In this document: positions 1 to 64,000 of the stretch, piece after piece
How the letters are laid out: each line of letters starts with the position of its first letter
How positions within the stretch are numbered: the first letter of the stretch is position 1
Source: an uncultured Candidatus Saccharibacteria bacterium
GTDB lineage: Bacteria > Patescibacteriota > UBA1384 > 2-12-FULL-50-11
Assembly (NCBI GenBank): GCA_964599405.1
Contig: CAZRED010000001.1
Span: forward strand, 75,528 to 139,527
Length of the DNA stretch: 64,000 bases
Reading direction: 5' to 3'
Notes under the pieces: generated by a model
The model's database searches: none
What the model was told of the DNA's origin: nothing
The model's input: only the letters and a program-made list of their open reading frames with translations
Position numbers and translations under genes: made by a program

Positions 1-462
1 AACCAATTTGGCTGCCGAAACGCTGACCTCGGCAATCTCCGGCAAGCCCAGGGATTCAAAAAAAATTGTGGAGTGGCGCTTAGCACCAAAGCCAACCGCA
101 CCACCAACGGATTGAAAAGAAATTTGGTACTGCTGATTTGGTTCCCAATTTAGCTCGGGGGTGATAATCAGTGTCCGCGATAAGCGGCCAAACACTCCGC
201 CGCTCCAGCGCATTTCAAAGTCAACTGCCGGCTCAATCTCCACAACCACTTTCCGTCGGGCGACAGGCAAGGAGAACTTAACAACTAGCGGTTCAACGAC
301 GCTAATCTTTTCGGTCTGTCCAGCCAGCAGCCGCGCTTTAGGCGCCACGGTACTGGAGACCAACACCAGTAGTCCAATCAAGGCGGTCAGCGACAACGCC
401 GCAGCGACAACGATTTTTTTTGGCTCGGCCAGCCAAAGTTTTTTAATTTTTTGCCAATACAT
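1..462 (-). CDS. hypothetical exported/membrane-anchored protein, partial (3' end beyond window start)
   Basis: Manual minus-strand translation from ATG (plus 'cat' at 460-462) gives MYWQKIKKLWLAEPKKIVVAAALSLTALIGLLVLVSS... with no stop through position 1. The plus-strand ORF 161..559 looks like an antisense shadow. N-terminal hydrophobic segment. Confidence 0.4.
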   Translation of the reverse strand, partial: MYWQKIKKLWLAEPKKIVVAAALSLTALIGLLVLVSSTVAPKARLLAGQTEKISVVEPLVVKFSLPVARRKVVVEIEPAVDFEMRWSGGVFGRLSRTLIITPELNWEPNQQYQISFQSVGGAVGFGAKRHSTIFFESLGLPEIAEVSVSAAKLV

Positions 463-1105
463 CTTTAGCTGCGATATAAACCGGCCCCCAGAAGCCGCCG
501 TAGAGCAAAATAACAACAATTTTTTCTACCCCAATTCCCCACAGAACGCTGCCAGATAACTGATCACTAAACCAATACCGGCTGGTTTCGCCGGGCAAGT
601 CAAATAGTATCTGGGTGTAGATAAAGAGATAAAAGGCCCCCATCAGGAGAATCGAGAACAATACTTCGTTGAGTTGATCGCGGTAATAACGGATAGCTAA
701 GAGTAGATTGATAGCCATGCCAAAAATCAAACAAACTATTAACGGTTGATTAAGCACATCAAACATTAGCAAGCTTAAAGCCACTCCTACCAAGAAAAGT
801 AGATAGCGGTGCCGATGAGTGCCTTGGGCGTGGGCGATTTTTGGCCGGATGCCTTGCTCATAGAGGTACGACGCCAACACCGCCACCGCCAAAATTACCA
901 CTGCCTGCGTGGCCAGAAATAACAATCCTTGGCCAAGCATAAACAGACCAAAAAATGTTTGGGAAAGGATAGGTACCAGCAATAATAACGGTAGTATTGT
1001 AGCCATTGCCGCCATGAACTCCGGCCGTTTAGCCGGCTGGCTATAAAACAAAAAGGCGGCCGGGATAATTAACAGGTGCCAAATACTTAGGTAGGGGAGC
1101 TCCAT
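443..1105 (-). CDS. polytopic integral membrane protein, function unknown
   Basis: 220 aa ORF with multiple hydrophobic helices; no recognisable catalytic motif. Confidence 0.55.
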   Translation of the reverse strand: MELPYLSIWHLLIIPAAFLFYSQPAKRPEFMAAMATILPLLLLVPILSQTFFGLFMLGQGLLFLATQAVVILAVAVLASYLYEQGIRPKIAHAQGTHRHRYLLFLVGVALSLLMFDVLNQPLIVCLIFGMAINLLLAIRYYRDQLNEVLFSILLMGAFYLFIYTQILFDLPGETSRYWFSDQLSGSVLWGIGVEKIVVILLYGGFWGPVYIAAKDVLAKN

Positions 1106-2016
1106 CAGAAATATTGGTTAACTTTCGCGGTGTGTTCGGTTGAGGTTTTAGAGAAAAAGGTTTCGCCTTTGGCGTGAAAATAGTAGAAGTAGTCGTGGTC
1201 GGCTGGCTCCAGTGCGGCCTTAATACTGGTCAAGCCGGGGTTACAAATCGGGCCAGGGGGGAGGCCGGGGTTTAGATAAGTATTATATTTAGAAATTACA
1301 TCGCTGTAGTCCGCCACTGTCACCGCTTTCCAATCGCCTTTAGCATACTGAACGGTGGCATCGGCTTGCAGGTACATGTCAACCGCTAAACGGTTAGCAT
1401 AGACTCCAGCAATTGCCGCCCGTTCACCGTCACTTTTCGCTTCCCGCTCAATAATTGATGCCAAAATAATTACCTCCGGCGTTATTGTCAGATCTTTGGT
1501 GCGGTCTTTAAAATTTTCCCGCATCAGTTCGATTAGTTCGTCAGTAGTAATTTCAATTTTCACTTCGTAAGTATCGGGGAAAAGGTAGCCTTCATAAGCA
1601 GCAGCTTTGGCGGCAAAACCAACCGCGCCAGCTAATTTCTTTTCCTCAACCAAGTACGTTTCAATATCGGTGGCCCGCCAACCTTCAATAATGGTAATGT
1701 CAGCGGTTTTAAACTTGGCCCGAGCTAAATTGTCGGCAATAGTCGAAGCTGAATCGGTCGAGGCGATTTCGTAGGTCCCAGGCAATACGTTAGCTTGTAT
1801 CATTTTGAGGTATAAAAAAAATGCGAACTGACTTTTAATTAACTTTTCTTCCGAAAGTGTTTTGGCGATATCGGCGCGGGTCATACCAGAGACCACGACG
1901 ATTTCTTTGGTCACCGCCGCTTCACTGTCTTTAGCGCTAAGAAGCAATGTCATAATCACGCCTAAAGCTAAAATTACCCCAAACAAGGCAATGGCACTGA
2001 CTTTAAATAGCTTCAT
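1105..2016 (-). CDS. mltG: endolytic murein transglycosylase MltG (YceG family)
   Basis: N-terminal TM anchor, then a YceG-like domain (GVYANRLAVDMYLQADATVQYAKGD). Confidence 0.8.
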   Translation of the reverse strand: MKLFKVSAIALFGVILALGVIMTLLLSAKDSEAAVTKEIVVVSGMTRADIAKTLSEEKLIKSQFAFFLYLKMIQANVLPGTYEIASTDSASTIADNLARAKFKTADITIIEGWRATDIETYLVEEKKLAGAVGFAAKAAAYEGYLFPDTYEVKIEITTDELIELMRENFKDRTKDLTITPEVIILASIIEREAKSDGERAAIAGVYANRLAVDMYLQADATVQYAKGDWKAVTVADYSDVISKYNTYLNPGLPPGPICNPGLTSIKAALEPADHDYFYYFHAKGETFFSKTSTEHTAKVNQYF

Positions 2017-2431
2017 GCTCTTCTAGATATTGTTGAAGGATTAACTGGGCGGCCGCTTGATGAACCCGTTTTGCCACTTCCGGAGCCGGCAACTCTTGGG
2101 CAGTTAGTAGTTCTTCGGCCATAAAGCTAGTTAACGTTTCATCAACAAAGTGAACGGCACAACCAATCTCGGCTTCGAGCTTCTTGGAAAAGCCAGTAAT
2201 TTTTTTTGATTCTTCGGTTGGTTGACCGTCTTCGTCTACCGGTAGGCCCACCACGATGGCGTCCGCTTCTTCCAGCTCTTTCAGTCGGGCAATCTCCCCA
2301 ATGGCCAGCTCGGAGTTATCGTAAAAAGAGCTGTCTTTCGGCGATTCAATAGTGGTTAGTTCCGCCGCCAAGGTTTCCCCAACCGCTATGCCAATTCTGC
2401 GGGCACCAACATCAAGCCCCAAATAGCGCAT
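2003..2431 (-). CDS. ruvX: Holliday junction resolvase-like protein RuvX/YqgF
   Basis: MRYLGLDVGARRIGIAVGE... RNase H-fold YqgF signature; overlaps mltG by 14 nt. Confidence 0.85.
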   Translation of the reverse strand: MRYLGLDVGARRIGIAVGETLAAELTTIESPKDSSFYDNSELAIGEIARLKELEEADAIVVGLPVDEDGQPTEESKKITGFSKKLEAEIGCAVHFVDETLTSFMAEELLTAQELPAPEVAKRVHQAAAQLILQQYLEEHEAI

Positions 2432-4203
2432 TACGGCGCTACCCCCTCGGCTGGCGGAGCAGCTTCCTCAGCTTTTTGGACAAATCCGTATTCAACAGTA
2501 ATTGCTTGGCGCAGTAGTGGCAGCCGGTTGATCCACCAGCCAGGGGTAATGGTTACTTCAGCCGCTTCGGCACCGTAGGCCTCCTTTAGGATCTGACCCA
2601 CCGCATCCTTTGACTGATTTTTCACTTTTTTGGCCACCTCGGCTTTATCAATCTTCGGTACGACATAGGCAGTTCCGGCAATCTCAAAATCAAAGCTGTT
2701 TTTGTCGTCGCCAATTTTGACTGTTTTATAAGTTGGCGGGGTGTCTTCCGGAAAAACAATTTGTTGGCTAGCGGAGATTTTACTGTCAAATACGGCGGCA
2801 AAAAGGGAATTAGCGACTGTTTCGTCAAATACAATTGTTCCGTATTCAATAGTGATTGCGGCGGTTGCGCCATCAGTCTCCGTCCCCACCGCTTTGTCGG
2901 CGCCCTCTTTGCTAATCGTTTCCCAAATGCCGTCTTCCAACAGTTTCTGACCAACGGCTTTGGTTTTCAGCTCGGCTATCGCTTCCGCAATGGCTTCTTT
3001 TTTTAGCTCTAAAATTGCTGTGTCCACATCATCTTGGGCTAATATCGTCACAACTTTCGTCAAACCACCGCTAGTATTACCAGTCCCACTAATCCGTGAC
3101 GACAGTCCGTTAATTGTGAAAGTTGCTGCTGTCAGATTATGGGATTCACCGGCTTGGTCGGCGGTTAGTCCAATGTTGACAGACGTTGAATTACAGACGG
3201 TACCGCCGCCGCTAAAGTTGCCAGCTGGAATCGTCACCAAGCTATTAGTTAGAAACGTTTTGCCGCCAGCACTAACTTTACTGCCAGCCGCTACAGCATG
3301 CGACGCTGAATCCTCACAGTTACGGAACGGGATGGTGCCGCTAGCTTTGCTACCGACGTCTTTCTTGCCGGTGGCCGTAATCGCTTTGGTTTTTTCTTTA
3401 CTAACCAGTAGTTTGTTGCCAGTAACGGTATTGGCAATCTGGGTGTCGGCGGCGGTCACGGCACTAATGGCCACAGTTTCGCTTAAGGGTTCCGCCGGAA
3501 AAGTTACAACCACTTTGGCGCGGGGCACAAATACGTAGCCCAACAAACAAATTACTAGAAAAATACCAGCGCCAATCGCTACGGAACGCCAAGGAATTTT
3601 TACTTCTTTACGAACCGAAAAACCGCTGCGCGAAATGACTGGTGGCAAGTCTTCCTCGCTACCGCGAGGTTCATTCGGCACTACTTCCGGTTTTTTGGTT
3701 ATTTCTTCTGGGATAATCGTCACCGGCTCGAACGACTCACCCGGTTGGGTAATCCCATCTGCTGGGCTATCCGATTCTCCTGCCTCGAGTTCGGCATCCT
3801 CAAGTGTCGGCTGATCGCCGGCTACTTGTCCTTCGAGATTTTGTCGGTTCGGATCGTACTGCTGAACTTTAACGCCGCCGATTACTTCGTCCGGAACGCC
3901 CGGAGTGATTGGCGCGGCCGTCGCAGCCGCCACGGCCGGTAGGGAAGCGATGGTGGCGTAGGTGTTAATTCCCACCTGTTTAGCCAACCTTTGGCCGATT
4001 TTGTTGGTGGAGACAAAAGCGACGTTTTTGCCTAACCGTTTCGCTTCTTTGGAAAGCAGTTTTAAGTTAACTAGGCTTTGAAAAAGGGGGCTATTCTTCG
4101 CCAACACTAAAACGATGTCTTTGTCGGTCGATTGAGCAATCTTATCGATCACTGAGGTGATCTCTTCGCTTGGTTCTAGGTAGACCGGTTTGTAGGCCAT
4201 CAC
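2431..4203 (-). CDS. membrane-anchored protein with Ala/Pro-rich linker and large extracytoplasmic domain (possible lineage-specific divisome partner of FtsA)
   Basis: 590 aa. Conserved about 90 aa cytoplasmic N-domain, a low-complexity AAATAAPITPGVPDE linker, one TM, then a G/S/T-rich ectodomain. 4-nt overlap with the upstream ftsA-like gene. Confidence 0.55.
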   Translation of the reverse strand: MMAYKPVYLEPSEEITSVIDKIAQSTDKDIVLVLAKNSPLFQSLVNLKLLSKEAKRLGKNVAFVSTNKIGQRLAKQVGINTYATIASLPAVAAATAAPITPGVPDEVIGGVKVQQYDPNRQNLEGQVAGDQPTLEDAELEAGESDSPADGITQPGESFEPVTIIPEEITKKPEVVPNEPRGSEEDLPPVISRSGFSVRKEVKIPWRSVAIGAGIFLVICLLGYVFVPRAKVVVTFPAEPLSETVAISAVTAADTQIANTVTGNKLLVSKEKTKAITATGKKDVGSKASGTIPFRNCEDSASHAVAAGSKVSAGGKTFLTNSLVTIPAGNFSGGGTVCNSTSVNIGLTADQAGESHNLTAATFTINGLSSRISGTGNTSGGLTKVVTILAQDDVDTAILELKKEAIAEAIAELKTKAVGQKLLEDGIWETISKEGADKAVGTETDGATAAITIEYGTIVFDETVANSLFAAVFDSKISASQQIVFPEDTPPTYKTVKIGDDKNSFDFEIAGTAYVVPKIDKAEVAKKVKNQSKDAVGQILKEAYGAEAAEVTITPGWWINRLPLLRQAITVEYGFVQKAEEAAPPAEGVAP

Positions 4204-5447
4204 TGTTTCAACCCCGTTACGGCTTTGCGCATCATCGTCTCCAAGATACTTGATTCACCGATTAAATCTAACCCCACGTTGGCTAGCGCTAGCGGCGTTA
4301 CCTCGGAGATGTCTTCCAAATTACCGGTTTCGTCTTTCATGTTGGCGACGTCGCCGGGATGGATGAACTGAACGTCAGGCACCCTGGCAAACGGCAAGTC
4401 TTTCACCCAACCAACGCTTTCCAAGACTTGTTTAATTTCTGGCAGGTTGCTACCACCCCCGCAGAGTAAAATTTTTGATGGTAACAGGTCGGATTCACCG
4501 AATTCTTCTAAGGAAATTTGTAGCGCTGAAAGCCAAACGTGACTATCCGATTCCAAGCCTTTCTGGACCTTGGCACTACTCTCCGCGTCAAGTTGGCCGG
4601 CGGAGTACTGTAATTTTAATTCTTCGGCTTCTTGGAAATTTTTTCCCATCACCGTAGCCACTCGCTTGGTGAAGGCACGCCCGCCAATCGCAAACATCTT
4701 GGTACCTTCAACGCCACCGTTGCGTACCACTGCCACATCAGTAGTACCACCGCCGATATCAATAAAAATCGCCGCGAAATCGGTGGATTCTTCATCGAGA
4801 CAACGCGCCACTGCGTACGGCTCGGCCGCCACGGCCAGCAGCTCTAAGCCCAGCTCGCTGACCACTGTTTCCAGCGCCCCTAGCTGCACAATTGGCGCAA
4901 AGGAATTGTAGACCCCCACAGCCAGTTCTTTGCCCTGGTAGCTCATGGGATTGGAAACTTTATAACCGTCGATAATCACGTTAACGATAGCGGCATTAAC
5001 TAGCTGGACATCGATTTCGTCTTGGCCGGTTTCCAGTGCCAACTCGGCCCGGGCTTGGCGAAATGCTTCGGCTTGAACTTTATTAACAATATCTTGTAGC
5101 TCAGACAGTTGGATCTGCTCGGATGGGTTTTCCCGGCGGATTTTAATGGTGCTAGTTGTACCTTTTACTAATTCGCCGGCAATGCCGATAATCGCTTGGG
5201 TCGGTAGGTGTTGAGCTTGGTTAGCGGCCTCTTCGATCGCCATTTCGCAGTTTTTGGCTACGCCATGGATATCGGTCACGCCGCCACCTTGCATATCCGA
5301 GAGTCGTTGGCGGGTTCGCCCAACGCCCCGGACATAGCCCCGGCCGTCAATTACTTCAAAAACCAGGGCTTTAACAAACTCGGTGCCAATATCCAATGAA
5401 ATTGCCCAATTAGACTGTCGTTTTTTCTTCCCTCCGAAGATTCCCAT
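4200..5447 (-). CDS. ftsA: actin-like ATPase, cell division protein FtsA-like (PilM not excluded)
   Basis: AISLDIGTEFVKALVFE... phosphate-1 motif, DIGGGTTDV phosphate-2 motif; 415 aa. Confidence 0.6.
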   Translation of the reverse strand: MGIFGGKKKRQSNWAISLDIGTEFVKALVFEVIDGRGYVRGVGRTRQRLSDMQGGGVTDIHGVAKNCEMAIEEAANQAQHLPTQAIIGIAGELVKGTTSTIKIRRENPSEQIQLSELQDIVNKVQAEAFRQARAELALETGQDEIDVQLVNAAIVNVIIDGYKVSNPMSYQGKELAVGVYNSFAPIVQLGALETVVSELGLELLAVAAEPYAVARCLDEESTDFAAIFIDIGGGTTDVAVVRNGGVEGTKMFAIGGRAFTKRVATVMGKNFQEAEELKLQYSAGQLDAESSAKVQKGLESDSHVWLSALQISLEEFGESDLLPSKILLCGGGSNLPEIKQVLESVGWVKDLPFARVPDVQFIHPGDVANMKDETGNLEDISEVTPLALANVGLDLIGESSILETMMRKAVTGLKQ

Positions 5448-5488
5448 CTCTTATGAGCCTACCAGAGAACGACTGGTCGGAAAAGCAG

Positions 5489-7171
5489 TTACGACAGTTC
5501 AGCTTTGATTCTTCGGACACCTTGTGACGAAGCTTCTTCTTTAAGGATTTTGAATCTTCCTAGTTCGCCAGTACTTTTGACGTGAGGGCCGCCGCAGAGC
5601 TCTTTGGAAAAGTCCCCAATCGAATATACCGAAACGATATCACCATATTTTTGACCGAATTCCGCTAACGCTCCTGATTTCAAAGCTTCTTTTTGCGGCA
5701 TCTCAACGCGCGTTACCGGCAGGTTGGCTTTGATTTGTTGGTTGACAATTTTCTCGACTTTTTCCAGCTCGGCCTCCGTTACTTTGCTGCCGAACGAAAA
5801 ATCCATTCGCAGCCGTTCACTGGTAACATTGGAGCCGCGCTGATGGACTTCCGGTCCCAGCACCTCCCGCAAAGCGGCAAGCAACAAGTGGTGAGCGGTG
5901 TGATGTTTGATGGTTTGCACGTTGTGGTCGGCTAATCCGCCCTTAAACTGTCCAGCCGAACCGGCTCGGGAAACATCCTGATGCTGGGCAAAGAGTTGTT
6001 CGAAATGTTTCAAGTCCACCGAATGACCTAAGCTAACCAAGTGCTCCAGTACCAACTCCTTCGGGAAACCAAACGACTCGTACATGTAGAAAGCCAGTTC
6101 GGTCACGACTTTTTCGGATTTGTCAGTAGTTTTTTCCAGCCACCGCTCTAAGTAATTAGTCGCCCGAGCGAGGTTTTTCTGGAACGCTTCTCGCTCTTTT
6201 TCCACTAATCCAGTAATTTTTTCAGCGCTCTCTAGCGGGTAGTGGCCGGCGTAGTAGTTGTGGATATGGAAAATCGCTACCGTCCAATCGAAGCCGCGAG
6301 CAAGCTGACTGACCAAAAAGGCGGTTTTGCGAATCAACCGGCGCAAGACATAGCCTTGGCCTTTATTGCTCGGCTCAACGCTGGCGCTGGCAATGAAAAT
6401 CGTGGCTCGCAAATGATCAATAATAATCCGGCTTTCGTGCAATTTGGTTGGGTCGGTGTAGTTTACCCAACCTTTGAACGGCTCGATTTCCCAAACTGAA
6501 CTTTTTCCCTGCAAGGTAACGGCCAGACGCTCCAGGCCGCTGCCCGTGTCTAAGCCAAAAAATTCCAACGGCGTATATTTTTTGTCTTTGTCGCAGTAGA
6601 ACTGGTTGAAAACCAAATTCCAAACCTCGATACCATCAACGTAGATTTCAGTGTTTGGTCCGCACGGCCCTTCATCGCCGGTGGGCCCCCAAAAGTTTTC
6701 CTCGCGGTTAGCCTTAACAACTTTAACGCCGTGAATTTTCCAAATCTTCTCGGACTCTTCATCGGCCGGCGTTTGGGTGTCGCCTTCAAAAACAGTCACG
6801 TGGATTCGCCCTTTGGCTACCTTCAGCTCCTTGGTCACAAACTCCCAGGCCTCATCAATGGCTTTTTCCTTCATGGCGTAGGAATCGTGTTGACCAAAGC
6901 GGAAGTTGCCGAGCATTTCGAAATTAGTGAGGTGCGTGGCATCACCGACCTCGGCAATATCGGAGGTTCGAATCACCGGCTGAACGGTCGCCACGGCATG
7001 GTGTTTGGTTAGTTCGGGTTGGGTGTAGAACGGTTTGAATTGCTGCATCCCGGCGGTAGTAAACAGCACCGATGGATCATTCTCCGGAATTAACGACGCT
7101 GCCGGCAAACGAACATAGTGATGTCGTTGATAAAAATCTAAAAATTTCTGGCGCAACTGCTCAACATTCAT
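5489..7171 (-). CDS. alaS: alanine--tRNA ligase, compact form lacking C-Ala domain
   Basis: N-terminus MNVEQLRQKFLDFYQRHHYVRLPAASLIPENDPSVLFTTAGMQQFKP (class II AlaRS). Editing-domain HxxxH (HHTAHHLL) and CGGPHV motifs. Only 560 aa. Confidence 0.85.
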   Translation of the reverse strand: MNVEQLRQKFLDFYQRHHYVRLPAASLIPENDPSVLFTTAGMQQFKPFYTQPELTKHHAVATVQPVIRTSDIAEVGDATHLTNFEMLGNFRFGQHDSYAMKEKAIDEAWEFVTKELKVAKGRIHVTVFEGDTQTPADEESEKIWKIHGVKVVKANREENFWGPTGDEGPCGPNTEIYVDGIEVWNLVFNQFYCDKDKKYTPLEFFGLDTGSGLERLAVTLQGKSSVWEIEPFKGWVNYTDPTKLHESRIIIDHLRATIFIASASVEPSNKGQGYVLRRLIRKTAFLVSQLARGFDWTVAIFHIHNYYAGHYPLESAEKITGLVEKEREAFQKNLARATNYLERWLEKTTDKSEKVVTELAFYMYESFGFPKELVLEHLVSLGHSVDLKHFEQLFAQHQDVSRAGSAGQFKGGLADHNVQTIKHHTAHHLLLAALREVLGPEVHQRGSNVTSERLRMDFSFGSKVTEAELEKVEKIVNQQIKANLPVTRVEMPQKEALKSGALAEFGQKYGDIVSVYSIGDFSKELCGGPHVKSTGELGRFKILKEEASSQGVRRIKAELS

Positions 7172-7924
7172 CTAATTGCCCGGTAGGAAGAATTGCCAGA
7201 TGTTGCCAGCGCTGCCGGTTGTTGGCTCAGTTGTTTCGGCCGGCGCTTCAGCCACTGGGGCGGAGAGCAGACCCCGCCAGAAATCTAGAATTGGGATTGT
7301 CAGCAACAGCGAGATATCGCTCTTTGGCTTGATCTCAAAAGTCTCGCCGCTGCCAGCAGCATCAAGCTGCTTCCACCACTCGCCGTAGATGGTATTGTAG
7401 GCTTTTTCAATTGTTAAAATTTTCTCGGCGTAACCAACTGTCGAACGAATCGGTGTGCCGCGCTCGTACGCTAGCACCGCTCCGCCGCCGCCGTTGTAGG
7501 CAATTAAACCTTTGCGCACATTGCCGCCATAGTCCTGAATTCGGGTGCAGATGTAGTAAGCTCCGAAGCGGATAGACATGTCGGGATTAGTGGTTAAGTC
7601 GTTTGGCGTAAATGGGGAAACTCCCAGCCTTTTGGCTACCGAATTGGCGGTGGAGGGAATAAATTGGGTCATCCCAATCGCCCCGGCGTAGGAACGAGCG
7701 CCTTCTTTCCAGCCACTCTCAACCATAATAAGCGCCGACAAAAAGTTCGGTGTGGCAATATTCGTACAGTATTCGTTGGTCCACTTCGCTAACGATGCCC
7801 GATGTTTTTCTGGTAATGGGTAAGCAACGCTGGCAAAAAGCACTGGGCCCAAAACAATCACAATAGCGCCCAGTGAAAGTAGTGCTAAAACCACGTACAG
7901 CCCAATTTTTGTCCGCGCGGTCAT
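7172..7924 (-). CDS. lytic transglycosylase (SLT domain), membrane anchored
   Basis: ESGWKEGARSYAGAIGMTQFIPSTA SLT motif. Start moved to MTARTKIGLYVV... to avoid overlap with tRNA. Confidence 0.75.
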   Translation of the reverse strand: MTARTKIGLYVVLALLSLGAIVIVLGPVLFASVAYPLPEKHRASLAKWTNEYCTNIATPNFLSALIMVESGWKEGARSYAGAIGMTQFIPSTANSVAKRLGVSPFTPNDLTTNPDMSIRFGAYYICTRIQDYGGNVRKGLIAYNGGGGAVLAYERGTPIRSTVGYAEKILTIEKAYNTIYGEWWKQLDAAGSGETFEIKPKSDISLLLTIPILDFWRGLLSAPVAEAPAETTEPTTGSAGNIWQFFLPGN

Positions 7925-7969
7925 CCCGCCCAGTGTACCAGAGAAAATCCGACGCTGTCGACAAATTTG

Positions 7970-8053
7970 TGCGCGAGAGAGGACTTGAACCTCCACGGGG
8001 TTGCCCCCACAGCCACCTCAAGGCTGCGTGTATACCAATTTCACCACTCGCGC
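7970..8053 (-). tRNA. tRNA-Leu(GAG)
   Basis: Minus-strand cloverleaf with 7-bp acceptor gcgcgag/ctcgcgc, anticodon loop TTGAGGT, long variable arm, T-loop GGTTCAAGTCC. Confidence 0.75.
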
Positions 8054-8117
8054 TTATAAATGCCAGTAGTGAAAATGCCTCGAAGAGAAGTATTTCACCA
8101 CTCGCGCAAAAGAGCCG

Positions 8118-8200
8118 TGCGCGTGAGAGGAGTTGAACCTCCACGCCCTTGCGGACACTGGAACCTGAATCCAGCGCGTCTACCGTTCCGCCACACGCGC
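8118..8200 (-). tRNA. tRNA-Leu(CAG)
   Basis: Minus-strand cloverleaf; anticodon stem ctgga/tccag, loop TTCAGGT, long variable arm, T-loop GGTTCAACTCC. Confidence 0.75.
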
Positions 8201-8236
8201 GCTCCTGAATTTTACCAGAAACCTCGGGTCAGTTCA

Positions 8237-9532
8237 CTACTTTAGGTGCCACTGATCAATCGCTTGCCAACGGTCGCGCTCACCCAAAGGCAGCCACGGC
8301 TCGGCCGGAACAATATTTCTGATGATGTGAACAGTTTTTGTAACTTGTTCCAAAATTTTCGCCACCCCTAGCTCGGCTAATCGGGCATGAACTTGGTCAA
8401 TCTTCTGATAGCGCACCGCCAACGACGACTCGGCTTCAATCTCCGCAATTAAGCTATCAATCACATCGTCCTTAACGCCAGGTAGATTGTTGCCGGGCGG
8501 GCGCAGCTGGGTAGAGTGCCAAAGATAGTATGGGTCGAGCTCCGGCCAGTAGCTGACACCAGTCAGTAGCGCCTGAAAGTCGCGAGTTGGGGCGATGGTT
8601 GTGGAGATTTCTTCGGTTGGCCGGCGATCGACGGTCACTCGTAAGCCACTGCTAATCCAGCTATCCACTACCTGGTCGATATAGCTCTGATATTCGGCTT
8701 CGGCCGGGGCCGTTAAAACAACGTCCGTGGGCGTCACAGCCTCACCGTTCAAAACTTTCTGTCTATAACCCAGCTCCCGAAACGGAGATTTATTGATGTT
8801 GAGCATCACCGCGTAGTAGCGCGGCAACTGATAAGTGAATAAATTATAGCCATCAATTGGTTGTTTGTTGGTTAACGCTGCCCCATCAACTTTGCCTTTT
8901 TGTAGCGCTTCGCTCAAGGCGGCTTCGTCGGCAAAAGCGTGAATAACTATTTTATTTAGGTACGATGCTAGGGCGAATTCGCTGCTATTACGAGTGAAAA
9001 TCGCCGTGGTCGTGCTCATTTTGCTTAACTTATATGGGCCAAAATCAAACAGTGGCTGGGTAAGAAGCAGCGGCAAGTTAGGATTTGGTGTGGCGATAGC
9101 CAGTAAGATAACGCCATCGCCTTCATCGGTAACGGTTGATGGACCAATCAAGTCGCCGTTTTCTTCCAGAGCAGTAGTCACTTCGCTAGTATCAAGGCCG
9201 CGACGCAGATCAAAACGGTACTCGGTTTTTTCAGCATTAACCTGCCAGCCATCAATCAGGTGGTTCTCCACCATTCCTTCGGGGCTGATTTTAAATAACC
9301 CAGATTTAGTTAGCTTAGCGGCAGCCAGGGTTAAATCTTCACTGCCACCGACAATTCCTTCTACATAAGTACCGCCGGCCACTGGGCCGCTGTCCTGATT
9401 AAAGTACTGTCGGTACCAGAGGGAGCCGGAGACAGCAATCACCAAGGCCAAAATCGCCAGCAAGAGCTTTTCGTGGTGTTGGAGAAACCTTCCAAGCTGC
9501 CGCCACAGCGACGCCGGAGTTGGTAAGTTCAT
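8237..9532 (-). CDS. exported/membrane-anchored protein, possibly solute-binding-like
   Basis: 431 aa with N-terminal TM/signal segment; weak resemblance to family-5 substrate-binding proteins. Confidence 0.45.
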   Translation of the reverse strand: MNLPTPASLWRQLGRFLQHHEKLLLAILALVIAVSGSLWYRQYFNQDSGPVAGGTYVEGIVGGSEDLTLAAAKLTKSGLFKISPEGMVENHLIDGWQVNAEKTEYRFDLRRGLDTSEVTTALEENGDLIGPSTVTDEGDGVILLAIATPNPNLPLLLTQPLFDFGPYKLSKMSTTTAIFTRNSSEFALASYLNKIVIHAFADEAALSEALQKGKVDGAALTNKQPIDGYNLFTYQLPRYYAVMLNINKSPFRELGYRQKVLNGEAVTPTDVVLTAPAEAEYQSYIDQVVDSWISSGLRVTVDRRPTEEISTTIAPTRDFQALLTGVSYWPELDPYYLWHSTQLRPPGNNLPGVKDDVIDSLIAEIEAESSLAVRYQKIDQVHARLAELGVAKILEQVTKTVHIIRNIVPAEPWLPLGERDRWQAIDQWHLK

Positions 9533-9757
9533 CTAAAGGAAGAGTCGAGCAATCGCGGAAACCAGAAATATCGCAGCAAAAACAATCGACGCTCGAAACA
9601 GTACCCTTTCTACCCCTCGGCGGCTCCGGTAACTAACGTCATTACCGCCGAACGCCCCGCCCAAACCTGTCCCTCGGTGTTGCAGAAGGATTGAAATTAT
9701 CAAAAGTACGGCCGAGGCAAATTGGCTTATCTGTATGACTGTTGTCATGTACGGCAA
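9533..9757 (-). CDS. secG: preprotein translocase subunit SecG
   Basis: 74 aa. LLQHRGTGLGGAFGG matches the SecG consensus; two TM helices. Confidence 0.7.
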   Translation of the reverse strand: MPYMTTVIQISQFASAVLLIISILLQHRGTGLGGAFGGNDVSYRSRRGVERVLFRASIVFAAIFLVSAIARLFL

Positions 9758-9993
9758 ATGGTAACCCGGCTAGCTACCCCAGTCAAGGTAAAATCAAGTC
9801 TCGAAGGGCTAATCTTTGAGGCCAGGACCGGATTTGCACCGGCGTAAAACGGTTTTGCAGACCGTCACCTCACTACTCGGTCACCTGGCCAATATAGACA
9901 TTATACCTGTAAATCTTAAGGTAAACGAGTGATTTGATAGGTATTTTCATTTTGCTACACTACCGACATCAACTAAACGGAGGTTGACGCACA

Positions 9994-11181
9994 TTGGCAC
10001 TAAACTTTTTTCACGATCGGATTTACACACAGATTCCCTTCACTGACGACGACTTGCGACTCTATCAAACTCCCGAAATGACTCGCTTGCGACAGGTTTC
10101 ATTATCGGCAATACCACCTTGGATTCTGCCTTGTGGGCTTTGTGCCAGCAAGTTTGAACACTCGGTCGGGGTGAAATTCTTAGCCGAAATTGTCGGTAAT
10201 CAGTCCGGGTTTGCTTCTATGGCAAAGAACATCGTATTTGCTGGGCTTGCACACGACGTTGGCACGCCACCGTTCTCTCATATGAGCGAGTACTTTCTTA
10301 AGCTTCTTCACGGTAAAGACCACGAAGAGTTTGCGGAAGATCTATTGCTCAACTCTCAACTGGCCGAGGAATTTCATCGGCAAGGTGGGGACGTTGAAAC
10401 AATTCTCAAGATGATCACCGGTAAGCTGCCTGGGGTGAGCGATGTGGTGAACGGATCGATTGACATCGACAATCTCGACAACTCGCTAAGATACTGTCTT
10501 AGTATGGGGTTGGTCGACTATCGGACCTACCGTCCGGAAGTGTTGGCTAGATCCTATCGGATGTCAGATAGTGGCGATATTTACTTGGACGAAAGCGCCC
10601 TGTCAGAGTTACCGGGATGGGAAGAGTGCCGGGTTAGAACGTACGCGTTCGTATATTCTGAACACAACCTAGCGCCCGGAAGCATGCTCCACCGAGCTAT
10701 GGATTTGGCTACCCGTGAGGGGGTGGATGAGATACCGCCGGAGTACTTCCGCTTCACTGACACTCAAGCTTACCGATGGCTGCTTGATAAATGCAGCTTC
10801 GGGACGCAGGACTTGGCTCGTAAAGTCGAGGGATTCCGCTTCCATCAGCCGGTAATCGGGACGACCATCACGGAAGAAAATCCGAGCCTATCGAAGCTAA
10901 TTAGCGAGCCACGCTCTCGTGGCCTACTGGCCGATGAGATCGCGGAGCTGCTTTCACTCCCTAGGGAGGCAGTTGCTGTTATTCACGGGAAGAACAAAGG
11001 TAACAAGCAAATTCACCTGCCTATTCGTGATAAAAGCGGGGCGTTGTCACCCAGCCACCGTTCGATGCTACGAGAAAGTTGGTATATCCGGGTGTTCGTT
11101 GCTCCTGAAAACATCAAGAGCGACACACGGGAGACTATTCACCGGTTACTTCTGTCTCGTTTACCTGAACTTTCCTTTTGA
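9994..11181 (+). CDS. HD-domain phosphohydrolase, dGTP triphosphohydrolase-like
   Basis: HSVG...GLAHDVGTPPFSH HD motif typical of the Dgt/dNTPase family. TTG start with GGAGG 10 nt upstream. Confidence 0.7.
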   Translation: MALNFFHDRIYTQIPFTDDDLRLYQTPEMTRLRQVSLSAIPPWILPCGLCASKFEHSVGVKFLAEIVGNQSGFASMAKNIVFAGLAHDVGTPPFSHMSEYFLKLLHGKDHEEFAEDLLLNSQLAEEFHRQGGDVETILKMITGKLPGVSDVVNGSIDIDNLDNSLRYCLSMGLVDYRTYRPEVLARSYRMSDSGDIYLDESALSELPGWEECRVRTYAFVYSEHNLAPGSMLHRAMDLATREGVDEIPPEYFRFTDTQAYRWLLDKCSFGTQDLARKVEGFRFHQPVIGTTITEENPSLSKLISEPRSRGLLADEIAELLSLPREAVAVIHGKNKGNKQIHLPIRDKSGALSPSHRSMLRESWYIRVFVAPENIKSDTRETIHRLLLSRLPELSF

Positions 11182-11211
11182 TTATTCCGGCTTCCAGCCG
11201 GAATTTTTTTG

Positions 11212-11284
11212 AGCGGCAGACCGGATTTGAACCGGCGACCTCTTCCTTGGCAAGGAAGCGTTCTACCAACTGAACTACTGCCGC
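11212..11284 (-). tRNA. tRNA-Gly(GCC)
   Basis: RC reads GCGGCAGTAGTTCAGTTGGTAGAACGCTTCCTTGCCAAGGAAG...GGTTCAAATCCGGTCTGCCGCT; anticodon GCC. Confidence 0.8.
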
Positions 11285-11354
11285 GCGTAATGTGATTATA
11301 TCTTGCCCGCCACCCTTGTGTAAAGGAGATAACGGGGCTAATATTGCCTCTGAA

Positions 11355-11669
11355 ATGGCAAAAAAGCACGGCAAAAATCTGCAGAAATTATTAGCCAAAA
11401 AACAGCAGCTCCAACGCCTCCAGGAAAGTCCTAGTACCGTCGCCGAGGCTCTGCCCACGCCAGTTGTTGCCGACCGACCGGCGATCGCCGCCGCTCCGGA
11501 GCTGCCAGCCTTGCCCGTTGGCGACAACAAACCGGTCAAGCGCACGTTAATTAGCGTGGCGATTGTCGCCGTTATTTTAACGGTGCTGACTCTGACCGCC
11601 CAATCCAACCATTACCTCGGTAGTTTTGGTGACTGGCTCTACGAAACTCTGAAGCTCGGCGCTAATTAG
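11355..11669 (+). CDS. hypothetical membrane-anchored protein
   Basis: Start at MAKKHGKN...; Ala/Pro-rich region then a C-terminal TM helix. Confidence 0.4.
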   Translation: MAKKHGKNLQKLLAKKQQLQRLQESPSTVAEALPTPVVADRPAIAAAPELPALPVGDNKPVKRTLISVAIVAVILTVLTLTAQSNHYLGSFGDWLYETLKLGAN

Positions 11670-11836
11670 TGCTGACTGGTCGACTTTGGCGAGATACCTT
11701 CTGTCAGGTCTCGGTTGGAATTCAGAGTATTAATTACAATCACAAAACTACTGGCTAATGCCACAAACACCGCCAGAATCACGAAAAATTCGGTAACAAA
11801 CTCGGTTAGATAATTTTTCGGAGATTTTGCTGCCAT
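11666..11836 (-). CDS. small membrane protein (56 aa), unannotated in ORF track
   Basis: Manual translation: MAAKSPKNYLTEFVTEFFVILAVFVALASSFVIVINTLNSNRDLTEGISPKSTSQH*. Confidence 0.3.
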   Translation of the reverse strand: MAAKSPKNYLTEFVTEFFVILAVFVALASSFVIVINTLNSNRDLTEGISPKSTSQH

Positions 11837-11856
11837 AGTTTTACTTTAGCAATAAA

Positions 11857-13371
11857 TTAGCGTTGAAAACGGTACTGCAGGGCTTCGGCTAGATCACCAG
11901 CGCTGACTTTTTCGTGATCATTCAAGTCCGCTACCGTCTGCGCCACTCGCAGCAATTTGTGGAAACCCCGGCCGGTAATCACGTACTGCTTGCTGGCTTT
12001 TTCCAGCATTGCCTGGGCTTCTGGCTCTAGCGCAATTAACTTATTAACTTCTTTGGGCGATAAGCCAGCGTTCAGAACGCTGGCCCGCTCCTTAGAGCGC
12101 TGCCAAACCTTTTTCACCGCCGTTTGCTTAGCTGCCAGGTCGGCACTATCGTCGTCGGGGCTGGCTTGCAGTTGCTCTAGCGAGACCGGTAGCATTTGAA
12201 TCGACATATCAATCCGGTCCAATATCGGCCCGCTGATTTTTTTGCGATATTGTTCAATTTGATGTGCCGAGCAAATGCACTCCTTCAGACCACTCTCATG
12301 CCAGCCGCAGGGGCAGGGGTTCATAGTGGCAACCATCTGGAAATCGGCCGGGAAACTGGTGCGGGCATTAGCCCTAGCCACATGAACGATTTTGTCCTCC
12401 AGCGGCTGGCGGAGCGATTCAATAACTTGCCGGGGAAATTCTGGCAATTCATCTAAAAACAAAATGCCACGGTGAGCTAAAGATATTTCGCCCGGGCGAA
12501 TTGTGGAATTACCACCGCCAACAATTGCGATATGGCTGGCACTGTGATGAGGGCTGCGCAGTGGCCGGGTGCGAAAGGAAAATATTTCTTCTGGCGACAA
12601 AATCCCGAAAACGCTGTGGATTTGCAGGACTTCAATTTGTTCGTCTTGTTCTAGTGGCGGTAGCAAGACTTGCAGGGCTTTGGCCAACATTGTTTTTCCG
12701 GCGCCTGGTGGTCCGTGGAGCAGGATGCTGTGGCCGCCAGCGGCGGCCACCATGGCTGCCCGTTTGGCTTGTTCTTGGCCGCGAATTTGGCTCCAAACTT
12801 CATCGCTCAACGGCTTTTGCTCGGTAGTGTCGCGCCGGTACGGCTCAATTTCAATTACTCCAGCCAACCAATCCACTACCTCCCGCAGACTGTTAATCGG
12901 TAAGACACTGACCCCACTCACCAACGCTGCTTCGGCAGCATTTTCCTTGGGCACCAACACATTTTTCAGGCCTTTTTTCTTCGCCCACTGCGTCAGCACC
13001 AGCACTGCCCGAACCGGCTGGATACTGCCGTCCAGCGACAAACCGCCGATAATTAAACTATCTTTCAGCCGGAGCGAAGTGGGGATTTGTTTGTCGGCCA
13101 GCAGCACCGACAGGGCAATTGGCACATCAAAATGCGCCCCACTTTTTTTAATCTCCGACGGCGCTAAGTTAACGGTGATGCGATTCAGGGGAAACTTGTA
13201 GCCAGAGTTTTTAATGGCAGCCCGCACCCGCTCGCGACTCTCATCTACCAGTCGGTCAGTTAAGCCAATAATCGAAAAAGCCGGCAAACCGCTGGCCACA
13301 TCTACTTCAACTGTCGTTGGAGATGCCGAAATCCCATCAACGGTGGCGCTGGGGAATTTGGCAAGCGCCAT
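11857..13371 (-). CDS. comM: Mg-chelatase-like AAA+ ATPase YifB/ComM
   Basis: 504 aa. Lon-like N-domain, Walker A GPPGAGKT, C-terminal ChlI/MCM-like domain. Confidence 0.85.
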   Translation of the reverse strand: MALAKFPSATVDGISASPTTVEVDVASGLPAFSIIGLTDRLVDESRERVRAAIKNSGYKFPLNRITVNLAPSEIKKSGAHFDVPIALSVLLADKQIPTSLRLKDSLIIGGLSLDGSIQPVRAVLVLTQWAKKKGLKNVLVPKENAAEAALVSGVSVLPINSLREVVDWLAGVIEIEPYRRDTTEQKPLSDEVWSQIRGQEQAKRAAMVAAAGGHSILLHGPPGAGKTMLAKALQVLLPPLEQDEQIEVLQIHSVFGILSPEEIFSFRTRPLRSPHHSASHIAIVGGGNSTIRPGEISLAHRGILFLDELPEFPRQVIESLRQPLEDKIVHVARANARTSFPADFQMVATMNPCPCGWHESGLKECICSAHQIEQYRKKISGPILDRIDMSIQMLPVSLEQLQASPDDDSADLAAKQTAVKKVWQRSKERASVLNAGLSPKEVNKLIALEPEAQAMLEKASKQYVITGRGFHKLLRVAQTVADLNDHEKVSAGDLAEALQYRFQR

Positions 13372-14037
13372 TTATGGACCAAAGATTATCACCGAAAAGC
13401 CGAATAAACAGATGACAATGACGCCCCAGCCCATAAAAATAATCGGTAGGCGGCGGCCTAGCACCGCTAAAATTGTGCCGGCTAAGTAGGTTAACGCTAA
13501 CATCGCCAGTGTTAATAAGTTCGGTCCGGAATTCGGCAAAGTTTGGGCTTGGGCCGCTTGCAGATCAACGTTAGCCAGCGAGGCAAACACCGCTACTGTC
13601 AGCACAAATAGTGACAATACGCCGGTAATAGCTTGGGTGCGGGAAAATCCCCGCTCTTTGGCACCGACCGGCTGTTGGGCGGCGAGCCACTGGGTGTATA
13701 GCGCTAGTTGGCCGCGGGGGAAAAACATCCCATCGCAGTCGGGACAGCTCCAAAATTGGCCGGAGTGCGGCGACACGTCGTGGTCGGCCGGCGCCAGCAA
13801 CGTTCCATCAAGCGGGCAGATTAAATCGTAGGATTTCACCGAGTAGTTCGGGCTAGGGGAGTCGTATTGAGTAACAACGGCCGGATCCAGCTGGCTCTCC
13901 AACGGTTGGGGGAACCAAAAGCCGCCGCATTGTAGGCAGCGCTTGGCTTCGACTAGCGAACCCGAAACGGTCCGCAAATCTACTCGATCGTAATCGCCGT
14001 TACACAACGGGCACTTCACTGTTTGTCCCCTCCGCAC
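13372..14037 (-). CDS. zinc-ribbon (2x CxxC pairs) membrane protein
   Basis: CPLCNGD...CLQCGG and CPLDG...CPDCDG ribbons followed by 3 TM helices. Confidence 0.5.
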   Translation of the reverse strand: MRRGQTVKCPLCNGDYDRVDLRTVSGSLVEAKRCLQCGGFWFPQPLESQLDPAVVTQYDSPSPNYSVKSYDLICPLDGTLLAPADHDVSPHSGQFWSCPDCDGMFFPRGQLALYTQWLAAQQPVGAKERGFSRTQAITGVLSLFVLTVAVFASLANVDLQAAQAQTLPNSGPNLLTLAMLALTYLAGTILAVLGRRLPIIFMGWGVIVICLFGFSVIIFGP

Positions 14038-14055
14038 ATACCCCCACTCTACTGA

Positions 14056-14829
14056 CTATTCTTGGTTGCGCAAGAAGCGGCTGGTCAGATCGGCGGCTTC
14101 AGCACTACTGGAAACAGTCACCACCGGCCCGTGGTGGCGCCACCAGGTTAGCTGCCGGCGGATGTAGGCCCGACTGACCTTTTGTAGCTCCCGAATGGCT
14201 TCGTGATAACCCAATTGCCCGCCAAGGTGCAGGGCGGCGTAGCGGTAATCCAGGCCAATATTTGTCAACCACTCCGGACTAATTCCCTTCTCGATTAGCT
14301 CTTTCGTTTCGGCAAGTAATTTGTCGAATACTCTTACTTTCTTATAACGCTTATCGCTACGGCGATATAGTTCATCACGATCAACGCTGGGCATTAAAAT
14401 TAATGATTGAAAATCAACTGGAGCCTGTTTTCTGGAAAAACGTCCCCCGCCTGGCTGATAGCCTTCCAGCAGCGCTGTAACGTATAGGCCAGTACCGCCA
14501 ACGACAATTGGCAGTTTGTCAGAGCGCCAAATTTCTTCCAACTCTGCTTTGGCTAGAATAAGCCAATCTGCAAGAGTGAATCTTTCCCCAGGATCAACGA
14601 CATCGATTAACATCTGGTGAACATCGTCTATCATTCGCCGCGGCTTTCCCTGGAATTGATCAGGCGCTCCTTCTTTATTCGTGCCCACATCTAACCCCAT
14701 GTAAACCTGCCGGGAGTCGGCCGAAATTATTACTCCGTTGAATTTTTTAGCCAACTCAACGGCTAGCGCGGTTTTTCCCGAGCCGGTTGGTCCAACTACC
14801 GCAATTAATTTTCGCTTGCTATTTACCAT
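14056..14829 (-). CDS. miaA: tRNA dimethylallyltransferase
   Basis: LIAVVGPTGSGKTALAVELAKKF...ISADSRQVYMGLDVGTNK; compact at 257 aa. Confidence 0.8.
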   Translation of the reverse strand: MVNSKRKLIAVVGPTGSGKTALAVELAKKFNGVIISADSRQVYMGLDVGTNKEGAPDQFQGKPRRMIDDVHQMLIDVVDPGERFTLADWLILAKAELEEIWRSDKLPIVVGGTGLYVTALLEGYQPGGGRFSRKQAPVDFQSLILMPSVDRDELYRRSDKRYKKVRVFDKLLAETKELIEKGISPEWLTNIGLDYRYAALHLGGQLGYHEAIRELQKVSRAYIRRQLTWWRHHGPVVTVSSSAEAADLTSRFLRNQE

Positions 14830-14851
14830 TCCGCCTCATATTATCTCTTTG

Positions 14852-15568
14852 ATGCTTGAGATTAAAAACCTCTCAAAAAAATTTTGGCGCGGCAAGGGGG
14901 AATTTCTTGCCGTCAATAATCTTACTCTTACCGTCACGCCTGGTAGCGTTTTTGGGTTCTTGGGCTTAAACGGCGCCGGCAAAACTACCACTATCAAAAT
15001 GCTGACCGACTTAATTTTCGCCGATACCGGCCGCTCCAGCTGGAAAAAACAGCCAACTCAAAGCCCCGCTAGCAAAGCCAGAATCGGTTTTATGCCTGAG
15101 CAGCCGCAGTTTCACCGCCATCTTACTGCCAACGAGGTACTAAACTACGTCGGCGAGCTGTTCGAACTGGAACCAACAGTCATTGCCAAACGCCGTAAGT
15201 TACTACTGAAAGAAGTTGGTCTTTCTGCTAGCGCCGATACCGCCACCGAACAGTTCTCCAAAGGAATGAACCAACGTCTTGGTTTGGCCGTCGCCTTAAT
15301 TAACGAACCGGAGTTGTTAATTTTAGACGAGCCGCTCGACGGCCTCGACCCCATCGGCCGAGCCGAATTCAAAACAATTATCCGTGCCCAGCAAAAAAGA
15401 GGAAAAACGGTGTTTTTCAGCAGCCACATCTTGGCTGACGTGGAAGAGCTATGTGATCAAATTGGAGTTATCGACCAGGGAAAATTAATTTTCACTGGCC
15501 CGCCGAAGGAGTTGGCCAAACCTAACCAATCCCTGGAAGACGCGTTTGTCAGCTTGGTCCGACCATGA
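14852..15568 (+). CDS. ABC transporter ATP-binding protein
   Basis: Start at MLEIKNLSKKF. Walker A GLNGAGKTT, signature FSKGMNQRL, Walker B LLILDEP. Confidence 0.85.
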   Translation: MLEIKNLSKKFWRGKGEFLAVNNLTLTVTPGSVFGFLGLNGAGKTTTIKMLTDLIFADTGRSSWKKQPTQSPASKARIGFMPEQPQFHRHLTANEVLNYVGELFELEPTVIAKRRKLLLKEVGLSASADTATEQFSKGMNQRLGLAVALINEPELLILDEPLDGLDPIGRAEFKTIIRAQQKRGKTVFFSSHILADVEELCDQIGVIDQGKLIFTGPPKELAKPNQSLEDAFVSLVRP

Positions 15569-16332
15569 TCAATAAAAAAATCCTGACCATTGCCAAAAAT
15601 ACCCTCACCGAAACCATTCGGGAGCGGATTCTTTATGTGATTATCGGTTTTGCCGTTCTAACAATTGCCGCCACCCTGCTAGCCGGCTCGATTTCGTTGG
15701 GGCAGGATCTGCGAGTTATCCAGACGTTCGGCCTAACAGCCCTGCTGGTTTTTCTGGTAGTGATAGCGATTTTTACCGGCAGCCAGATGCTCAAGCGGGA
15801 AACCGACAGTCGAACGATATACCTAACGCTCTCCAAGCCCGTCTCCCGCGAAATGTTTTACCTGGGCAAATTTATCGGGGTTTGTTCGGTTTTATTGATT
15901 TGCGCGGTGGCAATGGCCGCCGTATTGGTGACGTTACTGTGGATAAAGTCCGGCGTTTTTCCGACAGTTACACTCTGGGCCGTGGCCTTTATAATCCTCG
16001 AGGTTTGGTTAGTAGCAGCGCTAGGGATGCTCTTTGGCAGCTTTGCCACACCGCTGATGAGTGTGGTTTACACTTTTGGGTTGGTGTTAATCGGCCATTC
16101 TGCCACCACAATTTATATTATCTCCCAAAAGTCCGCCCCTGCCGTAAAATATCTTCTCCAAACTGTTTACTACGGATTCCCTAACTTAGAGAAATTTAAC
16201 CTACGAAACGACGTAATTTACTCCTTGTCACCGGATTTCGCCCAAGTATTGGGAATAATTGGCTACTTTATTGGCTACACGCTCTTGCTGTTGGTGCTGG
16301 GCCTGATCGTCTTTCGCCGCCATGAAGCGTGA
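15565..16332 (+). CDS. ABC-2 type transporter permease
   Basis: 255 aa, six TM helices; 4-nt overlap with the ATPase gene. Confidence 0.75.
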   Translation: MINKKILTIAKNTLTETIRERILYVIIGFAVLTIAATLLAGSISLGQDLRVIQTFGLTALLVFLVVIAIFTGSQMLKRETDSRTIYLTLSKPVSREMFYLGKFIGVCSVLLICAVAMAAVLVTLLWIKSGVFPTVTLWAVAFIILEVWLVAALGMLFGSFATPLMSVVYTFGLVLIGHSATTIYIISQKSAPAVKYLLQTVYYGFPNLEKFNLRNDVIYSLSPDFAQVLGIIGYFIGYTLLLLVLGLIVFRRHEA

Positions 16333-17170
16333 ACTAGCCGACCGGCGCTTTGCCTGGTTGGTGGTAGTGTTTCTCTGGGGAGCTGCCTATCTCTCACAGC
16401 TCCATTACGACACCTGGCGGCTTTACAGTCCGGCGAAAATTACTGTTGATTACAACGAATTTATCGAGCCGCAGCCGCTCTCGGGGAACAGTGCCAGACT
16501 GGCCAGCTTTGGCGCAACGGAATTTCTGGCCGATATTTACTGGCTGCAGTTGATTCAGTACTACGGCGGTGGTACACCCAACGGCCAATACCGAAAATTA
16601 CCCGAACTATTCTCCACCATAACCGAGCTAGCTCCTCACTTCAAACAAGCATATGTCACCGGGTTACTAATCCTTCCCGGCGAGGGATTTGTTGATCAAG
16701 CGCTAGCTCTTGGCGAAAAAGGCCAACAATTCCTGCCTGACGCCTGGGAGCTGCCGTACTACACCGGTTTGGTTTACCACATCTACCAAAAAGATTTTAC
16801 TGCTGCCGCCAAAGAGTTCGAAAAAGCCGCGGCAATTGCCGACTCTCCGCCAATTGCAAAGCTCTTTGCCGGTATTTACTACAAAGAAGCTAATCAGCGC
16901 CAAACCGCCTACATTATTTTCCAGACGATTTTGGCCACCAGCGACAACGACTTTGTACGGGAACGGGCTGCCAAGTACCTGCAACATCTCGACGGCATGA
17001 TTGCCCTAGAGAAAGCCGTTGCCCAATTTCACAGCCAATTTGGCCGCTACCCGACATCCCTGGGCGAGCTGGTAGCCAAACAAATAATTAGCGAATTACC
17101 TAAAAGTCCACTGGTTATCGAATACACCTACGACTCCGTTACCGGTGCGGTCGGGGAAGCCGCCAATTAG
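16322..17170 (+). CDS. membrane-anchored helical-repeat (TPR-like) protein, in transporter operon
   Basis: 282 aa with N-terminal TM; overlaps permease stop. Confidence 0.5.
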   Translation: MKRELADRRFAWLVVVFLWGAAYLSQLHYDTWRLYSPAKITVDYNEFIEPQPLSGNSARLASFGATEFLADIYWLQLIQYYGGGTPNGQYRKLPELFSTITELAPHFKQAYVTGLLILPGEGFVDQALALGEKGQQFLPDAWELPYYTGLVYHIYQKDFTAAAKEFEKAAAIADSPPIAKLFAGIYYKEANQRQTAYIIFQTILATSDNDFVRERAAKYLQHLDGMIALEKAVAQFHSQFGRYPTSLGELVAKQIISELPKSPLVIEYTYDSVTGAVGEAAN

Positions 17171-18114
17171 CTGCCGGCGAACAGTCGCCAAACGGCGTCA
17201 GCCAACTTTTTGGAACTATGGAACAGCGGCTGGCTTTCATTAATTAAATCCGTCCGGACGATTGGCACACCCAGAATTTCCGTTTCTTCGGCGGTAATAT
17301 TGTGAATGCTGCCGGGCTTGTCCTCACTGCCTCTGGCCACAACCTTGTCGTTCACTAACGCCGCGTCAAACCGGGTGCCGTTAACGTAACGACGAAGTTG
17401 CTTAATATGGTCTTCCACCGTGAAACCTTCTGTTTCGCCGCGCTCGGTCGAAGCATTACAGATGTAAATTTTCATCGCCGTCGATTTTTCAAAGGCGTCG
17501 CGAAATTCTTTAATCAAAAAGTTTGGCAAAATACTGGTGAACAAGCTGCCTGGCCCCACTAAAATTAAATCGGCGTTATTAATAAAATGAATGGCGGTCG
17601 GGTTAGCTTTGGCGCCCACCGGCGAAAGTTCAATCTTGTCTATGCCGAAGCGATGGCCCTGGACCGGAATATCCACTTCGCCCAATGCCTGCTGGCCATT
17701 TTTCAGCCGGGCAATCAAACTAACGTGCTCCAACGTTGATGGAATCACCTCGCCTTTAATCGACAGAATCTTACTGCTGGCTTGGACGGCCGACTCAAAA
17801 TCGCCAGTGATATCGGCCAGGGCAATTAGTAGCAAGTTGCCCAGCGAATGTCCGCTCAACCCTCGCCCTTTACCGAACCGGTACTCAAAAAGTTTCGTTA
17901 GCAGCTGCTCGTCGTCGGAGAGCGCCGCTAAACACTTTCGAATATCCCCGGGCGGCAGTACGCCCATTTCCCGACTCAACCGGCCACTGGAAGCGCCGTT
18001 GTCGGTCATGGTAACGATTCCCGATAAACTAACCGGGTGATTTTTTAGGCCACGCAAAAGGGTAGATAGCCCAGAACCCCCGCCAATGGCGACGACTTTG
18101 GGTTTGGGGGTCAT
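17167..18114 (-). CDS. yvcK: gluconeogenesis factor / UPF0052 YvcK (CofD-like)
   Basis: KVVAIGGGSGLSTLLRGLK N-terminal signature. Confidence 0.8.
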   Translation of the reverse strand: MTPKPKVVAIGGGSGLSTLLRGLKNHPVSLSGIVTMTDNGASSGRLSREMGVLPPGDIRKCLAALSDDEQLLTKLFEYRFGKGRGLSGHSLGNLLLIALADITGDFESAVQASSKILSIKGEVIPSTLEHVSLIARLKNGQQALGEVDIPVQGHRFGIDKIELSPVGAKANPTAIHFINNADLILVGPGSLFTSILPNFLIKEFRDAFEKSTAMKIYICNASTERGETEGFTVEDHIKQLRRYVNGTRFDAALVNDKVVARGSEDKPGSIHNITAEETEILGVPIVRTDLINESQPLFHSSKKLADAVWRLFAGS

Positions 18115-18626
18115 GGAACTAATGGATAGCGGTAATTGGTGACTTCGTCCAGCGCAGCGGGGCTGGATTTCGTCCAGGTTTGCAGGACAAATTTTTCTGA
18201 AGCCGTCGCCGTGCGGTTATTAGTGTAGGCCACGGCCGTTACGTGGAAAACGCCAAGGAAGTGAAAATCGTCTAGTTTGTACTTTTGAACGTAGCTGCCG
18301 CTGCCGTCAACCGTCATCTTCAGGGTTTGGGAGTTGTTAACGCTACCGTTAGGATATTGGGTAACGATTTCCAGCTCCGCGCCGGGAACGGTGGTGAAAG
18401 TGACGGTTTGGCTCTGCCCCAGCCGCACCACTTCCCGCGAAAAAGTAATCGCCAGCGGAAACGGCTGCTCTTCGGTTTGGCTCGCTTCGTTTTGCGAAGC
18501 GAGTACCGCCTCACTAATTGTCACTGGGTCGCGTTGCACGGTTATCTCGCGATTCCAGTTTAGACCCAGCGTCGTCAGAATCAGCGCGACGATGGTGAAG
18601 AAGGTGTTACGCAGCGTTCGTGACAT
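18111..18626 (-). CDS. hypothetical secreted protein
   Basis: Start at MSRTLRNTFFTIVALILTTLGL (signal/TM); no motif. Confidence 0.5.
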   Translation of the reverse strand: MSRTLRNTFFTIVALILTTLGLNWNREITVQRDPVTISEAVLASQNEASQTEEQPFPLAITFSREVVRLGQSQTVTFTTVPGAELEIVTQYPNGSVNNSQTLKMTVDGSGSYVQKYKLDDFHFLGVFHVTAVAYTNNRTATASEKFVLQTWTKSSPAALDEVTNYRYPLVP

Positions 18627-18710
18627 AGCTTTTTTATATTGTAGCCGCTTCAAGAACAATGACAACGCTCGTTGCGACGGCGCCAAAAACACGTTACGCT
18701 CGGAAAAGCG

Positions 18711-19688
18711 ATGACAGCCGACACTAACTACGACGTGGCAATTATTGGTTCCGGCATTGCTGGGCTTTCGGCCGGACTATATTCCGGTCGCTACGAACTA
18801 CCGACCGCCGTTATCGGCGATATGTTGGGCGGCGCCACCTCCACTGCTTGGACGGTGGAAAACTACCCGGGCTACAAAGAAATTGACGGCTACGATTTGA
18901 TTATCAAGGTTAAAGAGCAAAACGAAGCGCTCGGCGTCAATATTATTAACGATCGCGTCACCGGTTTGGAAAAGACCGGGGATGGTTTTGAGCTGTCGCT
19001 GCGCGACGGCGGCGAGCACAAAGTTCAAGCGAAAACGGTGATTTTTGCCGTTGGTGCTGCGAGGCGCAAATTGGGCGTTGATAAAGAGGACGAATTTTCC
19101 CAGGGCAAAGGCGTCCACTACTGCGCTACCTGTGACGCCCCGCTCTACAAAGGTAAGGTTATTGGATTAATCGGCGGAGGAGACGCCTCCGTTAAGGGAA
19201 TGAACTTGGCTGTTCAGTACGCCGAAAAGGTTCACGCTTTTGTCCGAGGCGACAAGCTCAAAGCCGAACCGATCAACTACGAGCGCCTCGAGCCGCATAT
19301 TCAGTCCGGCAAAGTGGAGGTTCACTTCAAAACCGAAATTACCGAACTGTTGGGTACGGAGCGCCTAACCGGTGTTAAAACCAACGACGGCCGAGAGATT
19401 GAGTTGGACGGCGTATTTATTGAAATTGGGGCCATCCCAGAAGTGGAGCTGGCCGAAAAAGTTGGCGTCAAGCTCGACGAGCACGGCTATATCGGCGTCA
19501 ACAATATGATGGAAACTAATGTTCCGGGAATCTACGCCGCTGGCGACACCACTAGTTTCTTTGGCCATTTCAAACAAGATATTACTGCCGCCGCCATGGG
19601 CGCCGTCGCCGCAACGTCGGCCTTTAACTTTGTTCAAAGCCAAAACGCTAAAACCGTCAAAGAGCCTGCCAAAGCAGCCGCCAACTGA
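18711..19688 (+). CDS. trxB: thioredoxin-disulfide reductase
   Basis: YDVAIIGSGIAGLSAG FAD motif; redox-active CATCDA. Confidence 0.85.
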   Translation: MTADTNYDVAIIGSGIAGLSAGLYSGRYELPTAVIGDMLGGATSTAWTVENYPGYKEIDGYDLIIKVKEQNEALGVNIINDRVTGLEKTGDGFELSLRDGGEHKVQAKTVIFAVGAARRKLGVDKEDEFSQGKGVHYCATCDAPLYKGKVIGLIGGGDASVKGMNLAVQYAEKVHAFVRGDKLKAEPINYERLEPHIQSGKVEVHFKTEITELLGTERLTGVKTNDGREIELDGVFIEIGAIPEVELAEKVGVKLDEHGYIGVNNMMETNVPGIYAAGDTTSFFGHFKQDITAAAMGAVAATSAFNFVQSQNAKTVKEPAKAAAN

Positions 19689-19729
19689 TTGAGCGGTAAG
19701 CATTTTACTGGTACAATTTGTATTACTAC

Positions 19730-19802
19730 AGGCCTGTAGCTCAGCGGTAGAGCAGGTGCCTTTTAAGCACTGTGCGGCGGGTTCGACTCCCGCCAGGCCT
19801 AC
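19730..19802 (+). tRNA. tRNA-Lys(UUU)
   Basis: AGGCCTG acceptor, D-arm GCTCAGCGGTAGAGC, anticodon loop CTTTTAA, T-arm GCGGGTTCGACTCCCGC. Confidence 0.8.
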
Positions 19803-19805
19803 ATG

Positions 19806-19836
19806 AAAAAGTACCCACCTCTGTGGGTACTTTTTA
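19806..19836 (+). terminator. rho-independent terminator-like hairpin (bidirectional)
   Basis: AAAAAGTACCCAC-CTCT-GTGGGTACTTTTTAT. Confidence 0.6.
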
Positions 19837-19932
19837 TGTATGTCTTGGGAGCGAACCAGCCGGCTTTGCCGGCTCGGTTAGATAGCGAGCGTAACGAAGT
19901 GAAGCGAGCTATACCGCAGCGAAGCGGAGGGT

Positions 19933-19949
19933 ACTCCCGCCAGGCCTAC
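19933..19949 (+). repeat. direct repeat of tRNA-Lys 3' end (copy 2)
   Basis: ACTCCCGCCAGGCCTAC is identical to tRNA 19786-19802; followed by CACCCTCCGC. Confidence 0.7.
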
Positions 19950-20032
19950 CACCCTCCGCTAAAGCTTCGGCTGGCAAGCCGATAGCGATACAATAGCGGT
20001 GCAACCCGTAGCTTTATGCGAAGGGTTGAAAA

Positions 20033-20269
20033 ATGTATTACGTCTATTTGTTAAAGCTGAAAAACGATAGTTATTACACTGGTATAACCAAGGACTTAAA
20101 GAATAGAGTTAAGAAACACAATAAGGGCGATGTTTTTACTACTAAGAGTAAACGTCCAGTTGAATTGGTTTTTTACTGTGCTTTTCCTTCCAAAAGCCGC
20201 GCAGCTAATTTTGAAGCGTATTTAAAGACTGGCTCCGGCCAGGCGTTTCGCAACCGCCATTTTCTGTGA
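20033..20269 (+). CDS. GIY-YIG nuclease-superfamily protein (UPF0213/YhbQ-like)
   Basis: MYYVYLLKLKNDSYYTGITKDLKNRVKKHN GIY-YIG motif. Confidence 0.7.
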   Translation: MYYVYLLKLKNDSYYTGITKDLKNRVKKHNKGDVFTTKSKRPVELVFYCAFPSKSRAANFEAYLKTGSGQAFRNRHFL

Positions 20270-20281
20270 CGAAGCGCCGAC

Positions 20282-20298
20282 GACTCCCGCCAGGCCTA
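20282..20298 (+). repeat. direct repeat of tRNA-Lys 3' end (copy 3)
   Basis: ACTCCCGCCAGGCCTAC followed by GACCCTCCGCC. Confidence 0.7.
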
Positions 20299-20319
20299 CG
20301 ACCCTCCGCCTTTTCCACC

Positions 20320-20700
20320 TTACTTGACATATGTTTTTAAAAAGAGCGAAAATATTAGTGATGAGGGTTCCCAACGGACTTCTCAAGGAACATTTGGATG
20401 GCAGTAGATTATCGATACGGAAAGGTAATGCGCCGTAACAAGCGCACATCGCACGTCAATGGAGCCGGCGGGGGCAGGAAGCTCCCACCTCGACAGCATC
20501 GTCTAGACAGAAACCGAAAGCTGGCACCAACGAATCCGTAACGATCCACGACCAAACGCATCATGGCAAAGAGCACACGGGGAAACTTAAGGTAACCCAA
20601 TGACCCAAAACGGGTCGCAGCAAAAAGCCATGAAAGCGTTCAGGCCGGGGAAAGACACACGTCTTTACGTGACATTGTCGTCACCCCCGGTCTTTTTCTT
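20320..20700 (+). ncRNA. ORF-free structured region; candidate structured RNA (RNase P RNA-like motif), unresolved
   Basis: GAAAGGUAAUGCGCC-GUAACAA-GCGCAC hairpin resembles RNase P P10-12 GGUGCGGUAAGAGCGCACC. ACAGAAACCG resembles the P4 3' strand. GGUAACCC...GCAGCAA resembles the P15 region. A long nested terminal stem CCGGGG...CCCCGG is followed by TCTTTTTCT. No ORF of 60 aa or more with coding character. Confidence 0.3.
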
Positions 20701-20712
20701 AATACTCAATAT

Positions 20713-21246
20713 TTAATAATCCGAGCTACTGCGACCCTTGCCCAAACCACCGGTCGCAATTAACGCAATTAACGGGGCGATAAACCACCAAACTTCTTTG
20801 GTAATAATCATTTTGGCAATCCGCGAGGTTTCCGAAAATTTTGTCTGGGATTCGGCATCCATAAAGGAAAACACCGCCGCCAAAATTAATGCCGAATTCA
20901 AAAAGCTAAACAACGCCAGCTCAAAGGTTGAAAGTTTGCCGCCGCTACTGGAGTTCCGGCTACCCAAGCCAGAGCGAATCGTTACTAACACTACCGTCAA
21001 TAAAAAGACGCCGCTCTGAATTGAAAACGGCGAGGTGTTGGCGCTAATAAACAATGAGTTGGCAACGGTTTTGTCGCCGTTAAAGAATTGCTGGAGCGGC
21101 GCGCCAAGAATCCCGGCCATCACAATACCAACGTAGATTGCTAAAAGCGTCACCACTACCTTGTCGCGCTGCAACACAAAGGAGTAGCCGATGCTGACAA
21201 TGAAAAAAATCGTTAAAAACAAATCCCAGCTTGGAACGGTCTGCAC
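20713..21246 (-). CDS. integral membrane protein
   Basis: 177 aa, 5 TM helices. Confidence 0.55.
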   Translation of the reverse strand: MQTVPSWDLFLTIFFIVSIGYSFVLQRDKVVVTLLAIYVGIVMAGILGAPLQQFFNGDKTVANSLFISANTSPFSIQSGVFLLTVVLVTIRSGLGSRNSSSGGKLSTFELALFSFLNSALILAAVFSFMDAESQTKFSETSRIAKMIITKEVWWFIAPLIALIATGGLGKGRSSSDY

Positions 21247-21318
21247 CCCTCGTTACCTCCTGAATTCAGTATCTTAAGAAGTGGCCCTGGTGTCAAATTA
21301 AAAGATAAAAAATCCCGC

Positions 21319-21531
21319 TTAAACAGATTGCGTAAGCGGGGAGGAAAGTTCGTCCATTCGATCAGCAAAGTCGGCGCCACACTCGGAGCAGCCGGCGCGG
21401 ATGTGACGTTGCAGCTTGGCCATATTTGAGTCATGAGCGATTGGCTTATTTTTGGTCAGAGCTTCTGCCAGTTCGTAGATCTCTCGCTGCGTTATAGTGC
21501 AGCGTCGGTTTTCTCCAGAAGGTACGTTCAT
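21319..21531 (-). CDS. small Cys-containing hypothetical protein
   Basis: 70 aa, CTITQ...CSECG; fills the gap before the topoisomerase gene. Confidence 0.3.
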   Translation of the reverse strand: MNVPSGENRRCTITQREIYELAEALTKNKPIAHDSNMAKLQRHIRAGCSECGADFADRMDELSSPLTQSV

Positions 21532-21600
21532 ATGGGCAAATTATACCTTCCTAGCACTCTTGTGTCACTACCAAATTGACGGGCGTGATACACTAGCCGC

Positions 21601-22656
21601 ATGAGTGATGCCGTCGCCCTCGTCAAAGATCCAGTTGAGTCTGCTAAAGAAGCGGGTCTGCGTTATTTTTCCGACAATAAACTAACGATTAGCCGCGTCA
21701 AACACGGCGACGGGTTCCGCTACATTAGTAAAGACGAGGAACCGATCAGTGACGTCGACACCATTACTCGCATTAAATCCTTGGTCCTGCCGCCGGCTTG
21801 GGTAGAAGTGAAAATATCGCCAGTCGATAACAGCCACCTGCAAGCAGTGGGTATCGACGAAAAAGGCCGCAAGCAATACCGCTACCACCCGGAGTGGCTG
21901 AAGTTCCGCGACCAAACCAAGTACGACAAATTGATTGATTTCGGCAAAGCCCTGCCGAAAATCCGCACCCAAGTTTCCGTTGATATGTCTAAACAAGGCT
22001 TACCGCGCGAGAAAGTATTAGCAGCAATAGTCAAAATGCTGGAGAAAACGATGATTCGCATCGGTAATGAACAGTACGCCAAAGAAAACAAATCCTACGG
22101 CCTAACTACCCTCCAAAACCGCCATGTTGACGTTGGAACCGAGAAAGTCACCATCAATTTCAAGGGCAAAAGCGGCCAGTTTCACACTATTGAGTTGGAA
22201 GACCGCCGGCTGGCCCGGCTGATTGGCAAACTCCAGGATTTACCCGGTCAAGATTTGTTCCAGTTTATTGATGACAACGACAACCTCCATGGCATCGACT
22301 CGGCTGACGTTAACGAATACATCCAAGAAGCCGCTAACGATGAGTTTACCGCCAAAGATTTCCGGACTTGGCGTGGCACGGTCTTGGCCGCCTGGTTTCT
22401 GGCTGACTGCGAGCGCGCCAAAACCCAAAAGGAAAACAAAAAACTCGTCACCCAAATAGTTAAAGAAGTTGCCGCCGAACTAGGTAATACGCCAACAGTT
22501 TGCCGCAAGTGCTATATCCACCCGACTGTCATTGACAGCTTCCTGGCCGAATCCGGTATGACTATTAAAGCCATCAACACCATAGAAGTGGACACGGTTG
22601 ATTTACTGCCGGAAGAAAAAGTCGTTCTGGAATTCCTGAAACAAAACACCGCCTAA
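21601..22656 (+). CDS. DNA topoisomerase IB (poxvirus-like bacterial TopIB)
   Basis: RYFSDNK...GFRY...LPPAWVEVKISP...GRKQYRYHPEW; 351 aa. Confidence 0.75.
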   Translation: MSDAVALVKDPVESAKEAGLRYFSDNKLTISRVKHGDGFRYISKDEEPISDVDTITRIKSLVLPPAWVEVKISPVDNSHLQAVGIDEKGRKQYRYHPEWLKFRDQTKYDKLIDFGKALPKIRTQVSVDMSKQGLPREKVLAAIVKMLEKTMIRIGNEQYAKENKSYGLTTLQNRHVDVGTEKVTINFKGKSGQFHTIELEDRRLARLIGKLQDLPGQDLFQFIDDNDNLHGIDSADVNEYIQEAANDEFTAKDFRTWRGTVLAAWFLADCERAKTQKENKKLVTQIVKEVAAELGNTPTVCRKCYIHPTVIDSFLAESGMTIKAINTIEVDTVDLLPEEKVVLEFLKQNTA

Positions 22657-22736
22657 TTCCCGTAACTATTTATTTATTATACGAATATACGTGTATATAA
22701 GTGGCGCTTAGTAAAATTTCGTAAATTATTCTCTAA

Positions 22737-22768
22737 GAACAAATATACGTTTAAACATATATTTGTTC
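22737..22768. promoter_or_regulatory. 32-bp near-perfect palindrome with core ATATACGTTTAAACATATAT
   Basis: GAACAAATATACGTTTAAACATATATTTGTTC; the same core recurs at 45539-45558 and 32446-32465. Confidence 0.6.
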
Positions 22769-22792
22769 TTCAATAATTAACGTAAAAGAAAA

Positions 22793-22825
22793 CGCCGACC
22801 GCAATGCGGTCGGCGCTGGAAAGTG
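22793..22825 (-). terminator. rho-independent terminator for 22829..23416 gene
   Basis: Minus strand GCCGACCGCAttGCGGTCGGC then TTTTCTTTT. Confidence 0.7.
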
Positions 22826-22828
22826 GTG

Positions 22829-23416
22829 TCAGGCCGTTGGCTGGGGCGCTGGAACCGGCTTTGGGGCAAACACTCCCGCCACCTTCGCCCAACTGCTCTT
22901 GATCAGCCCCTTACAAGTAGTCTTGATACTGATATCGAAGTGACGCATTAGGTAGAGATGGAATCCTATCGGCACAGCTATCCAGACAAGCCACCTGAGT
23001 GAATAAGGATCAGAGGGTAACCTAGGCCAAAATAAAAACATGACTACACAGATAACTTGGAAGAGGAAAACCGCACCAAGTCGATAAACCCGACTCCATT
23101 CAATACCGGAGGGGTAAGTACGCTCTGTCCCCATCTGCTCAAGATCGCGAATCATTCGTTCGACTTCCCTAAGCTGTGACCTAATAAAGAAGAAATAGTG
23201 GAAAACGGATATGAATACCGCTGCTAGCAAGAGCTCAGTCACGTCGCCAGGATTGATTAACGCGCTAAAGGATATGTATCCAGGCAACATAAGGCCGGCG
23301 ATCACGACATAGCCACGAACCGCCACTGCCTGATCAATGCCGAAGAACTTCGCTGTTTTCATCAGTTGCTTCGCCCACCAGTCGAAGCCACTGTCTACTG
23401 GTAGGAAAATGTTCAT
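22829..23416 (-). CDS. integral membrane protein
   Basis: 195 aa, 4-5 TM helices. Confidence 0.55.
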   Translation of the reverse strand: MNIFLPVDSGFDWWAKQLMKTAKFFGIDQAVAVRGYVVIAGLMLPGYISFSALINPGDVTELLLAAVFISVFHYFFFIRSQLREVERMIRDLEQMGTERTYPSGIEWSRVYRLGAVFLFQVICVVMFLFWPRLPSDPYSLRWLVWIAVPIGFHLYLMRHFDISIKTTCKGLIKSSWAKVAGVFAPKPVPAPQPTA

Positions 23417-23486
23417 GTTCTACTCCAGAACGACAAAAGCCGTTTTGTAAGAGTATTTTACCAGGTCACGGGGGCAAATCAATAAA

Positions 23487-24092
23487 TTAGCGCAGGTTTT
23501 TGAGTTGTTCGTAGAGATCGCGTTCGGCACGGGAGAGGTGGTGGGGGATTTCAATAGCGATTACAACAGTTAAATCCCCTCGGCCGCGGCGGGTTTGCTG
23601 GCCTTTGCCGCGAAAACGGAAACCTTCGCCGGTTTGGACTCCGGCGGGGATTTTTAGCTCTATTTCGTCGCCAAATTGGGTTTTAAATTTTACCGTGTCC
23701 CCTAAAACGGCCTGGGGGATAGAGATCGAAATCTGCACTTGGACGTTGGCAAAGGCGCTTTCAAATAAATCTTCAAAAATTGAGCCAAATCCACCGCCGC
23801 CGGAACTGCGGAAACCGCCGAAACCGGAAAATCCGTCAAAGCCACCAGCCGCTCCCCCACTCTGCCCCCCACCAAAACCGCTACGGGTTCCGGCATGACC
23901 AAACTGGTCGTATGAGGCGCGTTTCTGGGCATTGCCTAAAACCTGGTAGGCCTCGTTAATTTCTTGGAATTTGGCCTTATCTCCCCCCTTGTCCGGGTGG
24001 AGTTTGTGAGCCATTTTTCGGTAGGCCTTTTTGATGTCAGCTTCGGTCGCTTTTTTATCGACGCCCAAAACCTCGTAGTAATCTCGTGCCAT
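23487..24092 (-). CDS. dnaJ: J-domain co-chaperone, DnaJ-like without zinc-finger domain
   Basis: DYYEVLGV...HPDK J-domain, G/F-rich region, C-terminal DnaJ-C fragment. No CxxCxGxG repeats; 201 aa. Confidence 0.8.
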
Positions 24093-24130
24093 TTCCCAGA
24101 AATTATACTGTAAAGGGAGCTTTACATCAA
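24090..24130 (-). promoter_or_regulatory. dnaJ promoter TTGATG-17-TATAAT-9 nt-ATG with embedded TGTAAAG-N4-CTTTACA palindrome
   Basis: Minus strand: TTGATG (plus 24125-24130), TATAAT (plus 24102-24107). The inverted repeat at 24109-24126 lies in the spacer. Confidence 0.55.
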
Positions 24131-24336
24131 AGTATATACTGCTATATTTTCTTTGCCGTCGGGTCGGGACGTTGGCCTGGAAGCGGGCAATCGTTATAGT
24201 CCTTCGGGACGGCGTAACAGCCTACCGGCCCACGGCACCAAAACACCCCGCAGGTGCGCACATGATAATAACAACCGAACTTTCCGGACGTGGGCACTAC
24301 TGCATTTGTAGCGTACTGCCCCGTTCAGGCGTTCCA

Positions 24337-25011
24337 ATGCTAATGGAGCGCGTAGATAGCCTCCGCCCGGAGATAAAAGAAAAATACGGAGCATGGACGA
24401 AACCGGACTTTGACACTGACCCATGGGGACGAACTGGTCTCGGCGAATCATTTGAATGCTTAGATCGAGACAATAACTCGGAAGAAATTCGACTTGGCTG
24501 GATACCTAGCAAAATCGAAAGAGCGCTTGTGTCGCTGGAGCTTTTAGGATTATGCAACGTCTTCGATCCTGAAAAGAAATCCCGAAAAGAGCGAATGCCT
24601 ACCGAGGCGATCTTGGAAGTCAGTGTCGGTCAAGGCACAAGAGGTTGGCACGTTAACGCTAATCTTGGCGACCCGGTCTGGGAAGTGATTAAAAGCAATT
24701 ACTTCTCGAGCGAGCTAATGCCGATTGTTAGGCAAAGGCTCCGGCGACTCTGGGAGGACTGGTACGGCAGTGACCACCAATACGGGATGTCAAACACTAT
24801 GGTTTTTGACGGTAACTCCGGAAAAGTCCTCCAGATCTACCACCCCGTTGGCAATGGGTTATGGATTGTGGGGAGCCAAGAAGCAACTAACGACTATCAG
24901 CTCATAGACCACAACACAGACAGCTATCGCGATGCCTTTGCCCACATTTACGGACTCTGCGTCGTTCTAGATGAGTGCCGCAAGCACATCGAGAGCTCCA
25001 AAACGACCTAA
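24337..25011 (+). CDS. hypothetical protein (island gene)
   Basis: Start MLMERVDSLRPE...; W/Y-rich, no motif. Terminator follows. Confidence 0.5.
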   Translation: MLMERVDSLRPEIKEKYGAWTKPDFDTDPWGRTGLGESFECLDRDNNSEEIRLGWIPSKIERALVSLELLGLCNVFDPEKKSRKERMPTEAILEVSVGQGTRGWHVNANLGDPVWEVIKSNYFSSELMPIVRQRLRRLWEDWYGSDHQYGMSNTMVFDGNSGKVLQIYHPVGNGLWIVGSQEATNDYQLIDHNTDSYRDAFAHIYGLCVVLDECRKHIESSKTT

Positions 25012-25038
25012 ACCCCGCATCTGCGGGGTTTCTTTTTA
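25011..25038 (+). terminator. rho-independent terminator
   Basis: AACCCCGCAtcTGCGGGGTT then TCTTTTT. Confidence 0.75.
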
Positions 25039-25053
25039 TGCTATTGTGTAGCC

Positions 25054-25281
25054 ATGGAAGAAATTAAAACAGTCAACGTCAACGTTCCGCGCAAAGCAAT
25101 CGTTATCAACAAGTACACCGAGCATTCCGGTGGCTGGACTTACTTTTTAGGATTTTTGGGCACGTTTATCTACTTTGTCCAAGGCGCCAGCACGTTCGGC
25201 GAAGGGTTTATTGGATTTCTGAAGGCCTTGGTTTGGCCGGCCTACGCCGTCTACCACATCTTCAAGTTCTTGGGGATTTAG
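25054..25281 (+). CDS. small membrane protein
   Basis: 75 aa, two hydrophobic helices. Confidence 0.4.
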   Translation: MEEIKTVNVNVPRKAIVINKYTEHSGGWTYFLGFLGTFIYFVQGASTFGEGFIGFLKALVWPAYAVYHIFKFLGI

Positions 25282-25934
25282 TCTTCTTTGTCTTTGAAGA
25301 CGCCGCTGCAGATATCCGGATAATCTTTCTTAAACTGGTCGTCAGAGCGCACGTTGGCCCAAATTTGTTCAATTCGGCGGCGTGATTCGGCGTCAAAGTA
25401 CTCCACCGGGCATAGTCGATCAATTAAGAATGAAGCCGACGAAAATTCCCAGTGGATTTGGCCGGAGCCATCTTCCGGTTTGGGCCGGCCTTCAATAATT
25501 CTATCCCGGCCGGCGTAACCCAATAGTTGGCCTTTCTTAATTTTGGCGAAGCGCTTAATCTCCGGTTCAATGGTGTTTAACTCTTTATAGGTAATTTTGT
25601 AAAAGCCGGAGTAGGTAGTGACATCAATCGAATTAGCGGCGGTTTTCCCGGCCGTGAATATCCAACCGTCAGCGGAAGCGATGATGGCGGTAACGCGCTG
25701 AAAACCAAAATCAATTCCCGGATGTCCGTCGGGATTGCCATTGGCTTCGTTGTGTTCAATTTTCTCACCCATCGGAATTAAGTTAACGGTGGCATCTTCA
25801 GACGCGGCAAAGGGTAGTGATATCTCAACGTGGTTATGCGGCAAGAACGCCCAGGGCTGGAACATAAAGACGGCGGCTAGTAACACGAGCCCCCCAATAA
25901 CCATCCCCGCCCAAACAAGTATCTTCTTAAGCAT
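25278..25934 (-). CDS. membrane-anchored M23-like (LytM) peptidase candidate
   Basis: N-terminal TM; GHPGIDF (HxxxD-like) and IHWEF (HxH-like). Confidence 0.45.
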   Translation of the reverse strand: MLKKILVWAGMVIGGLVLLAAVFMFQPWAFLPHNHVEISLPFAASEDATVNLIPMGEKIEHNEANGNPDGHPGIDFGFQRVTAIIASADGWIFTAGKTAANSIDVTTYSGFYKITYKELNTIEPEIKRFAKIKKGQLLGYAGRDRIIEGRPKPEDGSGQIHWEFSSASFLIDRLCPVEYFDAESRRRIEQIWANVRSDDQFKKDYPDICSGVFKDKED

Positions 25935-26042
25935 GTTTCAATTGTATAGCAATTGGGGCATTGCTTGGTGGTCGGCAAACCGACCGCCATAGAAAAAGTG
26001 CGAAGGGCGGCGGCGCCCTTCGCACTGTGGGGGGGTGGTGGG

Positions 26043-26696
26043 TCAGAAGGAATCAAAACCAAGCTTCTTGAGCTTTTCTTCCGAATCGCTGACACCCGCA
26101 GCCTTCAAGAATACGACCGCATTGTCGTAGGCCTGGAAGTAGAACTTGGGTGTGTTCGTAAACTCCCACTTGTTCTTCCTCCCAGCAATCTGCCGGTAGC
26201 CAATCAGGTGCCCGTAGGTCGCCGACGTTCCGGGTGGAGATAGCTCCACACATGCCTCGCGAAGCTTGGTGATCTCGATGAAAGAGAGACCCTCCTTGAG
26301 AACGATCCCTTTCTCTTCAAGCAATCCGTATATAGCTTTTCGTGAGGCCGGGCTTAGGCCGGGTAGCCTATCGATATCGTCCTTACGACACCTTGCCAGC
26401 TCTGACAGTTTATTCACGCCCAGTTCGACCAGCGGCTTCCATGCCCGTTCTGGCAGACCAGCGGCGCTCAGCACTTCGTCTTCGGCTATCGCCGTAGACT
26501 CTGGGATAGTCGTCTTTTCCGGCGGCGGCACTCCTTTGCACCGGCTAATGATAGATTGTAGCTCGTCCTGTCGGTCTTCCAGCCATTTGATGGTCTTGTC
26601 TAGGTCGCTACGCACCGTTTTGAAATCGAGGATCATCTGGCGATTCAGTTCCCAAGTGTCCGAAGCTATCATGCGTACTTCTTCATCTCTATCCAT
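26043..26696 (-). CDS. helix-hairpin-helix protein with RNAP alpha-CTD-like domain
   Basis: Start MDRDEEVRMIAS with GGAGG 9 nt upstream. VNKLSELARCRKDDIDRLPGLSPASRKAIYGLLEEKGIVL resembles the alpha-CTD HhH. Confidence 0.5.
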   Translation of the reverse strand: MDRDEEVRMIASDTWELNRQMILDFKTVRSDLDKTIKWLEDRQDELQSIISRCKGVPPPEKTTIPESTAIAEDEVLSAAGLPERAWKPLVELGVNKLSELARCRKDDIDRLPGLSPASRKAIYGLLEEKGIVLKEGLSFIEITKLREACVELSPPGTSATYGHLIGYRQIAGRKNKWEFTNTPKFYFQAYDNAVVFLKAAGVSDSEEKLKKLGFDSF

Positions 26697-26697
26697 G

Positions 26698-26760
26698 CTT
26701 AAAGAACCTCCATAAGGGTTGTACGAGCATCGTACTGGAAAATTTTTGCCAGGCAAGGAT
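26698..26760 (-). promoter_or_regulatory. palindrome GTACGAgcaTCGTAC upstream of 26043..26696
   Basis: Perfect 6-bp arms at about 26725-26739. Confidence 0.35.
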
Positions 26761-26853
26761 GGAGCTGGGATTTTTGCCTGTGTGAAACACAATTAGTAAT
26801 AAAAGGGCGCGGATTGGCCGAAGCCGCACCGCGCAATTGTTTGATATTGTCTG

Positions 26854-27498
26854 TTACTCCGGGACGCCCATGGCCAACCGCTGATCAGCGCAGCTCATGG
26901 TGCCGAAAGGAACACGCTTGAAGATCCAGCTCCCCAGCTTGCGAAGCGCCTCCCTGTCCAGATCGCTGATGAGGTCGCCCTTCTTGTCGCTTAAGGAGCG
27001 GGCTTGATGCCTGAGATCGCCTTTAGCGGCCCAGAGGCCAGGGAGATACCAGATCTCCCAGTATTGACCATTGTCGGCCCTTCTTGATCGAAGGCAGACG
27101 AATCCCCAGGATTCCAGCATTGAACAGGCCTCGGCGTATTTCCTCTCTGTCCAATAGTAACCGCAGAGGGACTGGATCATGATGGATGGAGAAGCGTGCT
27201 TGTTCTCCTTGTCAGGACAGACAAACCATGCCTCTTTTGGCTCGCCTGTCTCCTTCCAGTGCGGACCAACCAGCGGGTCGGCCTGGGGAGTGGGCATTGG
27301 CTCGGTTAGCTCGCGCCTGACAAGGCGTCCCTCAACGCAGTCGACACGACACTGTCCAGCGAGCATCGCTTCCAGCATGTCTAGCTCGTTACTGAGCAGA
27401 TTGCCTAGACCCAGCTCACCATCGTTGTCCACTGAAGGCTTCCTACGGGTTACGCGGATTTCTTTCATAAATACCTCAAAGATCGAAGATGGGAACAT
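26854..27498 (-). CDS. hypothetical protein (island gene)
   Basis: W/Y/C-rich; start uncertain (MFPSSIF or MKEIRV); no motif. Confidence 0.45.
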   Translation of the reverse strand: MFPSSIFEVFMKEIRVTRRKPSVDNDGELGLGNLLSNELDMLEAMLAGQCRVDCVEGRLVRRELTEPMPTPQADPLVGPHWKETGEPKEAWFVCPDKENKHASPSIMIQSLCGYYWTERKYAEACSMLESWGFVCLRSRRADNGQYWEIWYLPGLWAAKGDLRHQARSLSDKKGDLISDLDREALRKLGSWIFKRVPFGTMSCADQRLAMGVPE

Positions 27499-27569
27499 TC
27501 TATCAGATGTATCTAGAAAATCCAACGAGTAAATCCCGCTTTTACCTGTGGAAAAGTCAACGAACGGTA

Positions 27570-27600
27570 TAGAAAAAGCGGCGGGTTTCCCCGCCGCCAG
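27570..27600 (-). terminator. rho-independent terminator for 27625..28290
   Basis: Minus strand GGCGGCGGGgaaaCCCGCCGC then TTTTTCT. Confidence 0.75.
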
Positions 27601-27624
27601 TACATTGTTCGCTTAGGACTCGAA

Positions 27625-28290
27625 CTACTCCGCTTTGCGCATGACGACCATGTCGCAAGGGACTTTGATCCCAGTCCTCGATCCCTGCCAGCCGTCACCG
27701 CTCCAGATCGTTTCACCTTCCCAGTGGTGGTTGGGCACGTAGCAAGTGAAGCCTTCGCGGTGGTCATAGACAGCTACTCTCTGGTGAATGCTGCCCGACC
27801 ACTGGTCGGCCATCGCTTGGGGAACGCCGTCGTAGGTGACGACGATGCCCTTCTGGCAAAGTTGTCCGAGTGTGTTGAGCAGACGTTTCAGCCGCTCTGG
27901 CGAGAAGTAATACGTCACGCTGATCAGGACTGCCCAATCAACTCGACTTCCTTCCGCCAACATCGAAACACAGACATCGTCAGCTGGGCCATGATAGTAG
28001 CGGGCGTAAAATCCCCGTCCCATTGTCCAGCGCAGGTTGTTGGCCGAGATGTCGTTGGCGTAACGCTCGCCGTGGCGAGCATGTGCGCAGAGAATGTCGG
28101 CGACCACTCCTGTGGCTGAGCCAATATCTAAAACCGTATCTTGGGCACCGATGAACGGCACCGCCTTGTCTTCGAAGACTTGGTGGAGGTTCACCTTGGC
28201 CAGCTGCAAACGCTGGCAGTACTCCCTGGGGTCATTGTGAAGTGCGAGGACCGCTTGGTCCTCCATATTGAGGGGCCATCCGGTTACCAT
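27625..28290 (-). CDS. class I SAM-dependent methyltransferase (substrate unknown)
   Basis: VLDIGSATGVVADIL motif I; start moved to MVTGWPLNMEDQ directly after the promoter. Confidence 0.6.
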   Translation of the reverse strand: MVTGWPLNMEDQAVLALHNDPREYCQRLQLAKVNLHQVFEDKAVPFIGAQDTVLDIGSATGVVADILCAHARHGERYANDISANNLRWTMGRGFYARYYHGPADDVCVSMLAEGSRVDWAVLISVTYYFSPERLKRLLNTLGQLCQKGIVVTYDGVPQAMADQWSGSIHQRVAVYDHREGFTCYVPNHHWEGETIWSGDGWQGSRTGIKVPCDMVVMRKAE

Positions 28291-28326
28291 GTTGCGATTT
28301 ATACCACATTTCTCGAGAAAAGTCAA
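28288..28326 (-). promoter_or_regulatory. leaderless promoter cassette TTGACT-17-TATAAA-7 nt-ATG with XhoI-centred palindrome
   Basis: Minus strand: TTGACT (plus 28321-28326), TATAAA (plus 28298-28303), ATG at 28290. Palindrome TTTCTCGAGAAA. Confidence 0.6.
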
Positions 28327-28403
28327 GTATTAAAGCCGCAATTTCGCCAATGGAAAATCCAGCAAGAGTGACGGGGTAGCGGAAAATAATAATCACTGTT
28401 ACG

Positions 28404-28901
28404 TTGCGGTTAATGCCACAGAAGCTCGATCAATACCGCGACCCAATCCTGGCTACCAATGAAAAAGTGATCGGTTTTTACGAGCGCGAATTTTATGTTT
28501 TTTCTAATTTCTCTAGTTTCCAGGTGGAGTGGCGGGGACGGCTTTGGCCAACGTCTGAACACGCTTTCCAGGCCGCCCATTTTTTCGACACTGCGCCGGA
28601 GCTGGTTGAACAAATTTTTAATGCCCGTTCCGCCCACGATGCTTTTAAAATCGCTAAAGCCAACGGCGACAAAGCGCCGAAGAATTGGGAAGAAATCAAA
28701 GTTGGGATTATGGAAGATATCTGCCGCCACAAACTCCTGCAACACCCTTACGTCGAAAAGAAGCTCCGCCAAACCAAAGACTGGCCGCTCGTGGAAGACT
28801 CGCCGAGCGATCCTTGCTGGGGTTGGGGTAAAGACCGGAAAGGCCGTAACGAACTCGGCAAGGTTTGGATGCGTCTGCGCGACGAACTCAATAAAAAGTA
28901 A
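28404..28901 (+). CDS. NADAR-domain protein (YbiA/DUF1768-like)
   Basis: FYVFSNFS...WPTSEHAFQAAHFFD NADAR signature; 165 aa. Confidence 0.65.
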   Translation: MRLMPQKLDQYRDPILATNEKVIGFYEREFYVFSNFSSFQVEWRGRLWPTSEHAFQAAHFFDTAPELVEQIFNARSAHDAFKIAKANGDKAPKNWEEIKVGIMEDICRHKLLQHPYVEKKLRQTKDWPLVEDSPSDPCWGWGKDRKGRNELGKVWMRLRDELNKK

Positions 28902-28933
28902 TTTCCAGCGGGTGGATACAATAAGGTGGCGAA

Positions 28934-29341
28934 CTAGCTTTTAGAGTGATGTTCCAACCAGCTGGCAATTTCTGGTAGTGCTACTTGTTTGCTTGCTACT
29001 TTCATCACAAATTGTTCTGCTTCTTGATTGGAAGCTGTCAGCTTAAAACCGTTGATAAATAAAAACCGAGCAACGCTAGCCAAGCCGGTGCGTTTATTGC
29101 CGTCAACGAAGATTTGATACGCCGCAAAACTTTCCAGATAGGTCGCGGCTTTGAGAAAAACTGTCGGGAATTGTTCTTCACCAAATACCGCTGACTTTGG
29201 TCTTTCGGCAGTTGATAGAAATAAGTTCATATCACGGACACCATGAGATCCACCAACTTTTTCGATGATTTGGTGATGGATATACAATATCTCCTCGCCA
29301 GTCAGATAGCGCGCCTGGCGATTACTTTTTGGCAAGCTCAT
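28934..29341 (-). CDS. doc: Doc/Fic-family toxin
   Basis: FVDGNKRTG Fic/Doc motif; start moved to MSLPKSNRQARYL (ORF-track N-extension unlikely). Confidence 0.7.
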   Translation of the reverse strand: MSLPKSNRQARYLTGEEILYIHHQIIEKVGGSHGVRDMNLFLSTAERPKSAVFGEEQFPTVFLKAATYLESFAAYQIFVDGNKRTGLASVARFLFINGFKLTASNQEAEQFVMKVASKQVALPEIASWLEHHSKS

Positions 29342-29531
29342 CAAGTGCCGGTCGGTACTGGTCAATGAACTTATTTGTCCACTCGTGTAGCTCTGGGCTA
29401 ATGACAGTTTTGGCTGGTTTTTTGACGATAACCTCAACCTGGTCGCCCACGGTGACGTTCAGTTTTTTCAGCTCGCTTTTAGGAATAATTACTCCTGTTG
29501 AACTGCCGATCTTGATCAGTTTTTGAGTCAT
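29322..29531 (-). CDS. AbrB/MazE-fold antitoxin (Phd-like partner of Doc)
   Basis: MTQKLIKIGSSTGVIIPKSELKKLNVTVGD; 20-nt overlap with doc. Confidence 0.65.
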   Translation of the reverse strand: MTQKLIKIGSSTGVIIPKSELKKLNVTVGDQVEVIVKKPAKTVISPELHEWTNKFIDQYRPALDELAKK

Positions 29532-29565
29532 GTTTCGATTATAACTTTATAATAATAATCGTCAA
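29529..29565 (-). promoter_or_regulatory. leaderless promoter TTGACG-16-TATAAT-6 nt-ATG for the antitoxin gene
   Basis: Minus strand: TTGACG (plus 29560-29565), TATAAT (plus 29538-29543), ATG at 29531. Confidence 0.55.
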
Positions 29566-29666
29566 TGTGAAAAACTTCCGGCGGGTGGGGTTGAGGTGGA
29601 GGGGTTCATTTTTCGCTGTTTTTCGGTTATACTCTTCGCAACGCACTTTCAATTGGTAAAAAACAA

Positions 29667-30284
29667 ATGGACAGAAAATTCACTCAGACCGAGCTTGAAG
29701 AAGCTTTTCCGGTTTTATTCGGAGAAGTGACGAAGACATTTCACAACAACGCCCAGATCGACAACTGGCCACGCGCTCTGTGGCTGTTTTCATCTATAAT
29801 GATGTTCGCCGCATTTCTCATCTACTTGACTATAGTGCTTACGAAGCCGAATGCGGATATTTGGGATGTTGTCTTGGTTAATGGCACAGGCATTCTCACT
29901 GTATCCAGCTTCTTTTTGTTTCTGTTTGGTGACGAGGACACATCCAGTAAGCACTACCTGGAGCGGAAATACTTGCACCTGGTTGAAGACACCGAAGCAT
30001 ATGATCTTCTTCTGGAAGCGTTGAACAATCGGAAGAAAGGGGTTGTGAGGGGACTTGGTGGCAAGAAGAAAACGGAAGAATATCTGCGCAAGCTCTGGAT
30101 TACGGCGTTCGATGAGGCTAGGTTGCTGGTAGCGGAGCCAATCCTGGGTAAACCCGCAGAACAGCCGATTGCCGATCGCGTCAGGGAGCATCTCCAGCTA
30201 CACGACCAAGCACGCGAACAAGCGATAGACGAGGTTTACAACCGCTCACCGGAGGTTACCGATGACCTGCACCAACAGAACTAG
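29667..30284 (+). CDS. two-TM membrane protein with charged C-terminal domain
   Basis: 205 aa. Confidence 0.5.
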   Translation: MDRKFTQTELEEAFPVLFGEVTKTFHNNAQIDNWPRALWLFSSIMMFAAFLIYLTIVLTKPNADIWDVVLVNGTGILTVSSFFLFLFGDEDTSSKHYLERKYLHLVEDTEAYDLLLEALNNRKKGVVRGLGGKKKTEEYLRKLWITAFDEARLLVAEPILGKPAEQPIADRVREHLQLHDQAREQAIDEVYNRSPEVTDDLHQQN

Positions 30285-30401
30285 ACCTGGACCGCACGAC
30301 CTGAAAAGGTACGGCGGTTTTTTTCTTTTGCCTGTGGAAAAGCCCGCCCTGAGCTTGTCGAAGGGTCAACGGCCAGCGGGTGGGTTCATTATAAAATGTT
30401 T

Positions 30402-30432
30402 AGAGCCGCCCCATCGGGGCGGCTCTGTTTTG
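30402..30432 (+). terminator. rho-independent terminator
   Basis: AGAGCCGCCCCatcGGGGCGGCTCT then GTTTT. Confidence 0.8.
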
Positions 30433-30480
30433 CGCAGGATATTCACATAGGTTTGGATGTAAGCACGGGATCTATCGAGC

Positions 30481-31449
30481 TTAAACGGCTACCTCCTGGA
30501 AATCATGACAGGCAAAGACCTGTGTCTCGCCGTCACGGTTCAGGCAGGTGTCTTGAGCGCAATTTCGAGCGTCGCTCTCAATCGCCTCAATCATCTCGTC
30601 GGTGGCTCGCGGGTCGTGGTGCGTCAGTCCTAAGACTTTCGCTCCAATCTCGCAAGCTGTCCGAACACAGTAGTCTGGTGTGCCATGCCCATAGCCGGCT
30701 GTCTTGGTATTGTAGGTTTCGCGGTCGTACTGCGAATCCATCACCAAGAAATCGGCCTCCTTGAGGTGTGACTTCATTCGGGCAGGCATTTGGTCAAGAT
30801 TCTCGTGATCGGTTAGAAAAACGAAAACCTTACCTGTTGGTCGCTCTTCAAAACGATACGAAATCGTCCGTTCCGGGTGATTGGTGTAGTACATTCGCAC
30901 CACCAAACACTCGGAGATGTTGTAGTGGCCCCCTCTGATCTTGATTTGGCTCGGGGTCTTTCCCTGAACGCCATCAAGCTCCTCAATTGCCACTTTCTTC
31001 ATACCGCCCTCCGGGTGGAACACCAGGACAACAGCAGATGGAACTGTGATTCGGATCGGCCGAAATCGCTGCGCGATTTCGGTGAAGTTGACTGGGTGAA
31101 ACGGGGTGCGCATAACGTACTCGAAAGCCTTGCGAGGATCGTAACCCTCCTCGACCGGTCCGTAGACGTTAAAGCGCATCGATGGCGAGTAGATTGCTGG
31201 ACACAGCAGGAGCCCTTGAGTGTGATCGTGATGATAGTGAGTCATCAACAGATGTGTCTCGGTGATCTTTTCCTTAAGCAGCTGGTCTCCGAGTGGAAAC
31301 AAGCCGCTACCGGCATCAATCACGAGGGCGTTGTCCAGCGGTAGACATTGCGACTCAACCCGCAAGCAGGTGGTGTTACCACCGTACTTGAGAAAGTCTT
31401 GGCCGCTAACGGGGATTGAACCCCTGGTTCCGTAGAAGGTGATCTTCAT
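30481..31449 (-). CDS. MBL-fold metallo-hydrolase
   Basis: THYHHDH metal-binding motif; 322 aa; GGAG SD. Confidence 0.7.
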   Translation of the reverse strand: MKITFYGTRGSIPVSGQDFLKYGGNTTCLRVESQCLPLDNALVIDAGSGLFPLGDQLLKEKITETHLLMTHYHHDHTQGLLLCPAIYSPSMRFNVYGPVEEGYDPRKAFEYVMRTPFHPVNFTEIAQRFRPIRITVPSAVVLVFHPEGGMKKVAIEELDGVQGKTPSQIKIRGGHYNISECLVVRMYYTNHPERTISYRFEERPTGKVFVFLTDHENLDQMPARMKSHLKEADFLVMDSQYDRETYNTKTAGYGHGTPDYCVRTACEIGAKVLGLTHHDPRATDEMIEAIESDARNCAQDTCLNRDGETQVFACHDFQEVAV

Positions 31450-31582
31450 GGTTTTCTCCGTCGCGTCTTACAGCAACCAAAGAGCCATGTGAAGGTGCGC
31501 AATTCGCCGCAAGTATATACCTTAAAAACAGGAATAACTATGAAAACTTACAAAAATAACGACGGGTGGGGTTGAAGTATAG

Positions 31583-31610
31583 AAAAAGCGGCGGGGAAAA
31601 CCCGCCGCAA
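31583..31610 (-). terminator. rho-independent terminator for 31630..32016
   Basis: Minus strand GCGGCGGGttttCCCCGCCGC then TTTTTCT. Confidence 0.75.
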
Positions 31611-31629
31611 TTCGAATGCTGCCTGCAGT

Positions 31630-32016
31630 TCAGTCCAGAAGCCTGAACTCGACGTCAAAGTCGTGCCGAACACTCCCCACGAACCCGACCAGCTTGAGTT
31701 TCCCGTCTGCATCCAGCCGTATGCGCATGGATGTTAGCTTGTCGTCAAACTCCTTTCCCACTGACATGAGCGGTTCGGTAACAGGTGTGATGGTGACGAA
31801 GTGGGGCCTGTCCTCATCAGGAGGATTGGCGGAAACAGACGCGATCGTTCCATAGAGCTCACACGGCAGATGGGTTCTTGGCTTTCCGTATCTGTTGTAT
31901 ATCTCCATGTGGAACTTTTTGCCGATTAGATCCTCAGGCATCAGACCGTCAAACTTGTCAGAAACAAGCTTTCTAGTCAGAGCCACCGATCCTTTATCAG
32001 AAAGTACGCTGAGCAT
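31630..32016 (-). CDS. hypothetical protein (island gene)
   Basis: Start moved to MLSVLSDKGS; the ORF-track TTG start coincides with the -35 TTGACT. Confidence 0.5.
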   Translation of the reverse strand: MLSVLSDKGSVALTRKLVSDKFDGLMPEDLIGKKFHMEIYNRYGKPRTHLPCELYGTIASVSANPPDEDRPHFVTITPVTEPLMSVGKEFDDKLTSMRIRLDADGKLKLVGFVGSVRHDFDVEFRLLD

Positions 32017-32052
32017 ACTGCGAAATATATTACTTTTCTCGAGAAAAGTCAA
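32014..32052 (-). promoter_or_regulatory. second copy of leaderless promoter cassette TTGACT-17-TATATT-7 nt-ATG with XhoI-centred palindrome
   Basis: Minus strand: TTGACT (plus 32047-32052), TATATT (plus 32024-32029), ATG at 32016. Near-identical to 28288-28326. Confidence 0.6.
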
Positions 32053-32096
32053 GGGTTAGAACCGCAATTTTGCCTGTGGAAAAGTCGTTGTCTAAC

Positions 32097-32126
32097 CTTG
32101 ACTTTTTCTTGGTTTACAGGTATAAT
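32097..32126 (+). promoter_or_regulatory. sigma70-like promoter TTGACT-17-TATAAT for 32142..32375
   Basis: cTTGACTttttcttggtttacaggTATAAT. Confidence 0.65.
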
Positions 32127-32141
32127 TCTCTCGTCACTTAG

Positions 32142-32375
32142 GTGGCTGGAGGAAGTGTGAGAACCCTAACAATCATCGCGTCGCACGACGAACAAACCGA
32201 GTACTTGCACAACGTCTTAAAAGAAGGCGGCTGCAATACCTTTCCGGAATACGAGGGTGAATGTCCAAGCTGCAAAAACATCCTCAGATCCAACCTTACT
32301 GAAGTTAACTGCCCTGGTTTTGGTTGCGATGGTCTTGAGCCAGTCAGACTGGAACACAAACACAGATTCGGCTAG
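32142..32375 (+). CDS. small zinc-ribbon protein
   Basis: 77 aa, GTG start; CPSC...CPGFGC. Confidence 0.45.
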   Translation: MAGGSVRTLTIIASHDEQTEYLHNVLKEGGCNTFPEYEGECPSCKNILRSNLTEVNCPGFGCDGLEPVRLEHKHRFG

Positions 32376-32390
32376 AGCAACTTCTTGAAC

Positions 32391-32425
32391 GGGCGCGGCG
32401 AAAGCCGCGCCCTTCTCTTTTTCTG
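32391..32425 (+). terminator. rho-independent terminator
   Basis: GGGCGCGGCgaaaGCCGCGCCC then TTCTCTTTTTCT. Confidence 0.8.
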
Positions 32426-32445
32426 TAAAAAAGCCAATCTCACAG

Positions 32446-32465
32446 ATATACGTTAAAACATATAC
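32446..32465. promoter_or_regulatory. variant copy of ATATACGTTTAAACATATAT palindrome
   Basis: ATATACGTTAAAACATATAC. Confidence 0.45.
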
Positions 32466-32525
32466 GAGGGGTTAGAAGATAAAGTAAAAACCGTGAATGA
32501 CCCATACGCCCGGGTTGTTCGTCTT

Positions 32526-33305
32526 TTATGGTCGGAGAGTCCCGGCAAAGACCTGCCAGGCCAGTAAGCTCTTGGCGACAAGTGAAAGAATAATATACGC
32601 CCGTTCGCCGTAGAGATAATCCGCCCATTTACCGATCTTTTTGTACTGGAGGGTCATATTGATAGCAAAACAGTTGAAGAAAACGAAGATCGAAACGTAA
32701 ATCCAGTAAACAAACGTTGGGATATCGCCGGAGCCGTAGCGACTAGCCGCCCAAAACCAAATTGCCACCACCAACCACGGGATTACCCCGGCAAACGTCC
32801 CCAACTTAAAGGCCAACCAATTGGGTTTTTGGCCGCTCTCTAATGTGCCTTGGTTGTATATTTCCATTGCCAGGCCAGTGAGATTCATGATTGCCACTAA
32901 GGCAAAAATCATCAGCAAACTCGTCAGGTCATAGATCCCCACCAACATAGCAATGGCCACCATCATGACTGAAGCCGAGACGCTGTACTCCCACCACCGG
33001 GCCTTATTGACGCCCCTAAGCAGGTTGGCGTTGTAACTGCGATTGTAAACAGTGGCAATAATCAGGTGGGCCAGGGCGGAGATTGCCAGAAATCCCGCTA
33101 CCAGCCAGACCAGAGGCATATTAAACAGTGTCTCACTAGCTGGGATCAGCGATTGGCTAGCGATATCAAAGCGCAAGAAACCGACATTAACCGGCAAGGA
33201 AAAATCAGCGCTCAAATATACAATCGCCGCCGCCTGCAGTGCATGCAGCAGTGCCATAACCAAATTGAACTTACGTAGCTTTGCTAATCTAACGTCTTGC
33301 TCCAT
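32526..33305 (-). CDS. heliorhodopsin (7-TM retinal protein)
   Basis: Full-length collinearity with heliorhodopsin: FNLVMALLHALQ, RWWEYSVSASVMMV (E counterion), GVIPW, KWADYLYGERAYIILSLVAKSLLAWQ (Schiff-base Lys). Confidence 0.8.
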   Translation of the reverse strand: MEQDVRLAKLRKFNLVMALLHALQAAAIVYLSADFSLPVNVGFLRFDIASQSLIPASETLFNMPLVWLVAGFLAISALAHLIIATVYNRSYNANLLRGVNKARWWEYSVSASVMMVAIAMLVGIYDLTSLLMIFALVAIMNLTGLAMEIYNQGTLESGQKPNWLAFKLGTFAGVIPWLVVAIWFWAASRYGSGDIPTFVYWIYVSIFVFFNCFAINMTLQYKKIGKWADYLYGERAYIILSLVAKSLLAWQVFAGTLRP

Positions 33306-33484
33306 CGCCCCTCCTCCATTTATTTAACGATACCGCAATCCGCCAACGCAACAAGCAATATCAAACCAAACGCTAGGCAGGGAGTGGAATTTCTCTTTAG
33401 TTAGTTGGTTAGTTCGGGTTTTTCTTCTATGTGTTTGTCAGTAGTCATTATGGTGTTCTAGCAGTATTAGCGAAGCGTCAGAGT

Positions 33485-34000
33485 TAGAAAGTTAGTTATA
33501 TATTTATAAAGAACTCCCCTTTTTCCATTTCCATACCTTAAAGATAGTCATATTTTGGTGCAACTGCTGCACCAGTTCAAAGCCGGGGTTACAAAGCTTA
33601 GTTATATATTTATAGAGACTCCACTTTGGCGATTGTACTTACCTGTTAGAGCGATCTTTTTTGTCTCAGCTGCTGAGACGTTTTGTTAGATGAAACTAAT
33701 GAGTACTAAGTGGTGTAGATATGTATAGAAAGTGTAGTGATTTTTATTGATGAAGCTGTGAATGTCTTGGAAGTGGTATCAGGCCGGATGTTTCTTAGTA
33801 TATATATTAATAAAGACTCTACTTTTTCTTTCAGTTAACCAGGAAATTGAACGAATTTAGGAGCAACAGCTGCTCTTTTTGGGTAGCGAAGCCGAACATT
33901 AGCAGGGGGTCAGTAATATATATAAAGAGTAGTGAATTTTGTTTACTAAACCTGCAAAGATCGGCTTTTCGGTATCAGGCCTGATACCGGTGTCTCCAGG
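33485..34000 (+). repeat. tandem array of 5 degenerate ~105-bp units, each with AT-rich TATAAAG box and downstream hairpin
   Basis: TATA(A/G)AG boxes at 33505, 33611, 33723, 33809, 33921. Hairpins 50-52 nt downstream: GGTGCAactgcTGCACC (33557), GTCTCAGCtgcTGAGAC+GTTTTG (33663), GAGCAacagcTGCTC+TTTTTG (33859), GGTATCAGGccTGATACC (33972). Confidence 0.6.
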
Positions 34001-34153
34001 TAATTAATTGGCGTGCAGTGACGGTATACTTACGAAATAAATCGCTACTCCAACCGCCGCCAGAATTATCGCTACCCACCAAACTGGATTCATGGTTTTA
34101 GTTTAGCAAAAACGGTAGTACCCAACGAATAATCGCTTGTATAGTGGAAGAGT

Positions 34154-35884
34154 CTACGTAGTATCAGTAAAACATACGTTGTAGATCTCGTCGCCCAAAT
34201 CTTTCCAATGACTAGATTTATAATTGAAGGTTTCCGTGGAGAAATCTATTTTTCCAGAAAGTTTACTAAAGCCCTTATCATAGTAAGCGAAGCCATTCAC
34301 CTTATTATTCTCGATCAATATACGCATACAATGAATCAAGCCAGTAATCGTAGTCACGGTCAGCGCTCGGCTAACCTTCTGCTTAGTGGTCCACATATCG
34401 TTCGGTATTTGGTTCTTGAATGCTTTAAGAAACTCATTTATTTCTTTAGTGCAAAATTCTACGTATTCATTTAATAGGGCAGTATCTTTACCGTCTCTAA
34501 GCTCACTCTTTTTCCCTTCACTCCAAACATTAAAAAGCGTGTCCTTCCCTGAAAGCTTAACTACGTGCCTTACTCCGTAGGAAACTATAGATGTTGTTTT
34601 TAGCTTACCCTTGTCGAAAAAGTGTCTTTCGAGAACTTTATCCATTGGGTCAAGCTCAGCAAGTTTATTCATTACCTTCTTGGCTATAGATACCTCGTCG
34701 AACGGATTTACTATTGTATTAATTACTTGACGGAGAGACCCACTGGTTCTTGTCTGTCTATCATTAATTTCTAAAAATAGCTTCGCTTCAAACCTTCCTC
34801 GGTCTTCGAGAGATAGGTCGCTAGGGAAGACAATACCCGTAATCAAAAGGTGCTGCTTATCTCTTAAACTACTAATGTGCGTGTCATGTGCATCATCACC
34901 TTCATGGTATGAAAATACCCTATGTTGTCCGTCGATAATCCCAATGTTCCCGGCAACCTTTGGGATCCTAATTTTTATAGGATCCTTCATTACCCCTGTA
35001 CTTATTGGGAGATTTATCCGGTCGTTACTTTCATACTCAAGAAGTTGTAAGTCATTAGGTAAAGAGACGATGATATTATTTACGAATACCCGACCCTCAC
35101 TAGCAAGGTACTTACGCATATTACGTATTTTGTTACCGAGGATAATTCTTTGATAAACAAAGTCACTATCTTGCCAACCATCCCTTCTCAGTACATAAGC
35201 TTGCTTTAATAAGGTGTTTGGGTCAATTAGAAAAGATACCAGGTTATGCCCACTTGGAAAGCCACTCGGAGTTTCTGGAAGAATAAGGCCAACATAATCA
35301 TCCCCCGGAGAGCCGCTATTCTGTGGCCCTATCTCCTCAAATCCAACCCCGATAAATTTAAATAGTTCGAATCTTGCAGATCTTTTAATCGTTTTTGAGA
35401 GGCTTAAGAAATAACTACGTGACTTGTAATCCATAAAATGAAGGTGCTGATAACGATCTCTAAGTGACTGAGTTACCTCTTCGTGCGAAACATATAAGAA
35501 TGCTAACTTAATATCATGACTAGCGTAGCCCGCGGTAGAATTTTTCCCGTAATTTGGGATTTTGCTCTTAAAAAGCTCAATTAAGTCATTTTGGTTGTTC
35601 TTGCAGTTAGTAAAGAACTCAGCTTTCTTCCGAAGGTGATCAGTATCACTTGTTGTAGTATCCTCTACGATAAGAATAAGGTTCTCGAAAACAAAAACAT
35701 TATCTAGATCGCTTTCTTGTCCACATAGATTAATTTTAAAGTCTTCGGCGACTGCCATAAATCCCATATTGCTAAAGGTAGTGCGTACGTCCCTTCTAAT
35801 TTTTCTCTTAAGGCCTAATCTTTCACTGTCTGATAGGTTAGGCATATTATTTATTGTCTTGATGCATAATTCTCTTATACCCAA
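34154..35884 (-). CDS. DGQHR-domain (DndB-like, ParB/Srx fold) protein
   Basis: GIIDGQHRV at aa 318-322, codons verified at 34919-34933. 576 aa with about 220 aa N-terminal domain of unknown function. Overlaps upstream MTase stop. Confidence 0.7.
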   Translation of the reverse strand: MGIRELCIKTINNMPNLSDSERLGLKRKIRRDVRTTFSNMGFMAVAEDFKINLCGQESDLDNVFVFENLILIVEDTTTSDTDHLRKKAEFFTNCKNNQNDLIELFKSKIPNYGKNSTAGYASHDIKLAFLYVSHEEVTQSLRDRYQHLHFMDYKSRSYFLSLSKTIKRSARFELFKFIGVGFEEIGPQNSGSPGDDYVGLILPETPSGFPSGHNLVSFLIDPNTLLKQAYVLRRDGWQDSDFVYQRIILGNKIRNMRKYLASEGRVFVNNIIVSLPNDLQLLEYESNDRINLPISTGVMKDPIKIRIPKVAGNIGIIDGQHRVFSYHEGDDAHDTHISSLRDKQHLLITGIVFPSDLSLEDRGRFEAKLFLEINDRQTRTSGSLRQVINTIVNPFDEVSIAKKVMNKLAELDPMDKVLERHFFDKGKLKTTSIVSYGVRHVVKLSGKDTLFNVWSEGKKSELRDGKDTALLNEYVEFCTKEINEFLKAFKNQIPNDMWTTKQKVSRALTVTTITGLIHCMRILIENNKVNGFAYYDKGFSKLSGKIDFSTETFNYKSSHWKDLGDEIYNVCFTDTT

Positions 35885-36770
35885 ACTTCAAATATTTTTT
35901 ATTAAGCTCTGCCCCCACTGAGTTTCTGCCCTGCTTTTCGGCAGCGACAGAGGTAGTAAACGTACCAGCGAAGGGGTCGAAAATCGTATCTCCCTTATTG
36001 CTACTCACTTTTATAAAGAGCTCTAGCAAATTCAGTGGCAGTTGGCATGGATGGTCTTTCTCCTTCAGCTCGCCCGGCTCCATGGACCGAAACTTATTTC
36101 CAAGGTTCCGAACTCGATCCTTGGAATTATTCTTCATCATGTGCATATCTATAGTATCGATTAGGCCATCTTGTAGCTCTATCAGATCAAGGAACCTTAA
36201 TAAGTCGTATGAGGTTCTGCCCTTAGATCCTTCTGCGATACGTTTCCGTACTACTGGCGCGGTTGGATTTTTATAGTGCTGTACTAAATTTTCTCTATTG
36301 AAGACATAGCCCTTCGTTGACTTAGTAAAAAATAAAACAGACCTCTGGCTTCGCGTATAATTATTTTTTGAATGCCCAATATTTGTGGGGTAGTGCCATG
36401 TAATCCATCTCCGGTAATTAAGACCTAGCTCATCTTGAAGATAGGGCAGAAGGCGGGCATTAATCTCGGGGTAACTAATTAGGTAGAAGCTCCCCTTGTC
36501 ACTTAAGATTCTTGGGATATCGCGCAATTTGGCTTCTAGCCAGGCATAATACTCCTTCCAGGACTTGGAGTCGTCAAAGCTACCATAGTCGAGCCCCATA
36601 TTGTAGGGAGGATCCGTAATAATGAGGTCTATACTTTTACTAGGGATCTGACTGATTATCTGTTCGCAATCACCTAGCACGAGGATGTGTCCTGTTTTTT
36701 CTTTCTCAATAAAGTCAAAGGCAAAGCCTTGCTTGCTTATAGGTTTGAGGATAGATTTTATATTCCTCAT
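35847..36770 (-). CDS. DNA methyltransferase (beta class, DPPY; N4-C or N6-A)
   Basis: LIITDPPYNMG motif IV, N6_N4_Mtase-like; 307 aa. Confidence 0.75.
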   Translation of the reverse strand: MRNIKSILKPISKQGFAFDFIEKEKTGHILVLGDCEQIISQIPSKSIDLIITDPPYNMGLDYGSFDDSKSWKEYYAWLEAKLRDIPRILSDKGSFYLISYPEINARLLPYLQDELGLNYRRWITWHYPTNIGHSKNNYTRSQRSVLFFTKSTKGYVFNRENLVQHYKNPTAPVVRKRIAEGSKGRTSYDLLRFLDLIELQDGLIDTIDMHMMKNNSKDRVRNLGNKFRSMEPGELKEKDHPCQLPLNLLELFIKVSSNKGDTIFDPFAGTFTTSVAAEKQGRNSVGAELNKKYLKFGYKRIMHQDNK

Positions 36771-36807
36771 AAGCCTATTCTATACAAATATTCTCGAAAA
36801 GAAGTGA

Positions 36808-37899
36808 CTATTTTTTGCCTTTGCGGCGGTTATCGTCGCGGCAGAGCATTTGGCAGTTATCGGCATTAGTTTTTCCGCCCTCAACCCACGGCGTAATGTG
36901 GTCGGCTTCCATTTCTTCAATCTCAAAATGTTTACCACAATCCGGACAAACACCTTTCTGTCGTTCAAAGGCCTCGCGTTTCATGTTATCGGTAAACGCC
37001 CGAATATTTAGACACTTTTCTTCACGGGTTAGAACATATTCATAGATACCGGACTTTTTTGTTACGTCTTCGTCCATCATCAACTGTGTAACTTCCGCTT
37101 CCAGCTTGTCGGTATCGAACTTATCGTCCTTAAATTGATTGTAAAATCTGCCCCAATCCAAACCTTTCATTTCTTTTCGATACTTCGGAAAAGTCAGACG
37201 TGTCCAGCTTATAACATTTTGGAAGTACGACCAAAGCTCATTGGCATTTTGGTCGTGTTGGTGCTTGGCCATGTAGTCTTCTATTTTTCCGTCGTTAATC
37301 CAAGCTAGCGTAGTTTCCAGTATCTCTTGCCGAATTGGCGAACCGTTCACTAGCTGCCCGCCATCGCTAGCTAGCAAATAAGCTGCACAGTTAGATTTGC
37401 TGAATTTCAGTTTGGCGTCACTTAGCCATGGTCCAGTATAAATCGCATTGCGGAGCTCTTGGTCGGTTAATTTTTCGCCAGCGATGTTAATGATTCTGAA
37501 CCAATCCAGTCTTTCTTTGTCGGTGCCTTCGCACCAGTAAATCATCAGCTCATAGTCCTGAATTTGCTTCTGTTCCTCATCAGTTAGGTTGTGGAAAAAG
37601 CGATCTTTGAGCGAAAAATCACCGTTGACATATTGCCCAATACTTATTGTTCGTTGCTGGCCGTCCATAACTTCAAAGTTCCCTTGGTCGGTTTTGACCC
37701 AATACATTACGTTCAGCGGAAAACCATTTTTAATCGTTTCTATTACTGCGTCGCGCTGCTTGTCTTTATAAACAAATTCACGTTGGTATCTTGGGCGGAT
37801 GTCGAGTTTACCACCGTAAGCTATGACGCCTTCCTCGGCGCTGTCTTTGTAGCCGACGATCACTTCTCGAACAGGAATTCGTTGTAGTTCAATTTTCAT
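36808..37899 (-). CDS. DUF262 (DGQQR NTPase-like, ParB fold) + HNH endonuclease; SspE/GmrSD-like
   Basis: VMDGQQRTISIGQY (codons verified at 37651-37665). C-terminal CPDCGKHF...ADHITPW...NADNCQMLCRDDNRRKG HNH. Confidence 0.75.
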   Translation of the reverse strand: MKIELQRIPVREVIVGYKDSAEEGVIAYGGKLDIRPRYQREFVYKDKQRDAVIETIKNGFPLNVMYWVKTDQGNFEVMDGQQRTISIGQYVNGDFSLKDRFFHNLTDEEQKQIQDYELMIYWCEGTDKERLDWFRIINIAGEKLTDQELRNAIYTGPWLSDAKLKFSKSNCAAYLLASDGGQLVNGSPIRQEILETTLAWINDGKIEDYMAKHQHDQNANELWSYFQNVISWTRLTFPKYRKEMKGLDWGRFYNQFKDDKFDTDKLEAEVTQLMMDEDVTKKSGIYEYVLTREEKCLNIRAFTDNMKREAFERQKGVCPDCGKHFEIEEMEADHITPWVEGGKTNADNCQMLCRDDNRRKGKK

Positions 37900-38983
37900 T
37901 TTGTGTCCTTTTCCTTTGCTTAATTATTATTCTTGCGTATGTCGCTTTGCCGTTGATGATAGCGCCTACATATTTTTTATGCTGTTCATCAAGATATGTT
38001 GGATTCCCTTGTATTAACGAGTCTGACTTCTCTCTCTTGTCTGCAAATAAGCCAATAATTTCAAACTGTTGGGGGTTATATTTATCTAGAAAAGTAATCG
38101 GAACACCCATTGCACCATTCCAATCCATAGGTACGTCTGCAAACTTAGAAACCTCTATCGCATCATAATTGTCGTATTTTGGATATTCTTCAGGCGTGTA
38201 TTTTTTATACAAGTCTACCTCCTCGTGACGCTTGGTGGTGTCAAGGTTTGTGAACCATACTATGCTTCCCATACTGATGTATTTGATGCCATTCTCGATT
38301 TTCTTTCTTGATTCGGTCGGGATATCGTAATCATCAGGAACTTGGAACCACTTTGTGCCACCATTATCATATCCAAGCCACATTTTATTTTCTTTAATAA
38401 GTTTGAAGGTCTCTTTATACGTGATGGCATTCTGGTTACCAAGAATCAAAAACTTTTTATCATATTCCATAAGCTGCGCCACATACTCGCGAAACAATGA
38501 AAACGGCGGGTTTGTCACTACGATATCGGCTTCTTTGAGCAGCTCTATACACTCATGACTTCTAAAATCACCGTTGCCTTGTAAGGACGATGAAGTATTT
38601 TTAGTGTGCTTTATAAGATTCTGAACATCACCCAAATCTACAGCGCCATCACCATCACTGTCAGGCACTTCGTTTACTTCGACTTTAAATGGTTGCTTAC
38701 CATCTGGCTTTAGACCCTCCATCTCGAAGATTGGCAACTGCGTTCCAGCAATAGGCGATTTAGTGTAGCTGGTGGCGATAAGTTTTTTTAAGCCCAAATG
38801 GTTAAAGCTGCTCGCAAAATACTTGAAAAAATTACTCTCATACGGATCGTCACAATTACAAAAAACAACCTTGCTGCGGAATTGATCTTTGTATCGCGTT
38901 AACTCTTTTTCGATATCAGCACGTTGTGTGTAAAACTCGTCCTTTTTCTGCAACTTTGCTGTATGTAAATTATTCTGCGCCAT
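37889..38983 (-). CDS. N6-adenine DNA methyltransferase (NPPF motif)
   Basis: IVVTNPPFSLF motif IV; 364 aa; TAATG coupling with upstream small ORF. Confidence 0.7.
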   Translation of the reverse strand: MAQNNLHTAKLQKKDEFYTQRADIEKELTRYKDQFRSKVVFCNCDDPYESNFFKYFASSFNHLGLKKLIATSYTKSPIAGTQLPIFEMEGLKPDGKQPFKVEVNEVPDSDGDGAVDLGDVQNLIKHTKNTSSSLQGNGDFRSHECIELLKEADIVVTNPPFSLFREYVAQLMEYDKKFLILGNQNAITYKETFKLIKENKMWLGYDNGGTKWFQVPDDYDIPTESRKKIENGIKYISMGSIVWFTNLDTTKRHEEVDLYKKYTPEEYPKYDNYDAIEVSKFADVPMDWNGAMGVPITFLDKYNPQQFEIIGLFADKREKSDSLIQGNPTYLDEQHKKYVGAIINGKATYARIIIKQRKRTQNEN

Positions 38984-39252
38984 TAAATTAGCCGGGTGTT
39001 TTTGAGCTTTGCTAGGTAGCTAAAGTCATCTTCTGATATTTTGGGCACAACATTGAACGTTATTTTCGTTTTTGATGTGTCGCTTATTGCACCGCCTAAT
39101 ACTACAAAGTATTTTATCTCTCCCTTAGCTTCTTTTGTTGATTCAACTTCTACCTCAACTTTTATCGCACCCCAAACTACACCGTTCTTAAGATTATTGA
39201 TAAGTTCGTTGGTGAGATTCTCAATGTAAGATGAAAGCTCAACTTTCTCCAT
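38983..39252 (-). CDS. small operon-leading protein of unknown function
   Basis: 89 aa; its stop overlaps the MTase start (TAATG). Confidence 0.45.
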   Translation of the reverse strand: MEKVELSSYIENLTNELINNLKNGVVWGAIKVEVEVESTKEAKGEIKYFVVLGGAISDTSKTKITFNVVPKISEDDFSYLAKLKNTRLI

Positions 39253-39289
39253 TTGCCAAATTCTACTCTTTTTAACCTGAAAAAGCCAG

Positions 39290-39330
39290 GTTTGGGGAAC
39301 AACCCACCCCGGGTGGGTTGTTCAGGGGCT
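39290..39330 (-). terminator. tandem hairpins between HEPN-like gene and defense operon (attenuator/terminator)
   Basis: CAACCCACCccgGGTGGGTTG and AACCTGgctttttCAGGTT. Confidence 0.4.
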
Positions 39331-39408
39331 ATGGTCGCGCGGGACAGATTTGGTCACGGTAGATCGGGTAAATCAACTAATAACATTCTTGCATATGGAA
39401 GGGATTAA

Positions 39409-40131
39409 TTATCTTTTTTTGAATTTTTTACAATTGCAACCATCCGTTAAGCATTCTACAAAAAGAATATTTTTCCCCTTCATTACGAAATGAGCAGCTT
39501 TTGCATGACCGCAGTCACAGATAGCAAACAGACCCTTTTTCCTGCCGAATTCTACTACTTCCTCATTAGATACAACACCATAAGTTTTCGCGAAACTTCT
39601 TTCACTTCTAGAATTAATCTTCTTTGATGCGAGATATTCAACTTTTACCTCTATGCCGTTATCTATCCTGCTCTTTGTCATTCCGTAACCAGTAGCAACT
39701 TGTTTGTCTTCCAATGATTTATTTATCTTATTTAACTCTTGAAAAATCTTTTCGTACCGTGAACATGCCAAACCAAGATGGGAATACTCTATTTCGCTAG
39801 TAAAAAACCTGTGGATTGCCTTATTCCTGACATCATAGAGTTTATTCAGCTCGTCATATATTGATCGGGTGATAATTTTTTTCTCATATGCTAATTGATA
39901 AATTATCCTCTCTGACAAGTAATCGTTTCCTTCTTGAAAAATATATTTCTCAGTAATTCTGTTGGTTTTTTCTTCTAGCTGTTGCTCTAAAACTAGACAA
40001 ATCCGACACTGTGCTTCGACTAGAGAAGAATACAATACCAACCCCTCTATTAACGAGCCATTATCATAAGCCTTATTGAGCAGTAACCTTGTTGCAGCAA
40101 ATGCGGAAATAAAGTTTTCTAACTTTTTCAT
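39409..40131 (-). CDS. HEPN-like (Rx4H) protein with C-terminal Cys-rich zinc ribbon
   Basis: DVRNKAIHR Rx4H motif; C-terminal CDCGH...CLTDGCNC; 240 aa. Starts 23 nt after the dnaK stop. Confidence 0.45.
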   Translation of the reverse strand: MKKLENFISAFAATRLLLNKAYDNGSLIEGLVLYSSLVEAQCRICLVLEQQLEEKTNRITEKYIFQEGNDYLSERIIYQLAYEKKIITRSIYDELNKLYDVRNKAIHRFFTSEIEYSHLGLACSRYEKIFQELNKINKSLEDKQVATGYGMTKSRIDNGIEVKVEYLASKKINSRSERSFAKTYGVVSNEEVVEFGRKKGLFAICDCGHAKAAHFVMKGKNILFVECLTDGCNCKKFKKR

Positions 40132-40142
40132 TTACCCAAGAG

Positions 40143-40162
40143 AAAGAGAGCTGGTTAGCTCT
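40143..40162 (-). terminator. weak hairpin overlapping dnaK stop (partial terminator, read-through likely)
   Basis: AGAGAGCTggttAGCTCTCT followed on the minus strand by TTCTCTT then ATG of the HEPN-like gene. Confidence 0.35.
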
Positions 40163-42107
40163 CTTTCTTGTCTTCTCCTTTATTTTCTTCTTTTGGTTCG
40201 TCCTCTTTTGGAGGTTGCTCGGCCGATCCGCCAGCTGGCGGAGTATCAGGCGAGGCCGGAGGGGTTTCCCCACCCTTTGGCTCGTCCTTAGTTTCAGAAT
40301 AGGCGGCGGATCCGACTTTTTGGAGGGCGGTGGAGAGTTTTTCGGCTTCCGCGCTAATTTTCTCTTTATCGTCACCAGGGAGGACGCCGCGAACGGCGGT
40401 GATAGCGTCTTCGACCTCCCGCTTGTCGTCCGGTTTTACTTTATCGCCCAAATCTTTCAGGGATTTTTCGGCGGTGTGGATGAGCCCTTCGGCCAAGTTG
40501 CGGGTTTCGACCAGCTCTTTTTTCTTAGCGTCGTCGGCCGCGTGTTTTTCGGCTTCGGCTTTCATCTTCTCTACTTCCTCATCCGACAGGCCGCTGGAAG
40601 CGGTGATGGTGATTTTCTGCTCTTTACCGGTGGCTTTGTCTTTAGCCGAGACGTTCAAGATGCCATTTGCATCAATGTCGAACGTAACCTCAACTTGCGG
40701 AACGCCTCGGGGAGCGGGCGGAATGCCGTCGAGCATAAATTTGCCGAGCGTCCGGTTGTCGCTGGCCATGGGCCGTTCGCCTTGGAGAACGTGGACTTCC
40801 ACCGAAGTCTGGTTGTCAGCGGCGGTGGAGAAGGTTTCGGTTTTGCTGGTGGGGATAGTGGTGTTGCGGGTAATCAGCGCCGTCATGACACCGCCGAGAG
40901 TTTCCAAGCCAAGAGTGAGCGGAGTAACGTCGAGCAGCAGAATATCTTTGACTTCGCCGGATAATACGCCGCCCTGGAGAGCCGCGCCAAGCGCTACCGC
41001 TTCGTCCGGGTTAACGCCTTTGCCTGGCTCTTTGCCAAAAACATCCTTTACGATTTGCTGAATTAACGGCATGCGGGTCATCCCACCGACAAGGATTACT
41101 TCGTCGACGTCGCCTTTGGAGAGCTTGGCGTCTTTGAGAGCCGCTTCGGCAATCGGACCGGTTTTTTTAATCAGGTCGCCGACGAGCGCTTCCAGTTTGG
41201 CTCGGCTTAAGTTCATTACTAAGTTCTTTGGACCGTCGGCATCAGCGGAGATAAACGGCAGGTTAATCTCGGATTCCTGGGTAGTGGAGAGCTCGATCTT
41301 GGCTTTTTCGGCTCCTTCTTTGATGCGCTGCATCGCCATAGCGTCACCACGTAGATCCACGCCTTCTTTAGTTTTAAATTCTTCGACAATCCAATCCATC
41401 AAGCGCAGGTCAATATCGTCACCGCCCAAGTGGGTGTCGCCGTTAGTGGAGAGTACTTCGAAGCTGGACTCGCCGTCGGCTTCGCCGACTTCTATAATGG
41501 TGATATCAAAGGTACCGCCACCGAAGTCATAAACAGCGATTTTTTGGTCTTTTTTGTCTTCTTTACCCAAGCCATAAGCCAGAGCGGCGGCAGTTGGTTC
41601 GTTGATAATGCGTTTAACCTCTAAACCAGCGATCTTACCGGCATCTTTAGTGGCTTGGCGCTGGGAGTCGGTAAAGTAAGCCGGGACGGTAATCACCGCT
41701 CCGTCAACTTTTTCGCCCAAGTAACTTTCGGCGTCAGCTTTAATTTTCGAGAGGATCATCGCCGAGACTTCTTGCGGAGAGTATTCGGCATCGCCCATCT
41801 TGACTTTGACGCCTTCGCCGCCTTTAACGATTTTGTACGGCATTAGCTTGATGTCGCGTTGAACTTCTTCGTCTTCAAACTTGCGGCCAATAAGGCGCTT
41901 AACCGAGTAAACGGTATTTTCCGGATTAGTAACGGCTTGGCGCTTGGCGAGTTGGCCAACGAGGCGTTCACCCTTTTTGTTAAACGCGACAATGGATGGA
42001 ATGAGGTTACCCCCTTCGGCAGAAGGGATCATTTTGGCTTTGCCGCCTTCCATAACGGCGACGGCTGAGTTGGTAGTTCCTAAGTCAATTCCGATGATTT
42101 TAGGCAT
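40155..42107 (-). CDS. dnaK: molecular chaperone DnaK (Hsp70)
   Basis: [22 protein letters not shown], full-length 650 aa; SD AAGGGGT. Confidence 0.95.
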
Positions 42108-42202
42108 TTGTACCCCTTGTGCCTAAGATTACCGAAGCTTTGCTTTGTATGATTTTTCCCATTTTTTGTATGCCTCCTTGAGATTTTGATTACCTAAAAA
42201 GT

Positions 42203-42219
42203 GTAAAGTTTCCTTTACA
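42203..42219 (-). promoter_or_regulatory. TGTAAAG-N4-CTTTACA palindrome in dnaK promoter (candidate heat-shock operator)
   Basis: TGTAAAGtttcCTTTACA between TTGACA (-35, plus 42223-42228) and the -10 region; same palindrome at 24109-24126 upstream of dnaJ. Confidence 0.55.
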
Positions 42220-42274
42220 TATTGTCAAGAAATAATGCTCTAGATAGTTGATTACTGTTTAATCACTTGCTAGT

Positions 42275-42841
42275 ATGCCGTCATATTCGCACGTTGGAAC
42301 ATTACTCATGAGCACACTACTACAACTTTCGGACGTTCTACGGGATCTCGTGAAGGAGAACCCACAAGCGTTTCCTTATGGTTACCCGAAATTCAATATA
42401 GGGTTTTCCAAAGTCGACGAAAACGTGATTCAGGAAGTGGACATTCCTAACCTGCGGGCGCCATATGTCTTGGCGGTGGATGAGCGCGGCACACTAACAA
42501 TGATCTTCCAGCCTGCGGCTATTAGGAGACTCATTGCGTTACAAGGAGCTGACCGCCTACTTAGGAACACTTCTTGCGACCTCCTCTGCCAGGTCTTTTT
42601 CCAAGCCAGGAAAGAGACAGACAGATTCCTCCGATGGAAGTACTGTTCGCTTAACCTCGTCCTTACTCCACTGTCCCAGCTCAAAGGAAAAGTGGGGCAT
42701 AAGATGTGTCACGTGCAAAACGTCCTAATCTGGAGAATGCATGATAGATGTGGCGCAACCAAGTTCGGTCGGGATAACTACGAAAGGGTTTTGCCGATAC
42801 TTTCGGAGTTGGCTGGCACGTCGAATTTCTCCCCCGCGTAA
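42275..42841 (+). CDS. hypothetical protein encoded opposite to grpE-dnaK
   Basis: 188 aa; its own terminator follows immediately. Confidence 0.4.
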   Translation: MPSYSHVGTLLMSTLLQLSDVLRDLVKENPQAFPYGYPKFNIGFSKVDENVIQEVDIPNLRAPYVLAVDERGTLTMIFQPAAIRRLIALQGADRLLRNTSCDLLCQVFFQARKETDRFLRWKYCSLNLVLTPLSQLKGKVGHKMCHVQNVLIWRMHDRCGATKFGRDNYERVLPILSELAGTSNFSPA

Positions 42842-42857
42842 GCGGGGATTTTTCTAC
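42830..42857 (+). terminator. rho-independent terminator
   Basis: CCCCGCgtaaGCGGGG then ATTTTTCT. Confidence 0.7.
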
Positions 42858-43384
42858 CCCTTAGAAACCCGAACTTTTGCCGGACGGAGAACTTTACCGT
42901 TTAGGAGCCAGCCGGCTTCGACTTCGTCGATAACATGGTCGGCCGGAATATCGGATTCTTCATGGGAAATTGCTTCGTGCAGCTCTGGATCGAATTCGGC
43001 GCCTTTAGCCTGGATACGCTGCAAGCCCATTTCGGCCAAGGCGGATTCAAGTTGCTTTTCAATCTGCTGAAGGCCAGAAATATAGCTCAATAGTTTTTTG
43101 AAATCGTCTTCGGTGATTTTTTCAAAATCTTCAGCCGAAATTGCCGGGGCGTGGGTACTGGCGCGGTAGAAATTATCAAAAATTGGGAAGAGCTTGGCAA
43201 TAGCTTCCGTCTGTGACCGTTCGGAAATTGCCTGCCGCTCACTGTCAAAACGTTTCCGGGAATTATCCAACTCAGCCGCCAAACGCAGCTTGTCGGCAAT
43301 CGCCACTTCCAATTCGGTTTCTAATTTAGATTTTTTATCAGGTTTCTTGGCAGTCATTACGAACGTCATTGTACTAATACTCAT
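42854..43384 (-). CDS. grpE: nucleotide exchange factor GrpE
   Basis: LDNSRKRFDSERQ...; 176 aa. Confidence 0.8.
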   Translation of the reverse strand: MSISTMTFVMTAKKPDKKSKLETELEVAIADKLRLAAELDNSRKRFDSERQAISERSQTEAIAKLFPIFDNFYRASTHAPAISAEDFEKITEDDFKKLLSYISGLQQIEKQLESALAEMGLQRIQAKGAEFDPELHEAISHEESDIPADHVIDEVEAGWLLNGKVLRPAKVRVSKG

Positions 43385-43486
43385 AAAAACAATCCAGCCC
43401 TCGAGGGCATTGTATATGTTCTAACATATATTCTAATTTGAACGGATTTTGCGGTTTTAAGCACAGTATATTAAGGTAGTTCAGTA

Positions 43487-44665
43487 ATGAAGCTATGGAC
43501 GCCATCGCGGCAGTTTGTGTGGTTTTGGCTGGCTCTAATTGTTGGCGCCGTGATCGGCCGTTACTTCCAATTTCCGGCTGTCACCCTAGCCTGGATTGGC
43601 GGACTGTGGCTGTTGGTATTTATTAGCGGGCAGGTTTGGAAGATAGAATTTTTGGCATTATCGCTAACCGGGCTGATTGCCGGGGTACTGCTGTGGCAAG
43701 TGACCGGCGGGGAAAGCTGGTTGCGTTTGGAATTTCTGACAAAATTCCAAACCGTGCTGGTAGGCGTGCGCGACAGCATAGTTGAACGGATTTTCCTGGC
43801 TCTGCCCGAGCCACACGGCTCGCTGTTAGCCGGAATACTGCTGGGCAATCGAGTAAAACTGGATCGGGATTTGCTGGAAGTATTCCGACTAGTTGGCTTG
43901 AGCCATATTATCGCCGTTTCTGGCTACAATCTGACAATTTTGACCGCCAACATCCGCAGCATTCTGCGCCCAGCGTTGGGACGAAAGCTAACTCTGGCGG
44001 TGGCGGCAATTGCCGTAGTCAGTTTCGTGTTGCTGTCCGGCGCGCCGCCGTCAATTATCCGGGCAGCGGTGATGGCTGGAATATTATTGTGGGGCGAATA
44101 TTTGGGCCGCCCGCAACGCTCGCTCGGCGCATTAGCGCTAGCCGCCGGAGTAATTGTGCTGTTCCAGCCGAAAATTATCTTTGATGTTGGCTTTCAACTG
44201 TCGATTGCCGCTACCTACGGGCTAATTCGCTTAGCACCAGTAATTACCAGCGCCCTGGAGCGCTTCAAAATGCCGCAGTGGCTGAAATTAATTTTGGGCG
44301 AAACATTGGCGGCGACAATTATGACCGCGCCGCTGATTATGGCGGTGTTTGAACGCCTGGCCATCGTCTCGCCCCTTTCCAATATTTTGGTTGTGCCACT
44401 AATCCCCCTATTAATGGCGCTGGGAATTGGCTCGGTGGTATTGCTGTTTATTGTGCCGCCAATCGGCAAACTGGCCGTACTGCTGTGCTGGCCGATTTTG
44501 CACTGGATAATTTTAGTTGGACAAACCCTATCTGGCTGGCACTTCTCCAGCACCAACGTGACACTATCGGCTATTTTGAGCGGAGCGATCATGCTGGCGT
44601 TTTTCATTGGCGCGGAAGTGCTGCATAACCGCCTCCAAAAACAAGAAAAAGCCGTTGTGATATGA
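43487..44665 (+). CDS. comEC: competence protein ComEC/Rec2 membrane channel domain
   Basis: Polytopic membrane protein of the ComEC family; stop overlaps next start (ATATGA). Confidence 0.8.
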   Translation: MKLWTPSRQFVWFWLALIVGAVIGRYFQFPAVTLAWIGGLWLLVFISGQVWKIEFLALSLTGLIAGVLLWQVTGGESWLRLEFLTKFQTVLVGVRDSIVERIFLALPEPHGSLLAGILLGNRVKLDRDLLEVFRLVGLSHIIAVSGYNLTILTANIRSILRPALGRKLTLAVAAIAVVSFVLLSGAPPSIIRAAVMAGILLWGEYLGRPQRSLGALALAAGVIVLFQPKIIFDVGFQLSIAATYGLIRLAPVITSALERFKMPQWLKLILGETLAATIMTAPLIMAVFERLAIVSPLSNILVVPLIPLLMALGIGSVVLLFIVPPIGKLAVLLCWPILHWIILVGQTLSGWHFSSTNVTLSAILSGAIMLAFFIGAEVLHNRLQKQEKAVVI

Positions 44666-45525
44666 GGGGCACAGGAGGACGGTTTTTAGGATTGTTGGTG
44701 CTGCTGGGATTAATTGTATTCGGCGTTAATTCTTTCAACGCTGAAACCAACAGTACTAATTTACGACTGTACTTTTTCGACATCGGCCAGGGCGACACAA
44801 TTTTTATGGACACACCAAGTCATTTTCAGGTGCTAGTGGATGGCGGGCCGAACAATGAAGTAGTTAGCGAACTATCGAAAGTGATGCCAATTGGTGACAC
44901 AACGCTGGATTTAGTTGTAGTAACACACAACCACGCCGACCATATTGGCGGGCTGGTGGATGTGTTGCGTCACTACGATGTGGCGGAAATTTGGATTTCT
45001 GGAGCGATTCACACCACCGAAGGATTTCAGGAAATGCTGGAACTGATTCGCGACCGCGGCGTCAAAGTAACGGTGGTGACAGCCGGCCAAACCGTGGCGC
45101 AAGACGGCCTGGAGGGGATCGCGCTGTTTCCGCTAACTAACCAAACTGGTTTATCGCCAGAGAACCAGCATGATTCCAGCCTGGTAACCTACTGGCAGTA
45201 CGGGACTAACTCCTGGCTACTGACCGGGGATGCCGAAACCGAACATGAAACGCAGATGTTGGCGCGCGGGCTAATAAAGCCGGTAACAATTTTGAAAATT
45301 GGCCATCACGGCAGTAACACCAGCACCAGCGAAGAGCTACTGAAAGCCGCCCAACCAAAGTACGCGGTAATTTCGCTGGGGGAAAACAATCGCTACGGCC
45401 ACCCGCACCAGGTAACTTTAGACAAACTAGCGACGTTCGGTATCCCGGTGCTACGAACTGACCAGGCCGGAACAATCCGCTTTGATTTTTCGCTAACTGA
45501 CTATACCTACCGCAGCGCAAAGTGA
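44662..45525 (+). CDS. ComEC C-terminal metallo-beta-lactamase domain as separate ORF
   Basis: VVVTHNHADHIGG motif; signal/TM at N-terminus. Confidence 0.8.
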   Translation: MRGTGGRFLGLLVLLGLIVFGVNSFNAETNSTNLRLYFFDIGQGDTIFMDTPSHFQVLVDGGPNNEVVSELSKVMPIGDTTLDLVVVTHNHADHIGGLVDVLRHYDVAEIWISGAIHTTEGFQEMLELIRDRGVKVTVVTAGQTVAQDGLEGIALFPLTNQTGLSPENQHDSSLVTYWQYGTNSWLLTGDAETEHETQMLARGLIKPVTILKIGHHGSNTSTSEELLKAAQPKYAVISLGENNRYGHPHQVTLDKLATFGIPVLRTDQAGTIRFDFSLTDYTYRSAK

Positions 45526-45530
45526 CCCTG

Positions 45531-45568
45531 TTGCATCCGTATACGTTTAAACATATATTGTGCCCATG
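45531..45568 (+). promoter_or_regulatory. promoter TTGCAT-17-TATATT-6 nt-ATG overlapped by palindrome ATATACGTTTAAACATATAT
   Basis: TTGCAT 45531-45536, TATATT 45554-45559, ATG 45566; palindrome 45539-45558. Confidence 0.55.
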
Positions 45569-45922
45569 GCGCGGAGAAAATCTGTTCAGATAGGTGAGGG
45601 TGAGAAATTTGAAACTGTCCGGGTGGGCGGGCCTAAAAAATACTTCAACAAAATCGTCAAACGAGTGGGCTGGGGAAAAACCAAGTATTCTTATATTTCC
45701 ATCTCCGCACCGTGGTATAAAGCCGCCATCAACGAAGTAAGATCCGCCCGGCACAAAAAGCGCATATCGCAAAAACAATTGGCAACATTGTTGGGATCAA
45801 CCCAATCGGAAATATCGCGTTTTGAAAATGGCAAGAGCAACCCGACAGTAGAGTTTTTGGACCGGTTGATGGCAACGTTGGATTTGGAGCTGAAAATCTG
45901 GGCCAAAAAGCCCAAGAAGTGA
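45560..45922 (+). CDS. XRE-family HTH transcriptional regulator
   Basis: ISQKQLATLLGSTQSEISRFENGKSNPTVEFLDRL HTH_XRE. Confidence 0.65.
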   Translation: MPMARRKSVQIGEGEKFETVRVGGPKKYFNKIVKRVGWGKTKYSYISISAPWYKAAINEVRSARHKKRISQKQLATLLGSTQSEISRFENGKSNPTVEFLDRLMATLDLELKIWAKKPKK

Positions 45923-46005
45923 ATATATACTAGAACATATACGGTGACCTAGAAAAACTGGATATTGTTTTGTTTATTGGTATCAGAGAGTAAAATTGAG
46001 TAACT

Positions 46006-46734
46006 ATGTCAGGTCACAGTAAGTGGGCGTCGATAAAGCGGCAGAAAGGCGTGGCGGATCAGAAACGCGGGGCGCTGTTTGCGAAATTGGCTAGCGCGAT
46101 TACGATTGCTGCCCGAAGTGGGGTGGATCCGGAGATGAACTTTCAGCTACGCATTGTTATCGACAAGGCCAAGACGGCCAACATGCCGAAAGATAATATC
46201 GAACGAGCGGTTGAACGAGCCAGTGGAGCCGGTGGGGCGGCGATGGAAGAAGTGATGTTTGAGGCTTACGGCCCGGGGGGAACGGCCTTTTTGATTGAAA
46301 CGGCTACTGATAACCATAACCGGACAGTTGGGGAAATTAAGGCAGTATTAAATAGAAACAACGGTAAGTTGGCCGAAAACGGATCGGTGGCGTATTTATT
46401 CAAAAAGTTCGGGCAGATTATTTTTGAAAAGCTCAATCCGGACGAAGTAGAGTTAGCGGCGATTGATGCGGGAGCCGTGGAAGTTGAGCACGATAGCGGA
46501 CAAGTTTTTATCTATACCGACCCGAAAGAGTTGGAGGCGGTGCGGAAGAATTTGGAAAAACTCGGTTTTGTTTCGCACGATATTGGTTTTGAGTGGCAAC
46601 CGACCCTCTCCGTACCGATTGCCGACAAGAAAACCGCTCAAAAAGTGCTACATCTGGCTGAAGCGCTGGACGATTTGGAAGATATCACCCGCGTTTCGGG
46701 GAACTTCAGCATTGCCGAAAGTCTGCTAGAGTAG
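46006..46734 (+). CDS. yebC: YebC/PmpR family DNA-binding regulator
   Basis: MSGHSKWASIKRQKG...; 242 aa. Confidence 0.9.
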   Translation: MSGHSKWASIKRQKGVADQKRGALFAKLASAITIAARSGVDPEMNFQLRIVIDKAKTANMPKDNIERAVERASGAGGAAMEEVMFEAYGPGGTAFLIETATDNHNRTVGEIKAVLNRNNGKLAENGSVAYLFKKFGQIIFEKLNPDEVELAAIDAGAVEVEHDSGQVFIYTDPKELEAVRKNLEKLGFVSHDIGFEWQPTLSVPIADKKTAQKVLHLAEALDDLEDITRVSGNFSIAESLLE

Positions 46735-46741
46735 TCAGACG

Positions 46742-47215
46742 ATGGAGGGCAAACGAATACTAGGCATTGATCCGGGTTCGGGCCGAGTGGGGCACGGACT
46801 GATTGAAATTATTGATGGCCACGCCCAGCTGATTGGCCATGGCTGTATTGAAACCACCAAAAATGCTCCCGAGCCGCAGAAACTTTCCCAAATCTATGAA
46901 GAAGTCTCGAAATTGGTCAAAGAAATTAAGCCAGATTTGATGGCGATTGAGATGTTGTTTTTTGCCCGCAATGTCACCACCGCCTTTTCAGTCGGCCAAG
47001 CCCGCGGAGTGATATTGTTAGTCGCCCAACAGTCAAATGTTGAGGTGGTGGAAATCGCGCCACTGCGGCTGAAAAAAGTGCTGCTGGGCAACGGCAACTC
47101 TAAGAAAAAAGACGTTCAGCGTTTCGTTCGCAGCTACTTTGGCATTAGCGAAGATCGCAAGCTTGGCGACGACGCCGCCGACGCCATTGCCATTGCCTTA
47201 AGCCAAACGTTTTAA
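46742..47215 (+). CDS. ruvC: crossover junction endodeoxyribonuclease RuvC
   Basis: ILGIDPGSGRVGHGLIE...; 157 aa. Confidence 0.85.
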   Translation: MEGKRILGIDPGSGRVGHGLIEIIDGHAQLIGHGCIETTKNAPEPQKLSQIYEEVSKLVKEIKPDLMAIEMLFFARNVTTAFSVGQARGVILLVAQQSNVEVVEIAPLRLKKVLLGNGNSKKKDVQRFVRSYFGISEDRKLGDDAADAIAIALSQTF

Positions 47216-47299
47216 TTTTGCGTTTGGGATTGATAGTTCGCGCCAAAAACCGTACAATTAACCGGCATTTTAGACCGTAAAAAACGGAGTACGAAAACC

Positions 47300-48532
47300 A
47301 TGACGACAAAGCAGAAAAATACCTTAGCTACCAGGTTAGCGGCTTCCGAGCCGCGCGTTCGAGTTATCTACGTTTCTACTTACATCCCCCGAGAGTGCGG
47401 TATTGCCACCTACACTAAAGATCTAACCAGCGCGATTAATCTACTTAATCCCGAGCGTTTGGCGGATATTGTCGCCATTGACGACGAAAAATCTGGCGGT
47501 GAGTTTAAGAAATACCCCTGGGAGGTAAAGTACAAAATTGACCAAGAAGATATCCGCAGCTGGATGAATGCGGCTGACTACATTAACCAGTCGAGTGCTG
47601 AAGTGGTGAACATCCAGCACGAGTTCGGGATCTGCGGAGGCGTCGAAGGTGAGTACGTCTTACCGTTTATGGAAGCGGTTACAAAGCCAATCATTATCTG
47701 TCTGCACACTGTTTTACCTGACCCTTCACCGAAAATGTTAGAGATGGTAAAGCGGATGACCGAACGCGCTCAAGCAATTATTGTAATGGTCGGTTCAGCC
47801 GGTAAAATTCTGGAAGAAAAATACGGCGTTGATAGTAAAAAGATCGTCGTTATCCCACACGGCGTACCAGATGTGTCGTTTGGGCAAAACAAAGTATTAA
47901 AACGAAAGATGGGCTACGGCGGTTGGAAAATCGTCACCAGCTTTGGACTTTTTGGACGATCAAAAGGCTACGAGTACGCTATACGAGCCTTGCCCCAGGT
48001 CATAAAGAAACACCCAAAAACAAAGCTCTTGTTGTTAGGCGAGACTCATCCAGTAGTTAGACGTCAAGAAGGCGAGAAATATCGTAATTCGCTAAAGGCG
48101 TTAATAAAAAGGCTACGGGTTGAGAAAAACGTCGAGTTTGTGAACCGCTATCTAACCATAGAGGAGATCATTCAATACCTTCGTATAAGCGACGTCTATA
48201 TCACCCCTTACCCAAACCTAAACCAGGTTTCGTCAGGGACGCTCTCATACGCAGTCAGCGCGGGGCTACCGTGTATCTCAACATCGTATATTCACGCAAA
48301 AGATGTTTTGGCCGAGGGACGAGGGCTACTATTAGATTCGCTGGAACCGAGCGAAATTGCTGAAAAATTAACCGATTTGTTGAGCGACAGTAAAAAACGT
48401 CTAATGATGGCGAAAAAATCTTACCTTTACGGTCGTAGTATGACCTGGTTCCGAGTCGCTTTGCGCCACTTGGATTTATTTGAGATTGTGACCGAAGAAC
48501 ATGGAAAGCCCCACCCAGCCCCGGTTTCTTAA
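47300..48532 (+). CDS. glycosyltransferase family 4
   Basis: GT-B fold, C-terminal EX7E-like region; 410 aa. Confidence 0.7.
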   Translation: MTTKQKNTLATRLAASEPRVRVIYVSTYIPRECGIATYTKDLTSAINLLNPERLADIVAIDDEKSGGEFKKYPWEVKYKIDQEDIRSWMNAADYINQSSAEVVNIQHEFGICGGVEGEYVLPFMEAVTKPIIICLHTVLPDPSPKMLEMVKRMTERAQAIIVMVGSAGKILEEKYGVDSKKIVVIPHGVPDVSFGQNKVLKRKMGYGGWKIVTSFGLFGRSKGYEYAIRALPQVIKKHPKTKLLLLGETHPVVRRQEGEKYRNSLKALIKRLRVEKNVEFVNRYLTIEEIIQYLRISDVYITPYPNLNQVSSGTLSYAVSAGLPCISTSYIHAKDVLAEGRGLLLDSLEPSEIAEKLTDLLSDSKKRLMMAKKSYLYGRSMTWFRVALRHLDLFEIVTEEHGKPHPAPVS

Positions 48533-49538
48533 ACAACCACCGTTGAGACACCTCAAACGTCTCACCACCGCACGGGGGATTATTCAGCACGCCGATCACG
48601 ACGTCCCCGATCCAAGCTTTGGTTATTCAATCGACGACAACGCTCGAGCATTAATTGCCTGTCTATGGCATTACCGATTATTTGATAACGCTGCCGTTCT
48701 TCAATTGGCCGAAATTTACTTTCGTTACATTGAGCGAGTCGAAAAAGATGGCGGAAGTTTTCATAACTTTTTAAACTTTGCGGAAACAGTTCTTGATGCC
48801 GAGGGTTCGGAGGATTCAATCGGCCGGGCAATCTGGGCATTAGGCGAAGTCGTTGCCAACCAACCGGAAAGTGAGATGGCCAAAAAGTCAGCAACGATGC
48901 TAAAACGTACAGCCATCGAAAAACACCTTATCCATCCTCATCTGCGAACAAAAGCATATATCTTTCTAGGTTTGTTAGCTGCGGAAAACCCAGACGAGGC
49001 CAAGCCATGGGTAGATAAGTTAGCGGAGAGCTACGACGCCAACGCCCAAGCAGATTGGTCGTGGTTCGAAAACGGTCTGTACTACGCTAATGGAATCCTG
49101 CCGTATGCAGTCGCTAAAGCAGCGATTGCTTTTAAGGATCAGCGTTTGGAGAAAATTGCCGTCCAGTCGTTTGATTGGCTCGACCAAGTTTCGCGCGATA
49201 ACGGTGTACCAGCCCCGATTGGCCAAAACGGTTGGTATATTAAGGACCAAACCAAAGCTCTCTACGACCAGCAGCCACTGGAAGCCGCCGATATGGTTTT
49301 AGCTGCCTGCGAACTCTTTAAACTGACCAGAGATCAGCGTTACCGGGAAAAGGCGTTAGAATGGTACGGTTGGTATGAGGGTAATAATTTGCAAACACTA
49401 GCCTTAACTAATAAATCAACGGGCGGTATCTACGACGGGCTAACCCCGGAGGGAGTTAATGAAAACCAGGGTGCCGAATCGATTGTCACCTATCTAATGG
49501 CCTACTTAGCTCTAACCGAAATAACAAAGCATGCTTAA
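48501..49538 (+). CDS. hypothetical protein in glycan cluster (possible alpha/alpha-toroid hydrolase-like)
   Basis: 345 aa; start probably downstream of the 32-nt overlap. Confidence 0.45.
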   Translation: MESPTQPRFLKQPPLRHLKRLTTARGIIQHADHDVPDPSFGYSIDDNARALIACLWHYRLFDNAAVLQLAEIYFRYIERVEKDGGSFHNFLNFAETVLDAEGSEDSIGRAIWALGEVVANQPESEMAKKSATMLKRTAIEKHLIHPHLRTKAYIFLGLLAAENPDEAKPWVDKLAESYDANAQADWSWFENGLYYANGILPYAVAKAAIAFKDQRLEKIAVQSFDWLDQVSRDNGVPAPIGQNGWYIKDQTKALYDQQPLEAADMVLAACELFKLTRDQRYREKALEWYGWYEGNNLQTLALTNKSTGGIYDGLTPEGVNENQGAESIVTYLMAYLALTEITKHA

Positions 49539-50580
49539 ATACATACAGTTCGATAATCTCGACGAAAAAGTTTCCAAGCTCCTGAGCAAGCTAGGCCTTC
49601 AACCAGAACACATTTATTGTGACGAAGACGGCGATTTCAAGTTCCGGTTTGATAACAAATCTGGCGTGGAAGAAGGTCACCACTACTACTTAGCTAAATC
49701 GCCGATTGAGGAGTCGAAAAAAGTTGTGATTAAAATTCAGCTCGACTACCCCAATCAACCTGACCATATTTTTATCAGCCACAAAAGCTTCGCCAAAGAA
49801 CAGGAATTTTATCGGAGCACCTCCGGAAACCTCGACTTCATCCCTAACTATATTTCCAGTGGCCGGTTTGAAGACTTGAACTGGTTAACTTATGAATTTG
49901 TACCCGGAGAAACACTGGGGTTGGCTCACACCACCTCTCTCAACATTAGCCAAAGCCAGATCACCCGATTAATCCAGGTGCTCGTCGAGTTATTGAACAC
50001 CAACGCGCCCCCAGGAATGGAATTGGCAGTCAAAGATGGGGCGTACTTTACTGAGCATCTGAAAAAGTTCTTTGATGTTCACGCTGCTACCCTCAATCGC
50101 TTGGTCAGCCCGGAGCAACGTCAGAAGCTTTTCTCTCTGAACGAGACGTTTGCAACCATTATCGATAACGAGCGGCGCTACTTAGTTCATGGGGATTTCC
50201 ATCCCGGCAATATCATCCTGGGAGCAGACGAAACGTCAGTTACGATCATCGATTGGGAGCAAGTTCACTTAGGAACGCCGGTGTTGGATGTGGCGAAGCT
50301 CTGGAACCGCGCTTGGCAGAGCCCTTGGAGAGATAGGTTAGTAACTTCCGCCCGTGAGCATATGCCGGTTCAAAACTTTGACGACCAATTTCGATACCTA
50401 GCCCTGCACCTTCTTCTCGACGAGCTAGTCTTTTGGTCTCGGCTAGCCGAACGAAAAGACAACAACCCGCTTGAAGAACTAGCCGACCAGGCGTTAGCGA
50501 TCCATACAAAAGCTTTCGAATATTTGATTGAAGGTCTCCCCATCAAGAATTTAGAATCAGAAAAGCAGCTAACGTCTTAA
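49531..50580 (+). CDS. aminoglycoside-phosphotransferase-fold kinase (APH/CotS-like)
   Basis: LVHGDFHPGNIILG and IIDWEQV motifs. Confidence 0.6.
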   Translation: MLKYIQFDNLDEKVSKLLSKLGLQPEHIYCDEDGDFKFRFDNKSGVEEGHHYYLAKSPIEESKKVVIKIQLDYPNQPDHIFISHKSFAKEQEFYRSTSGNLDFIPNYISSGRFEDLNWLTYEFVPGETLGLAHTTSLNISQSQITRLIQVLVELLNTNAPPGMELAVKDGAYFTEHLKKFFDVHAATLNRLVSPEQRQKLFSLNETFATIIDNERRYLVHGDFHPGNIILGADETSVTIIDWEQVHLGTPVLDVAKLWNRAWQSPWRDRLVTSAREHMPVQNFDDQFRYLALHLLLDELVFWSRLAERKDNNPLEELADQALAIHTKAFEYLIEGLPIKNLESEKQLTS

Positions 50581-50597
50581 AGCTGTCGTAAATTAAG

Positions 50598-51644
50598 ATG
50601 TTGCCCAAAGACACTCGAATTGGCCTACTTGCTCCAATCACCTGGGAAATCCCGCCACAAAAATACGGACCGTGGGAACTAGCCGTTACCAATCTGGCAA
50701 ATGGTCTTGTTAAGTACGGTTATACAAACGTCACACTATATGCCACTAAAGAAGCTCGCATACCGGGAGTTAATAACCAATCGATTATCAGTCACCCTTT
50801 TGGCGGGACTGACGCCTTGGATAAACATGCTCAAGAGCTGCTTCATATAGCCCATAGTATGAGACATGCCGAGAAGCACTGTGACCTAATCCATAACCAC
50901 CTCGACTATTATCCTGTAGCTTTTTCCCCTTTTATTTCCGCCCCTTTTATTACAACACTGCATGGGCTAGGCCAGAACCCAAATGCAAACACAGTTTTTC
51001 TGGCCCACAAAGACCTGCCTTACGTTTCTATATCTAATGCCGAGCGCCGACAGTTACCGACGCTTAACTACGTTTCGACGATTTATCACGGTATCGATTT
51101 TTCCGAATTTAAACTTAGCCCTAATCCTCAAGACTATTTGGTTTATACCGGTCGGATTCATCCCGAGAAAGGTGTTCATCTAGCTATTAAATTGGCGAAG
51201 AGATTGGGTAAAAGTATTTTTATTGCCGGAATTGTCCAACCCGAAATGCAAAACTATTTTCAAACAGTAATTGTGCCAGAGCTCAACGAAAGTACCGTGT
51301 ACTTAGGTAACTTAGGGAGAAGGGAGATAGCCGAGCTAGTTGGTAGCGCCGAAGCATACATCGGATTAATTGACGTAGATGAAGCGTTTGGTTTTTCGAT
51401 AGCTGAAGCTATTGCCTGTGGTACACCGGCAGTTGCCACCCCTCGTGGCTCACATGTTGAGCTAATTCGTCCAGGAGAAACTGGTATCTTAGTGAATTCC
51501 CTTGACGAAGCAGTTGCTCGTTACGGTGAAGTACTGAAAATTGATCGCACTCAATGCAGGGAAGTTGGCAAAACGATGTTTAGCATCGAGACAATGGTAG
51601 AAGGTTACTTAGCAGTTTACGAGAAAGTTTTACGAAGAGTTTAG
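50598..51644 (+). CDS. glycosyltransferase family 4
   Basis: GT-B fold; 348 aa. Confidence 0.7.
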   Translation: MLPKDTRIGLLAPITWEIPPQKYGPWELAVTNLANGLVKYGYTNVTLYATKEARIPGVNNQSIISHPFGGTDALDKHAQELLHIAHSMRHAEKHCDLIHNHLDYYPVAFSPFISAPFITTLHGLGQNPNANTVFLAHKDLPYVSISNAERRQLPTLNYVSTIYHGIDFSEFKLSPNPQDYLVYTGRIHPEKGVHLAIKLAKRLGKSIFIAGIVQPEMQNYFQTVIVPELNESTVYLGNLGRREIAELVGSAEAYIGLIDVDEAFGFSIAEAIACGTPAVATPRGSHVELIRPGETGILVNSLDEAVARYGEVLKIDRTQCREVGKTMFSIETMVEGYLAVYEKVLRRV

Positions 51645-52592
51645 CGGGCTCATTTCCTGACAAATCCGTTCCGAAGTGGGGAGGAATGACTTCCAACCGA
51701 TTACTGACCAGACGAGTAGCAAAAAGTACTTAAAGCGCTTATCTATCTTGAATGCTAAAAGAAGGTGTTGCAAAACTTTTTTACGATCTCCCGCATGAAA
51801 AAAGAAGTTGGCGACGACCAGGTGCCGCCAAGCCCATATTTTCGGGTAGCGCCGGTAAAGAAAGAGATACTTATTGAGAATATACTCCCTGGACAAGGCT
51901 CTCCTACTTGGTCGGGCAGCAGTTTCTGTTGTGACACTATTCTCTAGAACATAGTAGTTAACTAATACTTCTGGGGTAGCAGCAAAAGTGAATTTTTCCG
52001 CAATTCTAATCCAGAGCTCATACTCCTGTGCACCACCAAAACGGAGTCTTTCGTCCTCATCAAAATAACCGATAGCTTCAAAGACCCTTCGATGAATTAG
52101 ACCACTACTCGCCCCACCCAATATTACACAATCAGCTAATAGCTGGGGCAAGAGCTCTGGTGGATTGCTAGGGGTAAAAGTGCTGGTTTTACTGGGGAAT
52201 ATGAACTTTATCCCCGAATAAACCATTCCAAGCTTCGGATCGGTAGAACCTCGGAAAAGGTCAATTTCTTTTGCCAACTTCCCCGGCAACCATTCGTCGT
52301 CAGAATCTAAAAACGCTATGTACTGGCCTCGGGCCTTTTTAAGGCCGATATTTCGAGTGATATTACCTCCAGAGTTGCTCTCCTGGGGTAGGTAGATCAA
52401 ATTTGAATATTTATCTTGTAACTCTTTTACTACTTGGGACGTATTATCCTTGGAGCCATCGTCAACAACGATAACCTCTAAGTTTTTGTAATCCTGTTTA
52501 ACAACACTAGTTACCGCGCGCTCAATTAAATCAGCTCGATTATATGTGGGGATAACGACTGAAATAAGCGGCTGGATGGGGGGTCTTTCCAT
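51630..52592 (-). CDS. glycosyltransferase family 2
   Basis: ISVVIPTYNRADLIERAVTSV...DDGSKD...LDSDDEW. Confidence 0.75.
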   Translation of the reverse strand: MERPPIQPLISVVIPTYNRADLIERAVTSVVKQDYKNLEVIVVDDGSKDNTSQVVKELQDKYSNLIYLPQESNSGGNITRNIGLKKARGQYIAFLDSDDEWLPGKLAKEIDLFRGSTDPKLGMVYSGIKFIFPSKTSTFTPSNPPELLPQLLADCVILGGASSGLIHRRVFEAIGYFDEDERLRFGGAQEYELWIRIAEKFTFAATPEVLVNYYVLENSVTTETAARPSRRALSREYILNKYLFLYRRYPKIWAWRHLVVANFFFHAGDRKKVLQHLLLAFKIDKRFKYFLLLVWSVIGWKSFLPTSERICQEMSPLNSS

Positions 52593-52723
52593 ATCTTTAT
52601 TATCTCAAGACAAGATTCACTTTGACAGCTCTTAACGCTTAATTGCTTGCAGGAATTGAGGGGAGCAAGAAGGATTGTTTTTGGTAAGCACTAGAATGCG
52701 TTAGATAAATTGCTAGTCTGTGA

Positions 52724-53686
52724 GTGATGGAAATAAAATTGAAGCGTTATAGGAACAACCCCATCCTCATGCCGTCCCACCACAAATGGGAAAATAAAGC
52801 AGTGTTTAACTGCGGTGCCACTATATATAACGGACGGGTTGCTATCCTATATCGAGCACAGGGTGATGATATGATTTCTCGATTTGGTTTGGCTTTTTCC
52901 GATGATGGGTATCACATTGCCGAACGGCTTCCCGACCCAGTTTTTGACGCTGACCGAGACACTGAGTACGAGACGCACGGTGTTGAGGATCCAAGAATCA
53001 GCGTCATCGATAGCAGCTACTATATTGTTTACACGTCCGCCTCCCTTTACCCATCAGTCGCCGGAAAAGGTGTCGAGCAAAGAAAGGAAGGCGAGCTTCC
53101 GTGGCGAGTTCGCGTAAGTATCGCCCACACCACCGACTTTCGAACATTTACTAGACATGGGGTAGTTATTAGCCACATCGATAGCAAGGATGGGGTGTTG
53201 TTCCCAGGGAAATTCCGTGACCAAATGCTTTTGCTCCACCGAGTTATTCCAGAGATCCGCCTAGCTGTTGGGGAACATGTCACCAGCTTTGCAGAACGTG
53301 GCCCACTATTAGGACCAAGCGGCAAGGGATGGGACTCTAGAAAGGTCGGCGCCGGTGCACCGCCGATTAAAACCGAGTACGGCTGGGTGCTTATTTACCA
53401 TGGTGTTGACGACAGCAACCACTATAACCTCGGGTTAGCGCTAATCGACCGACATGACCCACTTCGAGTTATCGCTAGAAGCAAGCAACCAATCCTTTCA
53501 CCCGAGAAAGACTACGAAAAAAAAGGACAGGTTAACAACGTGGTCTTTTCCTGCGGTGCGGTGAGAGTGAAAGACGAACTGCTCGTTTACTACGGTGCAG
53601 CAGACTCAACCGTTGCCGTAGCTAGTATTGAATACAGTAAAATAGAGCAGTGGGCCGAGCACCACTACCGACTCGCCCACAAATAG
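52724..53686 (+). CDS. GH130-like glycoside phosphorylase (DUF377)
   Basis: VFNCGA...GVEDPRI...YHGVDD beta-propeller family pattern. Confidence 0.6.
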   Translation: MMEIKLKRYRNNPILMPSHHKWENKAVFNCGATIYNGRVAILYRAQGDDMISRFGLAFSDDGYHIAERLPDPVFDADRDTEYETHGVEDPRISVIDSSYYIVYTSASLYPSVAGKGVEQRKEGELPWRVRVSIAHTTDFRTFTRHGVVISHIDSKDGVLFPGKFRDQMLLLHRVIPEIRLAVGEHVTSFAERGPLLGPSGKGWDSRKVGAGAPPIKTEYGWVLIYHGVDDSNHYNLGLALIDRHDPLRVIARSKQPILSPEKDYEKKGQVNNVVFSCGAVRVKDELLVYYGAADSTVAVASIEYSKIEQWAEHHYRLAHK

Positions 53687-54706
53687 TTAGCCGCGCAAGT
53701 ACTTCGCCGCTTCTTCCGGACTGATAACATCAATAATCACTCCCGAACCAAGTTCGTAACCACCGTACGAAGAGAGCCGCGGGGTAATTTCAATATGCCA
53801 ACGGAAAAAATCACTTTGCTCAATAGTGGGCGGTAAACGCCCACTTAGCAGTTTATCAGCTGCTATTGATTTCGGTAGATCGTGAAGAAAGAAATTAAGA
53901 TGGGGCTGGCTAAGCACCCGGTCGTACATCGTCATGACTTTTTTCATTATGCCACCCAAGGCGTGTAGTGTTGTCTCCGGCTCTTGCTCAAAATGACCGC
54001 CATCTTCTTTAACCATCACCCAACTCTCAAAGGGAAAACGGGCAGCATAAAAAGTGAAGGCGATAAATTCGTCGTTTTCGGCGATAATCCGATGTTTTTC
54101 CTTTTTTTCGTGATCAATTAAATCCTGGAAGACGTTGCGGCCATTATCGATAAAATACTTTTCCGAACCCTGAATTTCCCGATAAATCTGGTTGGGAACG
54201 ATATTGCTGGCAAATATTTGGGCATGGGGATGAACAATCGAGGCGCCGGCGCGGGTACCGTGGTTGTAAATTAGCATGGTTTGCTCGGCGTTACAGTCGT
54301 TGCGCCAATATTGGTAGCGTTTTTTGGCGATCGAAAAAAGGTCTTGCCAAATTTCGCTGGAGAACGTGTAGATATCGGTATCGGCTTCTTTAATGATTAC
54401 AACATCGTGTCCGCCGGTGGACGGCCGCGCCCGGTAAAAATCCTCCAATTCATAGGTACGATGGCTGCATTTTTCTTTGTCTTCAACGAAGGCCGGAAAG
54501 GAGTTGGGGATAACGTAGACGTGATCGGTTTCGAACTTACCCGGCAGACGTTGCTCCTTATAAACTTTGCCGCCCACCTCAAAAACATCGGTTTTTTTGG
54601 AAGTGTCTTTCACGCCTTCGGAAACGATAAAGTCGCTCGGGCGTTTGGCTCGCTCCGGAGCAATCACCACCCATTCGCCGGTAATAATATTTTGGCGTAG
54701 CTGCGG
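53687..54706 (-). CDS. galactose-1-phosphate uridylyltransferase-like (GalT/HIT family)
   Basis: Start moved to MPQLRQNIITGEWVVIAPERAKRP; HPHAQIFAS (HxHxQ). Confidence 0.6.
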   Translation of the reverse strand, partial: PQLRQNIITGEWVVIAPERAKRPSDFIVSEGVKDTSKKTDVFEVGGKVYKEQRLPGKFETDHVYVIPNSFPAFVEDKEKCSHRTYELEDFYRARPSTGGHDVVIIKEADTDIYTFSSEIWQDLFSIAKKRYQYWRNDCNAEQTMLIYNHGTRAGASIVHPHAQIFASNIVPNQIYREIQGSEKYFIDNGRNVFQDLIDHEKKEKHRIIAENDEFIAFTFYAARFPFESWVMVKEDGGHFEQEPETTLHALGGIMKKVMTMYDRVLSQPHLNFFLHDLPKSIAADKLLSGRLPPTIEQSDFFRWHIEITPRLSSYGGYELGSGVIIDVISPEEAAKYLRG

Positions 54707-54836
54707 CATAGCTCCAGCGTAACCGTTGGGGCAGTTTTCAACAAACTGACGGAGCGAATGTTTTACGGTAGGATTTAGATAGGAGGGAACAATTTCGGAA
54801 AAGTACGGCGATTTTTCGGCAACAGGTAAAGAGTTT

Positions 54837-57044
54837 GTGATTAATCGGCCGGACACGCCGCGACCTTGGCGTAACTTGCTCTCCAACGGCCAGTACACCG
54901 CCACCATTAGTCAGACCGGGTCGGGAACGGCCACCGATCAACGGGGAAGTTTTGCCACGCTACTGCGCGGCGACAGCACCAAAGCCGCTGACGCACTACC
55001 CGGACGAATTATCTACATATTTGACAACGACTCCGGCGAGTTTTGGAGCGTCGGTCACTTTCCCGGCGAAAAAACCTACCAGTCTTTCCAGGCCGTCCAT
55101 GGCCTGGGTTACACAACAATCTCTTCCGGCGCCCAAGACATTGACACGGCTGTGACATTTTTCGTTCCGCCGGATGATGCCTGTGAAATTTGGCAGCTAA
55201 AAATTAACAACACCAAAAAGAAAAAGCGCCGGTTAAGTATTTTTCTAGTGGCCAACGTCGAAGCCCAACAAAACTGCGACATTCAACTAAAAAATAATAT
55301 TCTTTATGCCAACTCCAAAAGTGTCACTGGTAGTTGCCTCTGCTATTTCGGCCTTAACCACAGCGTTGACAGTTTCGACACCGACCGCGAAGCGTTCTTT
55401 GGCCCGTATGGCAGTTTCGCTGCGCCGCGAGCAGTCACTGACGGCAAATGCTCACGGAGTGTGGCCTTAAGCGACCCGATTATGGTGCTGCAGCGCAATA
55501 TTACCCTTGGGGCCCAGGCAAAAACGGAGTTAACGGCGGTTTTTGGCGGGCTAGAAATAGAAAGTACGGACGGAACTTTTGCTCAAGAGCGCGCCAACGC
55601 CTTGCGAAAAACCCAAACAGTGGTGGAAAAATATACCCGCTCCAACCAAGCCGAACAGTCTTTAGCGGCTGTTAGAACATTTTGGAGTAAACATATAGAA
55701 ACGTCCCAATTCAACTCCCCCGATGAAGCACTGAATGTGTCGCAGAGCATTTGGGCGAAGTATCAGGCGTTTTCGAACTTCCTAACAATTAGTTCGGTGG
55801 AGTACAGCACTGCTTTGGCGAAAAAAATTATTCCCGTTGTTGCCCTTTCACCGACGCTCGCCGCCGAAAAAACCGAGGCGCTATTAGCCCGGCAAGCCAA
55901 AGACGGACGAGTGGTGGAGTGGCTGGATTACCGAAACGGCAACGCACGCCTTAGCGACAACATTACGGCTCCAGCGTGGCTAGGGCTAACAGCCTTAGCG
56001 CTAGTCAATGAAACAGGCGATACCGGTTGGCTACGCCAACAAGTAAGTTTCTTTGACGGCGGCAGCGCTAGTGTGTTGGAGCACGTAATCCGCGCCGCCG
56101 AACATTGCCTGGCTCAAACCGACAGCAATCACCTGGTGGGGGATGACGAGTTAATATCCACCGAAAAAACCAGTTTAGTTGCTCTGTTTCTGAAGGAGCT
56201 GCTGCCAATCCTCGAGCACGAACACGACCATCATGCTGTCCGAAAGTACCAGTTGGCCTACGAAAAAATCAAAGAATCCGCCAGTCGGCGGCTGTGGGAT
56301 GGCGGGTATTACCTGGCTGGACGCAACGGCAAGAAAATTGGTTCAGCCAAAAACCCTCACCGAAAAATTGATTTAGCGGCGCAGGTTTGGCCGGTGCTGG
56401 CCGGGTTAGCACACACCGACCGGGCCGAAAAAGCCCTGAATGCCGCTTGGCGAACACTTCGTAGTGGCAACGGCTTGGCTAATTTCAGTGCCGCCTACAC
56501 CGGCCTGATTGCCGAGGCGCCAGAAAGTTTGTTTGCCCCCGGTGAAAAAACCAACGGCGGCATCAGCTTGGAGTTAGCAGCATTGGCGGCAACGGCCGAA
56601 GCGAAGCTGGGCCGCGGCGAACTGGTTTATCAAATCTTCCAAGATCATCACTTTGCTTACCGCTCTGCCAATCAAGCAAAATATAAAATTGAGCCGTTTG
56701 TTTACCCCGAGTACATTTTCGGACCGGATAGCCCACACTTTGGTGAGGGCGACTTTGGTTGGGGAACAGCTGGCGGCTGGCAGTGGCGAGCGGTTAACGA
56801 GGCAATGCTTGGCATTAAACCCATGCTCAATGGATTACGAATTGACCCATGCCTACCCCGCGATTGGCGCCAAGCAGAAATCAGCCGACAATTCCGCGGT
56901 GCCGATTACCACATCCGCATTTTGAACCCAACTAGGCAAAGTAAAGGAGTCGACCGAGTTGTGGTAGACGGTATCCGCCAAACCGGCAACGTTGTCCCCG
57001 CCTTCAAAACCGGCGTTCACTATATAGAAGTGTTTTTGGGCTAA
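54837..57044 (+). CDS. GH94/GH65-like glycoside phosphorylase (alpha/alpha barrel)
   Basis: 735 aa. N-terminal beta-sandwich plus (a/a)6 architecture inferred from length and sequence character; true start may be downstream. Confidence 0.5.
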   Translation: MINRPDTPRPWRNLLSNGQYTATISQTGSGTATDQRGSFATLLRGDSTKAADALPGRIIYIFDNDSGEFWSVGHFPGEKTYQSFQAVHGLGYTTISSGAQDIDTAVTFFVPPDDACEIWQLKINNTKKKKRRLSIFLVANVEAQQNCDIQLKNNILYANSKSVTGSCLCYFGLNHSVDSFDTDREAFFGPYGSFAAPRAVTDGKCSRSVALSDPIMVLQRNITLGAQAKTELTAVFGGLEIESTDGTFAQERANALRKTQTVVEKYTRSNQAEQSLAAVRTFWSKHIETSQFNSPDEALNVSQSIWAKYQAFSNFLTISSVEYSTALAKKIIPVVALSPTLAAEKTEALLARQAKDGRVVEWLDYRNGNARLSDNITAPAWLGLTALALVNETGDTGWLRQQVSFFDGGSASVLEHVIRAAEHCLAQTDSNHLVGDDELISTEKTSLVALFLKELLPILEHEHDHHAVRKYQLAYEKIKESASRRLWDGGYYLAGRNGKKIGSAKNPHRKIDLAAQVWPVLAGLAHTDRAEKALNAAWRTLRSGNGLANFSAAYTGLIAEAPESLFAPGEKTNGGISLELAALAATAEAKLGRGELVYQIFQDHHFAYRSANQAKYKIEPFVYPEYIFGPDSPHFGEGDFGWGTAGGWQWRAVNEAMLGIKPMLNGLRIDPCLPRDWRQAEISRQFRGADYHIRILNPTRQSKGVDRVVVDGIRQTGNVVPAFKTGVHYIEVFLG

Positions 57045-57106
57045 TTACCGTTGATTTTTGAATCAGTCTGCAGTATAATTTGCCCAACGAACCTTGGAGA
57101 ACGAAT

Positions 57107-57304
57107 ATGGCAGGAAGTGCATCCCCACACACAATGCTGGAGATTAAGATGTCTTGGCTTAACCGCTGTACGTCCCTTGAGGAGCAACAGGAGAAAGCAA
57201 AAGAAATCCTCAATTGGATGGACGGCTGGAGTCCGGGACATTTCGCCGACGGCACTGGCCGTGAACCCCATCGCGAGCAACTAACTCAGTTACTCAACGC
57301 TTAG
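57107..57304 (+). CDS. small hypothetical protein
   Basis: MAGSASPHTMLEIKMSWLNRC...; terminator follows. Confidence 0.3.
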   Translation: MAGSASPHTMLEIKMSWLNRCTSLEEQQEKAKEILNWMDGWSPGHFADGTGREPHREQLTQLLNA

Positions 57305-57329
57305 CTTTTACCTCCTCCTCCCACACACG

Positions 57330-57368
57330 AAGGCCCCCACCGCGCAAGCGGATCGGGGGCCCTTTTAT
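57330..57368 (+). terminator. rho-independent terminator
   Basis: GGCCCCC...GGGGGCC then CTTTTATT. Confidence 0.75.
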
Positions 57369-57375
57369 TACTTAA

Positions 57376-57537
57376 AATAATTCCGAGAGATCAATCTGTA
57401 CTTCGGCGGTTGACGGTTCGCTGATTGGAGCCGTCCCCTCAAGCTGGAAAAGATGCCAATAAGACAGCCCGGCAACTAGGCTAAAGAAAATGATGGTGTA
57501 GACTAGGGCGGTGCGATGCTGGCGTTCTTCACTCATC
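57376..57537 (-). CDS. small membrane protein (54 aa), unannotated in ORF track
   Basis: Manual translation MSEERQHRTALVYTIIFFSLVAGLSYWHLFQLEG... Confidence 0.3.
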
Positions 57538-57611
57538 ACTTATATAGTAAGCGCTAAACCGCTTACTTAACAACCTGTTCATACAGCTTGCTATTGTAGC
57601 AGGCCAACCTC

Positions 57612-59597
57612 ATGAAATTGACTGATTCGATTACGACATTGTCTGGCGTGGGGGAACAAACAGCGCAGAGCTTGCGTCGTTTGGGTGTGGAAACGGTTCA
57701 AGACCTGCTGTTTTACCTGCCTTTTCGCTTTGAAGACCGAAGCCAGGTGGTAAGTATCGCTGGCTTGCGGGTAGGCGAAGAAGCGGTAATTGCCGGGGAA
57801 ATCGGTAAAGTCCACGGCCGTCGGACTAAACGCGGCGGTTTTTTGGTTGACGCCAGGATTACCGACAAGACTGGCACCATTCCCGCAATTTGGTTTAATC
57901 AGCGGTTTCTACTATCGCAGCTGAAAACTGGGGAACAAATTATGTTGTTTGGCACCAAAAAACTAGCACCAACTATTGGCAATCCTTTTGTGGTTAAACA
58001 AATTATTACCGAAGCCGAAATTGCCCCAATCTACCCAACTACCAAAGGCTTGCGACAAGGAGTACTCCGAAAGTTAATTCGCCAAGTACTGCCGCTCTGC
58101 CCAACCTTGCCCGACTTACTGCCAAAACCACTGCAAAAGACTTTTGACGTTTCGACGCGCCGAGAGGCGCTTGCCAATATCCATGCCCCGTCCGAACTAG
58201 CGGCGTTGGAGGGTGCTCGAAAACTACTGGCGGTGGAGGAATTACTAGGTCTGGCCCTGTCGGTGCTAGAAAGTAAGCGTTTGCGTCAAAACGAACGAGC
58301 CGAAAAAATGATTGCCGATACCGACTTTTTGAAACGCTTCGTCGCCGGCTTACCGTTTGCTTTAACGACCGGGCAACGGAAAACTGCTTGGGAAATTATT
58401 CAGGGGATGACGCAAGGTTATCCGGCCAACCGTCTGCTCTACGGCGAAGTGGGGGCCGGGAAAACCATCGTTGCCCTGTTGGCGGCGGTGGCAGCGGTCC
58501 GATCCGGCAAGCGAGCAATCTTTTTGGTGCCGACAGTGACTTTGGCCGAACAGCAAGCCGAGCGAATTCGCCAATTTGTGGGTAGTCAATTTTCTGTCAG
58601 CTTAATTACCGGTACGGAAAAAGACCGTAGCGACAACGATATTATTATCGGCACCCATGCCCTACTCAATCGCGCCGACTCGTTTACTAACGTTGGCCTC
58701 ATTGTGATTGACGAGCAGCAACGTTTTGGGGTGCGCCAACGCCAAAAACTGCTGACCCACCACCCGGAAGCCCATTTGCTAATGACCACAGCCACGCCGA
58801 TTCCCCGTTCGCTCGCCCAAACACTCTTTGGTCATCTGGAAATCAGTTATTTACTGGACAAACCGGCTCATCAACAAAAAATTACCACCAAACGTTTTCA
58901 AGTGGATGAGCGAGCCAGTGTGATAACTGATGTTCGGCAACGGATTGCCGCCGGCGAGCCAGGCTATGTAATCTGTCCCGCCATTATTGAACAAGAGGCG
59001 GCCGTAACGTTGTTTGGTGATGAAAAAAAATCCGTTTCTCAAGAGGTCAAGCGGCTGCAAAAAGAGCTACCGAATGCGCGGATTGCTGCTATGCACGGCC
59101 AGCTAAAAGACGACCAGAAACAGCGGGTGATGGCGGACTTTGCCAATGGAGAATTGGACGTGTTAGTCGCCACGACCGTGGTGGAAGTGGGAATTGATAA
59201 CCAACAGGCTAGTTGGATTATCATCGAAAACGCCGAGATGTTTGGCTTAAGCAGCTTGCATCAGTTGCGCGGCCGGGTGGGCCGCGGCGAGCGGGCATCA
59301 GTTTGTTTCTTGGCCGAGCCATCGAATAACGATTTGGCGGCGAAACGTCTGAAAGCGCTAGAGCATTCCGACGATGGCTTGGCCTTGTCGGAGTTGGATT
59401 TAACGCTGCGCGGACCGGGCGAAGTGCTAGGGAGCGAGCAGAGCGGCTTGCCGGATTTGCACTACGCCGACCTGTCCGATAAAGAGCTAATTGCCAAAGT
59501 GTTTAAAGAAGCGCAAAAAATAGTTAACGATGGAATTGAAAAATACCCGTCATTAAAAAGCTTAATCAAAAACGTTGATGGACTGGCAGCGAGCTGA
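57612..59597 (+). CDS. recG: ATP-dependent DNA helicase RecG
   Basis: Wedge domain; helicase motifs GEVGAGKT, DEQQRFG, QLRGRVGRG; 661 aa. Confidence 0.9.
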   Translation: MKLTDSITTLSGVGEQTAQSLRRLGVETVQDLLFYLPFRFEDRSQVVSIAGLRVGEEAVIAGEIGKVHGRRTKRGGFLVDARITDKTGTIPAIWFNQRFLLSQLKTGEQIMLFGTKKLAPTIGNPFVVKQIITEAEIAPIYPTTKGLRQGVLRKLIRQVLPLCPTLPDLLPKPLQKTFDVSTRREALANIHAPSELAALEGARKLLAVEELLGLALSVLESKRLRQNERAEKMIADTDFLKRFVAGLPFALTTGQRKTAWEIIQGMTQGYPANRLLYGEVGAGKTIVALLAAVAAVRSGKRAIFLVPTVTLAEQQAERIRQFVGSQFSVSLITGTEKDRSDNDIIIGTHALLNRADSFTNVGLIVIDEQQRFGVRQRQKLLTHHPEAHLLMTTATPIPRSLAQTLFGHLEISYLLDKPAHQQKITTKRFQVDERASVITDVRQRIAAGEPGYVICPAIIEQEAAVTLFGDEKKSVSQEVKRLQKELPNARIAAMHGQLKDDQKQRVMADFANGELDVLVATTVVEVGIDNQQASWIIIENAEMFGLSSLHQLRGRVGRGERASVCFLAEPSNNDLAAKRLKALEHSDDGLALSELDLTLRGPGEVLGSEQSGLPDLHYADLSDKELIAKVFKEAQKIVNDGIEKYPSLKSLIKNVDGLAAS

Positions 59598-60018
59598 TCA
59601 GATTATCACGACCCACCTAGGATCGGTGCTGGTAGTGGTGTTGGTAGCGGTCAGCGGCTTTGTGCTGGGTAGCCAGTATAAAACTTCCGCCACTGAGGTG
59701 GCGGAAGAAAGTACAGAAATATCTGCCAGTGCCGAATCATCAACCATACAGGAACTACAGCAGCTGATTGCTGACCCTACAAGCCAGACCACTGTCTCCA
59801 GCGAAACGACCAGCCCGGTGATTGCTGGACTGGTCAACATTAACTCCGCGAGCCTTGCTCAATTAGAAACTTTACCAGGCATCGGTCCGAGCAAAGCCCA
59901 GGCAATTATTGAATACCGCCTGAAGAACGGGCCGTTTATTCGAGTGGAGGATCTCGACAAAGTTAGCGGCATCGGGCCAAAGACCTTGGAAGATTTACGA
60001 CCGTTAATTACGCTGTAA
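59575..60018 (+). CDS. comEA: competence protein ComEA (HhH DNA-binding)
   Basis: VNINSASLAQLETLPGIGPSKAQAIIEYR. Confidence 0.75.
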   Translation: MMDWQRADQIITTHLGSVLVVVLVAVSGFVLGSQYKTSATEVAEESTEISASAESSTIQELQQLIADPTSQTTVSSETTSPVIAGLVNINSASLAQLETLPGIGPSKAQAIIEYRLKNGPFIRVEDLDKVSGIGPKTLEDLRPLITL

Positions 60019-60060
60019 CCCTGTAAAATTCGCTATTTTTTTGATAAAATTACATCTATC

Positions 60061-60110
60061 GCCGGGGTGGAGAAATCTTCCGCAAGGTCGATTCTTCCCC
60101 CAGCAGTCCC
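60061..60110 (+). other. deletion-type pseudo-tRNA fragment related to adjacent tRNA-Leu(UAG)
   Basis: GCCGGGGTGGAGAAAT (15/16 match to the tRNA 5' end) ...TCCGCAAGG... ...TTCTTCCCCCAGCA resemble the variable-arm and 3' acceptor portions; D and anticodon arms missing. Confidence 0.4.
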
Positions 60111-60111
60111 T

Positions 60112-60194
60112 GCCGGGGTGGCGAAATGGTAGACGCGCTAGGTTTAGGACCTAGTGTCCGTAAGGATGTGGAGGTTCGAGTCCTCTTCCCGGCA
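60112..60194 (+). tRNA. tRNA-Leu(UAG)
   Basis: Acceptor GCCGGGG/TCCCGGC, anticodon loop TTTAGGA, long variable arm, GGTTCGAGTCC. Confidence 0.8.
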
Positions 60195-60273
60195 CAACTG
60201 AAAATATACTCGTAAACCCTTGAAAAATGTGCCAATATATGGTAGTATTCGCAGACTCTTCGGAGGTTAACAT

Positions 60274-60660
60274 ATGGGTGCATTCATCGACGGTGGCCAA
60301 GTAGGCACACAGCGCGTCAGCGCTGAAAACGTCAGAAGGTTCTCTGAACTGACTGGCGACCACAACCCAATCCACGAGGGTGATCATGCAATCGTTCACG
60401 GCGTTTTGATCCTTGGAGTAATCTCCGCCGCAGTCTGGCGAATGCTAGGCGACGGAGTAATTGCTAAGGGGATTGAGAGCCTTTCTCTTGAACGACCGGT
60501 TCACCCAGACGAGGATTTCAACGTCTTCGTTGGTAACCCCGAGCCAATTCCTGGCTCGAAATACGGCGAACAGCGGGCAAAAATACGCGTCTATAAGATG
60601 TGTAATGGCCGAGAGAAAGTTATTGCCCACGGAACAATCATCGTCATCGTGCCAAACTAG
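60274..60660 (+). CDS. MaoC-like hotdog-fold dehydratase
   Basis: LTGDHNPIHEG...; 128 aa. Confidence 0.55.
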   Translation: MGAFIDGGQVGTQRVSAENVRRFSELTGDHNPIHEGDHAIVHGVLILGVISAAVWRMLGDGVIAKGIESLSLERPVHPDEDFNVFVGNPEPIPGSKYGEQRAKIRVYKMCNGREKVIAHGTIIVIVPN

Positions 60661-60737
60661 ACTCTTCGAGCGCCACAAGGTTTTCAACCCTATGGCGCTT
60701 TTTCTTACTCAAAAAATCAGGTAAAATACTCGAGTAA

Positions 60738-60809
60738 GCCGAAGTAGCTCAGTGGTAGAGCACGCCCCTGAAGAGGGTGGTGTCGTCAGTTCGATTCTGA
60801 CCTTCGGCA
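60738..60809 (+). tRNA. tRNA-Phe(GAA)
   Basis: GCCGAAGTAGCTCAGTGGTAGAGC...CTGAAGA...GTTCGATTC...CTTCGGCA. Confidence 0.8.
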
Positions 60810-60822
60810 CACAAACACAACC

Positions 60823-61320
60823 ATGAAAGATTTCTTCACTTCCCGCTTTCAAACCATTTCAAATTATTTGGCAACGCAGAGTTTTTCGCTGCGGGACTTC
60901 GGCAACGTTTTTTCGTGGGATTTTTGGACGGAATCGAGCATTGAACCAATCAGTGATTACACCGCGGCTCTGTTAATTTTGGTAATTATGCTAATTGTCG
61001 GATTGGTAATCTGGCGAAAAATTCTGAAAAAACGCCAAGCCGAAACACCAATTTACGACTGGCCGATTAACCAGCTGGCCAATATTGTCGCGTTTCTAGT
61101 AATAATGACACCCAGTTACTGGTTTTTCCGCAGCCAACAACTGGCTTACCTATCGAGTCGGTTAGTCGTCCTGATTACCCTTATTGTCACGATTGGTTGG
61201 TTGGGTTGGGTGGTGTTCCATATGGTTCGCCAGTTACCAGCCAAACGAGTTGCCTATCTTGAAAAAGAACGGTTTTTCAGGTATCTTCCAAAGAGTAAGA
61301 AAGCGAGAAATAACCCCTAA
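60823..61320 (+). CDS. integral membrane protein
   Basis: 165 aa, 4 TM helices. Confidence 0.5.
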   Translation: MKDFFTSRFQTISNYLATQSFSLRDFGNVFSWDFWTESSIEPISDYTAALLILVIMLIVGLVIWRKILKKRQAETPIYDWPINQLANIVAFLVIMTPSYWFFRSQQLAYLSSRLVVLITLIVTIGWLGWVVFHMVRQLPAKRVAYLEKERFFRYLPKSKKARNNP

Positions 61321-62435
61321 TGCCAAAAGCAGCCACCCTAAAATCCCCGACCACTATACCCGACGTCAAGCCTCGGGGTAGTGGCAGTAACCCTACCACT
61401 ATGGAAGAGCTCGTCGAATTGATGGGCGATAAACTCGTCCCGTTCATTCAGGGCGATGTTCTGGATGTGACTGTCATTAGCTCATCGAAAGAAAACATTG
61501 TTGCTGATGTCGCTGGTGTGGCCACCGGCATTATTCCGGAGAAAGAGTTCTCCGCCACTGCTACTCGCTTGAAAGCCGGCGACGTAATTCGCGCCTACGT
61601 AATTTCCGCTGAAAACCAAAACGGCTATGTGATTTTGTCGCTAAAGCGCGCCGAAAAAGAGCGGCTTTGGAACATGTTAGAACAGCGCAACACCGCCGGC
61701 GAAACTATCGCAGTCAAAGTGATTCAAGCCAACCGTGGCGGACTAGTGGCCGAGTACGGCAACATGCAAGGCTTTATCCCCGTTTCCCAACTGTCGTTCC
61801 GCCACTACCCACGCGTTGACGGCGACCGCTCGAAAATTCAACAGAAACTCTCTGAGTTAATCGGCGAATCGCTGCAAGTGAAAATTATTAATTACGACAA
61901 AAACAACAATAAAATTGTCTTCTCCGAAAAGGCTGCCGGCGACGAGATGCTGGAAGAGAAAGCTAAAACTTACGAAATTGGCCAAAAAGTGACCGGCCGC
62001 ATCACCGGTATCGTTGATTTTGGTTTATTTGTAAATCTCGGCGATATTGAGGGGCTGATTCACATCTCCCAAGTTTCTTGGCAGCGAATCAACAATTTGA
62101 AAGACCATTTCAAAGTCGGCCAGGAAGTGGAAGCGGAAGTCGTTAACGTTGATGGCGGCCGCATTTCCCTTTCCATTAAGAAACTCCAGCCAGATCCATG
62201 GCAAATTGAAGTGAAAACTTTGGAAGTTGGCGGCAAAGTGAAGGGCGAAGTAACGAAAGTTACTCCCTACGGCGCCTTTGTTCGAATCTCCGACAACCTC
62301 GAGGGCTTGTTCCACGTCAGCCAAATGGGCGAGAACGCCAAGCCAGAAGAAGTGGTTGAGGAAAACAAGAAGTACAGCTTCGAAATTATCTCGATCGAGC
62401 CAGAACTGCGCAAAATCTCTTTGAAACTCGCCTAA
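61320..62435 (+). CDS. rpsA: 30S ribosomal protein S1 (four S1 domains, compact)
   Basis: Repeated GxV...G(A/L)FV...G(L/I)xH(I/V)S S1 motifs. Confidence 0.75.
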   Translation: MPKAATLKSPTTIPDVKPRGSGSNPTTMEELVELMGDKLVPFIQGDVLDVTVISSSKENIVADVAGVATGIIPEKEFSATATRLKAGDVIRAYVISAENQNGYVILSLKRAEKERLWNMLEQRNTAGETIAVKVIQANRGGLVAEYGNMQGFIPVSQLSFRHYPRVDGDRSKIQQKLSELIGESLQVKIINYDKNNNKIVFSEKAAGDEMLEEKAKTYEIGQKVTGRITGIVDFGLFVNLGDIEGLIHISQVSWQRINNLKDHFKVGQEVEAEVVNVDGGRISLSIKKLQPDPWQIEVKTLEVGGKVKGEVTKVTPYGAFVRISDNLEGLFHVSQMGENAKPEEVVEENKKYSFEIISIEPELRKISLKLA

Positions 62436-62436
62436 T

Positions 62437-62904
62437 ATGCTACAGCTAAAGCGTTCCAAGTCCGGCGCTTACGAGCTATCGGATAAAAAGCAGGCCATTG
62501 AATTAGCTGGCCCAGAGATTAAACTTGCCGCCACGACCGTTAACACGCCGGGTGAATACGAACAGGGCGGTCTGGAAATTGTCTACGCTACCAACGCCGC
62601 GCTGCTGGTTTGGGATCATTTGCAGATCTGCTACCTTTTTTCGCTGACTAGCCCGGACAGTTTTGAAAAAAACCAGCTGTCATCAGCTGATATTATTTTA
62701 CTAAGCGACCAGATTGCCAAATGCAGCAAAGAACAGTTAACCGAGCTAATTGGTACCTACGATCCCCGTTCGGTAATCATTAGTAGCAAAACCGAATTGG
62801 ATGCGGGCTATCGCGAAAATATCAAACCAATCGAACAAACACCGATTAAGTTGGCAGAAAACACATTACCAATGGAGGGGCGGGATTTCTTTATCCTGCC
62901 ATGA
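62437..62904 (+). CDS. hypothetical protein
   Basis: 155 aa, coupled to rpsA and nrnA. Confidence 0.45.
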   Translation: MLQLKRSKSGAYELSDKKQAIELAGPEIKLAATTVNTPGEYEQGGLEIVYATNAALLVWDHLQICYLFSLTSPDSFEKNQLSSADIILLSDQIAKCSKEQLTELIGTYDPRSVIISSKTELDAGYRENIKPIEQTPIKLAENTLPMEGRDFFILP

Positions 62905-63830
62905 CGCCGCTAGCGAAGATTGCTTCGCTACTTGAAAACGCCGGTTCAATTACTTTTGTGCTCCACCAAAAACCGGACGGTGATGCCATTGGTAGCGCCG
63001 CGGCACTATGTAGCGCTCTGTCAGAAAAAACGGTTTCCGTAGTTTCGGTAGATACCGTACCGGAAGTTTTTTTGCGCTCCGCCCGGCTTCCAAACACCAC
63101 GACACGCATCGATAAAGAACCGGATTTGGTAGTGGTGTTGGACTGTAGCGAGCTCCATCGCACCGGCATTAAAGAGCAGCTGAAAAAAATTAACCGCCAT
63201 AAAATTGTTGTGCTGGATCATCACGACGGAGGCGACTTGCCACATCTAGCTGGTCATTGCCACATTGACAATCGTTATAGCGCCACCGGGGAGATTGTGG
63301 AGCTACTGCTCAAAGAAATGCGCCGGCCCATCACCGGTCCGATTGCTGACGCACTAGTGCTAGCGCTGTACTGCGACACTGGCGGCTTCACCCACCCCAA
63401 TACTTCCAAAGAGGTGTTAACCACCGTTAGCCGGTTGATTCGCTACGGCGCCAGCATTGAAAAAATTCACCGACTGTTTTTTCAGGAATTTTCACTAGCC
63501 AAACGTAAACTTTGGGGAAAGACTTTGACGGGGTTGGAGATTAATCGTTGGGGAATCGTGCTGGCAACAATTAAAGAAGAGGACCTAGGAAAGGCCGGCG
63601 CTACCGTCCAAGATATTTTAGGGCTGGCTAACGTGATTGCCCTAACTCATGAGGCCCGAGCAGCTTTGGTACTGGTAGAGCAAGCTGATAGCTGGCGGGG
63701 AATACTGCGCACCCGCCATAGTAACGTTGATTTGGGCCGTCTGGCCAGGCTTTTTGGTGGTACCGGTTTTAAAAAAGCCGCTGGTTTTACCGCGACAAAA
63801 CAGTTATTTTCCGGTAAAATTTACAGTTGA
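62901..63830 (+). CDS. nrnA: DHH-family phosphoesterase NrnA-like (oligoribonuclease/pAp phosphatase)
   Basis: VLHQKPDGDAIGSA and VVLDHHDGG DHH motifs. Confidence 0.75.
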   Translation: MTPLAKIASLLENAGSITFVLHQKPDGDAIGSAAALCSALSEKTVSVVSVDTVPEVFLRSARLPNTTTRIDKEPDLVVVLDCSELHRTGIKEQLKKINRHKIVVLDHHDGGDLPHLAGHCHIDNRYSATGEIVELLLKEMRRPITGPIADALVLALYCDTGGFTHPNTSKEVLTTVSRLIRYGASIEKIHRLFFQEFSLAKRKLWGKTLTGLEINRWGIVLATIKEEDLGKAGATVQDILGLANVIALTHEARAALVLVEQADSWRGILRTRHSNVDLGRLARLFGGTGFKKAAGFTATKQLFSGKIYS

Positions 63831-63833
63831 TAC

Positions 63834-63914
63834 GGGCGTGTGGCGGAACGGTATACGCGGCGGACTTAAAATCCGCTGCCGCAAGGCTTGTGGGTTCGAA
63901 TCCCACCTCGCCCA
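63834..63914 (+). tRNA. tRNA-Leu(UAA)
   Basis: Anticodon stem gcgga/tccgc, loop CTTAAAA, long variable arm, GGTTCGAATCC; one acceptor mismatch. Confidence 0.7.
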
Positions 63915-63917
63915 CAA

Positions 63918-63989
63918 GGTCACTTAGCTCAGCGGTAGAGCGTCTCATTTACACTGAGAGGGCCGTAGGTTCGAATCCTACAGTGACCA
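63918..63989 (+). tRNA. tRNA-Val(UAC)
   Basis: GGTCACTTAGCTCAGCGGTAGAGC...TTTACAC...GGTTCGAATCC...AGTGACCA. Confidence 0.8.
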
Positions 63990-64000
63990 CAAAAGATGCC

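Follow-up and report, generated by a model that had tools for sequence, protein, structure and literature searches.

The tail of the tRNA-Lys gene is present in three copies in the DNA of an uncultured Candidatus Saccharibacteria bacterium, and these copies most likely record repeated insertions, behind this one tRNA gene, of small units that include a cassette of about 0.35 kb encoding only a 78-residue predicted nuclease. Relatives of this cassette are found directly behind tRNA and tmRNA genes in many uncultured bacteria. The window analysed is a 64,000-nt stretch (GCA_964599405.1 CAZRED010000001.1:75528-139527), and the tRNA-Lys gene, repeats, hairpins and GIY-YIG gene described below lie on its + strand. 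An initial annotation of the sequence had noted that the tRNA 3' end recurs twice downstream, around hairpin-rich non-coding DNA and a GIY-YIG gene, and had suggested nested attL/attR remnants of small integrative elements whose integrase has been lost. The observation was confirmed, apart from a one-base offset in the coordinates given for the third copy. The interpretation was only partly supported: the repeats are footprints of insertions at tRNA-Lys, but the loss of an integrase is not supported. No published description of such a cassette was found in literature searches combining GIY-YIG with tRNA, target-site duplication, tmRNA or Patescibacteria, although absence from the texts searched is not proof that the cassette is unknown.

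The 17-mer ACTCCCGCCAGGCCTAC occurs exactly three times in the 64 kb, at 19786-19802, 19933-19949 and 20283-20299, whereas the expectation from shuffled sequence is 0.00. The first copy is the 3' end of tRNA-Lys(UUU), located at 19730-19802 (ARAGORN; Rfam RF00005, 67.9 bits), and runs from T-loop position 58 to the base after the discriminator. CCA is not encoded by this gene (...CCTAC|ATG), which runs straight into a terminator-like hairpin. The third copy matches the tRNA over 19 nt (20281-20299). Copies 2 and 3 are embedded in a 40-nt direct repeat (19920-19959 and 20270-20309) with 85% identity and a start-to-start distance of 350 nt, which adds CGAAGCG on the 5' side and (C/G)ACCCTCCGC on the 3' side. 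The left repeat thus consists of the right-end motif CGAAGCG, the tRNA fragment, and the start of the cassette's left end, CACCCTCCGC. The right repeat contains copy 3 followed by GACCCTCCGC (20300-20309), a 10-nt stretch interpreted as a remnant of another cassette left end. None of the other eight tRNAs in the window has a duplicated 3' end, and a search for the left-end motif elsewhere in the window found only this locus, so it is not a dispersed repeat in these 64 kb.

The first interval between copies (19803-19932), here called unit A, is a 130-nt insert without an ORF. It starts with a perfect 13-bp hairpin followed by TTTTT (19806-19835) and ends in GCGAAGCGGAGGGT (AGCGGAGGGT), the reverse complement of the cassette's left end. 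The second interval holds two hairpins and the GIY-YIG gene (20033-20269; 78 aa), whose GC content is 38%, against 49% for the window. GC3 of the gene is 0.42, compared to 0.58-0.60 in neighboring genes. Rfam searches of 19650-20760, both at gathering thresholds and at E-values up to 10, detected only the tRNA; no known RNA family covers the hairpins.

Synteny was examined using the flanking thioredoxin-reductase-like (TrxB) gene, which identified 13 related loci, all from Patescibacteria (candidate phyla radiation) genome bins; individual loci are designated below by L numbers. Nine of them carry a called tRNA-Lys next to the TrxB gene. Five relatives (L002, L005, L006, L011, and L013) have a single tRNA tail and no GIY-YIG gene. 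The closest relative, L001 (TrxB 88% identical), has the tRNA, a 135-nt spacer, a second tail copy matching its own tRNA, and a GIY-YIG gene with 71% identity at the protein level, but no third copy. Three tail copies separated by only 41-67 nt are present in L003 and L007, and two copies in L008; none of these three loci has a nuclease gene nearby. Diverged homologs of unit A occupy the same position in L001 and L008. In every case the extra copies are exact 17-18-mers of that lineage's own tRNA-Lys, although the tRNA sequences differ between lineages. Alleles with single-copy sites therefore exist and the phenomenon recurs, so the possibility that the arrangement is conserved ancestral sequence without empty-site alleles, named beforehand as grounds for rejecting the insertion reading, does not hold. 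No pair of filled and empty sites with identical flanks was found, however, and the insertion boundaries are inferred.

A protein search returned 55 homologs of the GIY-YIG protein, nearly all of 78 aa, and residues Y5, Y15, G17, R25, H29, and E61 were invariant in 40 homologs. A metagenome scan based on one peptide pattern gave at least 570 relatives, of which the best 80 loci were kept; some of these are near-duplicates (L085/L087, L042/L045). Of 67 genes with at least 300 nt of upstream sequence, 49 have a same-strand tRNA ending within 300 nt upstream and none has an opposite-strand one, whereas other ORFs in the same loci gave 13 of 144 and 12 of 144, respectively. Six further loci have a same-strand tmRNA upstream, and several others have decayed fragments running from the T-arm to the 3' end. 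At least 14 tRNA identities are involved: Ser (all isoacceptors), Lys, Cys, Asp, Tyr, Trp, Phe, Glu, Met, His, Ala, Asn, Arg, and Gln. In a neighbor-joining tree the nucleases cluster by tRNA identity. All nine intact members retrieved for the clade of the window (the window, L001, L015, L016, L099, L101, L102, L105, and L106) lie behind tRNA-Lys (UUU or CUU). This correlation between clade and tRNA type could partly reflect old vertical inheritance. Several loci hold multiple and truncated copies; in L092, truncated copies with 89% identity are found 1.7 kb apart.

The left junction of the cassette lies directly after the N-CC(A) of the tRNA in nearly all loci. The cassette opens with C(A/C)C-TTCGC(T/C)AA(A/G)GCTTCG in most clades and with CCGCC|TTCGC in the Ser clade. 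Copy 2 in the window (tRNA positions 58-74) is followed by CA and reads ...GGCCTA-CCA-CC-CTCCGCTAAAGCTTCGG; it is therefore this same junction, CCA included. The junction tRNA-CCA|C(A/C)C-TTCGC... is observed in L015, L016, L099, L102, and L105, where the cassette abuts an intact tRNA. The right end often reads ...RCGAAG followed by a few nucleotides. The left end CTTCGC... and the right end ...RCGAAG are reverse complements in many but not all loci, as judged without a statistical test.

Two hairpins are predicted in the cassette. The first (19949-19974 in the window) spans the junction: its 5' arm CCACCC (19949-19954) includes the CCA of the tRNA copy, the loop is TCCGCTAAAGCTTC, and the 3' arm is GGCTGG (19969-19974), with five of six positions paired. 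Across the family, the six nucleotides before the TTCGC motif include one to six nucleotides of the tRNA itself and have a perfect complement 8-75 nt downstream in 24 of 45 loci, against 4% when arms were exchanged between loci. The complementary arm covaries with the tRNA terminus: GGCGGA for Ser, GGTAGC for Glu, GTAGTG for Tyr, GGCAGG for a ...CCTGCC end, and GTGTGG for CCA-CAC. The second hairpin is located just before the start codon (20002-20028) and consists of the stem CAACCC/GGGTTG closing the conserved loop GTAGCTTTATGCGAA; this module is the reverse complement of the left-end motif. In the family, the conserved 14-nt loop (GAAGCTTTAGCGAA and variants) is closed by a stem of 6-8 bp. 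Among 60 unique instances, 47 have at least five consecutive pairs and 40 distinct arm sequences are present, with a mean of 5.75 pairs against 2.0 in the control. The region is about 90% identical between the window and L001, compared to 72% for the ORF. Both hairpins were recovered by RNAalifold in the Lys clade, with compensatory changes.

Displaced tRNA fragments were detected downstream of the nuclease gene in about 20% of loci. In 9 of 49 evaluable loci, the 150 nt after the stop codon contain a significant copy of the upstream tRNA's own 3' end (Tyr, Ser, Phe, Ala, Asn, Gln, and Lys tRNAs), whereas the control using the tRNA 5' end gave 1 of 49. Where the next tRNA starts 9-43 nt after the stop codon, there is no room for such a fragment. 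Across these loci and the TrxB-linked loci, 13 of 17 duplications start at tRNA positions 55-59, most often at 58 (TTCG|A). The duplicated length is not fixed (12-20 nt or more), and the repeats include element sequence on both sides, unlike a plain target-site duplication. The distal fragment is sometimes followed by the start of another left end: 26 nt in L062, 11 nt in L091, at least 14 nt in L101, and 10 nt in the window. L101, whose GIY-YIG protein is 74% identical, reproduces the whole layout of the window around a different tRNA-Lys: the tRNA, an analogous 175-nt terminator-bearing unit, a tail copy, the cassette, then a tail copy plus a left end. Its repeat is a 29-nt exact match in which the contig ends.

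The protein has a Pfam GIY-YIG match (PF01541, E 8e-18) covering residues 1-69, and no DNA-binding domain. A profile search of PDB sequences returned only UPF0213 proteins (1zg2, BH0048, at E 4e-16; 1ywl, EF2693) and SLX1. The AlphaFold2 model (pLDDT 95.7) has the Slx1/UPF0213 fold, with Foldseek top hits to UPF0213 and Slx1 (TMq 0.61-0.70 to 1zg2, 7cq3, and 6seh) and I-TevI only at rank 23 (E 1.4). This fold is that of a lineage of structure-specific nucleases, which cut DNA structures rather than sequences (PMC1564403). Dunin-Horkawicz et al. (PMC1564403) place such minimal bacterial domains in the Slx1 lineage, which they describe as vertically inherited, and derive the selfish GIY-YIG enzymes from the other (UvrC+) lineage. 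The protein is thus not of the classical homing-endonuclease type. Searches of NCBIfam, PHROGs, and PADLOC gave no hit for the nuclease, so nothing supports a known defense system or phage family, and tblastn against phage records gave at most 41% identity.

Based on these data, the inserts are interpreted as members of a family of integrase-less mini-cassettes found mainly in Patescibacteria. The autonomous form would comprise the left-end hairpin pairing with the terminal nucleotides (N-CCA) of the tRNA, the second hairpin, the nuclease gene, and the short right end. It sits directly after the 3' end of a tRNA or tmRNA gene, on the same strand, and is often followed by a displaced copy of that gene's last 17-20 nt, starting at T-loop position 57/58. 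It is the same one-gene unit wherever it was found, in 80 metagenomic loci and behind many tRNA species and tmRNA, and looks like a mobile unit in its own right rather than debris of a larger island. At least three events can be read in the window. An old insertion would survive only as the 10-nt stub at 20300-20309; the GIY-YIG cassette would originally have abutted tRNA-Lys-CCA, leaving this junction as copy 2 and the displaced fragment as copy 3; later, unit A would have inserted between the tRNA body and that junction, bringing a terminator and pushing the cassette 147 nt away from the tRNA. The repeats could equally be read as the junction of a circular or head-to-tail form.

The repeats, the presence and absence of the cassette among relatives, the tRNA association, the T-loop breakpoints, the covarying arms, and the anomalous composition of the ORF are direct results of the analysis, whereas the order of events, the mobility, the nuclease activity (including structure-specific cleavage, inferred from Slx1 only), and the mechanism are inferred. 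In the mechanism we favor as the most economical, nuclease-initiated insertion or homing, the nuclease would cut at the tRNA T-loop and/or at the hairpin or cruciform at the tRNA/cassette junction, and the break would be repaired by host functions copying a cassette-bearing template, with the conserved tRNA 3' end and its complementary arm acting as the homology or guide segment. This would regenerate an intact tRNA and leave the old 3' fragment distally, and same-strand placement behind a tRNA promoter would also provide expression. No cleavage, excision, or transfer has been observed, and a 78-aa catalytic domain has no evident way to recognize a sequence. We consider it likely that this is a mobile cassette family aimed at tRNA 3' ends, but only somewhat more likely than not that the full account, with the nuclease as the agent, is correct. 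Possible, though doubtful, is the further reading that a bare Slx1-type domain is the sole enzyme of a previously unrecognized class of mobile cassette targeting tRNA and tmRNA 3' ends, in which target choice is set by nucleic-acid pairing of the hairpin arm and the carried tRNA fragment with the tRNA terminus and not by the protein. This would be a minimal, structure-guided homing or transposition system and would give a first function to bacterial UPF0213 proteins.

Several other mechanisms were considered, none of which appears likely. The cassette and the ORF-less units could be satellites carrying an attP-like tRNA fragment, mobilized in trans by a tyrosine integrase that is specific for the T-loop sublocation and encoded elsewhere in the genome or on a phage, with the GIY-YIG gene as cargo. 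The geometry is exactly that of integrase islands (PMC4383910), the breakpoint lies in the T-loop, element-borne specificity would explain why clades follow tRNA type, and the repeats resemble a circle junction. The duplications without a nearby nuclease gene (L003, L007, and L008) indicate that the duplicating activity need not be encoded in cis and, together with the absence of distal fragments in about 80% of loci, are the strongest argument that another activity could be involved. However, no integrase lies near the locus in the window, where the ORFs at 17000-23500 encode a CofD-family protein, the TrxB-like protein, the GIY-YIG protein, a membrane protein, and topoisomerase IB, and no recombinase family was shared by two or more of 96 flanking ORFs from 30 loci (among the top 25 families). 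At least 14 tRNA identities plus tmRNA would need many cognate integrases, the one constant gene is the nuclease, and units of 41-130 nt are far smaller than known integrase substrates with arm sites. About as unlikely is a classical free-standing homing endonuclease, recognizing and cutting tRNA-gene DNA in cassette-free alleles and spreading by double-strand-break repair with co-conversion of flanks, the tRNA fragments being by-products of one-sided repair. Phage T4 SegB is a GIY-YIG enzyme encoded among tRNA genes and cuts in a tRNA gene (PMC2330249). tRNA-Lys alleles have been swapped between close relatives: the window and L001 share 88% TrxB identity but only about 65% tRNA identity, while the window tRNA is 100% identical to the L009 exons. 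In L015 the distal fragment differs from the tRNA at two acceptor-stem positions. Against this, the protein lacks a DNA-binding domain and belongs to the Slx1 lineage, and pure protein recognition of the universal T-loop would explain neither clades specific to a tRNA type nor the covarying junction hairpin.

Still less likely is that the gene is not mobile but a host gene co-transcribed with tRNAs, for example with a role in tRNA or RNA metabolism, the hairpins being processing signals and the repeated tails arising from local slippage or unequal crossing-over between short repeats. The same-strand position directly behind tRNAs and the inclusion of the CCA end in the hairpin, as a 3'-processing signal might have it, would fit, as would the vertical inheritance described for bacterial Slx1-like proteins and the one known fusion to a tRNA methyltransferase (PMC1564403). 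Patchy presence at the same locus among relatives, multiple and truncated copies, the many different tRNAs and tmRNA, the foreign GC content, and the fixed T-loop start of distal fragments argue against it. Least likely is mobilization of hairpin-ended units as single-stranded DNA by a Y1 (HUH) transposase in trans, in the manner of IS200/IS605 or REP/RAYT systems, again with the GIY-YIG gene as cargo. Conserved hairpin modules occur in both orientations, and a Y1_Tnp gene lies about 200 nt upstream of the tRNA-Lys in L101; however, this adjacency was seen once, Y1_Tnp does not recur among the flanking ORFs, and Y1 elements insert without duplications.

The cassette can be compared with several known systems. 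As in genomic islands and prophages integrated at tRNA and tmRNA genes by tyrosine integrases (PMC4383910), the target is the 3' part of the gene, the gene is regenerated, a displaced 3' fragment forms a direct repeat that marks the far end, the breakpoint is in the T-loop, and one tRNA can be occupied serially; here, the unit is about 0.35 kb with one nuclease gene and no integrase rather than several kb or more, the repeats include element sequence, and the left end forms a hairpin with the tRNA terminus. Like SegB in the T4 tRNA gene cluster (PMC2330249), it places a plausibly selfish GIY-YIG gene among or behind tRNA genes, which may spread by break repair with co-conversion of neighboring tRNA sequence, but Seg and I-TevI enzymes have a C-terminal DNA-binding domain and belong to the UvrC+ lineage, and the present gene is chromosomal in uncultured bacteria, not phage-borne. 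With UPF0213 proteins and eukaryotic Slx1 it shares sequence profile, predicted fold, and the conserved GIY, YIG, Arg, and Glu residues; these proteins have been regarded as vertically inherited repair-type enzymes of unknown bacterial function (PMC1564403), Slx1 needs its partner Slx4 and a RING domain, and no tRNA linkage or mobility of them was found in the literature searched. In IS200/IS605 and REP/RAYT systems subterminal hairpins are the recognizable ends, and in IS608 the flank next to the left end is read by base pairing with an internal guide, much as the tRNA terminus here pairs with an internal arm; the cassette, however, has no HUH/Y1 transposase (its only ORF is the GIY-YIG gene), a different nuclease fold, and a duplicated tRNA fragment.

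tRNA genes are the classic landing sites of integrase-driven islands, and here they are occupied, across many uncultured lineages with very small genomes, by a cassette carrying only a 78-residue predicted nuclease. If mobile, it would be among the smallest autonomous selfish DNA elements, would show that the Slx1 branch of GIY-YIG nucleases, so far considered non-selfish, also gave rise to mobile elements, and would offer a testable function for UPF0213 proteins, whose structures were solved in 2005 without a known role. The covarying hairpin suggests a programmable, nucleic-acid-based way of choosing a target. The cassettes and their tRNA fragments can also break assemblies, as in L101, and mislead tools that call genomic islands from displaced tRNA fragments.

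A scan of viral contigs for the 17-mer gave one hit (L014), which has no tRNA, lies in what looks like coding sequence, and was treated as chance; no attP-bearing phage was found. Three short contigs (606-677 bp) carrying homologs showed no terminal overlaps indicative of circular or tandem forms. Inspection by eye for a tRNA-like minihelix formed by copies 2 or 3 with upstream sequence revealed nothing consistent between the window and L001. The region at 20322-20700 was initially considered a structured non-coding RNA, and its alignment across more distant relatives was uninformative; it more likely holds a conserved 47-aa basic ORF.

In the related locus L009, the tRNA-Lys(UUU) gene (4885-5167) is interrupted in the anticodon loop by an insert of about 210 nt. 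The insert matches the group I intron model (RF00028) with a score of 48 bits (E 2e-11), against a gathering score of 50. The exons of this gene are 100% identical to the tRNA-Lys of the window, although the neighbouring TrxB proteins are only 64% identical. The tRNA-Lys genes of the two closest genomes, those of the window (19730-19802) and of L001 (7379-7451), differ at about a third of their positions, while their TrxB proteins are 88% identical. This suggests that the tRNA allele was replaced by transfer or gene conversion in one lineage. A scan of the viral collection for the 17-mer of the tRNA-Lys 3' end detected a single exact match, on the minus strand of an IMG/VR contig (L014, 6611-6627); however, no tRNA is found there and the match appears to lie in coding sequence, so it is probably due to chance.

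A conserved ORF encoding a very basic product of 47 aa (MAVDYRYGKVMRRNKRTSHVNGAGGGRKLPPRQHRLDRNRKLAPTNP) was identified on the plus strand of the window at 20398-20541, within the region 20324-20700. An ORF of the same length and with the same stop position is present in L001 (7998-8141), and the two differ by 12 synonymous and 16 non-synonymous codon differences. The ORF of the window has a promoter-like site at 20324-20353 and a GC hairpin plus a T run near 20645-20700. No Pfam, PADLOC or Rfam hit was found. In L101, a Y1_Tnp gene (PF01797, IS200/IS605-type) was identified on the minus strand (276-929), about 200 nt upstream of the tRNA-Lys that carries the window-like triple repeat; this arrangement was seen only once.

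A second, divergent subfamily of small GIY-YIG genes, 34-42% identical to the first, was observed in four loci (L020, 562-711; L037, 631-843; L081, 335-550; and L086, 4157-4369). These genes lie immediately upstream of tRNA genes that are themselves followed by a cassette of the first kind. In the locus L063 (2186-3400), a tmRNA gene is followed by four tandem units of 114 nt, each of which holds the conserved-loop hairpin and a terminator-like hairpin, and then by the nuclease gene and a fifth unit. A similar tandem array is present after tRNA-Ser in the locus L029. In the locus L092 (155-413, 829-858, and 1861-2084), a 5'-truncated second copy of the nuclease gene, 89% identical over 164 nt, lies 1.7 kb from the first, and a third copy of only the last 30 nt of the cassette also exists; the common right boundary is about 7 nt after the stop codon.

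Follow-up and report, generated by a model that had tools for sequence, protein, structure and literature searches.

The dnaK and dnaJ genes are normally co-transcribed. In the window (the whole 64,000-nucleotide stretch of DNA analysed), however, the dnaK stop (40155) is separated from the dnaJ start (24092) by 16,062 bp and about 20 genes, and it may be asked how this DNA came to be there. The original prediction was of an island inserted precisely between the two genes. The presence of accessory DNA there is upheld, but insertion in one or two events is not, since part of the interval is ancestral, the cargo differs in each relative, and an "empty" version of 640 bp exists. The interval is instead probably a variable hotspot, flanked by core genes and free of an integrase, that is present throughout the Berkelbacteria-like clade.

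Flanks of the interval and expression of the chaperone genes

The minus-strand order that had been proposed (grpE, an opposite-strand ORF, dnaK, the island, dnaJ) agrees with the coordinates:

42854-43384, (-): grpE, which comEC adjoins
42275-42841, (+): ORF between dnaK and grpE, on the opposite strand
40155..42107, (-): dnaK, 650 aa (HSP70 by Pfam; TAA stop at 40155-40157), the left conserved anchor
40141..40168, (-): dnaK terminator hairpin, with a 12-bp stem that overlaps the stop codon and a T-rich tail
24102..24130, (-): dnaJ promoter TTGATG-17-TATAAT, holding the palindrome TGTAAAG-N4-CTTTACA (24109-24126)
23487..24092, (-): dnaJ-like gene, 201 aa (Pfam DnaJ 6.7e-24, DnaJ_C 1.3e-13), the outer right anchor

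DnaK is 82-86% identical in amino acids to its homologues in Berkelbacteria-like/Patescibacteria MAGs. The dnaJ-like product, which has a J domain, a G/F region, and half of the C-terminal domain without a zinc finger, occurs in the same short form (200-207 aa) in relatives. Both proposed limits of the island agree with the sequence: the first same-strand ATG past the dnaK stop is at 40131, leaving a gap of 23 nt (40132-40154), and the other end lies at the dnaJ promoter.

The dnaK terminator (-12.1 kcal/mol, z -4.4 by folding) is identical at 28 of 28 positions to nucleotides 1-28 of L086, the closest relative, whose contig includes only 28 nt of dnaK. An equivalent hairpin is found 3' of dnaK in every relative, and variable DNA begins immediately past it. 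At the other end, the dnaJ promoter region is 88% identical in nucleotides to L086, running through 24136. The palindrome in this promoter recurs identically in the dnaK promoter (42202-42219), and these are the only two in the window, where 0.08 would be expected by chance. The same palindrome precedes dnaK in L001-L005, L088, and L095-L101, and in 4-5 of these it also precedes dnaJ. Thus, dnaK and dnaJ are already separately promoted units throughout the clade, each with the same palindromic operator. Because they are separately transcribed, DNA lying between the dnaK terminator and the dnaJ promoter leaves chaperone expression undisturbed.

The interval in related genomes

In most bacteria dnaK and dnaJ are neighbours or almost so: across 80 loci, the distance from dnaK to dnaJ is mostly 36-1500 bp, and in more distant Patescibacteria dnaJ follows dnaK within 36-400 bp. 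The interval represents lineage-specific accessory DNA. Among about ten related genomes compared by tblastn synteny, dnaK and the M23/75-aa/dnaJ block are conserved, while the rest of the interval is not common to the relatives; L086, which has the REase and further anchor points, is the exception. The features nearest dnaJ are:

25278-25934, (-): M23 peptidase, right anchor of slot A, 75-86% aa identity in relatives
25054-25281, (+): 75-aa membrane ORF, right anchor of slot A, 63-68% aa identity in relatives
24172..25011, (+): slot B cargo, an ORF of 224-279 aa between the 75-aa gene and dnaJ, unique to the window genome

The M23 and 75-aa genes adjoin dnaJ in L001, L004, L087, L088, and L095-L102, and M23 is found in L002 and L086 as well. 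Since they are kept beside dnaJ across close relatives, they are ancestral rather than cargo. Slot B in relatives holds other genes or is empty. The ancestral layout is therefore grpE, dnaK, terminator, slot A, M23 peptidase, 75-aa gene, slot B, dnaJ. The DNA following dnaK, with slot A resolved in seven relatives, is as follows:

L095-L102: slot A of 0.64 kb, a 70-aa gene only ("empty"), the same in 24 contigs from several samples
L088: slot A of 1 kb
L002: slot A of 1.8 kb
L004: slot A of 2 kb, with a HEPN gene first
L001: slot A of 2.6 kb
L086: slot A of 5 kb, with HNH, a 221-aa ORF, an R-M pair, and HicAB
Window genome: slot A of 14.2 kb (25935-40131)
L003: >10 kb after dnaK, with EEP nuclease, GmrSD, RadC, HsdM, HsdS, and a Fic protein
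L053: >10 kb after dnaK, with a complete type I R-M system
L005: >10 kb after dnaK, with HNH-WYL, PIN, and PD-(D/E)XK proteins

In L003, L005, and L053 the 10-kb flank stops short of M23/dnaJ, and these may represent a rearranged dnaK neighbourhood rather than the same slot. Restriction or other defence genes lie immediately 3' of dnaK in about six of the ten. The original prediction had allowed that relatives might carry the same genes with uniform composition; what they have in common with the window is only the M23 and 75-aa genes (in all) and the REase (in the closest relative).

The AT-rich block

An AT-rich composition had been noted for the 6.8 kb on the dnaK side, and it is borne out. 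The GC content of 33306-40154 is 0.399, compared to a mean of 0.497 (sd 0.016) for 6.85-kb windows outside the island (z = -6.3), and GC switches at ~33350-33400. The block contains:

39409..40131, (-): 240-aa ORF, HEPN_RiboL-PSP at E 0.012 (below cut-off), with a Cys-rich C-terminus
39297..39323, (-): hairpin GAACAACCCACC/GGTGGGTTGTTC with a 12-bp stem, followed by the R-M operon promoter; an anchor common to L086
38983..39252, (-): 89-aa ORF, weakly Trypco2-like (Pfam E 2.7e-4, below cut-off)
37889-38983, (-): R-M module 1, EcoRI-family adenine MTase (PADLOC MTase_II, PDLC03297, 5e-129, full length)
36808-37899, (-): R-M module 1, DUF262(ParB-like)+HNH REase (PADLOC REase_II, PDLC03418, 5e-144, full length)
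35847-36770, (-): R-M-like module 2, N6_N4 DNA MTase (Pfam 5e-45)
34154-35884, (-): R-M-like module 2, DGQHR/DndB-like protein of 563-576 aa (DndB 3e-5, DpdB 3e-8, weak)
34004..34093, (-): 29-aa hydrophobic peptide ORF MNPVWWVAIILAAVGVAIYFVSIPSLHAN, 85% nt identity to L086 3860-3939, a shared anchor
33306..34003, (-): AT-rich, ORF-free spacer that ends the block, with three small GCAGCWG-centred hairpins

Pfam and PADLOC match both MTases, the REase, and the DGQHR/DndB-like partner, in keeping with the two-MTase defence genes that had been proposed. The block is made up of two widely mobile two-gene restriction-modification modules, a HEPN-like gene, and small ORFs; the modules probably serve in defence against phage or other DNA and may also be self-stabilising. 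The module 1 genes overlap by 11 nt (Pfam match 5e-146), and such an MTase and DUF262-HNH REase are adjacent on plasmids from several phyla and on 25 of 25 IMG/VR contigs. Plasmids of Phyllobacterium and Rhizobium likewise carry the module 2 pair side by side, with 33-36% identity across 93% of the length. Within 33306-34153, a spacer motif of 21-25 nt (...AGTCTYTATAAATATATAACTAA...), itself AT-rich, is present in five copies; the spacer 33306..34003 has no match in Rfam.

Comparison with L086 has revealed that the AT-rich block is itself a mosaic. Four anchor points are common to both (the dnaK terminator, the hairpin, the REase, and the 29-aa peptide gene), and different cassettes lie between them. 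The 240-aa ORF, whose GC of 0.349 is the island minimum, has no counterpart in L086; it stands between the dnaK terminator and the hairpin, which are adjacent in L086. The hairpin (-14 kcal/mol, z -3.5) shows compensatory stem changes in the L086 copy. The REase is 90% identical to that of L086 in amino acids and 81.7% in nucleotides, comparable to M23 (83.5% nt) and dnaJ (88% nt), while its partner MTase has 53% aa identity to L086 versus 72.5% to the viral contig L105. Module 2 (34154..36770) is missing from L086. The nuclease, the hairpin, and the 29-aa peptide gene predate the split from L086, being present in the common ancestor. Three elements have been gained or replaced by comparison with L086: the i17 gene, the MTase allele, and the MTase+DGQHR pair.

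The GC-normal cassettes

The description of 24-33 kb as host-like holds for GC (0.505 over 24093-33305) but not for tetranucleotide usage, which is patchy, with atypical stretches at 26-28 kb (r 0.28) and 30-32 kb (r 0.38). The 7.4 kb of cargo at 25935-33305 comprises:

32526..33305, (-): heliorhodopsin, a single-gene cassette of Patescibacteria type (Pfam 1e-93)
32142..32375, (+): 77-aa Cys-rich ORF, having an 11/12 promoter (32098-32126) and a terminator (32391-32412) of its own
31577..32083, (-): cassette i10, with a 77-nt promoter module (32007-32083), a 128-aa ORF (31630-32016), and a terminator (31577-31608)
30481..31449, (-): MBL-fold hydrolase, 322 aa (Lactamase_B_2 2.6e-12; tetranucleotide r 0.38)
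29667..30284, (+): membrane protein, 205 aa, function unassigned
28934..29531, (-): toxin-antitoxin pair, MazE/AbrB-type antitoxin (29322-29531) and Doc/Fic toxin (28934-29341/29437)
28404..28901, (+): NADAR-domain protein (Pfam 3.4e-28)
27567..28357, (-): cassette MT, with the second 77-nt promoter module (28281-28357) and a terminator (27567-27598)
26854-27468/27525, (-): ORF i04, preceded by a TTTTCCACAGGCAAAA-type motif
26043-26696/26792, (-): ORF i03, with a weak RNAP alpha-CTD-like stretch, preceded by a TTTTCCACAGGCAAAA-type motif

Pfam and PADLOC support the NADAR, MBL hydrolase, heliorhodopsin, M23, and Doc assignments made previously. Two others are corrected: the supposed Phd antitoxin (29322-29531) is of MazE/AbrB type, and the MT ORF (27625-28266/28326, 213 aa) is only weakly SAM-MTase-like (E 1.4e-3, below the Pfam cut-off). 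The MazE-Doc pair has its own promoter, TTGACG-16-TATAAT, and the i10 ORF is supported by a gene call in L081. The i03-i04 region (26043..27525) is GC-rich with atypical tetranucleotide usage.

Repeated promoter cassettes and motifs specific to the island, as had been noted, are present in two to five copies each and nowhere else in the window (0-0.04 occurrences each in shuffles). They include the 77-nt promoter module (two copies), a 19-nt upstream motif (3-4 copies), and a 19-nt terminator tail, identical in its two copies (i10 and MT), the tail of the i10 terminator being CCCGCCGCTTTTTCTATAC.

How the interval arose

One explanation, which we consider unlikely, is that the arrangement is ancestral and vertically inherited, the relatives differing by gene loss (genome streamlining) rather than gain. 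The host-like GC of 24-33 kb and the core-like divergence of the REase from L086 are compatible with this, as is the distant relative L085, in which M23 and heliorhodopsin are 3.3 kb apart. Heliorhodopsin identity also falls like that of core genes (90, 87, 78, and 75%, with hundreds more at 63-70%), and its named homologues, most entries having no name, are from Patescibacteria except for one Caldiserica and one unclassified bacterium MAG. However, none of the 13 GC-normal cargo genes is found in slot A of any of the seven relatives in which it is resolved. Furthermore, heliorhodopsin contexts are unrelated among relatives, with similarity ending at the gene boundaries; GC3 is 0.34-0.48 in the AT-rich-block genes versus 0.53-0.66 in host genes, in addition to the atypical tetranucleotides; and the R-M modules are known from unrelated phyla, on plasmids and viral contigs. 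Some of the GC-normal genes may nevertheless be old and have been lost from relatives, for example heliorhodopsin, whose 90% homologue in a close relative sits on a 1.8-kb contig unplaced in the genome.

A classical genomic island of ~16 kb, inserted site-specifically in one or two steps into an adjacent dnaK-dnaJ pair, is less probable still. It would account for the limits of the cargo at the dnaK stop and the dnaJ promoter, for the foreign composition of the AT-rich 6.8 kb, and for the close dnaK-dnaJ spacing of distant Patescibacteria. It is contradicted by M23 and the 75-aa gene, which lie inside the "island" yet are kept beside dnaJ in all close relatives. As originally reported, there is no integrase or transposase: Pfam/PADLOC profile searches found no recombinase or transposase domain in any island ORF. 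There is also no tRNA within the island, and a search for direct repeats found none at either end. Moreover, slot cargo differs in each relative, an empty version is known, different cassettes separate the four anchor points in L086, and at least four compositional classes are present in the interval.

Finally, mis-joining of foreign contigs between dnaK and dnaJ, suggested by the MAG source and the sharp GC shifts at about 33.4 kb and 40.15 kb, with the exact M23 protein on a 326-kb NCBI contig, is hardly credible, given that 19742-42864 recurs with 100% identity in an independent Logan assembly (SRR6868922), so that both junctions, and the internal GC switch, are consistently assembled, and that a single contig of L086, from another sample, runs from the dnaK terminator through the hairpin, R-M pair, peptide gene, and M23 to dnaJ.

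Taken together, these results favour the variable hotspot, in which the 14.2 kb of slot A and the one gene of slot B were built up as small self-contained cassettes were gained, lost, and replaced on many separate occasions. The earlier claim of more than one acquisition event is borne out. SRR6868922 is the only other assembly and, being identical, is not a second strain; the gains are read from comparison with relatives and are undated.

Comparison with known systems

Hotspots of horizontal transfer or defence flanked by core genes are a known kind of feature, and many lack an integrase; the dnaK-dnaJ location is new. The chromosomal organisation of HGT was reportedly treated by Oliveira et al. 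in 2017, and core defence hotspots of E. coli and Pseudomonas aeruginosa are said to have been described in 2022-2023. As in such hotspots, conserved core genes flank cargo that varies from genome to genome, one variant is empty, there is an enrichment of restriction, TA, and HEPN-type genes, and an integrase is absent. In contrast, the flanks here are heat-shock genes, the host is a Patescibacteria with a roughly 1-Mb-class genome, defence genes are mixed with heliorhodopsin and metabolic genes, and cassettes have common promoter and terminator modules. A literature search found no paper tying dnaK/dnaJ to a defence hotspot.

Genomic islands of Patescibacteria, including R-M islands, have been predicted by composition (IslandViewer) in single MAGs, with transfer mostly intra-phylum and competence/uptake proposed as the route (PMC12455944, mSystems 2025). 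The present interval likewise carries R-M systems, but neither a recurrent syntenic slot nor the dnaK location is described there.

Module 1 resembles type II R-M cassettes (EcoRI-family MTase + DUF262/HNH nuclease) in its M-then-R order and in the adjacency seen on plasmids and viral contigs; unlike these, it is chromosomal and placed directly after dnaK. Sequence comparison with the closest relative indicates an exchange of its MTase allele, with the nuclease retained. The small, individually mobile units with short recurring sequences at their boundaries recall integron cassette arrays. However, there is no intI, no attC-like imperfect hairpin at each boundary (one of four motif copies folds), and the cassettes, which occur in either orientation, have promoters and terminators of their own.

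Implications

In the model that emerges, the GC-normal genes would come from the Patescibacteria gene pool as cassettes with their own promoter and terminator, several with near-identical modules. Entry was probably by DNA uptake, given comEC next to grpE, and fixation probably by homologous recombination on the highly conserved flanks or on promoter/terminator modules, or by illegitimate recombination. If, instead, a tyrosine or serine recombinase acts at AACCCACCCG or at the hairpin sites, then insertion would be site-specific rather than homologous.

The dnaK-dnaJ interval and its anchors

In the window, dnaK and dnaJ are separated by 16,062 bp of other genes (24093-40154), an arrangement that the original prediction had taken to be an accessory island inserted precisely between them. 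The core genes of the locus are the following:

42854-43384, minus strand: grpE
40155-42107, minus strand: dnaK (TAA stop codon at 40155-40157)
23487-24092, minus strand: short dnaJ-like gene

In 80 dnaK loci sampled across many phyla, the usual distance from dnaK to the dnaJ that follows it is 36-1500 bp; members of the Berkelbacteria-like clade without exception have the two genes apart. The DnaK protein of the window is 82-86% identical to those of Patescibacteria MAGs labelled Berkelbacteria or unclassified. In related loci (denoted by L-numbers), the space between the two genes is bounded by two anchors. The left anchor consists of dnaK and a terminator hairpin that lies directly 3' of, or overlaps, the stop codon; the right anchor consists of an M23 peptidase gene, a divergent ORF for a 75-76-aa membrane protein, and dnaJ. 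Both are present in L001, L004, L086 (the closest relative), L088, and L095-L101, while the contig of L002 extends as far as M23 and that of L102 as far as the 75-aa ORF. The M23 proteins of the relatives are 75-86% identical, and the small ORFs 63-68% identical, to the window copies. On these grounds, M23 and the 75-aa gene (25054-25934) count as ancestral residents of the site rather than as cargo. An accessory interval is present, and its cargo begins as predicted 23 nt past the dnaK stop codon, with the next ATG at 40131, but the idea of a precise island insertion finds only partial support, given the ancestral M23 and 75-aa genes and the different cargo in each relative.

The DnaJ protein is a 201-aa short form: a J domain and a G/F region are followed by the distal half alone of the C-terminal domain, and the zinc-finger region is missing; this short form (200-207 aa) is present in all close relatives. 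An opposite-strand ORF between grpE and dnaK (42275-42841, plus strand) has no homologue in any relative, another opposite-strand ORF, of 178 aa, occupies this position in L088, and the grpE-dnaK gap ranges from 77 to 786 bp. On the other side, a 195-aa membrane ORF between dnaJ and the topoisomerase IB gene (22829-23416) is missing from L001 and L095, and the topoisomerase IB gene itself (21601-22656) is missing from L004 and L088; these are further variable slots, outside the dnaK-dnaJ interval. A 78-aa gene with a GIY-YIG nuclease domain (20033-20269, plus strand) adjoins tRNA-Lys (19730-19802).

Slots with different cargo in each genome

Slot A, bounded by the dnaK terminator and M23, has contents that differ genome by genome.

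Table. Contents of slot A, or of the DNA after dnaK, in the window and its relatives
L095-L102: 0.64 kb; a 70-aa zinc-ribbon-like gene only; identical layout in 24 contigs from several samples
L088: ~1 kb; small ORFs
L002: 1.8 kb; unrelated ORFs
L004: 2 kb; HEPN gene first
L001: 2.6 kb; unrelated ORFs
L086: ~5 kb; HNH gene, 221-aa ORF, R-M pair, HicAB
Window: 14.2 kb
L003: >10 kb after dnaK; EEP nuclease, GmrSD, RadC, HsdM, HsdS, Fic protein
L053: >10 kb after dnaK; complete type I R-M system
L005: >10 kb after dnaK; HNH-WYL, PIN, and PD-(D/E)XK proteins

For L003 (JBBUAP010000001.1), L053 (MEZX01000003.1), and L005 (JAUSEP010000051.1), the 10 kb past dnaK was examined, a span that does not reach M23 or dnaJ. 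Within the L095 species, the slot shows no variation among the 24 contigs. The 75-aa gene and dnaJ enclose another variable slot, of smaller size (slot B). Its cargo in the window is a unique ORF (24172-25011), and depending on the genome, relatives have in this place nothing, a metallophosphoesterase gene, three small genes, four minus-strand genes including one for a YbjQ-family protein, or a pair encoding 909- and 158-aa proteins. Except for the REase common to the window and L086, none of the slot genes of the relatives is found anywhere in the window. A metagenome scan with the M23 alignment yielded three distant loci, in which the slot was not seen.

Genes for R-M, type IV restriction, HEPN, toxin-antitoxin, or nuclease functions directly follow dnaK in the window and in L086, L004, L003, L005, and L053. 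Slot cargo thus appears to be enriched in putative defence genes, by occurrence rather than by a statistic.

The core-gene-flanked variable or defence hotspot is a well-known kind of locus, recognised by the same flanks, different cargo with an empty variant, and enrichment in defence genes, as well as by turnover between strains. The dnaK/M23/dnaJ slot matches the first three, and the locus is a hotspot of this kind. A classical integrative island would have an integrase and att repeats or a tRNA site. As had been predicted, no recombinase or transposase domain was found in any island ORF, nor in 10 flanking ORFs that were examined. Flanking direct repeats, for which a search had been suggested, are also missing: only chance-level 16-25-mers inside coding sequence pair the ends of the interval or of its AT-rich block. 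There is no tRNA in the interval, the nearest (19730-19802) lying outside it. A classical integrative island was consequently rejected.

Predicted functions of the cargo

All functions of the cargo are predictions based on homology. Most of the contents originally listed stand, with Pfam/PADLOC support for the M23 peptidase, NADAR, Fic/Doc, an MBL-fold hydrolase, heliorhodopsin, an EcoRI-family MTase, a DUF262+HNH nuclease, an N6_N4 MTase, and a DGQHR/DndB-like protein. Two do not: the "SAM-MTase" has only a sub-threshold Pfam match, and the supposed Phd antitoxin, a 69-aa protein encoded upstream of the toxin gene, is of MazE/AbrB type (1.3e-6). In Phd/Doc systems, Doc is preceded by Phd/YefM; here, where the toxin gene has a Doc/Fic domain (E 7.7e-15), the pair appears to be a Doc-family toxin with a non-Phd antitoxin.

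The ORF at 26043-26792 encodes a protein that weakly resembles (E 0.007) the alpha-subunit C-terminal domain of RNA polymerase, and a weak RNA_pol_A_CTD protein is encoded directly after dnaJ in L087. PDB sequence searches with this protein, the DGQHR protein, and the product of ORF 26854-27525 gave nothing useful except for the weak alpha-CTD similarity. Scans of viral contigs with the 26854-27525 product, the DGQHR protein, and the island ORF beside dnaK gave no matches; the scan with the REase did.

The EcoRI-family MTase (Pfam EcoRI_methylase, 5e-146) and the DUF262-HNH nuclease (PADLOC REase_II, 5e-144, full length) are encoded by adjacent, co-oriented genes at 36808-38983, the MTase gene first. 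Adjacency and order are retained in 25 of 25 IMG/VR contigs, whose GC ranges from 0.28 to 0.64, and on plasmids of Bacteroidota, Bacillota, and Pseudomonadota. It is a predicted type II R-M system and a widespread mobile pair. Of the 25 viral contigs, 22 have a nuclease that is better conserved than its MTase; the exceptions are L125, L129, and, clearly, L114.

The second pair, an N6_N4 MTase followed by the DGQHR protein (34154-36770), is adjacent on Phyllobacterium and Rhizobium plasmids also, with 33-36% identity over 93% of the length. The DGQHR protein has weak matches to DndB (3e-5, below cut-off) and DpdB (3e-8). In Dnd and Dpd systems, DndB or DpdB accompanies dndACDE or the dpd biosynthesis genes, whereas here these weak matches stand alone: no other dnd or dpd genes were found beside the DGQHR protein, and its partner is the N6_N4 MTase, as on the rhizobial plasmids. 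The assignment to a Dnd/Dpd cluster was thus rejected.

Heliorhodopsin matches PF18761 over profile positions 1-242 of 242 (E 1.2e-93). Its homologues number in the thousands, the best four are 90, 87, 78, and 75% identical and hundreds more fall at 63-70%, and the protein appears to be of the Patescibacteria type. The neighbourhoods of the gene in relatives are unrelated, and homology ends at the gene ends.

Composition of the interval

The right-hand part of the interval is AT-rich, as the original prediction had it. From 33306 to 40154, GC is 0.399, compared with a mean of 0.497 (sd 0.016) in same-size windows outside the island (z = -6.3), and GC3 is 0.34-0.48 in the AT-rich genes vs 0.53-0.66 in neighbouring genes. 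The switch occurs at ~33350-33400, just upstream of the heliorhodopsin start. The claim that the remainder is host-like holds for GC, which is a normal 0.505 in 24093-33305, but not for tetranucleotides, which deviate from background in two stretches, 26-28 kb (r 0.28) and 30-32 kb (r 0.38); because of these deviations, the GC-normal half is not uniform. Atypical composition, a mark of classical islands, covers part of the interval and does not extend to 24-26 and 28-30 kb. Elsewhere in the window, a cluster with glycosyltransferase, sugar kinase, GH130, and GalT genes (46000-54900), of lower GC (0.44-0.47) and with deviating tetranucleotides (r 0.55-0.63), is probably a second variable region, for surface polysaccharide.

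A Logan assembly (run SRR6868922) is 100% identical to the window across 19742-42864; it thus reproduces the GC switch inside the interval as well as the two junctions. This contig represents the same organism rather than a second strain, and exact-protein look-ups for an independent strain, with or without the island, returned only the identical Logan contig.

A mosaic around a shared nuclease

Comparison with L086, whose DnaJ is 93.5% and M23 86% identical to those of the window, makes clear that the AT-rich block is a mosaic in its own right. The two loci share a series of anchors in the same order, ending in M23 and dnaJ. The first is the last 28 nt of dnaK plus the terminator (28/28 identical), and the second is a strong hairpin followed by a promoter (39297-39323), in which the stem changes are compensatory. 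The third is the DUF262-HNH nuclease, 90% identical in amino acids and 81.7% in nucleotides (compare 83.5% for M23 and 88% for dnaJ), and the fourth is the start of a gene for a small hydrophobic peptide (34004-34093; L086 3860-3939), 85% identical in nucleotides. The peptide ORF, of 29 aa (MNPVWWVAIILAAVGVAIYFVSIPSLHAN, minus strand), could encode a small membrane protein or be a type I toxin-like gene.

Between the anchors, the loci differ. In the window, a 240-aa HEPN-like gene with the lowest GC (39409-40131, 0.349) separates the dnaK terminator from the hairpin. A Trypco2-like ORF in the window stands where L086 has an HNH gene and a 221-aa ORF, and the N6_N4 MTase/DGQHR pair where L086 has HicB/HicA; a single 151-aa ORF in L086 takes the place of ~8 kb of window DNA with 13 genes. 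Within the R-M pair itself (window 36808-38983, L086 1188-3244), the MTases are only 53% identical, whereas the window allele is 72.5% identical to that of viral contig L105. Because the anchors are common to L086 and the cassettes between them differ, the nuclease core was probably in the slot of the common ancestor. Around this core, cassettes would since have been gained, exchanged, or lost, which is the probable history of the block.

Promoter modules and repeats

Island-specific repeated promoter cassettes, another feature that had been predicted, are borne out by several modules, which recur in the GC-normal half alone. Nearly all genes of this half come with a promoter and a terminator of their own. 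Two copies of a 77-nt promoter module (TTGACT-N17-TATATT, its spacer containing the palindrome TTTCTCGAGAAA) at 28281-28357 and 32007-32083, 78% identical, stand ahead of the weakly MTase-like gene and of a 128-aa gene, respectively, and the terminators of these two cassettes have an identical 19-nt tail (27567-27585 and 31577-31595). Two predicted ORF starts, "MTFLEK...", were rejected, their TTG being that of the -35 hexamer TTGACT (28306-28326, 32032-32052); translation begins instead near 28266 and 32016. Four promoters or orphan junctions of the window have a TTTTCCACAGGCAAAA-type site upstream; such sites are also present in L086 and L091, and the other loci (1.6 Mb) have a single chance match with 2 mismatches, in L078. 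The motif AACCC(C)ACCCG is found at four intergenic sites.

The motif AACCCACCCG occurs 6 times in the window vs 4.2 expected, which is not above chance, and is notable only for its clustering at intergenic island sites and in L086 and L091. One of 4 copies forms a hairpin; since most copies do not fold, an attC-like reading was rejected. An integron, which has intI, attC sites, and promoterless cassettes, was likewise rejected: intI is missing, and the cassettes, in both orientations, have their own promoters and terminators.

The 850-bp spacer at 33306-34153 contains five copies of an AT-rich 21-25-nt motif (...AGTCTYTATAAATATATAACTAA...) at a spacing of roughly 100-200 nt; its ORF-free part (33306-34003) has three small hairpins with GCAGCWG at their centre. 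TRF detected no tandem array in this spacer, and an Rfam search of 22-44 kb gave two sub-threshold chance matches, none of them to the spacer. Tandem promoters and small RNA genes ahead of heliorhodopsin are two possible readings of the repeats.

Separate transcription of dnaK and dnaJ

The palindrome TGTAAAG-N4-CTTTACA lies between the -35 and -10 boxes of the promoters of both dnaK (42202-42219) and dnaJ (24109-24126), its only two copies in 64 kb, where 0.08 are expected. It is present upstream of dnaK in L001-L005, L088, and L095-L101, and upstream of dnaJ, exactly or with 1-3 mismatches, in L086, L087, L095, and L004. A search for the CIRCE element did not find it. The palindrome is a candidate heat-shock operator of the clade, and its presence in both promoters indicates that dnaK and dnaJ are units with separate transcription and, apparently, common regulation. 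To judge from these signals, any DNA that follows the dnaK terminator and precedes the dnaJ promoter would be transcriptionally insulated.

How the slot might be filled, and what it means

The slot, its conserved flanks, its variable cargo, its mosaicism, and the absence of a recombinase, att site, or tRNA are matters of observation. DNA probably enters by uptake, a route proposed for Patescibacteria (PMC12455944); comEC adjoins grpE. Integration would then proceed by homologous recombination, with the highly conserved flanks or the shared modules as substrate, or else by illegitimate recombination, and R-M modules would persist through defence and addiction.

A more far-reaching hypothesis, which we regard as unlikely, is that the slot after the dnaK terminator is a clade-wide, recombinase-independent cassette-exchange site and an island-specific regulon. 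In this model, self-contained cassettes with near-identical promoter modules (TTTCTCGAGAAA), TTTTCCACAGGCAAAA and AACCC(C)ACCCG sites, and in some cases identical tails may be exchanged between Patescibacteria through uptake of DNA and recombination at the shared modules, and the regulon is possibly read by the island's own alpha-CTD-like protein. If true, this would amount to integron-like gene shuffling without an integrase and could explain the flexible gene pool of ultra-small genomes.

As a core-gene-flanked hotspot, the locus reveals no new kind of element and no new defence mechanism, and genomic islands with R-M systems have already been reported in Patescibacteria. What is new is the location, which splits dnaK from dnaJ, together with the facts that the slot recurs throughout a candidate-phylum clade and that promoter and terminator modules are shared. 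Patescibacteria genomes measure ~1 Mb, and accessory genes are thought to have little space in them; here, one slot, reused across the whole clade, may take up ~2% of such a genome, and it holds most of the recognisable defence genes of the window together with a light sensor, heliorhodopsin. The stretch from the dnaK terminator to M23/dnaJ provides an alignable locus at which gene flux and defence turnover can be followed in uncultured Berkelbacteria-like populations, and it indicates that the textbook dnaK-dnaJ operon can split into two co-regulated, insertion-tolerant units.

Follow-up and report, generated by a model that had tools for sequence, protein, structure and literature searches.

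A palindrome embedded in the dnaK and DnaJ-like gene promoters of a Berkelbacteria-like lineage is a candidate operator for a CylR2-like XRE repressor

Two minus-strand chaperone genes, dnaK and a gene for a 201-aa DnaJ-like protein (the J gene), share an 18-bp palindrome, TGTAAAG-N4-CTTTACA, in their core promoters. Sequence comparison indicates that this palindrome is probably the operator of an autoregulated, dimeric CylR2-like XRE (HTH_3) repressor, itself probably a fusion of an HTH to a small heat-shock protein (sHSP), which would control a chaperone regulon. The site is conserved among relatives, keeps to core promoters, is specific in sequence and is tightly coupled in genomes to a family of XRE genes that includes the fusions. 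The identity of the chaperone genes suggests a role in heat shock. Accounts of negative control of bacterial heat-shock genes usually rest on a few repressor-operator pairs, mainly HrcA/CIRCE, HspR/HAIR and CtsR. In the literature, no published description was found of chaperone-gene regulation in Patescibacteria (CPR), nor of this palindrome as an operator. Patescibacteria are reduced, mostly uncultured bacteria with very few transcription factors.

Within the window, by which we mean the whole 64-kb stretch of DNA analysed, the palindrome occurs exactly twice, reading TGTAAAGGGAGCTTTACA at 24109-24126 and TGTAAAGTTTCCTTTACA at 42202-42219 (Table 1), and no further match appears even with two mismatches tolerated. 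Searches of shuffled sequence returned a mean of 0.26 matches, with two reached in 1 of 100 shuffles, and the analytic expectation for the exact 14-base palindrome is ∼2.4e-4 per 64 kb. The arms GTAAAG and CTTTAC are paired in the window at a spacing of 4 only, and the centres of the half-sites TGTAAAG and CTTTACA lie 11 bp, or one helical turn, apart. The initial annotation had described the same 7-N4-7 inverted repeat at both chaperone promoters, and both copies were recovered here; its coordinates for the first copy stand, whereas the dnaK copy starts at 42202 rather than 42203, one base away. Two isolated half-sites, at 11314-11320 and 16421, were rejected as operators, the former being a plain -35 hexamer (a lone CTTTACA that serves a tRNA-Gly promoter) and the latter a coding-region match.

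Table 1. Coordinates of the palindromes, promoter elements and chaperone genes in the window.
Feature	Position	Strand	Description
Operator copy 1	24109..24126	none	TGTAAAG-GGAG-CTTTACA; on the gene strand TGTAAAG-CTCC-CTTTACA; J-gene promoter; 25.5 bits, the maximum
Operator copy 2	42202..42219	none	On the gene strand TGTAAAG-GAAA-CTTTACA; dnaK promoter
Short DnaJ-like co-chaperone gene (J gene)	23487..24092	-	201 aa; J domain, G/F linker and partial DnaJ_C, without zinc finger (Pfam)
J-gene -35, TTGATG	24125..24130	-	Overlaps the first 2 bp of the operator; TTGATG-17-TATAAT, 10/12 matches
J-gene -10, TATAAT	24102..24107	-	1 nt from the operator, 9 nt before the ATG
Putative divergent promoter, TTTACA-16-(TG)cTATATT	24121..24148	+	10/12 matches, with TG; consensus match only
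dnaK	40155..42107	-	650 aa, HSP70; Pfam 844 bits
dnaK -35, TTGACA	42223..42228	-	3 nt upstream of the operator; invariant in alignment A1
dnaK -10, TACACT	42200..42205	-	Formed by the operator right arm; TACAAT or TACATT in relatives
grpE	42854..43384	-	176 aa (Pfam); upstream of dnaK in the same orientation; synteny with L085-L089

Scoring of the sequence finds -35 and -10 hexamers that overlap the palindrome at both window genes, each a predicted sigma-70-type promoter with an embedded operator. At the J gene the palindrome occupies the spacer of TTGATG-17-TATAAT, as had been proposed and as promoter scoring confirmed. The same placing of the repeat between -35 and -10 does not hold for dnaK, where the promoter is TTGACA-17-TACACT (10/12 matches) and the right arm of the palindrome contains the -10. 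Because the operator covers the core promoter in both cases, its right arm being the dnaK -10 and its length filling the J-gene spacer, a bound dimer would exclude RNA polymerase. In the window and in two close relatives, L085 and L088, the first ATG of the transcription unit follows a TATAAT or TAAAAT hexamer by 8-10 nt; the 9-nt spacing first given for the window J gene is correct, and a nearly leaderless J-gene transcript is plausible from the sequence.

The J gene, originally called dnaJ, does encode a J-domain protein but not a full DnaJ: its 201-aa product has a G/F-rich linker, keeps just the last part of DnaJ_C and has no zinc-finger domain. The orthologues in L085 and L088 are ∼75% identical to it, and the window dnaK is 80-86% identical to those of Berkelbacteria-like MAGs. 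No operator copy was found in the upstream region of the window grpE, which has ComEC as its divergent upstream neighbour both here and in L085; in L088, grpE ends 76 bp before dnaK. A phage origin of the window, considered in view of scattered tRNAs, many ORFs without a Pfam match and a methylase/HNH island, was rejected, as the flanks are housekeeping genes, no phage relative was found and the nearest genomes are Patescibacteria MAGs.

Several neighbouring elements were also examined. The putative divergent promoter would use an operator arm as its -35 and is aimed at a GC-rich spacer and a 224-aa ORF. The spacer (24140-24336) does not correspond to a known RNA: it has no Rfam match at E up to 1 and a fold z-score of -2.6, and is unconserved. 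The conserved divergent neighbour p75 (25054-25281) was dismissed as regulator, since its translated L088 orthologue looks, by eye, hydrophobic and membrane-like, which makes p75 no DNA-binding candidate. A divergent 177/188-aa ORF (42275/42308-42841) was also discarded as regulator, having no Pfam domain and no conservation in relatives.

The palindrome is unchanged upstream of dnaK in five relatives (L085-L089), in flanking DNA that cannot be aligned; the only conserved upstream blocks in alignment A1 are TTGACAA(A)ATGTAAAG-N4-CTTTACA and the RBS. J-gene orthologues retain the core GTAAAG-N4-CTTTAC, with orthologous sites in L085, L088, L267, L173 and L175. The palindrome was found nowhere else in ∼170 kb of clade DNA, nor at ∼75 more distant dnaK loci (1.36 Mb). 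A metagenome scan yielded 120 loci with a match, which were compared with 80 control loci. Chaperone promoters account for 6 of the 120, with the palindrome preceding dnaK in L173, L192 and L208, the J gene in L173, L175 and L267, and groES in L213. The sequence TTGAC[AT] stands 0-4 nt upstream of the palindrome in 17 of the 120 loci; the -35/operator geometry of dnaK recurs at groES and at five genes for the fusion regulators described below, and no variation in the promoter-operator module is seen among 15 promoters of dnaK, groES and fusion genes. L301 has a second exact palindrome, ahead of a tRNA-Met gene, so the targets are not strictly chaperones. The initial annotation had held that its proposal would fail if the palindrome were missing from other chaperone promoters or occurred at random frequency. 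That search was run and the proposal survived it, with the palindrome present at groES, dnaK and J promoters in independent metagenome contigs. The footprint at dnaK in five relatives and the recurrence at J genes likewise support its view of a shared operator that is neither CIRCE, HAIR nor a CtsR box. Its suggestion of a lineage-specific repressor site needs dividing: operator and regulator family are not lineage-specific, being a widespread CylR2-like XRE autoregulatory site, whereas only a Patescibacterial group appears to use that site at chaperone genes.

The regulator family emerged from these loci. A homologous CylR2-like XRE gene was present in 35 of the 120 palindrome loci as compared to 1 of the 80 control loci, nearly always directly downstream of the palindrome; 0-90 nt, or one small gene, separate the palindrome from the XRE start. 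The palindrome-associated HTH scores 55-61 bits against Pfam HTH_3, and a recognition-helix signature, RQ(T/S)(I/V)I(S/A)(L/I/V)E, is found in all fusions and in most palindrome-linked XREs. The HTH_3 ORF of the window itself (45560-45922) was rejected as regulator: its HTH is C-terminal and antitoxin-like, its score against the family profile is 30.7 bits, and L085 has no counterpart at the syntenic position.

In L244 and L270, the palindrome lies in the promoter of a gene for an HTH_3+HSP20 fusion. This fusion family comprises at least 166 clusters, of which nearly all contain both domains and one comes from a Ca. Berkelbacteria MAG, and its members join an N-terminal XRE HTH to a complete sHSP (N-terminal region, alpha-crystallin domain and C-terminal I-x-I motif). 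When fusion genes were chosen by protein alone, the exact palindrome was found in their own promoters in 4 of 4 cases (L287, L289, L291 and L301), at -26 to -37 and within TTGACAA-NN-TGTAAAG-N4-CTTTACAAT. A divergent fusion in L300 has a symmetric variant, TGGAAAG-TATA-CTTTCCA, in its own promoter. The -10 of the fusion-regulator genes stands 6 nt from the ATG. Against the PDB (phmmer), the fusion HTH matches CylR2 with an E of 7e-11 and the PbsX-family protein 9k3w with an E of 1.6e-12. The C-terminal two thirds form a full sHSP (Pfam HSP20 81 bits), with Hsp16 and HspA as best PDB matches at E values of 1e-19 to 1e-16. The candidate regulator therefore resembles sHSPs of the Hsp20/IbpA family in its C-terminal part, a full sHSP with an I-x-I tail, and differs from them by the added DNA-binding HTH; to our knowledge, known sHSPs have no DNA-binding domain. 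Databases label the fusion proteins as 'Hsp20 family protein' only, and the literature search uncovered neither an HTH-sHSP fusion nor an sHSP with the role of transcription factor.

The closest characterised homologue offers a partial guide. CylR2 is a small XRE-type protein that acts as a homodimer on the cytolysin promoter, which it represses (PMC3709268; bioRxiv 10.64898/2026.09.04.749385). The CylR2/CylR1 system of the Enterococcus faecalis cytolysin operon shares with the present one a homologous HTH, and the stand-alone relatives here are also paired with a small membrane protein. It differs in the main inverted repeat of its promoter region, for which a pAD1-type plasmid gave TTTTGTCAAGTG-T-CACTTGACAAAA and not TGTAAAG-N4-CTTTACA, in its recognition helix (RQTINGIE as opposed to RQ(T/S)(I/V)I(S/A)LE here), in the lantibiotic toxin, rather than chaperones, under its control, and in the lack of an sHSP domain.

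A second reading, to which we assign a smaller but appreciable likelihood, keeps the operator as proposed but takes a stand-alone CylR2-like XRE of 60-75 aa as the regulator in this genome, perhaps with a small membrane partner as CylR1 with CylR2. Approximately 35 of the 37 XRE genes adjoining exact palindromes are stand-alone, encoding 62-76 aa, and many share a two-gene operon with the gene of a small membrane protein, DUF2178 being one example, for which the literature offered nothing relevant; since most palindrome-adjoining XREs are of this kind, the regulator may well be a stand-alone protein. Exact-protein look-ups with the terminal genes added just 1.6-2.6 kb of sequence to the window. 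Neither an XRE of the family nor a fusion gene was found in the 64-kb window, nor a fusion gene in the +/-10-kb dnaK loci of relatives, and searching the window clade by tblastx with the L270 fusion contig and the remaining fusion loci gave no informative match. In L085, moreover, a stand-alone XRE (E 7e-8 to CylR2), the sole one close to dnaK in a near relative, lies between dnaK and the J gene. Neither L088 nor the window, however, keeps that gene at the corresponding place, and it was rejected as the regulator, since it belongs to a DUF6159-linked paralogue group with an operator of different spacing, GTAA-N7-TTAC; its homologues share this operator, and it is thus probably part of a paralogous system. 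Against a stand-alone regulator there is also the wider family, whose stand-alone members are spread over contigs with 28-70% GC and have no visible link to chaperone genes, whereas fusions are found in Berkelbacteria-type genomes and have the exact promoter-operator module of dnaK and groES. The fusion, rather than a stand-alone paralogue, would probably be the regulator in the genome studied here.

The position of the palindrome bears on the sign of control. Relative to the predicted start it lies at ∼-17.5 to -38.5, overlapping core promoter elements at every target, and this variable position, always on core elements, fits a repressor. An activator that binds the palindrome and recruits RNA polymerase to chaperone promoters under stress appears improbable. 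It would act above all at J promoters without a good -35, and in those of L085, L088 and L267 no -35 can be recognised and the palindrome sits where one would be expected; GakR, a homologous XRE protein, is reported to be a positive regulator (bioRxiv 10.64898/2026.09.04.749385). The dnaK, groES and fusion promoters, on the other hand, are already near consensus (TTGACA-16/17-TACAAT), the site covers the -10, its position relative to the -10 differs by more than 20 bp among targets, which activators rarely tolerate, and CylR2 is a repressor (PMC3709268). Repression rather than activation is what we infer.

Still less probable is a palindrome that serves no dedicated protein, arising as a quirk of promoter architecture, with arms that contain TTTACA and TACAAT-like hexamers, or as an RNA hairpin or terminator. 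The right arm does double as the -10 of dnaK or as the -35 in L175 and L301, the lone CTTTACA of the tRNA-Gly promoter is a -35 in its own right, and some dnaK sites have a T-run after a hairpin with a fold of -6 to -12 kcal/mol. The left arm, though, is invariant yet has no promoter role, and in L300 a mirrored double change preserves the symmetry. As a hairpin, the 7-bp stem would have only 2 G-C pairs, the T-run is missing at J-gene and fusion-gene sites, and transcription is predicted to start downstream of the site; a terminator scan made no call at either window palindrome. Coupling to one HTH family at 35 of 120 as compared to 1 of 80 loci is unexplainable without a protein.

The classical repressors were searched for directly. 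Matches to CIRCE (TTAGCACTC-N9-GAGTGCTAA, up to 5 mismatches) in the window and clade loci were at chance level and outside promoters, and CIRCE was absent from the other palindrome-bearing loci; as a positive control, it was found with up to 3 mismatches in 26 of 76 more distant dnaK loci. No hrcA was found at grpE-dnaK in the window clade. Outgroups carry CIRCE-hrcA-grpE-hsp20-dnaK with a canonical CIRCE almost unaltered, and L091 has HrcA behind CIRCE. Matches to HAIR (CTTGAGT-N7-ACTCAAG) at 2-3 mismatches fell exclusively within coding regions, with none in chaperone promoters, and the CtsR heptad repeat, (A/G)GTCAAA-NAN-(A/G)GTCAAA, was absent from the window, with one 3-mismatch match in L089 distant from chaperone genes. 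That the palindrome is a diverged site of HrcA/CIRCE, HspR/HAIR or CtsR is therefore scarcely credible: it is an inverted repeat over chaperone promoters, as are CIRCE and HAIR, but its 7-N4-7 layout departs from the 9-N9-9 of CIRCE, the 7-N7-7 of HAIR and the direct heptad repeat of CtsR, the best consensus matches in clade DNA are at chance level and none lies in a promoter, hrcA is missing at grpE-dnaK where outgroups retain canonical CIRCE, and the palindrome is coupled to XRE HTH genes.

HrcA/CIRCE likewise places an inverted repeat at a sigma-70-type promoter for repressor control of dnaK and groE operons, and is used at the same genes by most of the other Patescibacteria sampled; it differs in its unrelated sequence, arm length and spacing, and in the winged helix of HrcA as opposed to the XRE HTH here. 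HspR/HAIR and CtsR are, similarly, lineage-restricted alternatives to CIRCE whose repeats over core promoters repress dnaK, clp or groE genes, with other motifs and proteins of other families (MerR-type in the case of HspR, and CtsR). The activity of HrcA is coupled to chaperone availability, and HspR is autoregulated and DnaK-dependent. E. coli IbpA is reported to sense aggregation and to regulate its own expression, a precedent for an sHSP as stress sensor.

For the HTH-sHSP repressor that we favour, the following cycle can be proposed. A repressor dimer would bind both half-sites atop the sigma-70-type core promoter, and the palindrome would thereby join dnaK and the DnaJ-like gene in one regulon in a Berkelbacteria-like lineage without hrcA/CIRCE at grpE-dnaK; in related contigs the regulon would extend to groES and to the regulator's own gene. 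Upon heat or proteotoxic stress, the sHSP moiety might shift its oligomeric state or be captured by unfolded clients, and the altered or captured moiety would pull the HTH off the DNA and derepress the chaperones. Once DnaK and DnaJ had cleared the clients, the repressor would rebind. More tentatively, XRE-HTH-sHSP fusions could be the master repressors of the heat-shock or proteotoxic-stress response, with the sHSP as sensor, in one Patescibacterial branch where HrcA/CIRCE has been lost from these genes.

The analysis supplies a precisely defined, conserved operator with its first targets, namely dnaK, the DnaJ-like gene, groES and the candidate regulator's own gene. It also supplies a concrete, purifiable candidate regulator, in which, to judge from its architecture, the sensor would be the chaperone itself. 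Beyond this lineage, the small CylR2-like XRE regulators found across bacteria, a large family without annotation, can be assigned a cognate DNA site, which aids regulon prediction from metagenomes. If the proposal is true, the fusions would add a fourth mechanistic class to the bacterial heat-shock repressors, with chaperone and regulator combined in a single polypeptide.

The window contains two exact copies of the palindrome TGTAAAG-N4-CTTTACA, one at the dnaK promoter and one at the promoter of a J-domain gene, and no further match was found when up to two mismatches were allowed. At the same tolerance, dinucleotide shuffles gave a mean of 0.26 matches and only 1 of 100 shuffles yielded two, while the exact 14-base palindrome is expected ∼2.4e-4 times per 64 kb. 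Across the window GTAAAG is found 16 times and CTTTAC 17 times, paired at spacing 4 only. The palindrome shared by the two promoters in the initial annotation is thus real; its coordinates hold for the J-gene copy, while the dnaK copy begins one base before the 42203 given there. The gene annotated as dnaJ does encode a J-domain chaperone, but no zinc-finger domain was found by Pfam in its 201-aa product, which is predicted to be a short DnaJ-like co-chaperone and not canonical DnaJ. The grpE gene of the window is without the palindrome.

Operator copies in the window and the chaperone genes that they precede
Feature	Coordinates	Strand	Location or product	Basis or domains
Operator copy 1	24109-24126		J-gene promoter	sequence match TGTAAAG-N4-CTTTACA
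Operator copy 2	42202-42219		dnaK promoter	sequence match TGTAAAG-N4-CTTTACA
dnaK	40155-42107	minus	650-aa HSP70	Pfam 844 bits
J gene	23487-24092	minus	201 aa	J domain, G/F-rich linker, last part of DnaJ_C only

The DnaK of the window is 80-86% identical to those of Patescibacteria MAGs, two of them named Candidatus Berkelbacteria, and the window sequence was also assembled in Logan run SRR6868922. A large-phage origin was considered at first, given nine scattered tRNAs, many Pfam-less ORFs and a low-GC methylase/HNH island, but was rejected because the flanks encode AlaRS, YceG, RuvX, ComM, ComEC, RecG, S1, TrxB, CofD, YebC and RuvC, no phage relative was found, and DnaK is closest to Patescibacteria MAGs. 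In the ancestral layout grpE is followed by the operator and dnaK; 3-5 kb further on come an M23 peptidase gene, p75, a second operator copy and the J gene. In the window, the two operator-bearing genes are separated by an 18-kb insertion that includes a defence island. This low-GC (38-42%) island (34154-40131), immediately downstream of dnaK and missing from relatives, encodes a DndB-like protein, an N6/N4 DNA methylase, a GmrSD_N+HNH nuclease, an EcoRI-type adenine methylase, a Trypco2-like small ORF and a Cys-rich 240-aa ORF, and was probably acquired as a defence or restriction-modification island. The window of this Patescibacterial genome also holds a heliorhodopsin gene (32526-33305, minus; Pfam PF18761, 313 bits), a bacterial type IB topoisomerase (21601-22656, plus) and adjacent NADAR and Fic/DOC genes (28404-29437).

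All five close relatives in which the region upstream of dnaK is available (loci L085-L089) carry the exact palindrome there, while more distantly related dnaK loci (∼75, 1.36 Mb searched) lack it. Alignment of the six dnaK upstream regions left two alignable blocks only, TTGACAA(A)ATGTAAAG-N4-CTTTACA and a GGAGG ribosome-binding site. The J-gene orthologues of L085 and L088, 75% identical, are preceded by CGTAAAGCAAACTTTACT and CGTAAAGCAAACTTGACA, so that the core GTAAAG-N4-CTTTAC is retained. A weight matrix made from the dnaK and J-gene sites scored at least 12 bits at dnaK and J-gene promoters only (∼170 kb of clade DNA scanned). The dnaK leader of the window (42100-42179 region, minus) is 94 nt long, versus 36-39 nt in four of five relatives and 113 nt in L086. 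It holds AAGGAGG-N10-ATGGGAAAAATCATA, in which ATGGGAAAAATCATA encodes MGKII, the DnaK N-terminus of relatives, and opens a 20-codon uORF whose stop overlaps dnaK codons 2-3; this suggests a partial duplication or insertion at the 5' end, after which the ancestral start persisted as that of a coupled uORF. A separate 22-nt element, GAATATAT-NN-TAGAACATATAC, contains the inverted repeat TATATGTT/AACATATA and lies upstream of grpE (43412-43433, minus) and of yebC (45921-45942, plus; gene at 46006-46734), with two exact copies versus none expected. It is absent from the grpE upstream regions of four relatives, and may represent either a further operator or a genome-specific promoter module.

A metagenome scan for the exact palindrome returned at least 120 stretches (0.70 Mb). 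Among the matches listed, it precedes dnaK in L192 (grpE-dnaK-J) and L208 (grpE-dnaK), the J gene or its operon in L267 and L175, both dnaK and the J gene as separate copies in L173, and groES in L213, which adds a third chaperone class. The initial annotation had named absence from other chaperone promoters, together with a similar frequency in random intergenic DNA, as the observation that would count against its proposal; dnaK, J and groES promoters elsewhere carry the palindrome. At least 17 matches have TTGAC[AT] 0-4 nt upstream, with <1 expected by chance. In three related low-GC contigs (L200, L202 and L219), parB is preceded at a distance of 29 nt by TTGACAtc(a/t)(g/a)TGTAAAG-N4-CTTTACA. 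A DUF3467 gene in L281 (332-619, minus) is a possible further target, with a TTGACAAAA-TGTAAAG-N4-CTTTACA module 287 nt upstream of it.

CIRCE, HAIR and the CtsR box were all absent from the dnaK and J-gene promoters of the window's clade, bearing out the proposal of an operator distinct from these three, and CIRCE was likewise absent from the other palindrome-bearing chaperone or regulator loci. Canonical CIRCE was found in 26 of 76 more distant loci, most of the other sampled Patescibacteria among them. It sits immediately before dnaK or 1.2-2.2 kb upstream of it, and in L091 it is followed by hrcA-grpE-hsp20-dnaK. Upstream of grpE the window's clade has ComEC, in divergent orientation, and hence no hrcA at that place. 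In the window, ComEC (43487-45525) is split into separate Competence and metallo-beta-lactamase ORFs.

The first clue to a regulator came from L244 and L270, where the palindrome lies in the promoter of an XRE-type gene. By tblastn, a homologous HTH was found in 35 of the 120 palindrome loci listed versus 1 of 80 control dnaK loci (1.36 Mb). In almost every case the palindrome precedes the XRE gene and shares its orientation; its distance from the start codon is 0-90 nt, or 225-800 nt where one small membrane-protein gene intervenes (in L274 a DUF2178, for which full-text searching gave nothing relevant). This placement reads as the signature of an autoregulatory operator. Among the matches listed, ∼35 palindrome-linked XREs stand alone (62-76 aa) on contigs of 28-70% GC, so that family and operator are widespread; the repressor operator proposed initially is supported, but not its restriction to one lineage. 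The closest solved structures to the family HTH are the PbsX-family regulator 9k3w (E 1.6e-12) and CylR2 (E 7e-11), a homodimeric repressor at the Enterococcus faecalis cytolysin promoter that is co-encoded with the membrane protein CylR1 (PMC3709268; bioRxiv 10.64898/2026.09.04.749385). The main inverted repeat in the CylR2 promoter region of a pAD1-type plasmid is TTTTGTCAAGTG-T-CACTTGACAAAA, which points to a DNA specificity unlike that of the TGTAAAG-N4-CTTTACA family, and the recognition helix reads RQTIN(G/A)(I/L)E in CylR2 and 9k3w versus RQ(T/S)(I/V)I(S/A)(L/I/V)E in the fusion proteins described below. Beyond the initial interpretation, the palindrome is thus read as the operator of a broad CylR2-like XRE family.

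No family member is encoded within the 64-kb window. Its sole HTH_3 ORF (45560-45922, plus; 120 aa), an insertion that separates the ComEC metallo-beta-lactamase gene from yebC at a position where L085 has no gene, was rejected as antitoxin-like, with a C-terminal HTH_3 of another subtype than the palindrome-associated subfamily. Between its dnaK and J genes, L085 encodes a 68-aa XRE (14166-14369, minus). This protein and its counterparts in L293 (10001-10210) and L297 (4996-5196), all stand-alone and 66-69 aa long, are followed by a gene for a ∼300-aa protein (the membrane protein DUF6159 in L085 and L297) and have in common the promoter element TTGACA-N4-5-GTAAAAATATATTACA (GTAA-N7-TTAC), whose spacing is one base shorter than that of the chaperone operator. 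Because of this differently spaced element, the L085-type XRE with DUF6159 was set aside as the chaperone regulator; it probably belongs to a paralogous regulator-operator pair.

The L244 and L270 proteins are fusions of HTH_3 to HSP20. A database search with the L244 protein gave at least 166 clusters at E up to 1e-10, one of them from a Candidatus Berkelbacteria MAG, nearly all of the same two-domain form (215-290 aa) and named, where at all, 'Hsp20 family protein'; proteins similar to that of L270 form a second, smaller branch, and no curated NCBIfam model matched these proteins at cutoff. Among the cluster representatives listed, none comes from a contig of 326,012 bp, the length of the window's source contig. 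The sHSP part is complete, with an N-terminal MPWSP...FFDEP region, an alpha-crystallin domain whose best matches in the PDB are Hsp16 and HspA (E 1e-19 to 1e-16), and the C-terminal I-x-I motif KKIxIK. As an unbiased test, the genomic context of fusion members picked on protein similarity alone was retrieved, and all four genes (L287, from Berkelbacteria, L289, L291 and L301) had an exact copy of the palindrome 26-37 nt ahead of the start codon, inside TTGACAA-NN-TGTAAAG-N4-CTTTACAAT. In four of five fusion genes with an exact site, L244 and L270 included, ATG follows 8 nt past the palindrome, and these genes are therefore predicted to be leaderless. A divergent fusion gene in L300 has TGGAAAG-TATA-CTTTCCA at -33 (9968-9985), a two-base symmetric variant in which a T-to-G change is mirrored by A-to-C, as expected if operator and regulator co-evolve. 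L301 carries a second exact palindrome (19193-19210), forming a TTTACA-16-TAGAAT promoter 40 nt upstream of tRNA-Met(CAT) (19250-19325), itself 235 nt upstream of ftsH, and the target set may thus extend beyond chaperones. The recognition-helix signature is common to all fusions and most stand-alone XREs beside exact palindromes. An HTH-sHSP fusion is the most likely regulator; the main rival, a stand-alone XRE in this role, appears rather improbable.

Compilation of 21 sites (nine dnaK, one groES, five regulator-gene and six J-gene promoters) bears on how such a regulator would act. The dnaK promoter reads TTGACA-17-TACACT in the window and has TACAAT or TACATT at 16-17 bp spacing in relatives, so the right arm makes up the -10 and the -35 sits 3-4 nt upstream of the left arm. 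In the J-gene promoter, TTGATG-17-TATAAT, the palindrome occupies the spacer, where it shares 2 bp with the -35 and stops 1 bp short of the -10; the initial placement of the repeat between the two hexamers is hence right for the J gene but not for dnaK. The module TTGACA-N3-4-TGTAAAG-N4-CTTTACA-(A/T/C)T is common to the dnaK, groES and regulator-gene promoters, while the six J-gene sites lack TTGACA on their upstream side and are followed after 1-17 nt by TATAAT or TAAAAT. A lone CTTTACA (11314-11320, minus) provides the -35 of a tRNA-Gly promoter, TTTACA-18-TATAAT, so TTTACA is a normal -35 variant here, which explains an operator arm doubling as promoter element. The two half-sites are spaced one helical turn from each other (11 bp between centres). 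The site centre ranges from ∼-17.5 to ∼-38.5 relative to the predicted start, and core promoter elements are covered in every case, which fits a repressor shutting out RNA polymerase and not a fixed-geometry activator. An activator site is unlikely also because the promoters are already near consensus and the -10 is covered. An RNA hairpin or terminator is unlikely as well: with two G-C pairs in its stem the repeat folds at -6 to -12 kcal/mol, went uncalled in the terminator scan, is followed by a T-run at some sites only and is located before the predicted start. Were the palindrome just a quirk of promoter architecture, the invariance of its left arm, the mirrored change in L300 and its coupling to one HTH family would go unexplained.

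A calcineurin-like metallophosphoesterase gene lies between operator/promoter and J gene in L085 (15397-16041) and L267, where the regulated unit would be a two-gene operon. In the window, a GC-rich 197-nt spacer (24140-24336) separates the J-gene promoter from a non-conserved 224-aa ORF (24337-25011). The folding energy of this spacer is -76 kcal/mol (z = -2.6); no Rfam family matched it at E up to 1, and none of the fetched loci conserves it. The promoter-like TTTACA-16-TGcTATATT (24121-24148, plus) would direct transcription from the operator into the spacer.

Overall, the analysis supports a shared, non-classical repressor operator at chaperone promoters, as initially interpreted, at which bound repressor would exclude RNA polymerase from the core promoter. 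We infer the regulator's identity in the window's genome and its sensing mechanism from sequence, and the identity of the target genes together with the sHSP domain suggests a heat-shock role. Full-text searches found no description of the motif, of heat-shock regulation in Patescibacteria/CPR, or of XRE-Hsp20 or HTH-alpha-crystallin fusions. While repressor-operator control of chaperone genes is known, the operator described here, the regulator family tied to it and the sensor architecture proposed for it would be new to the searchable literature.
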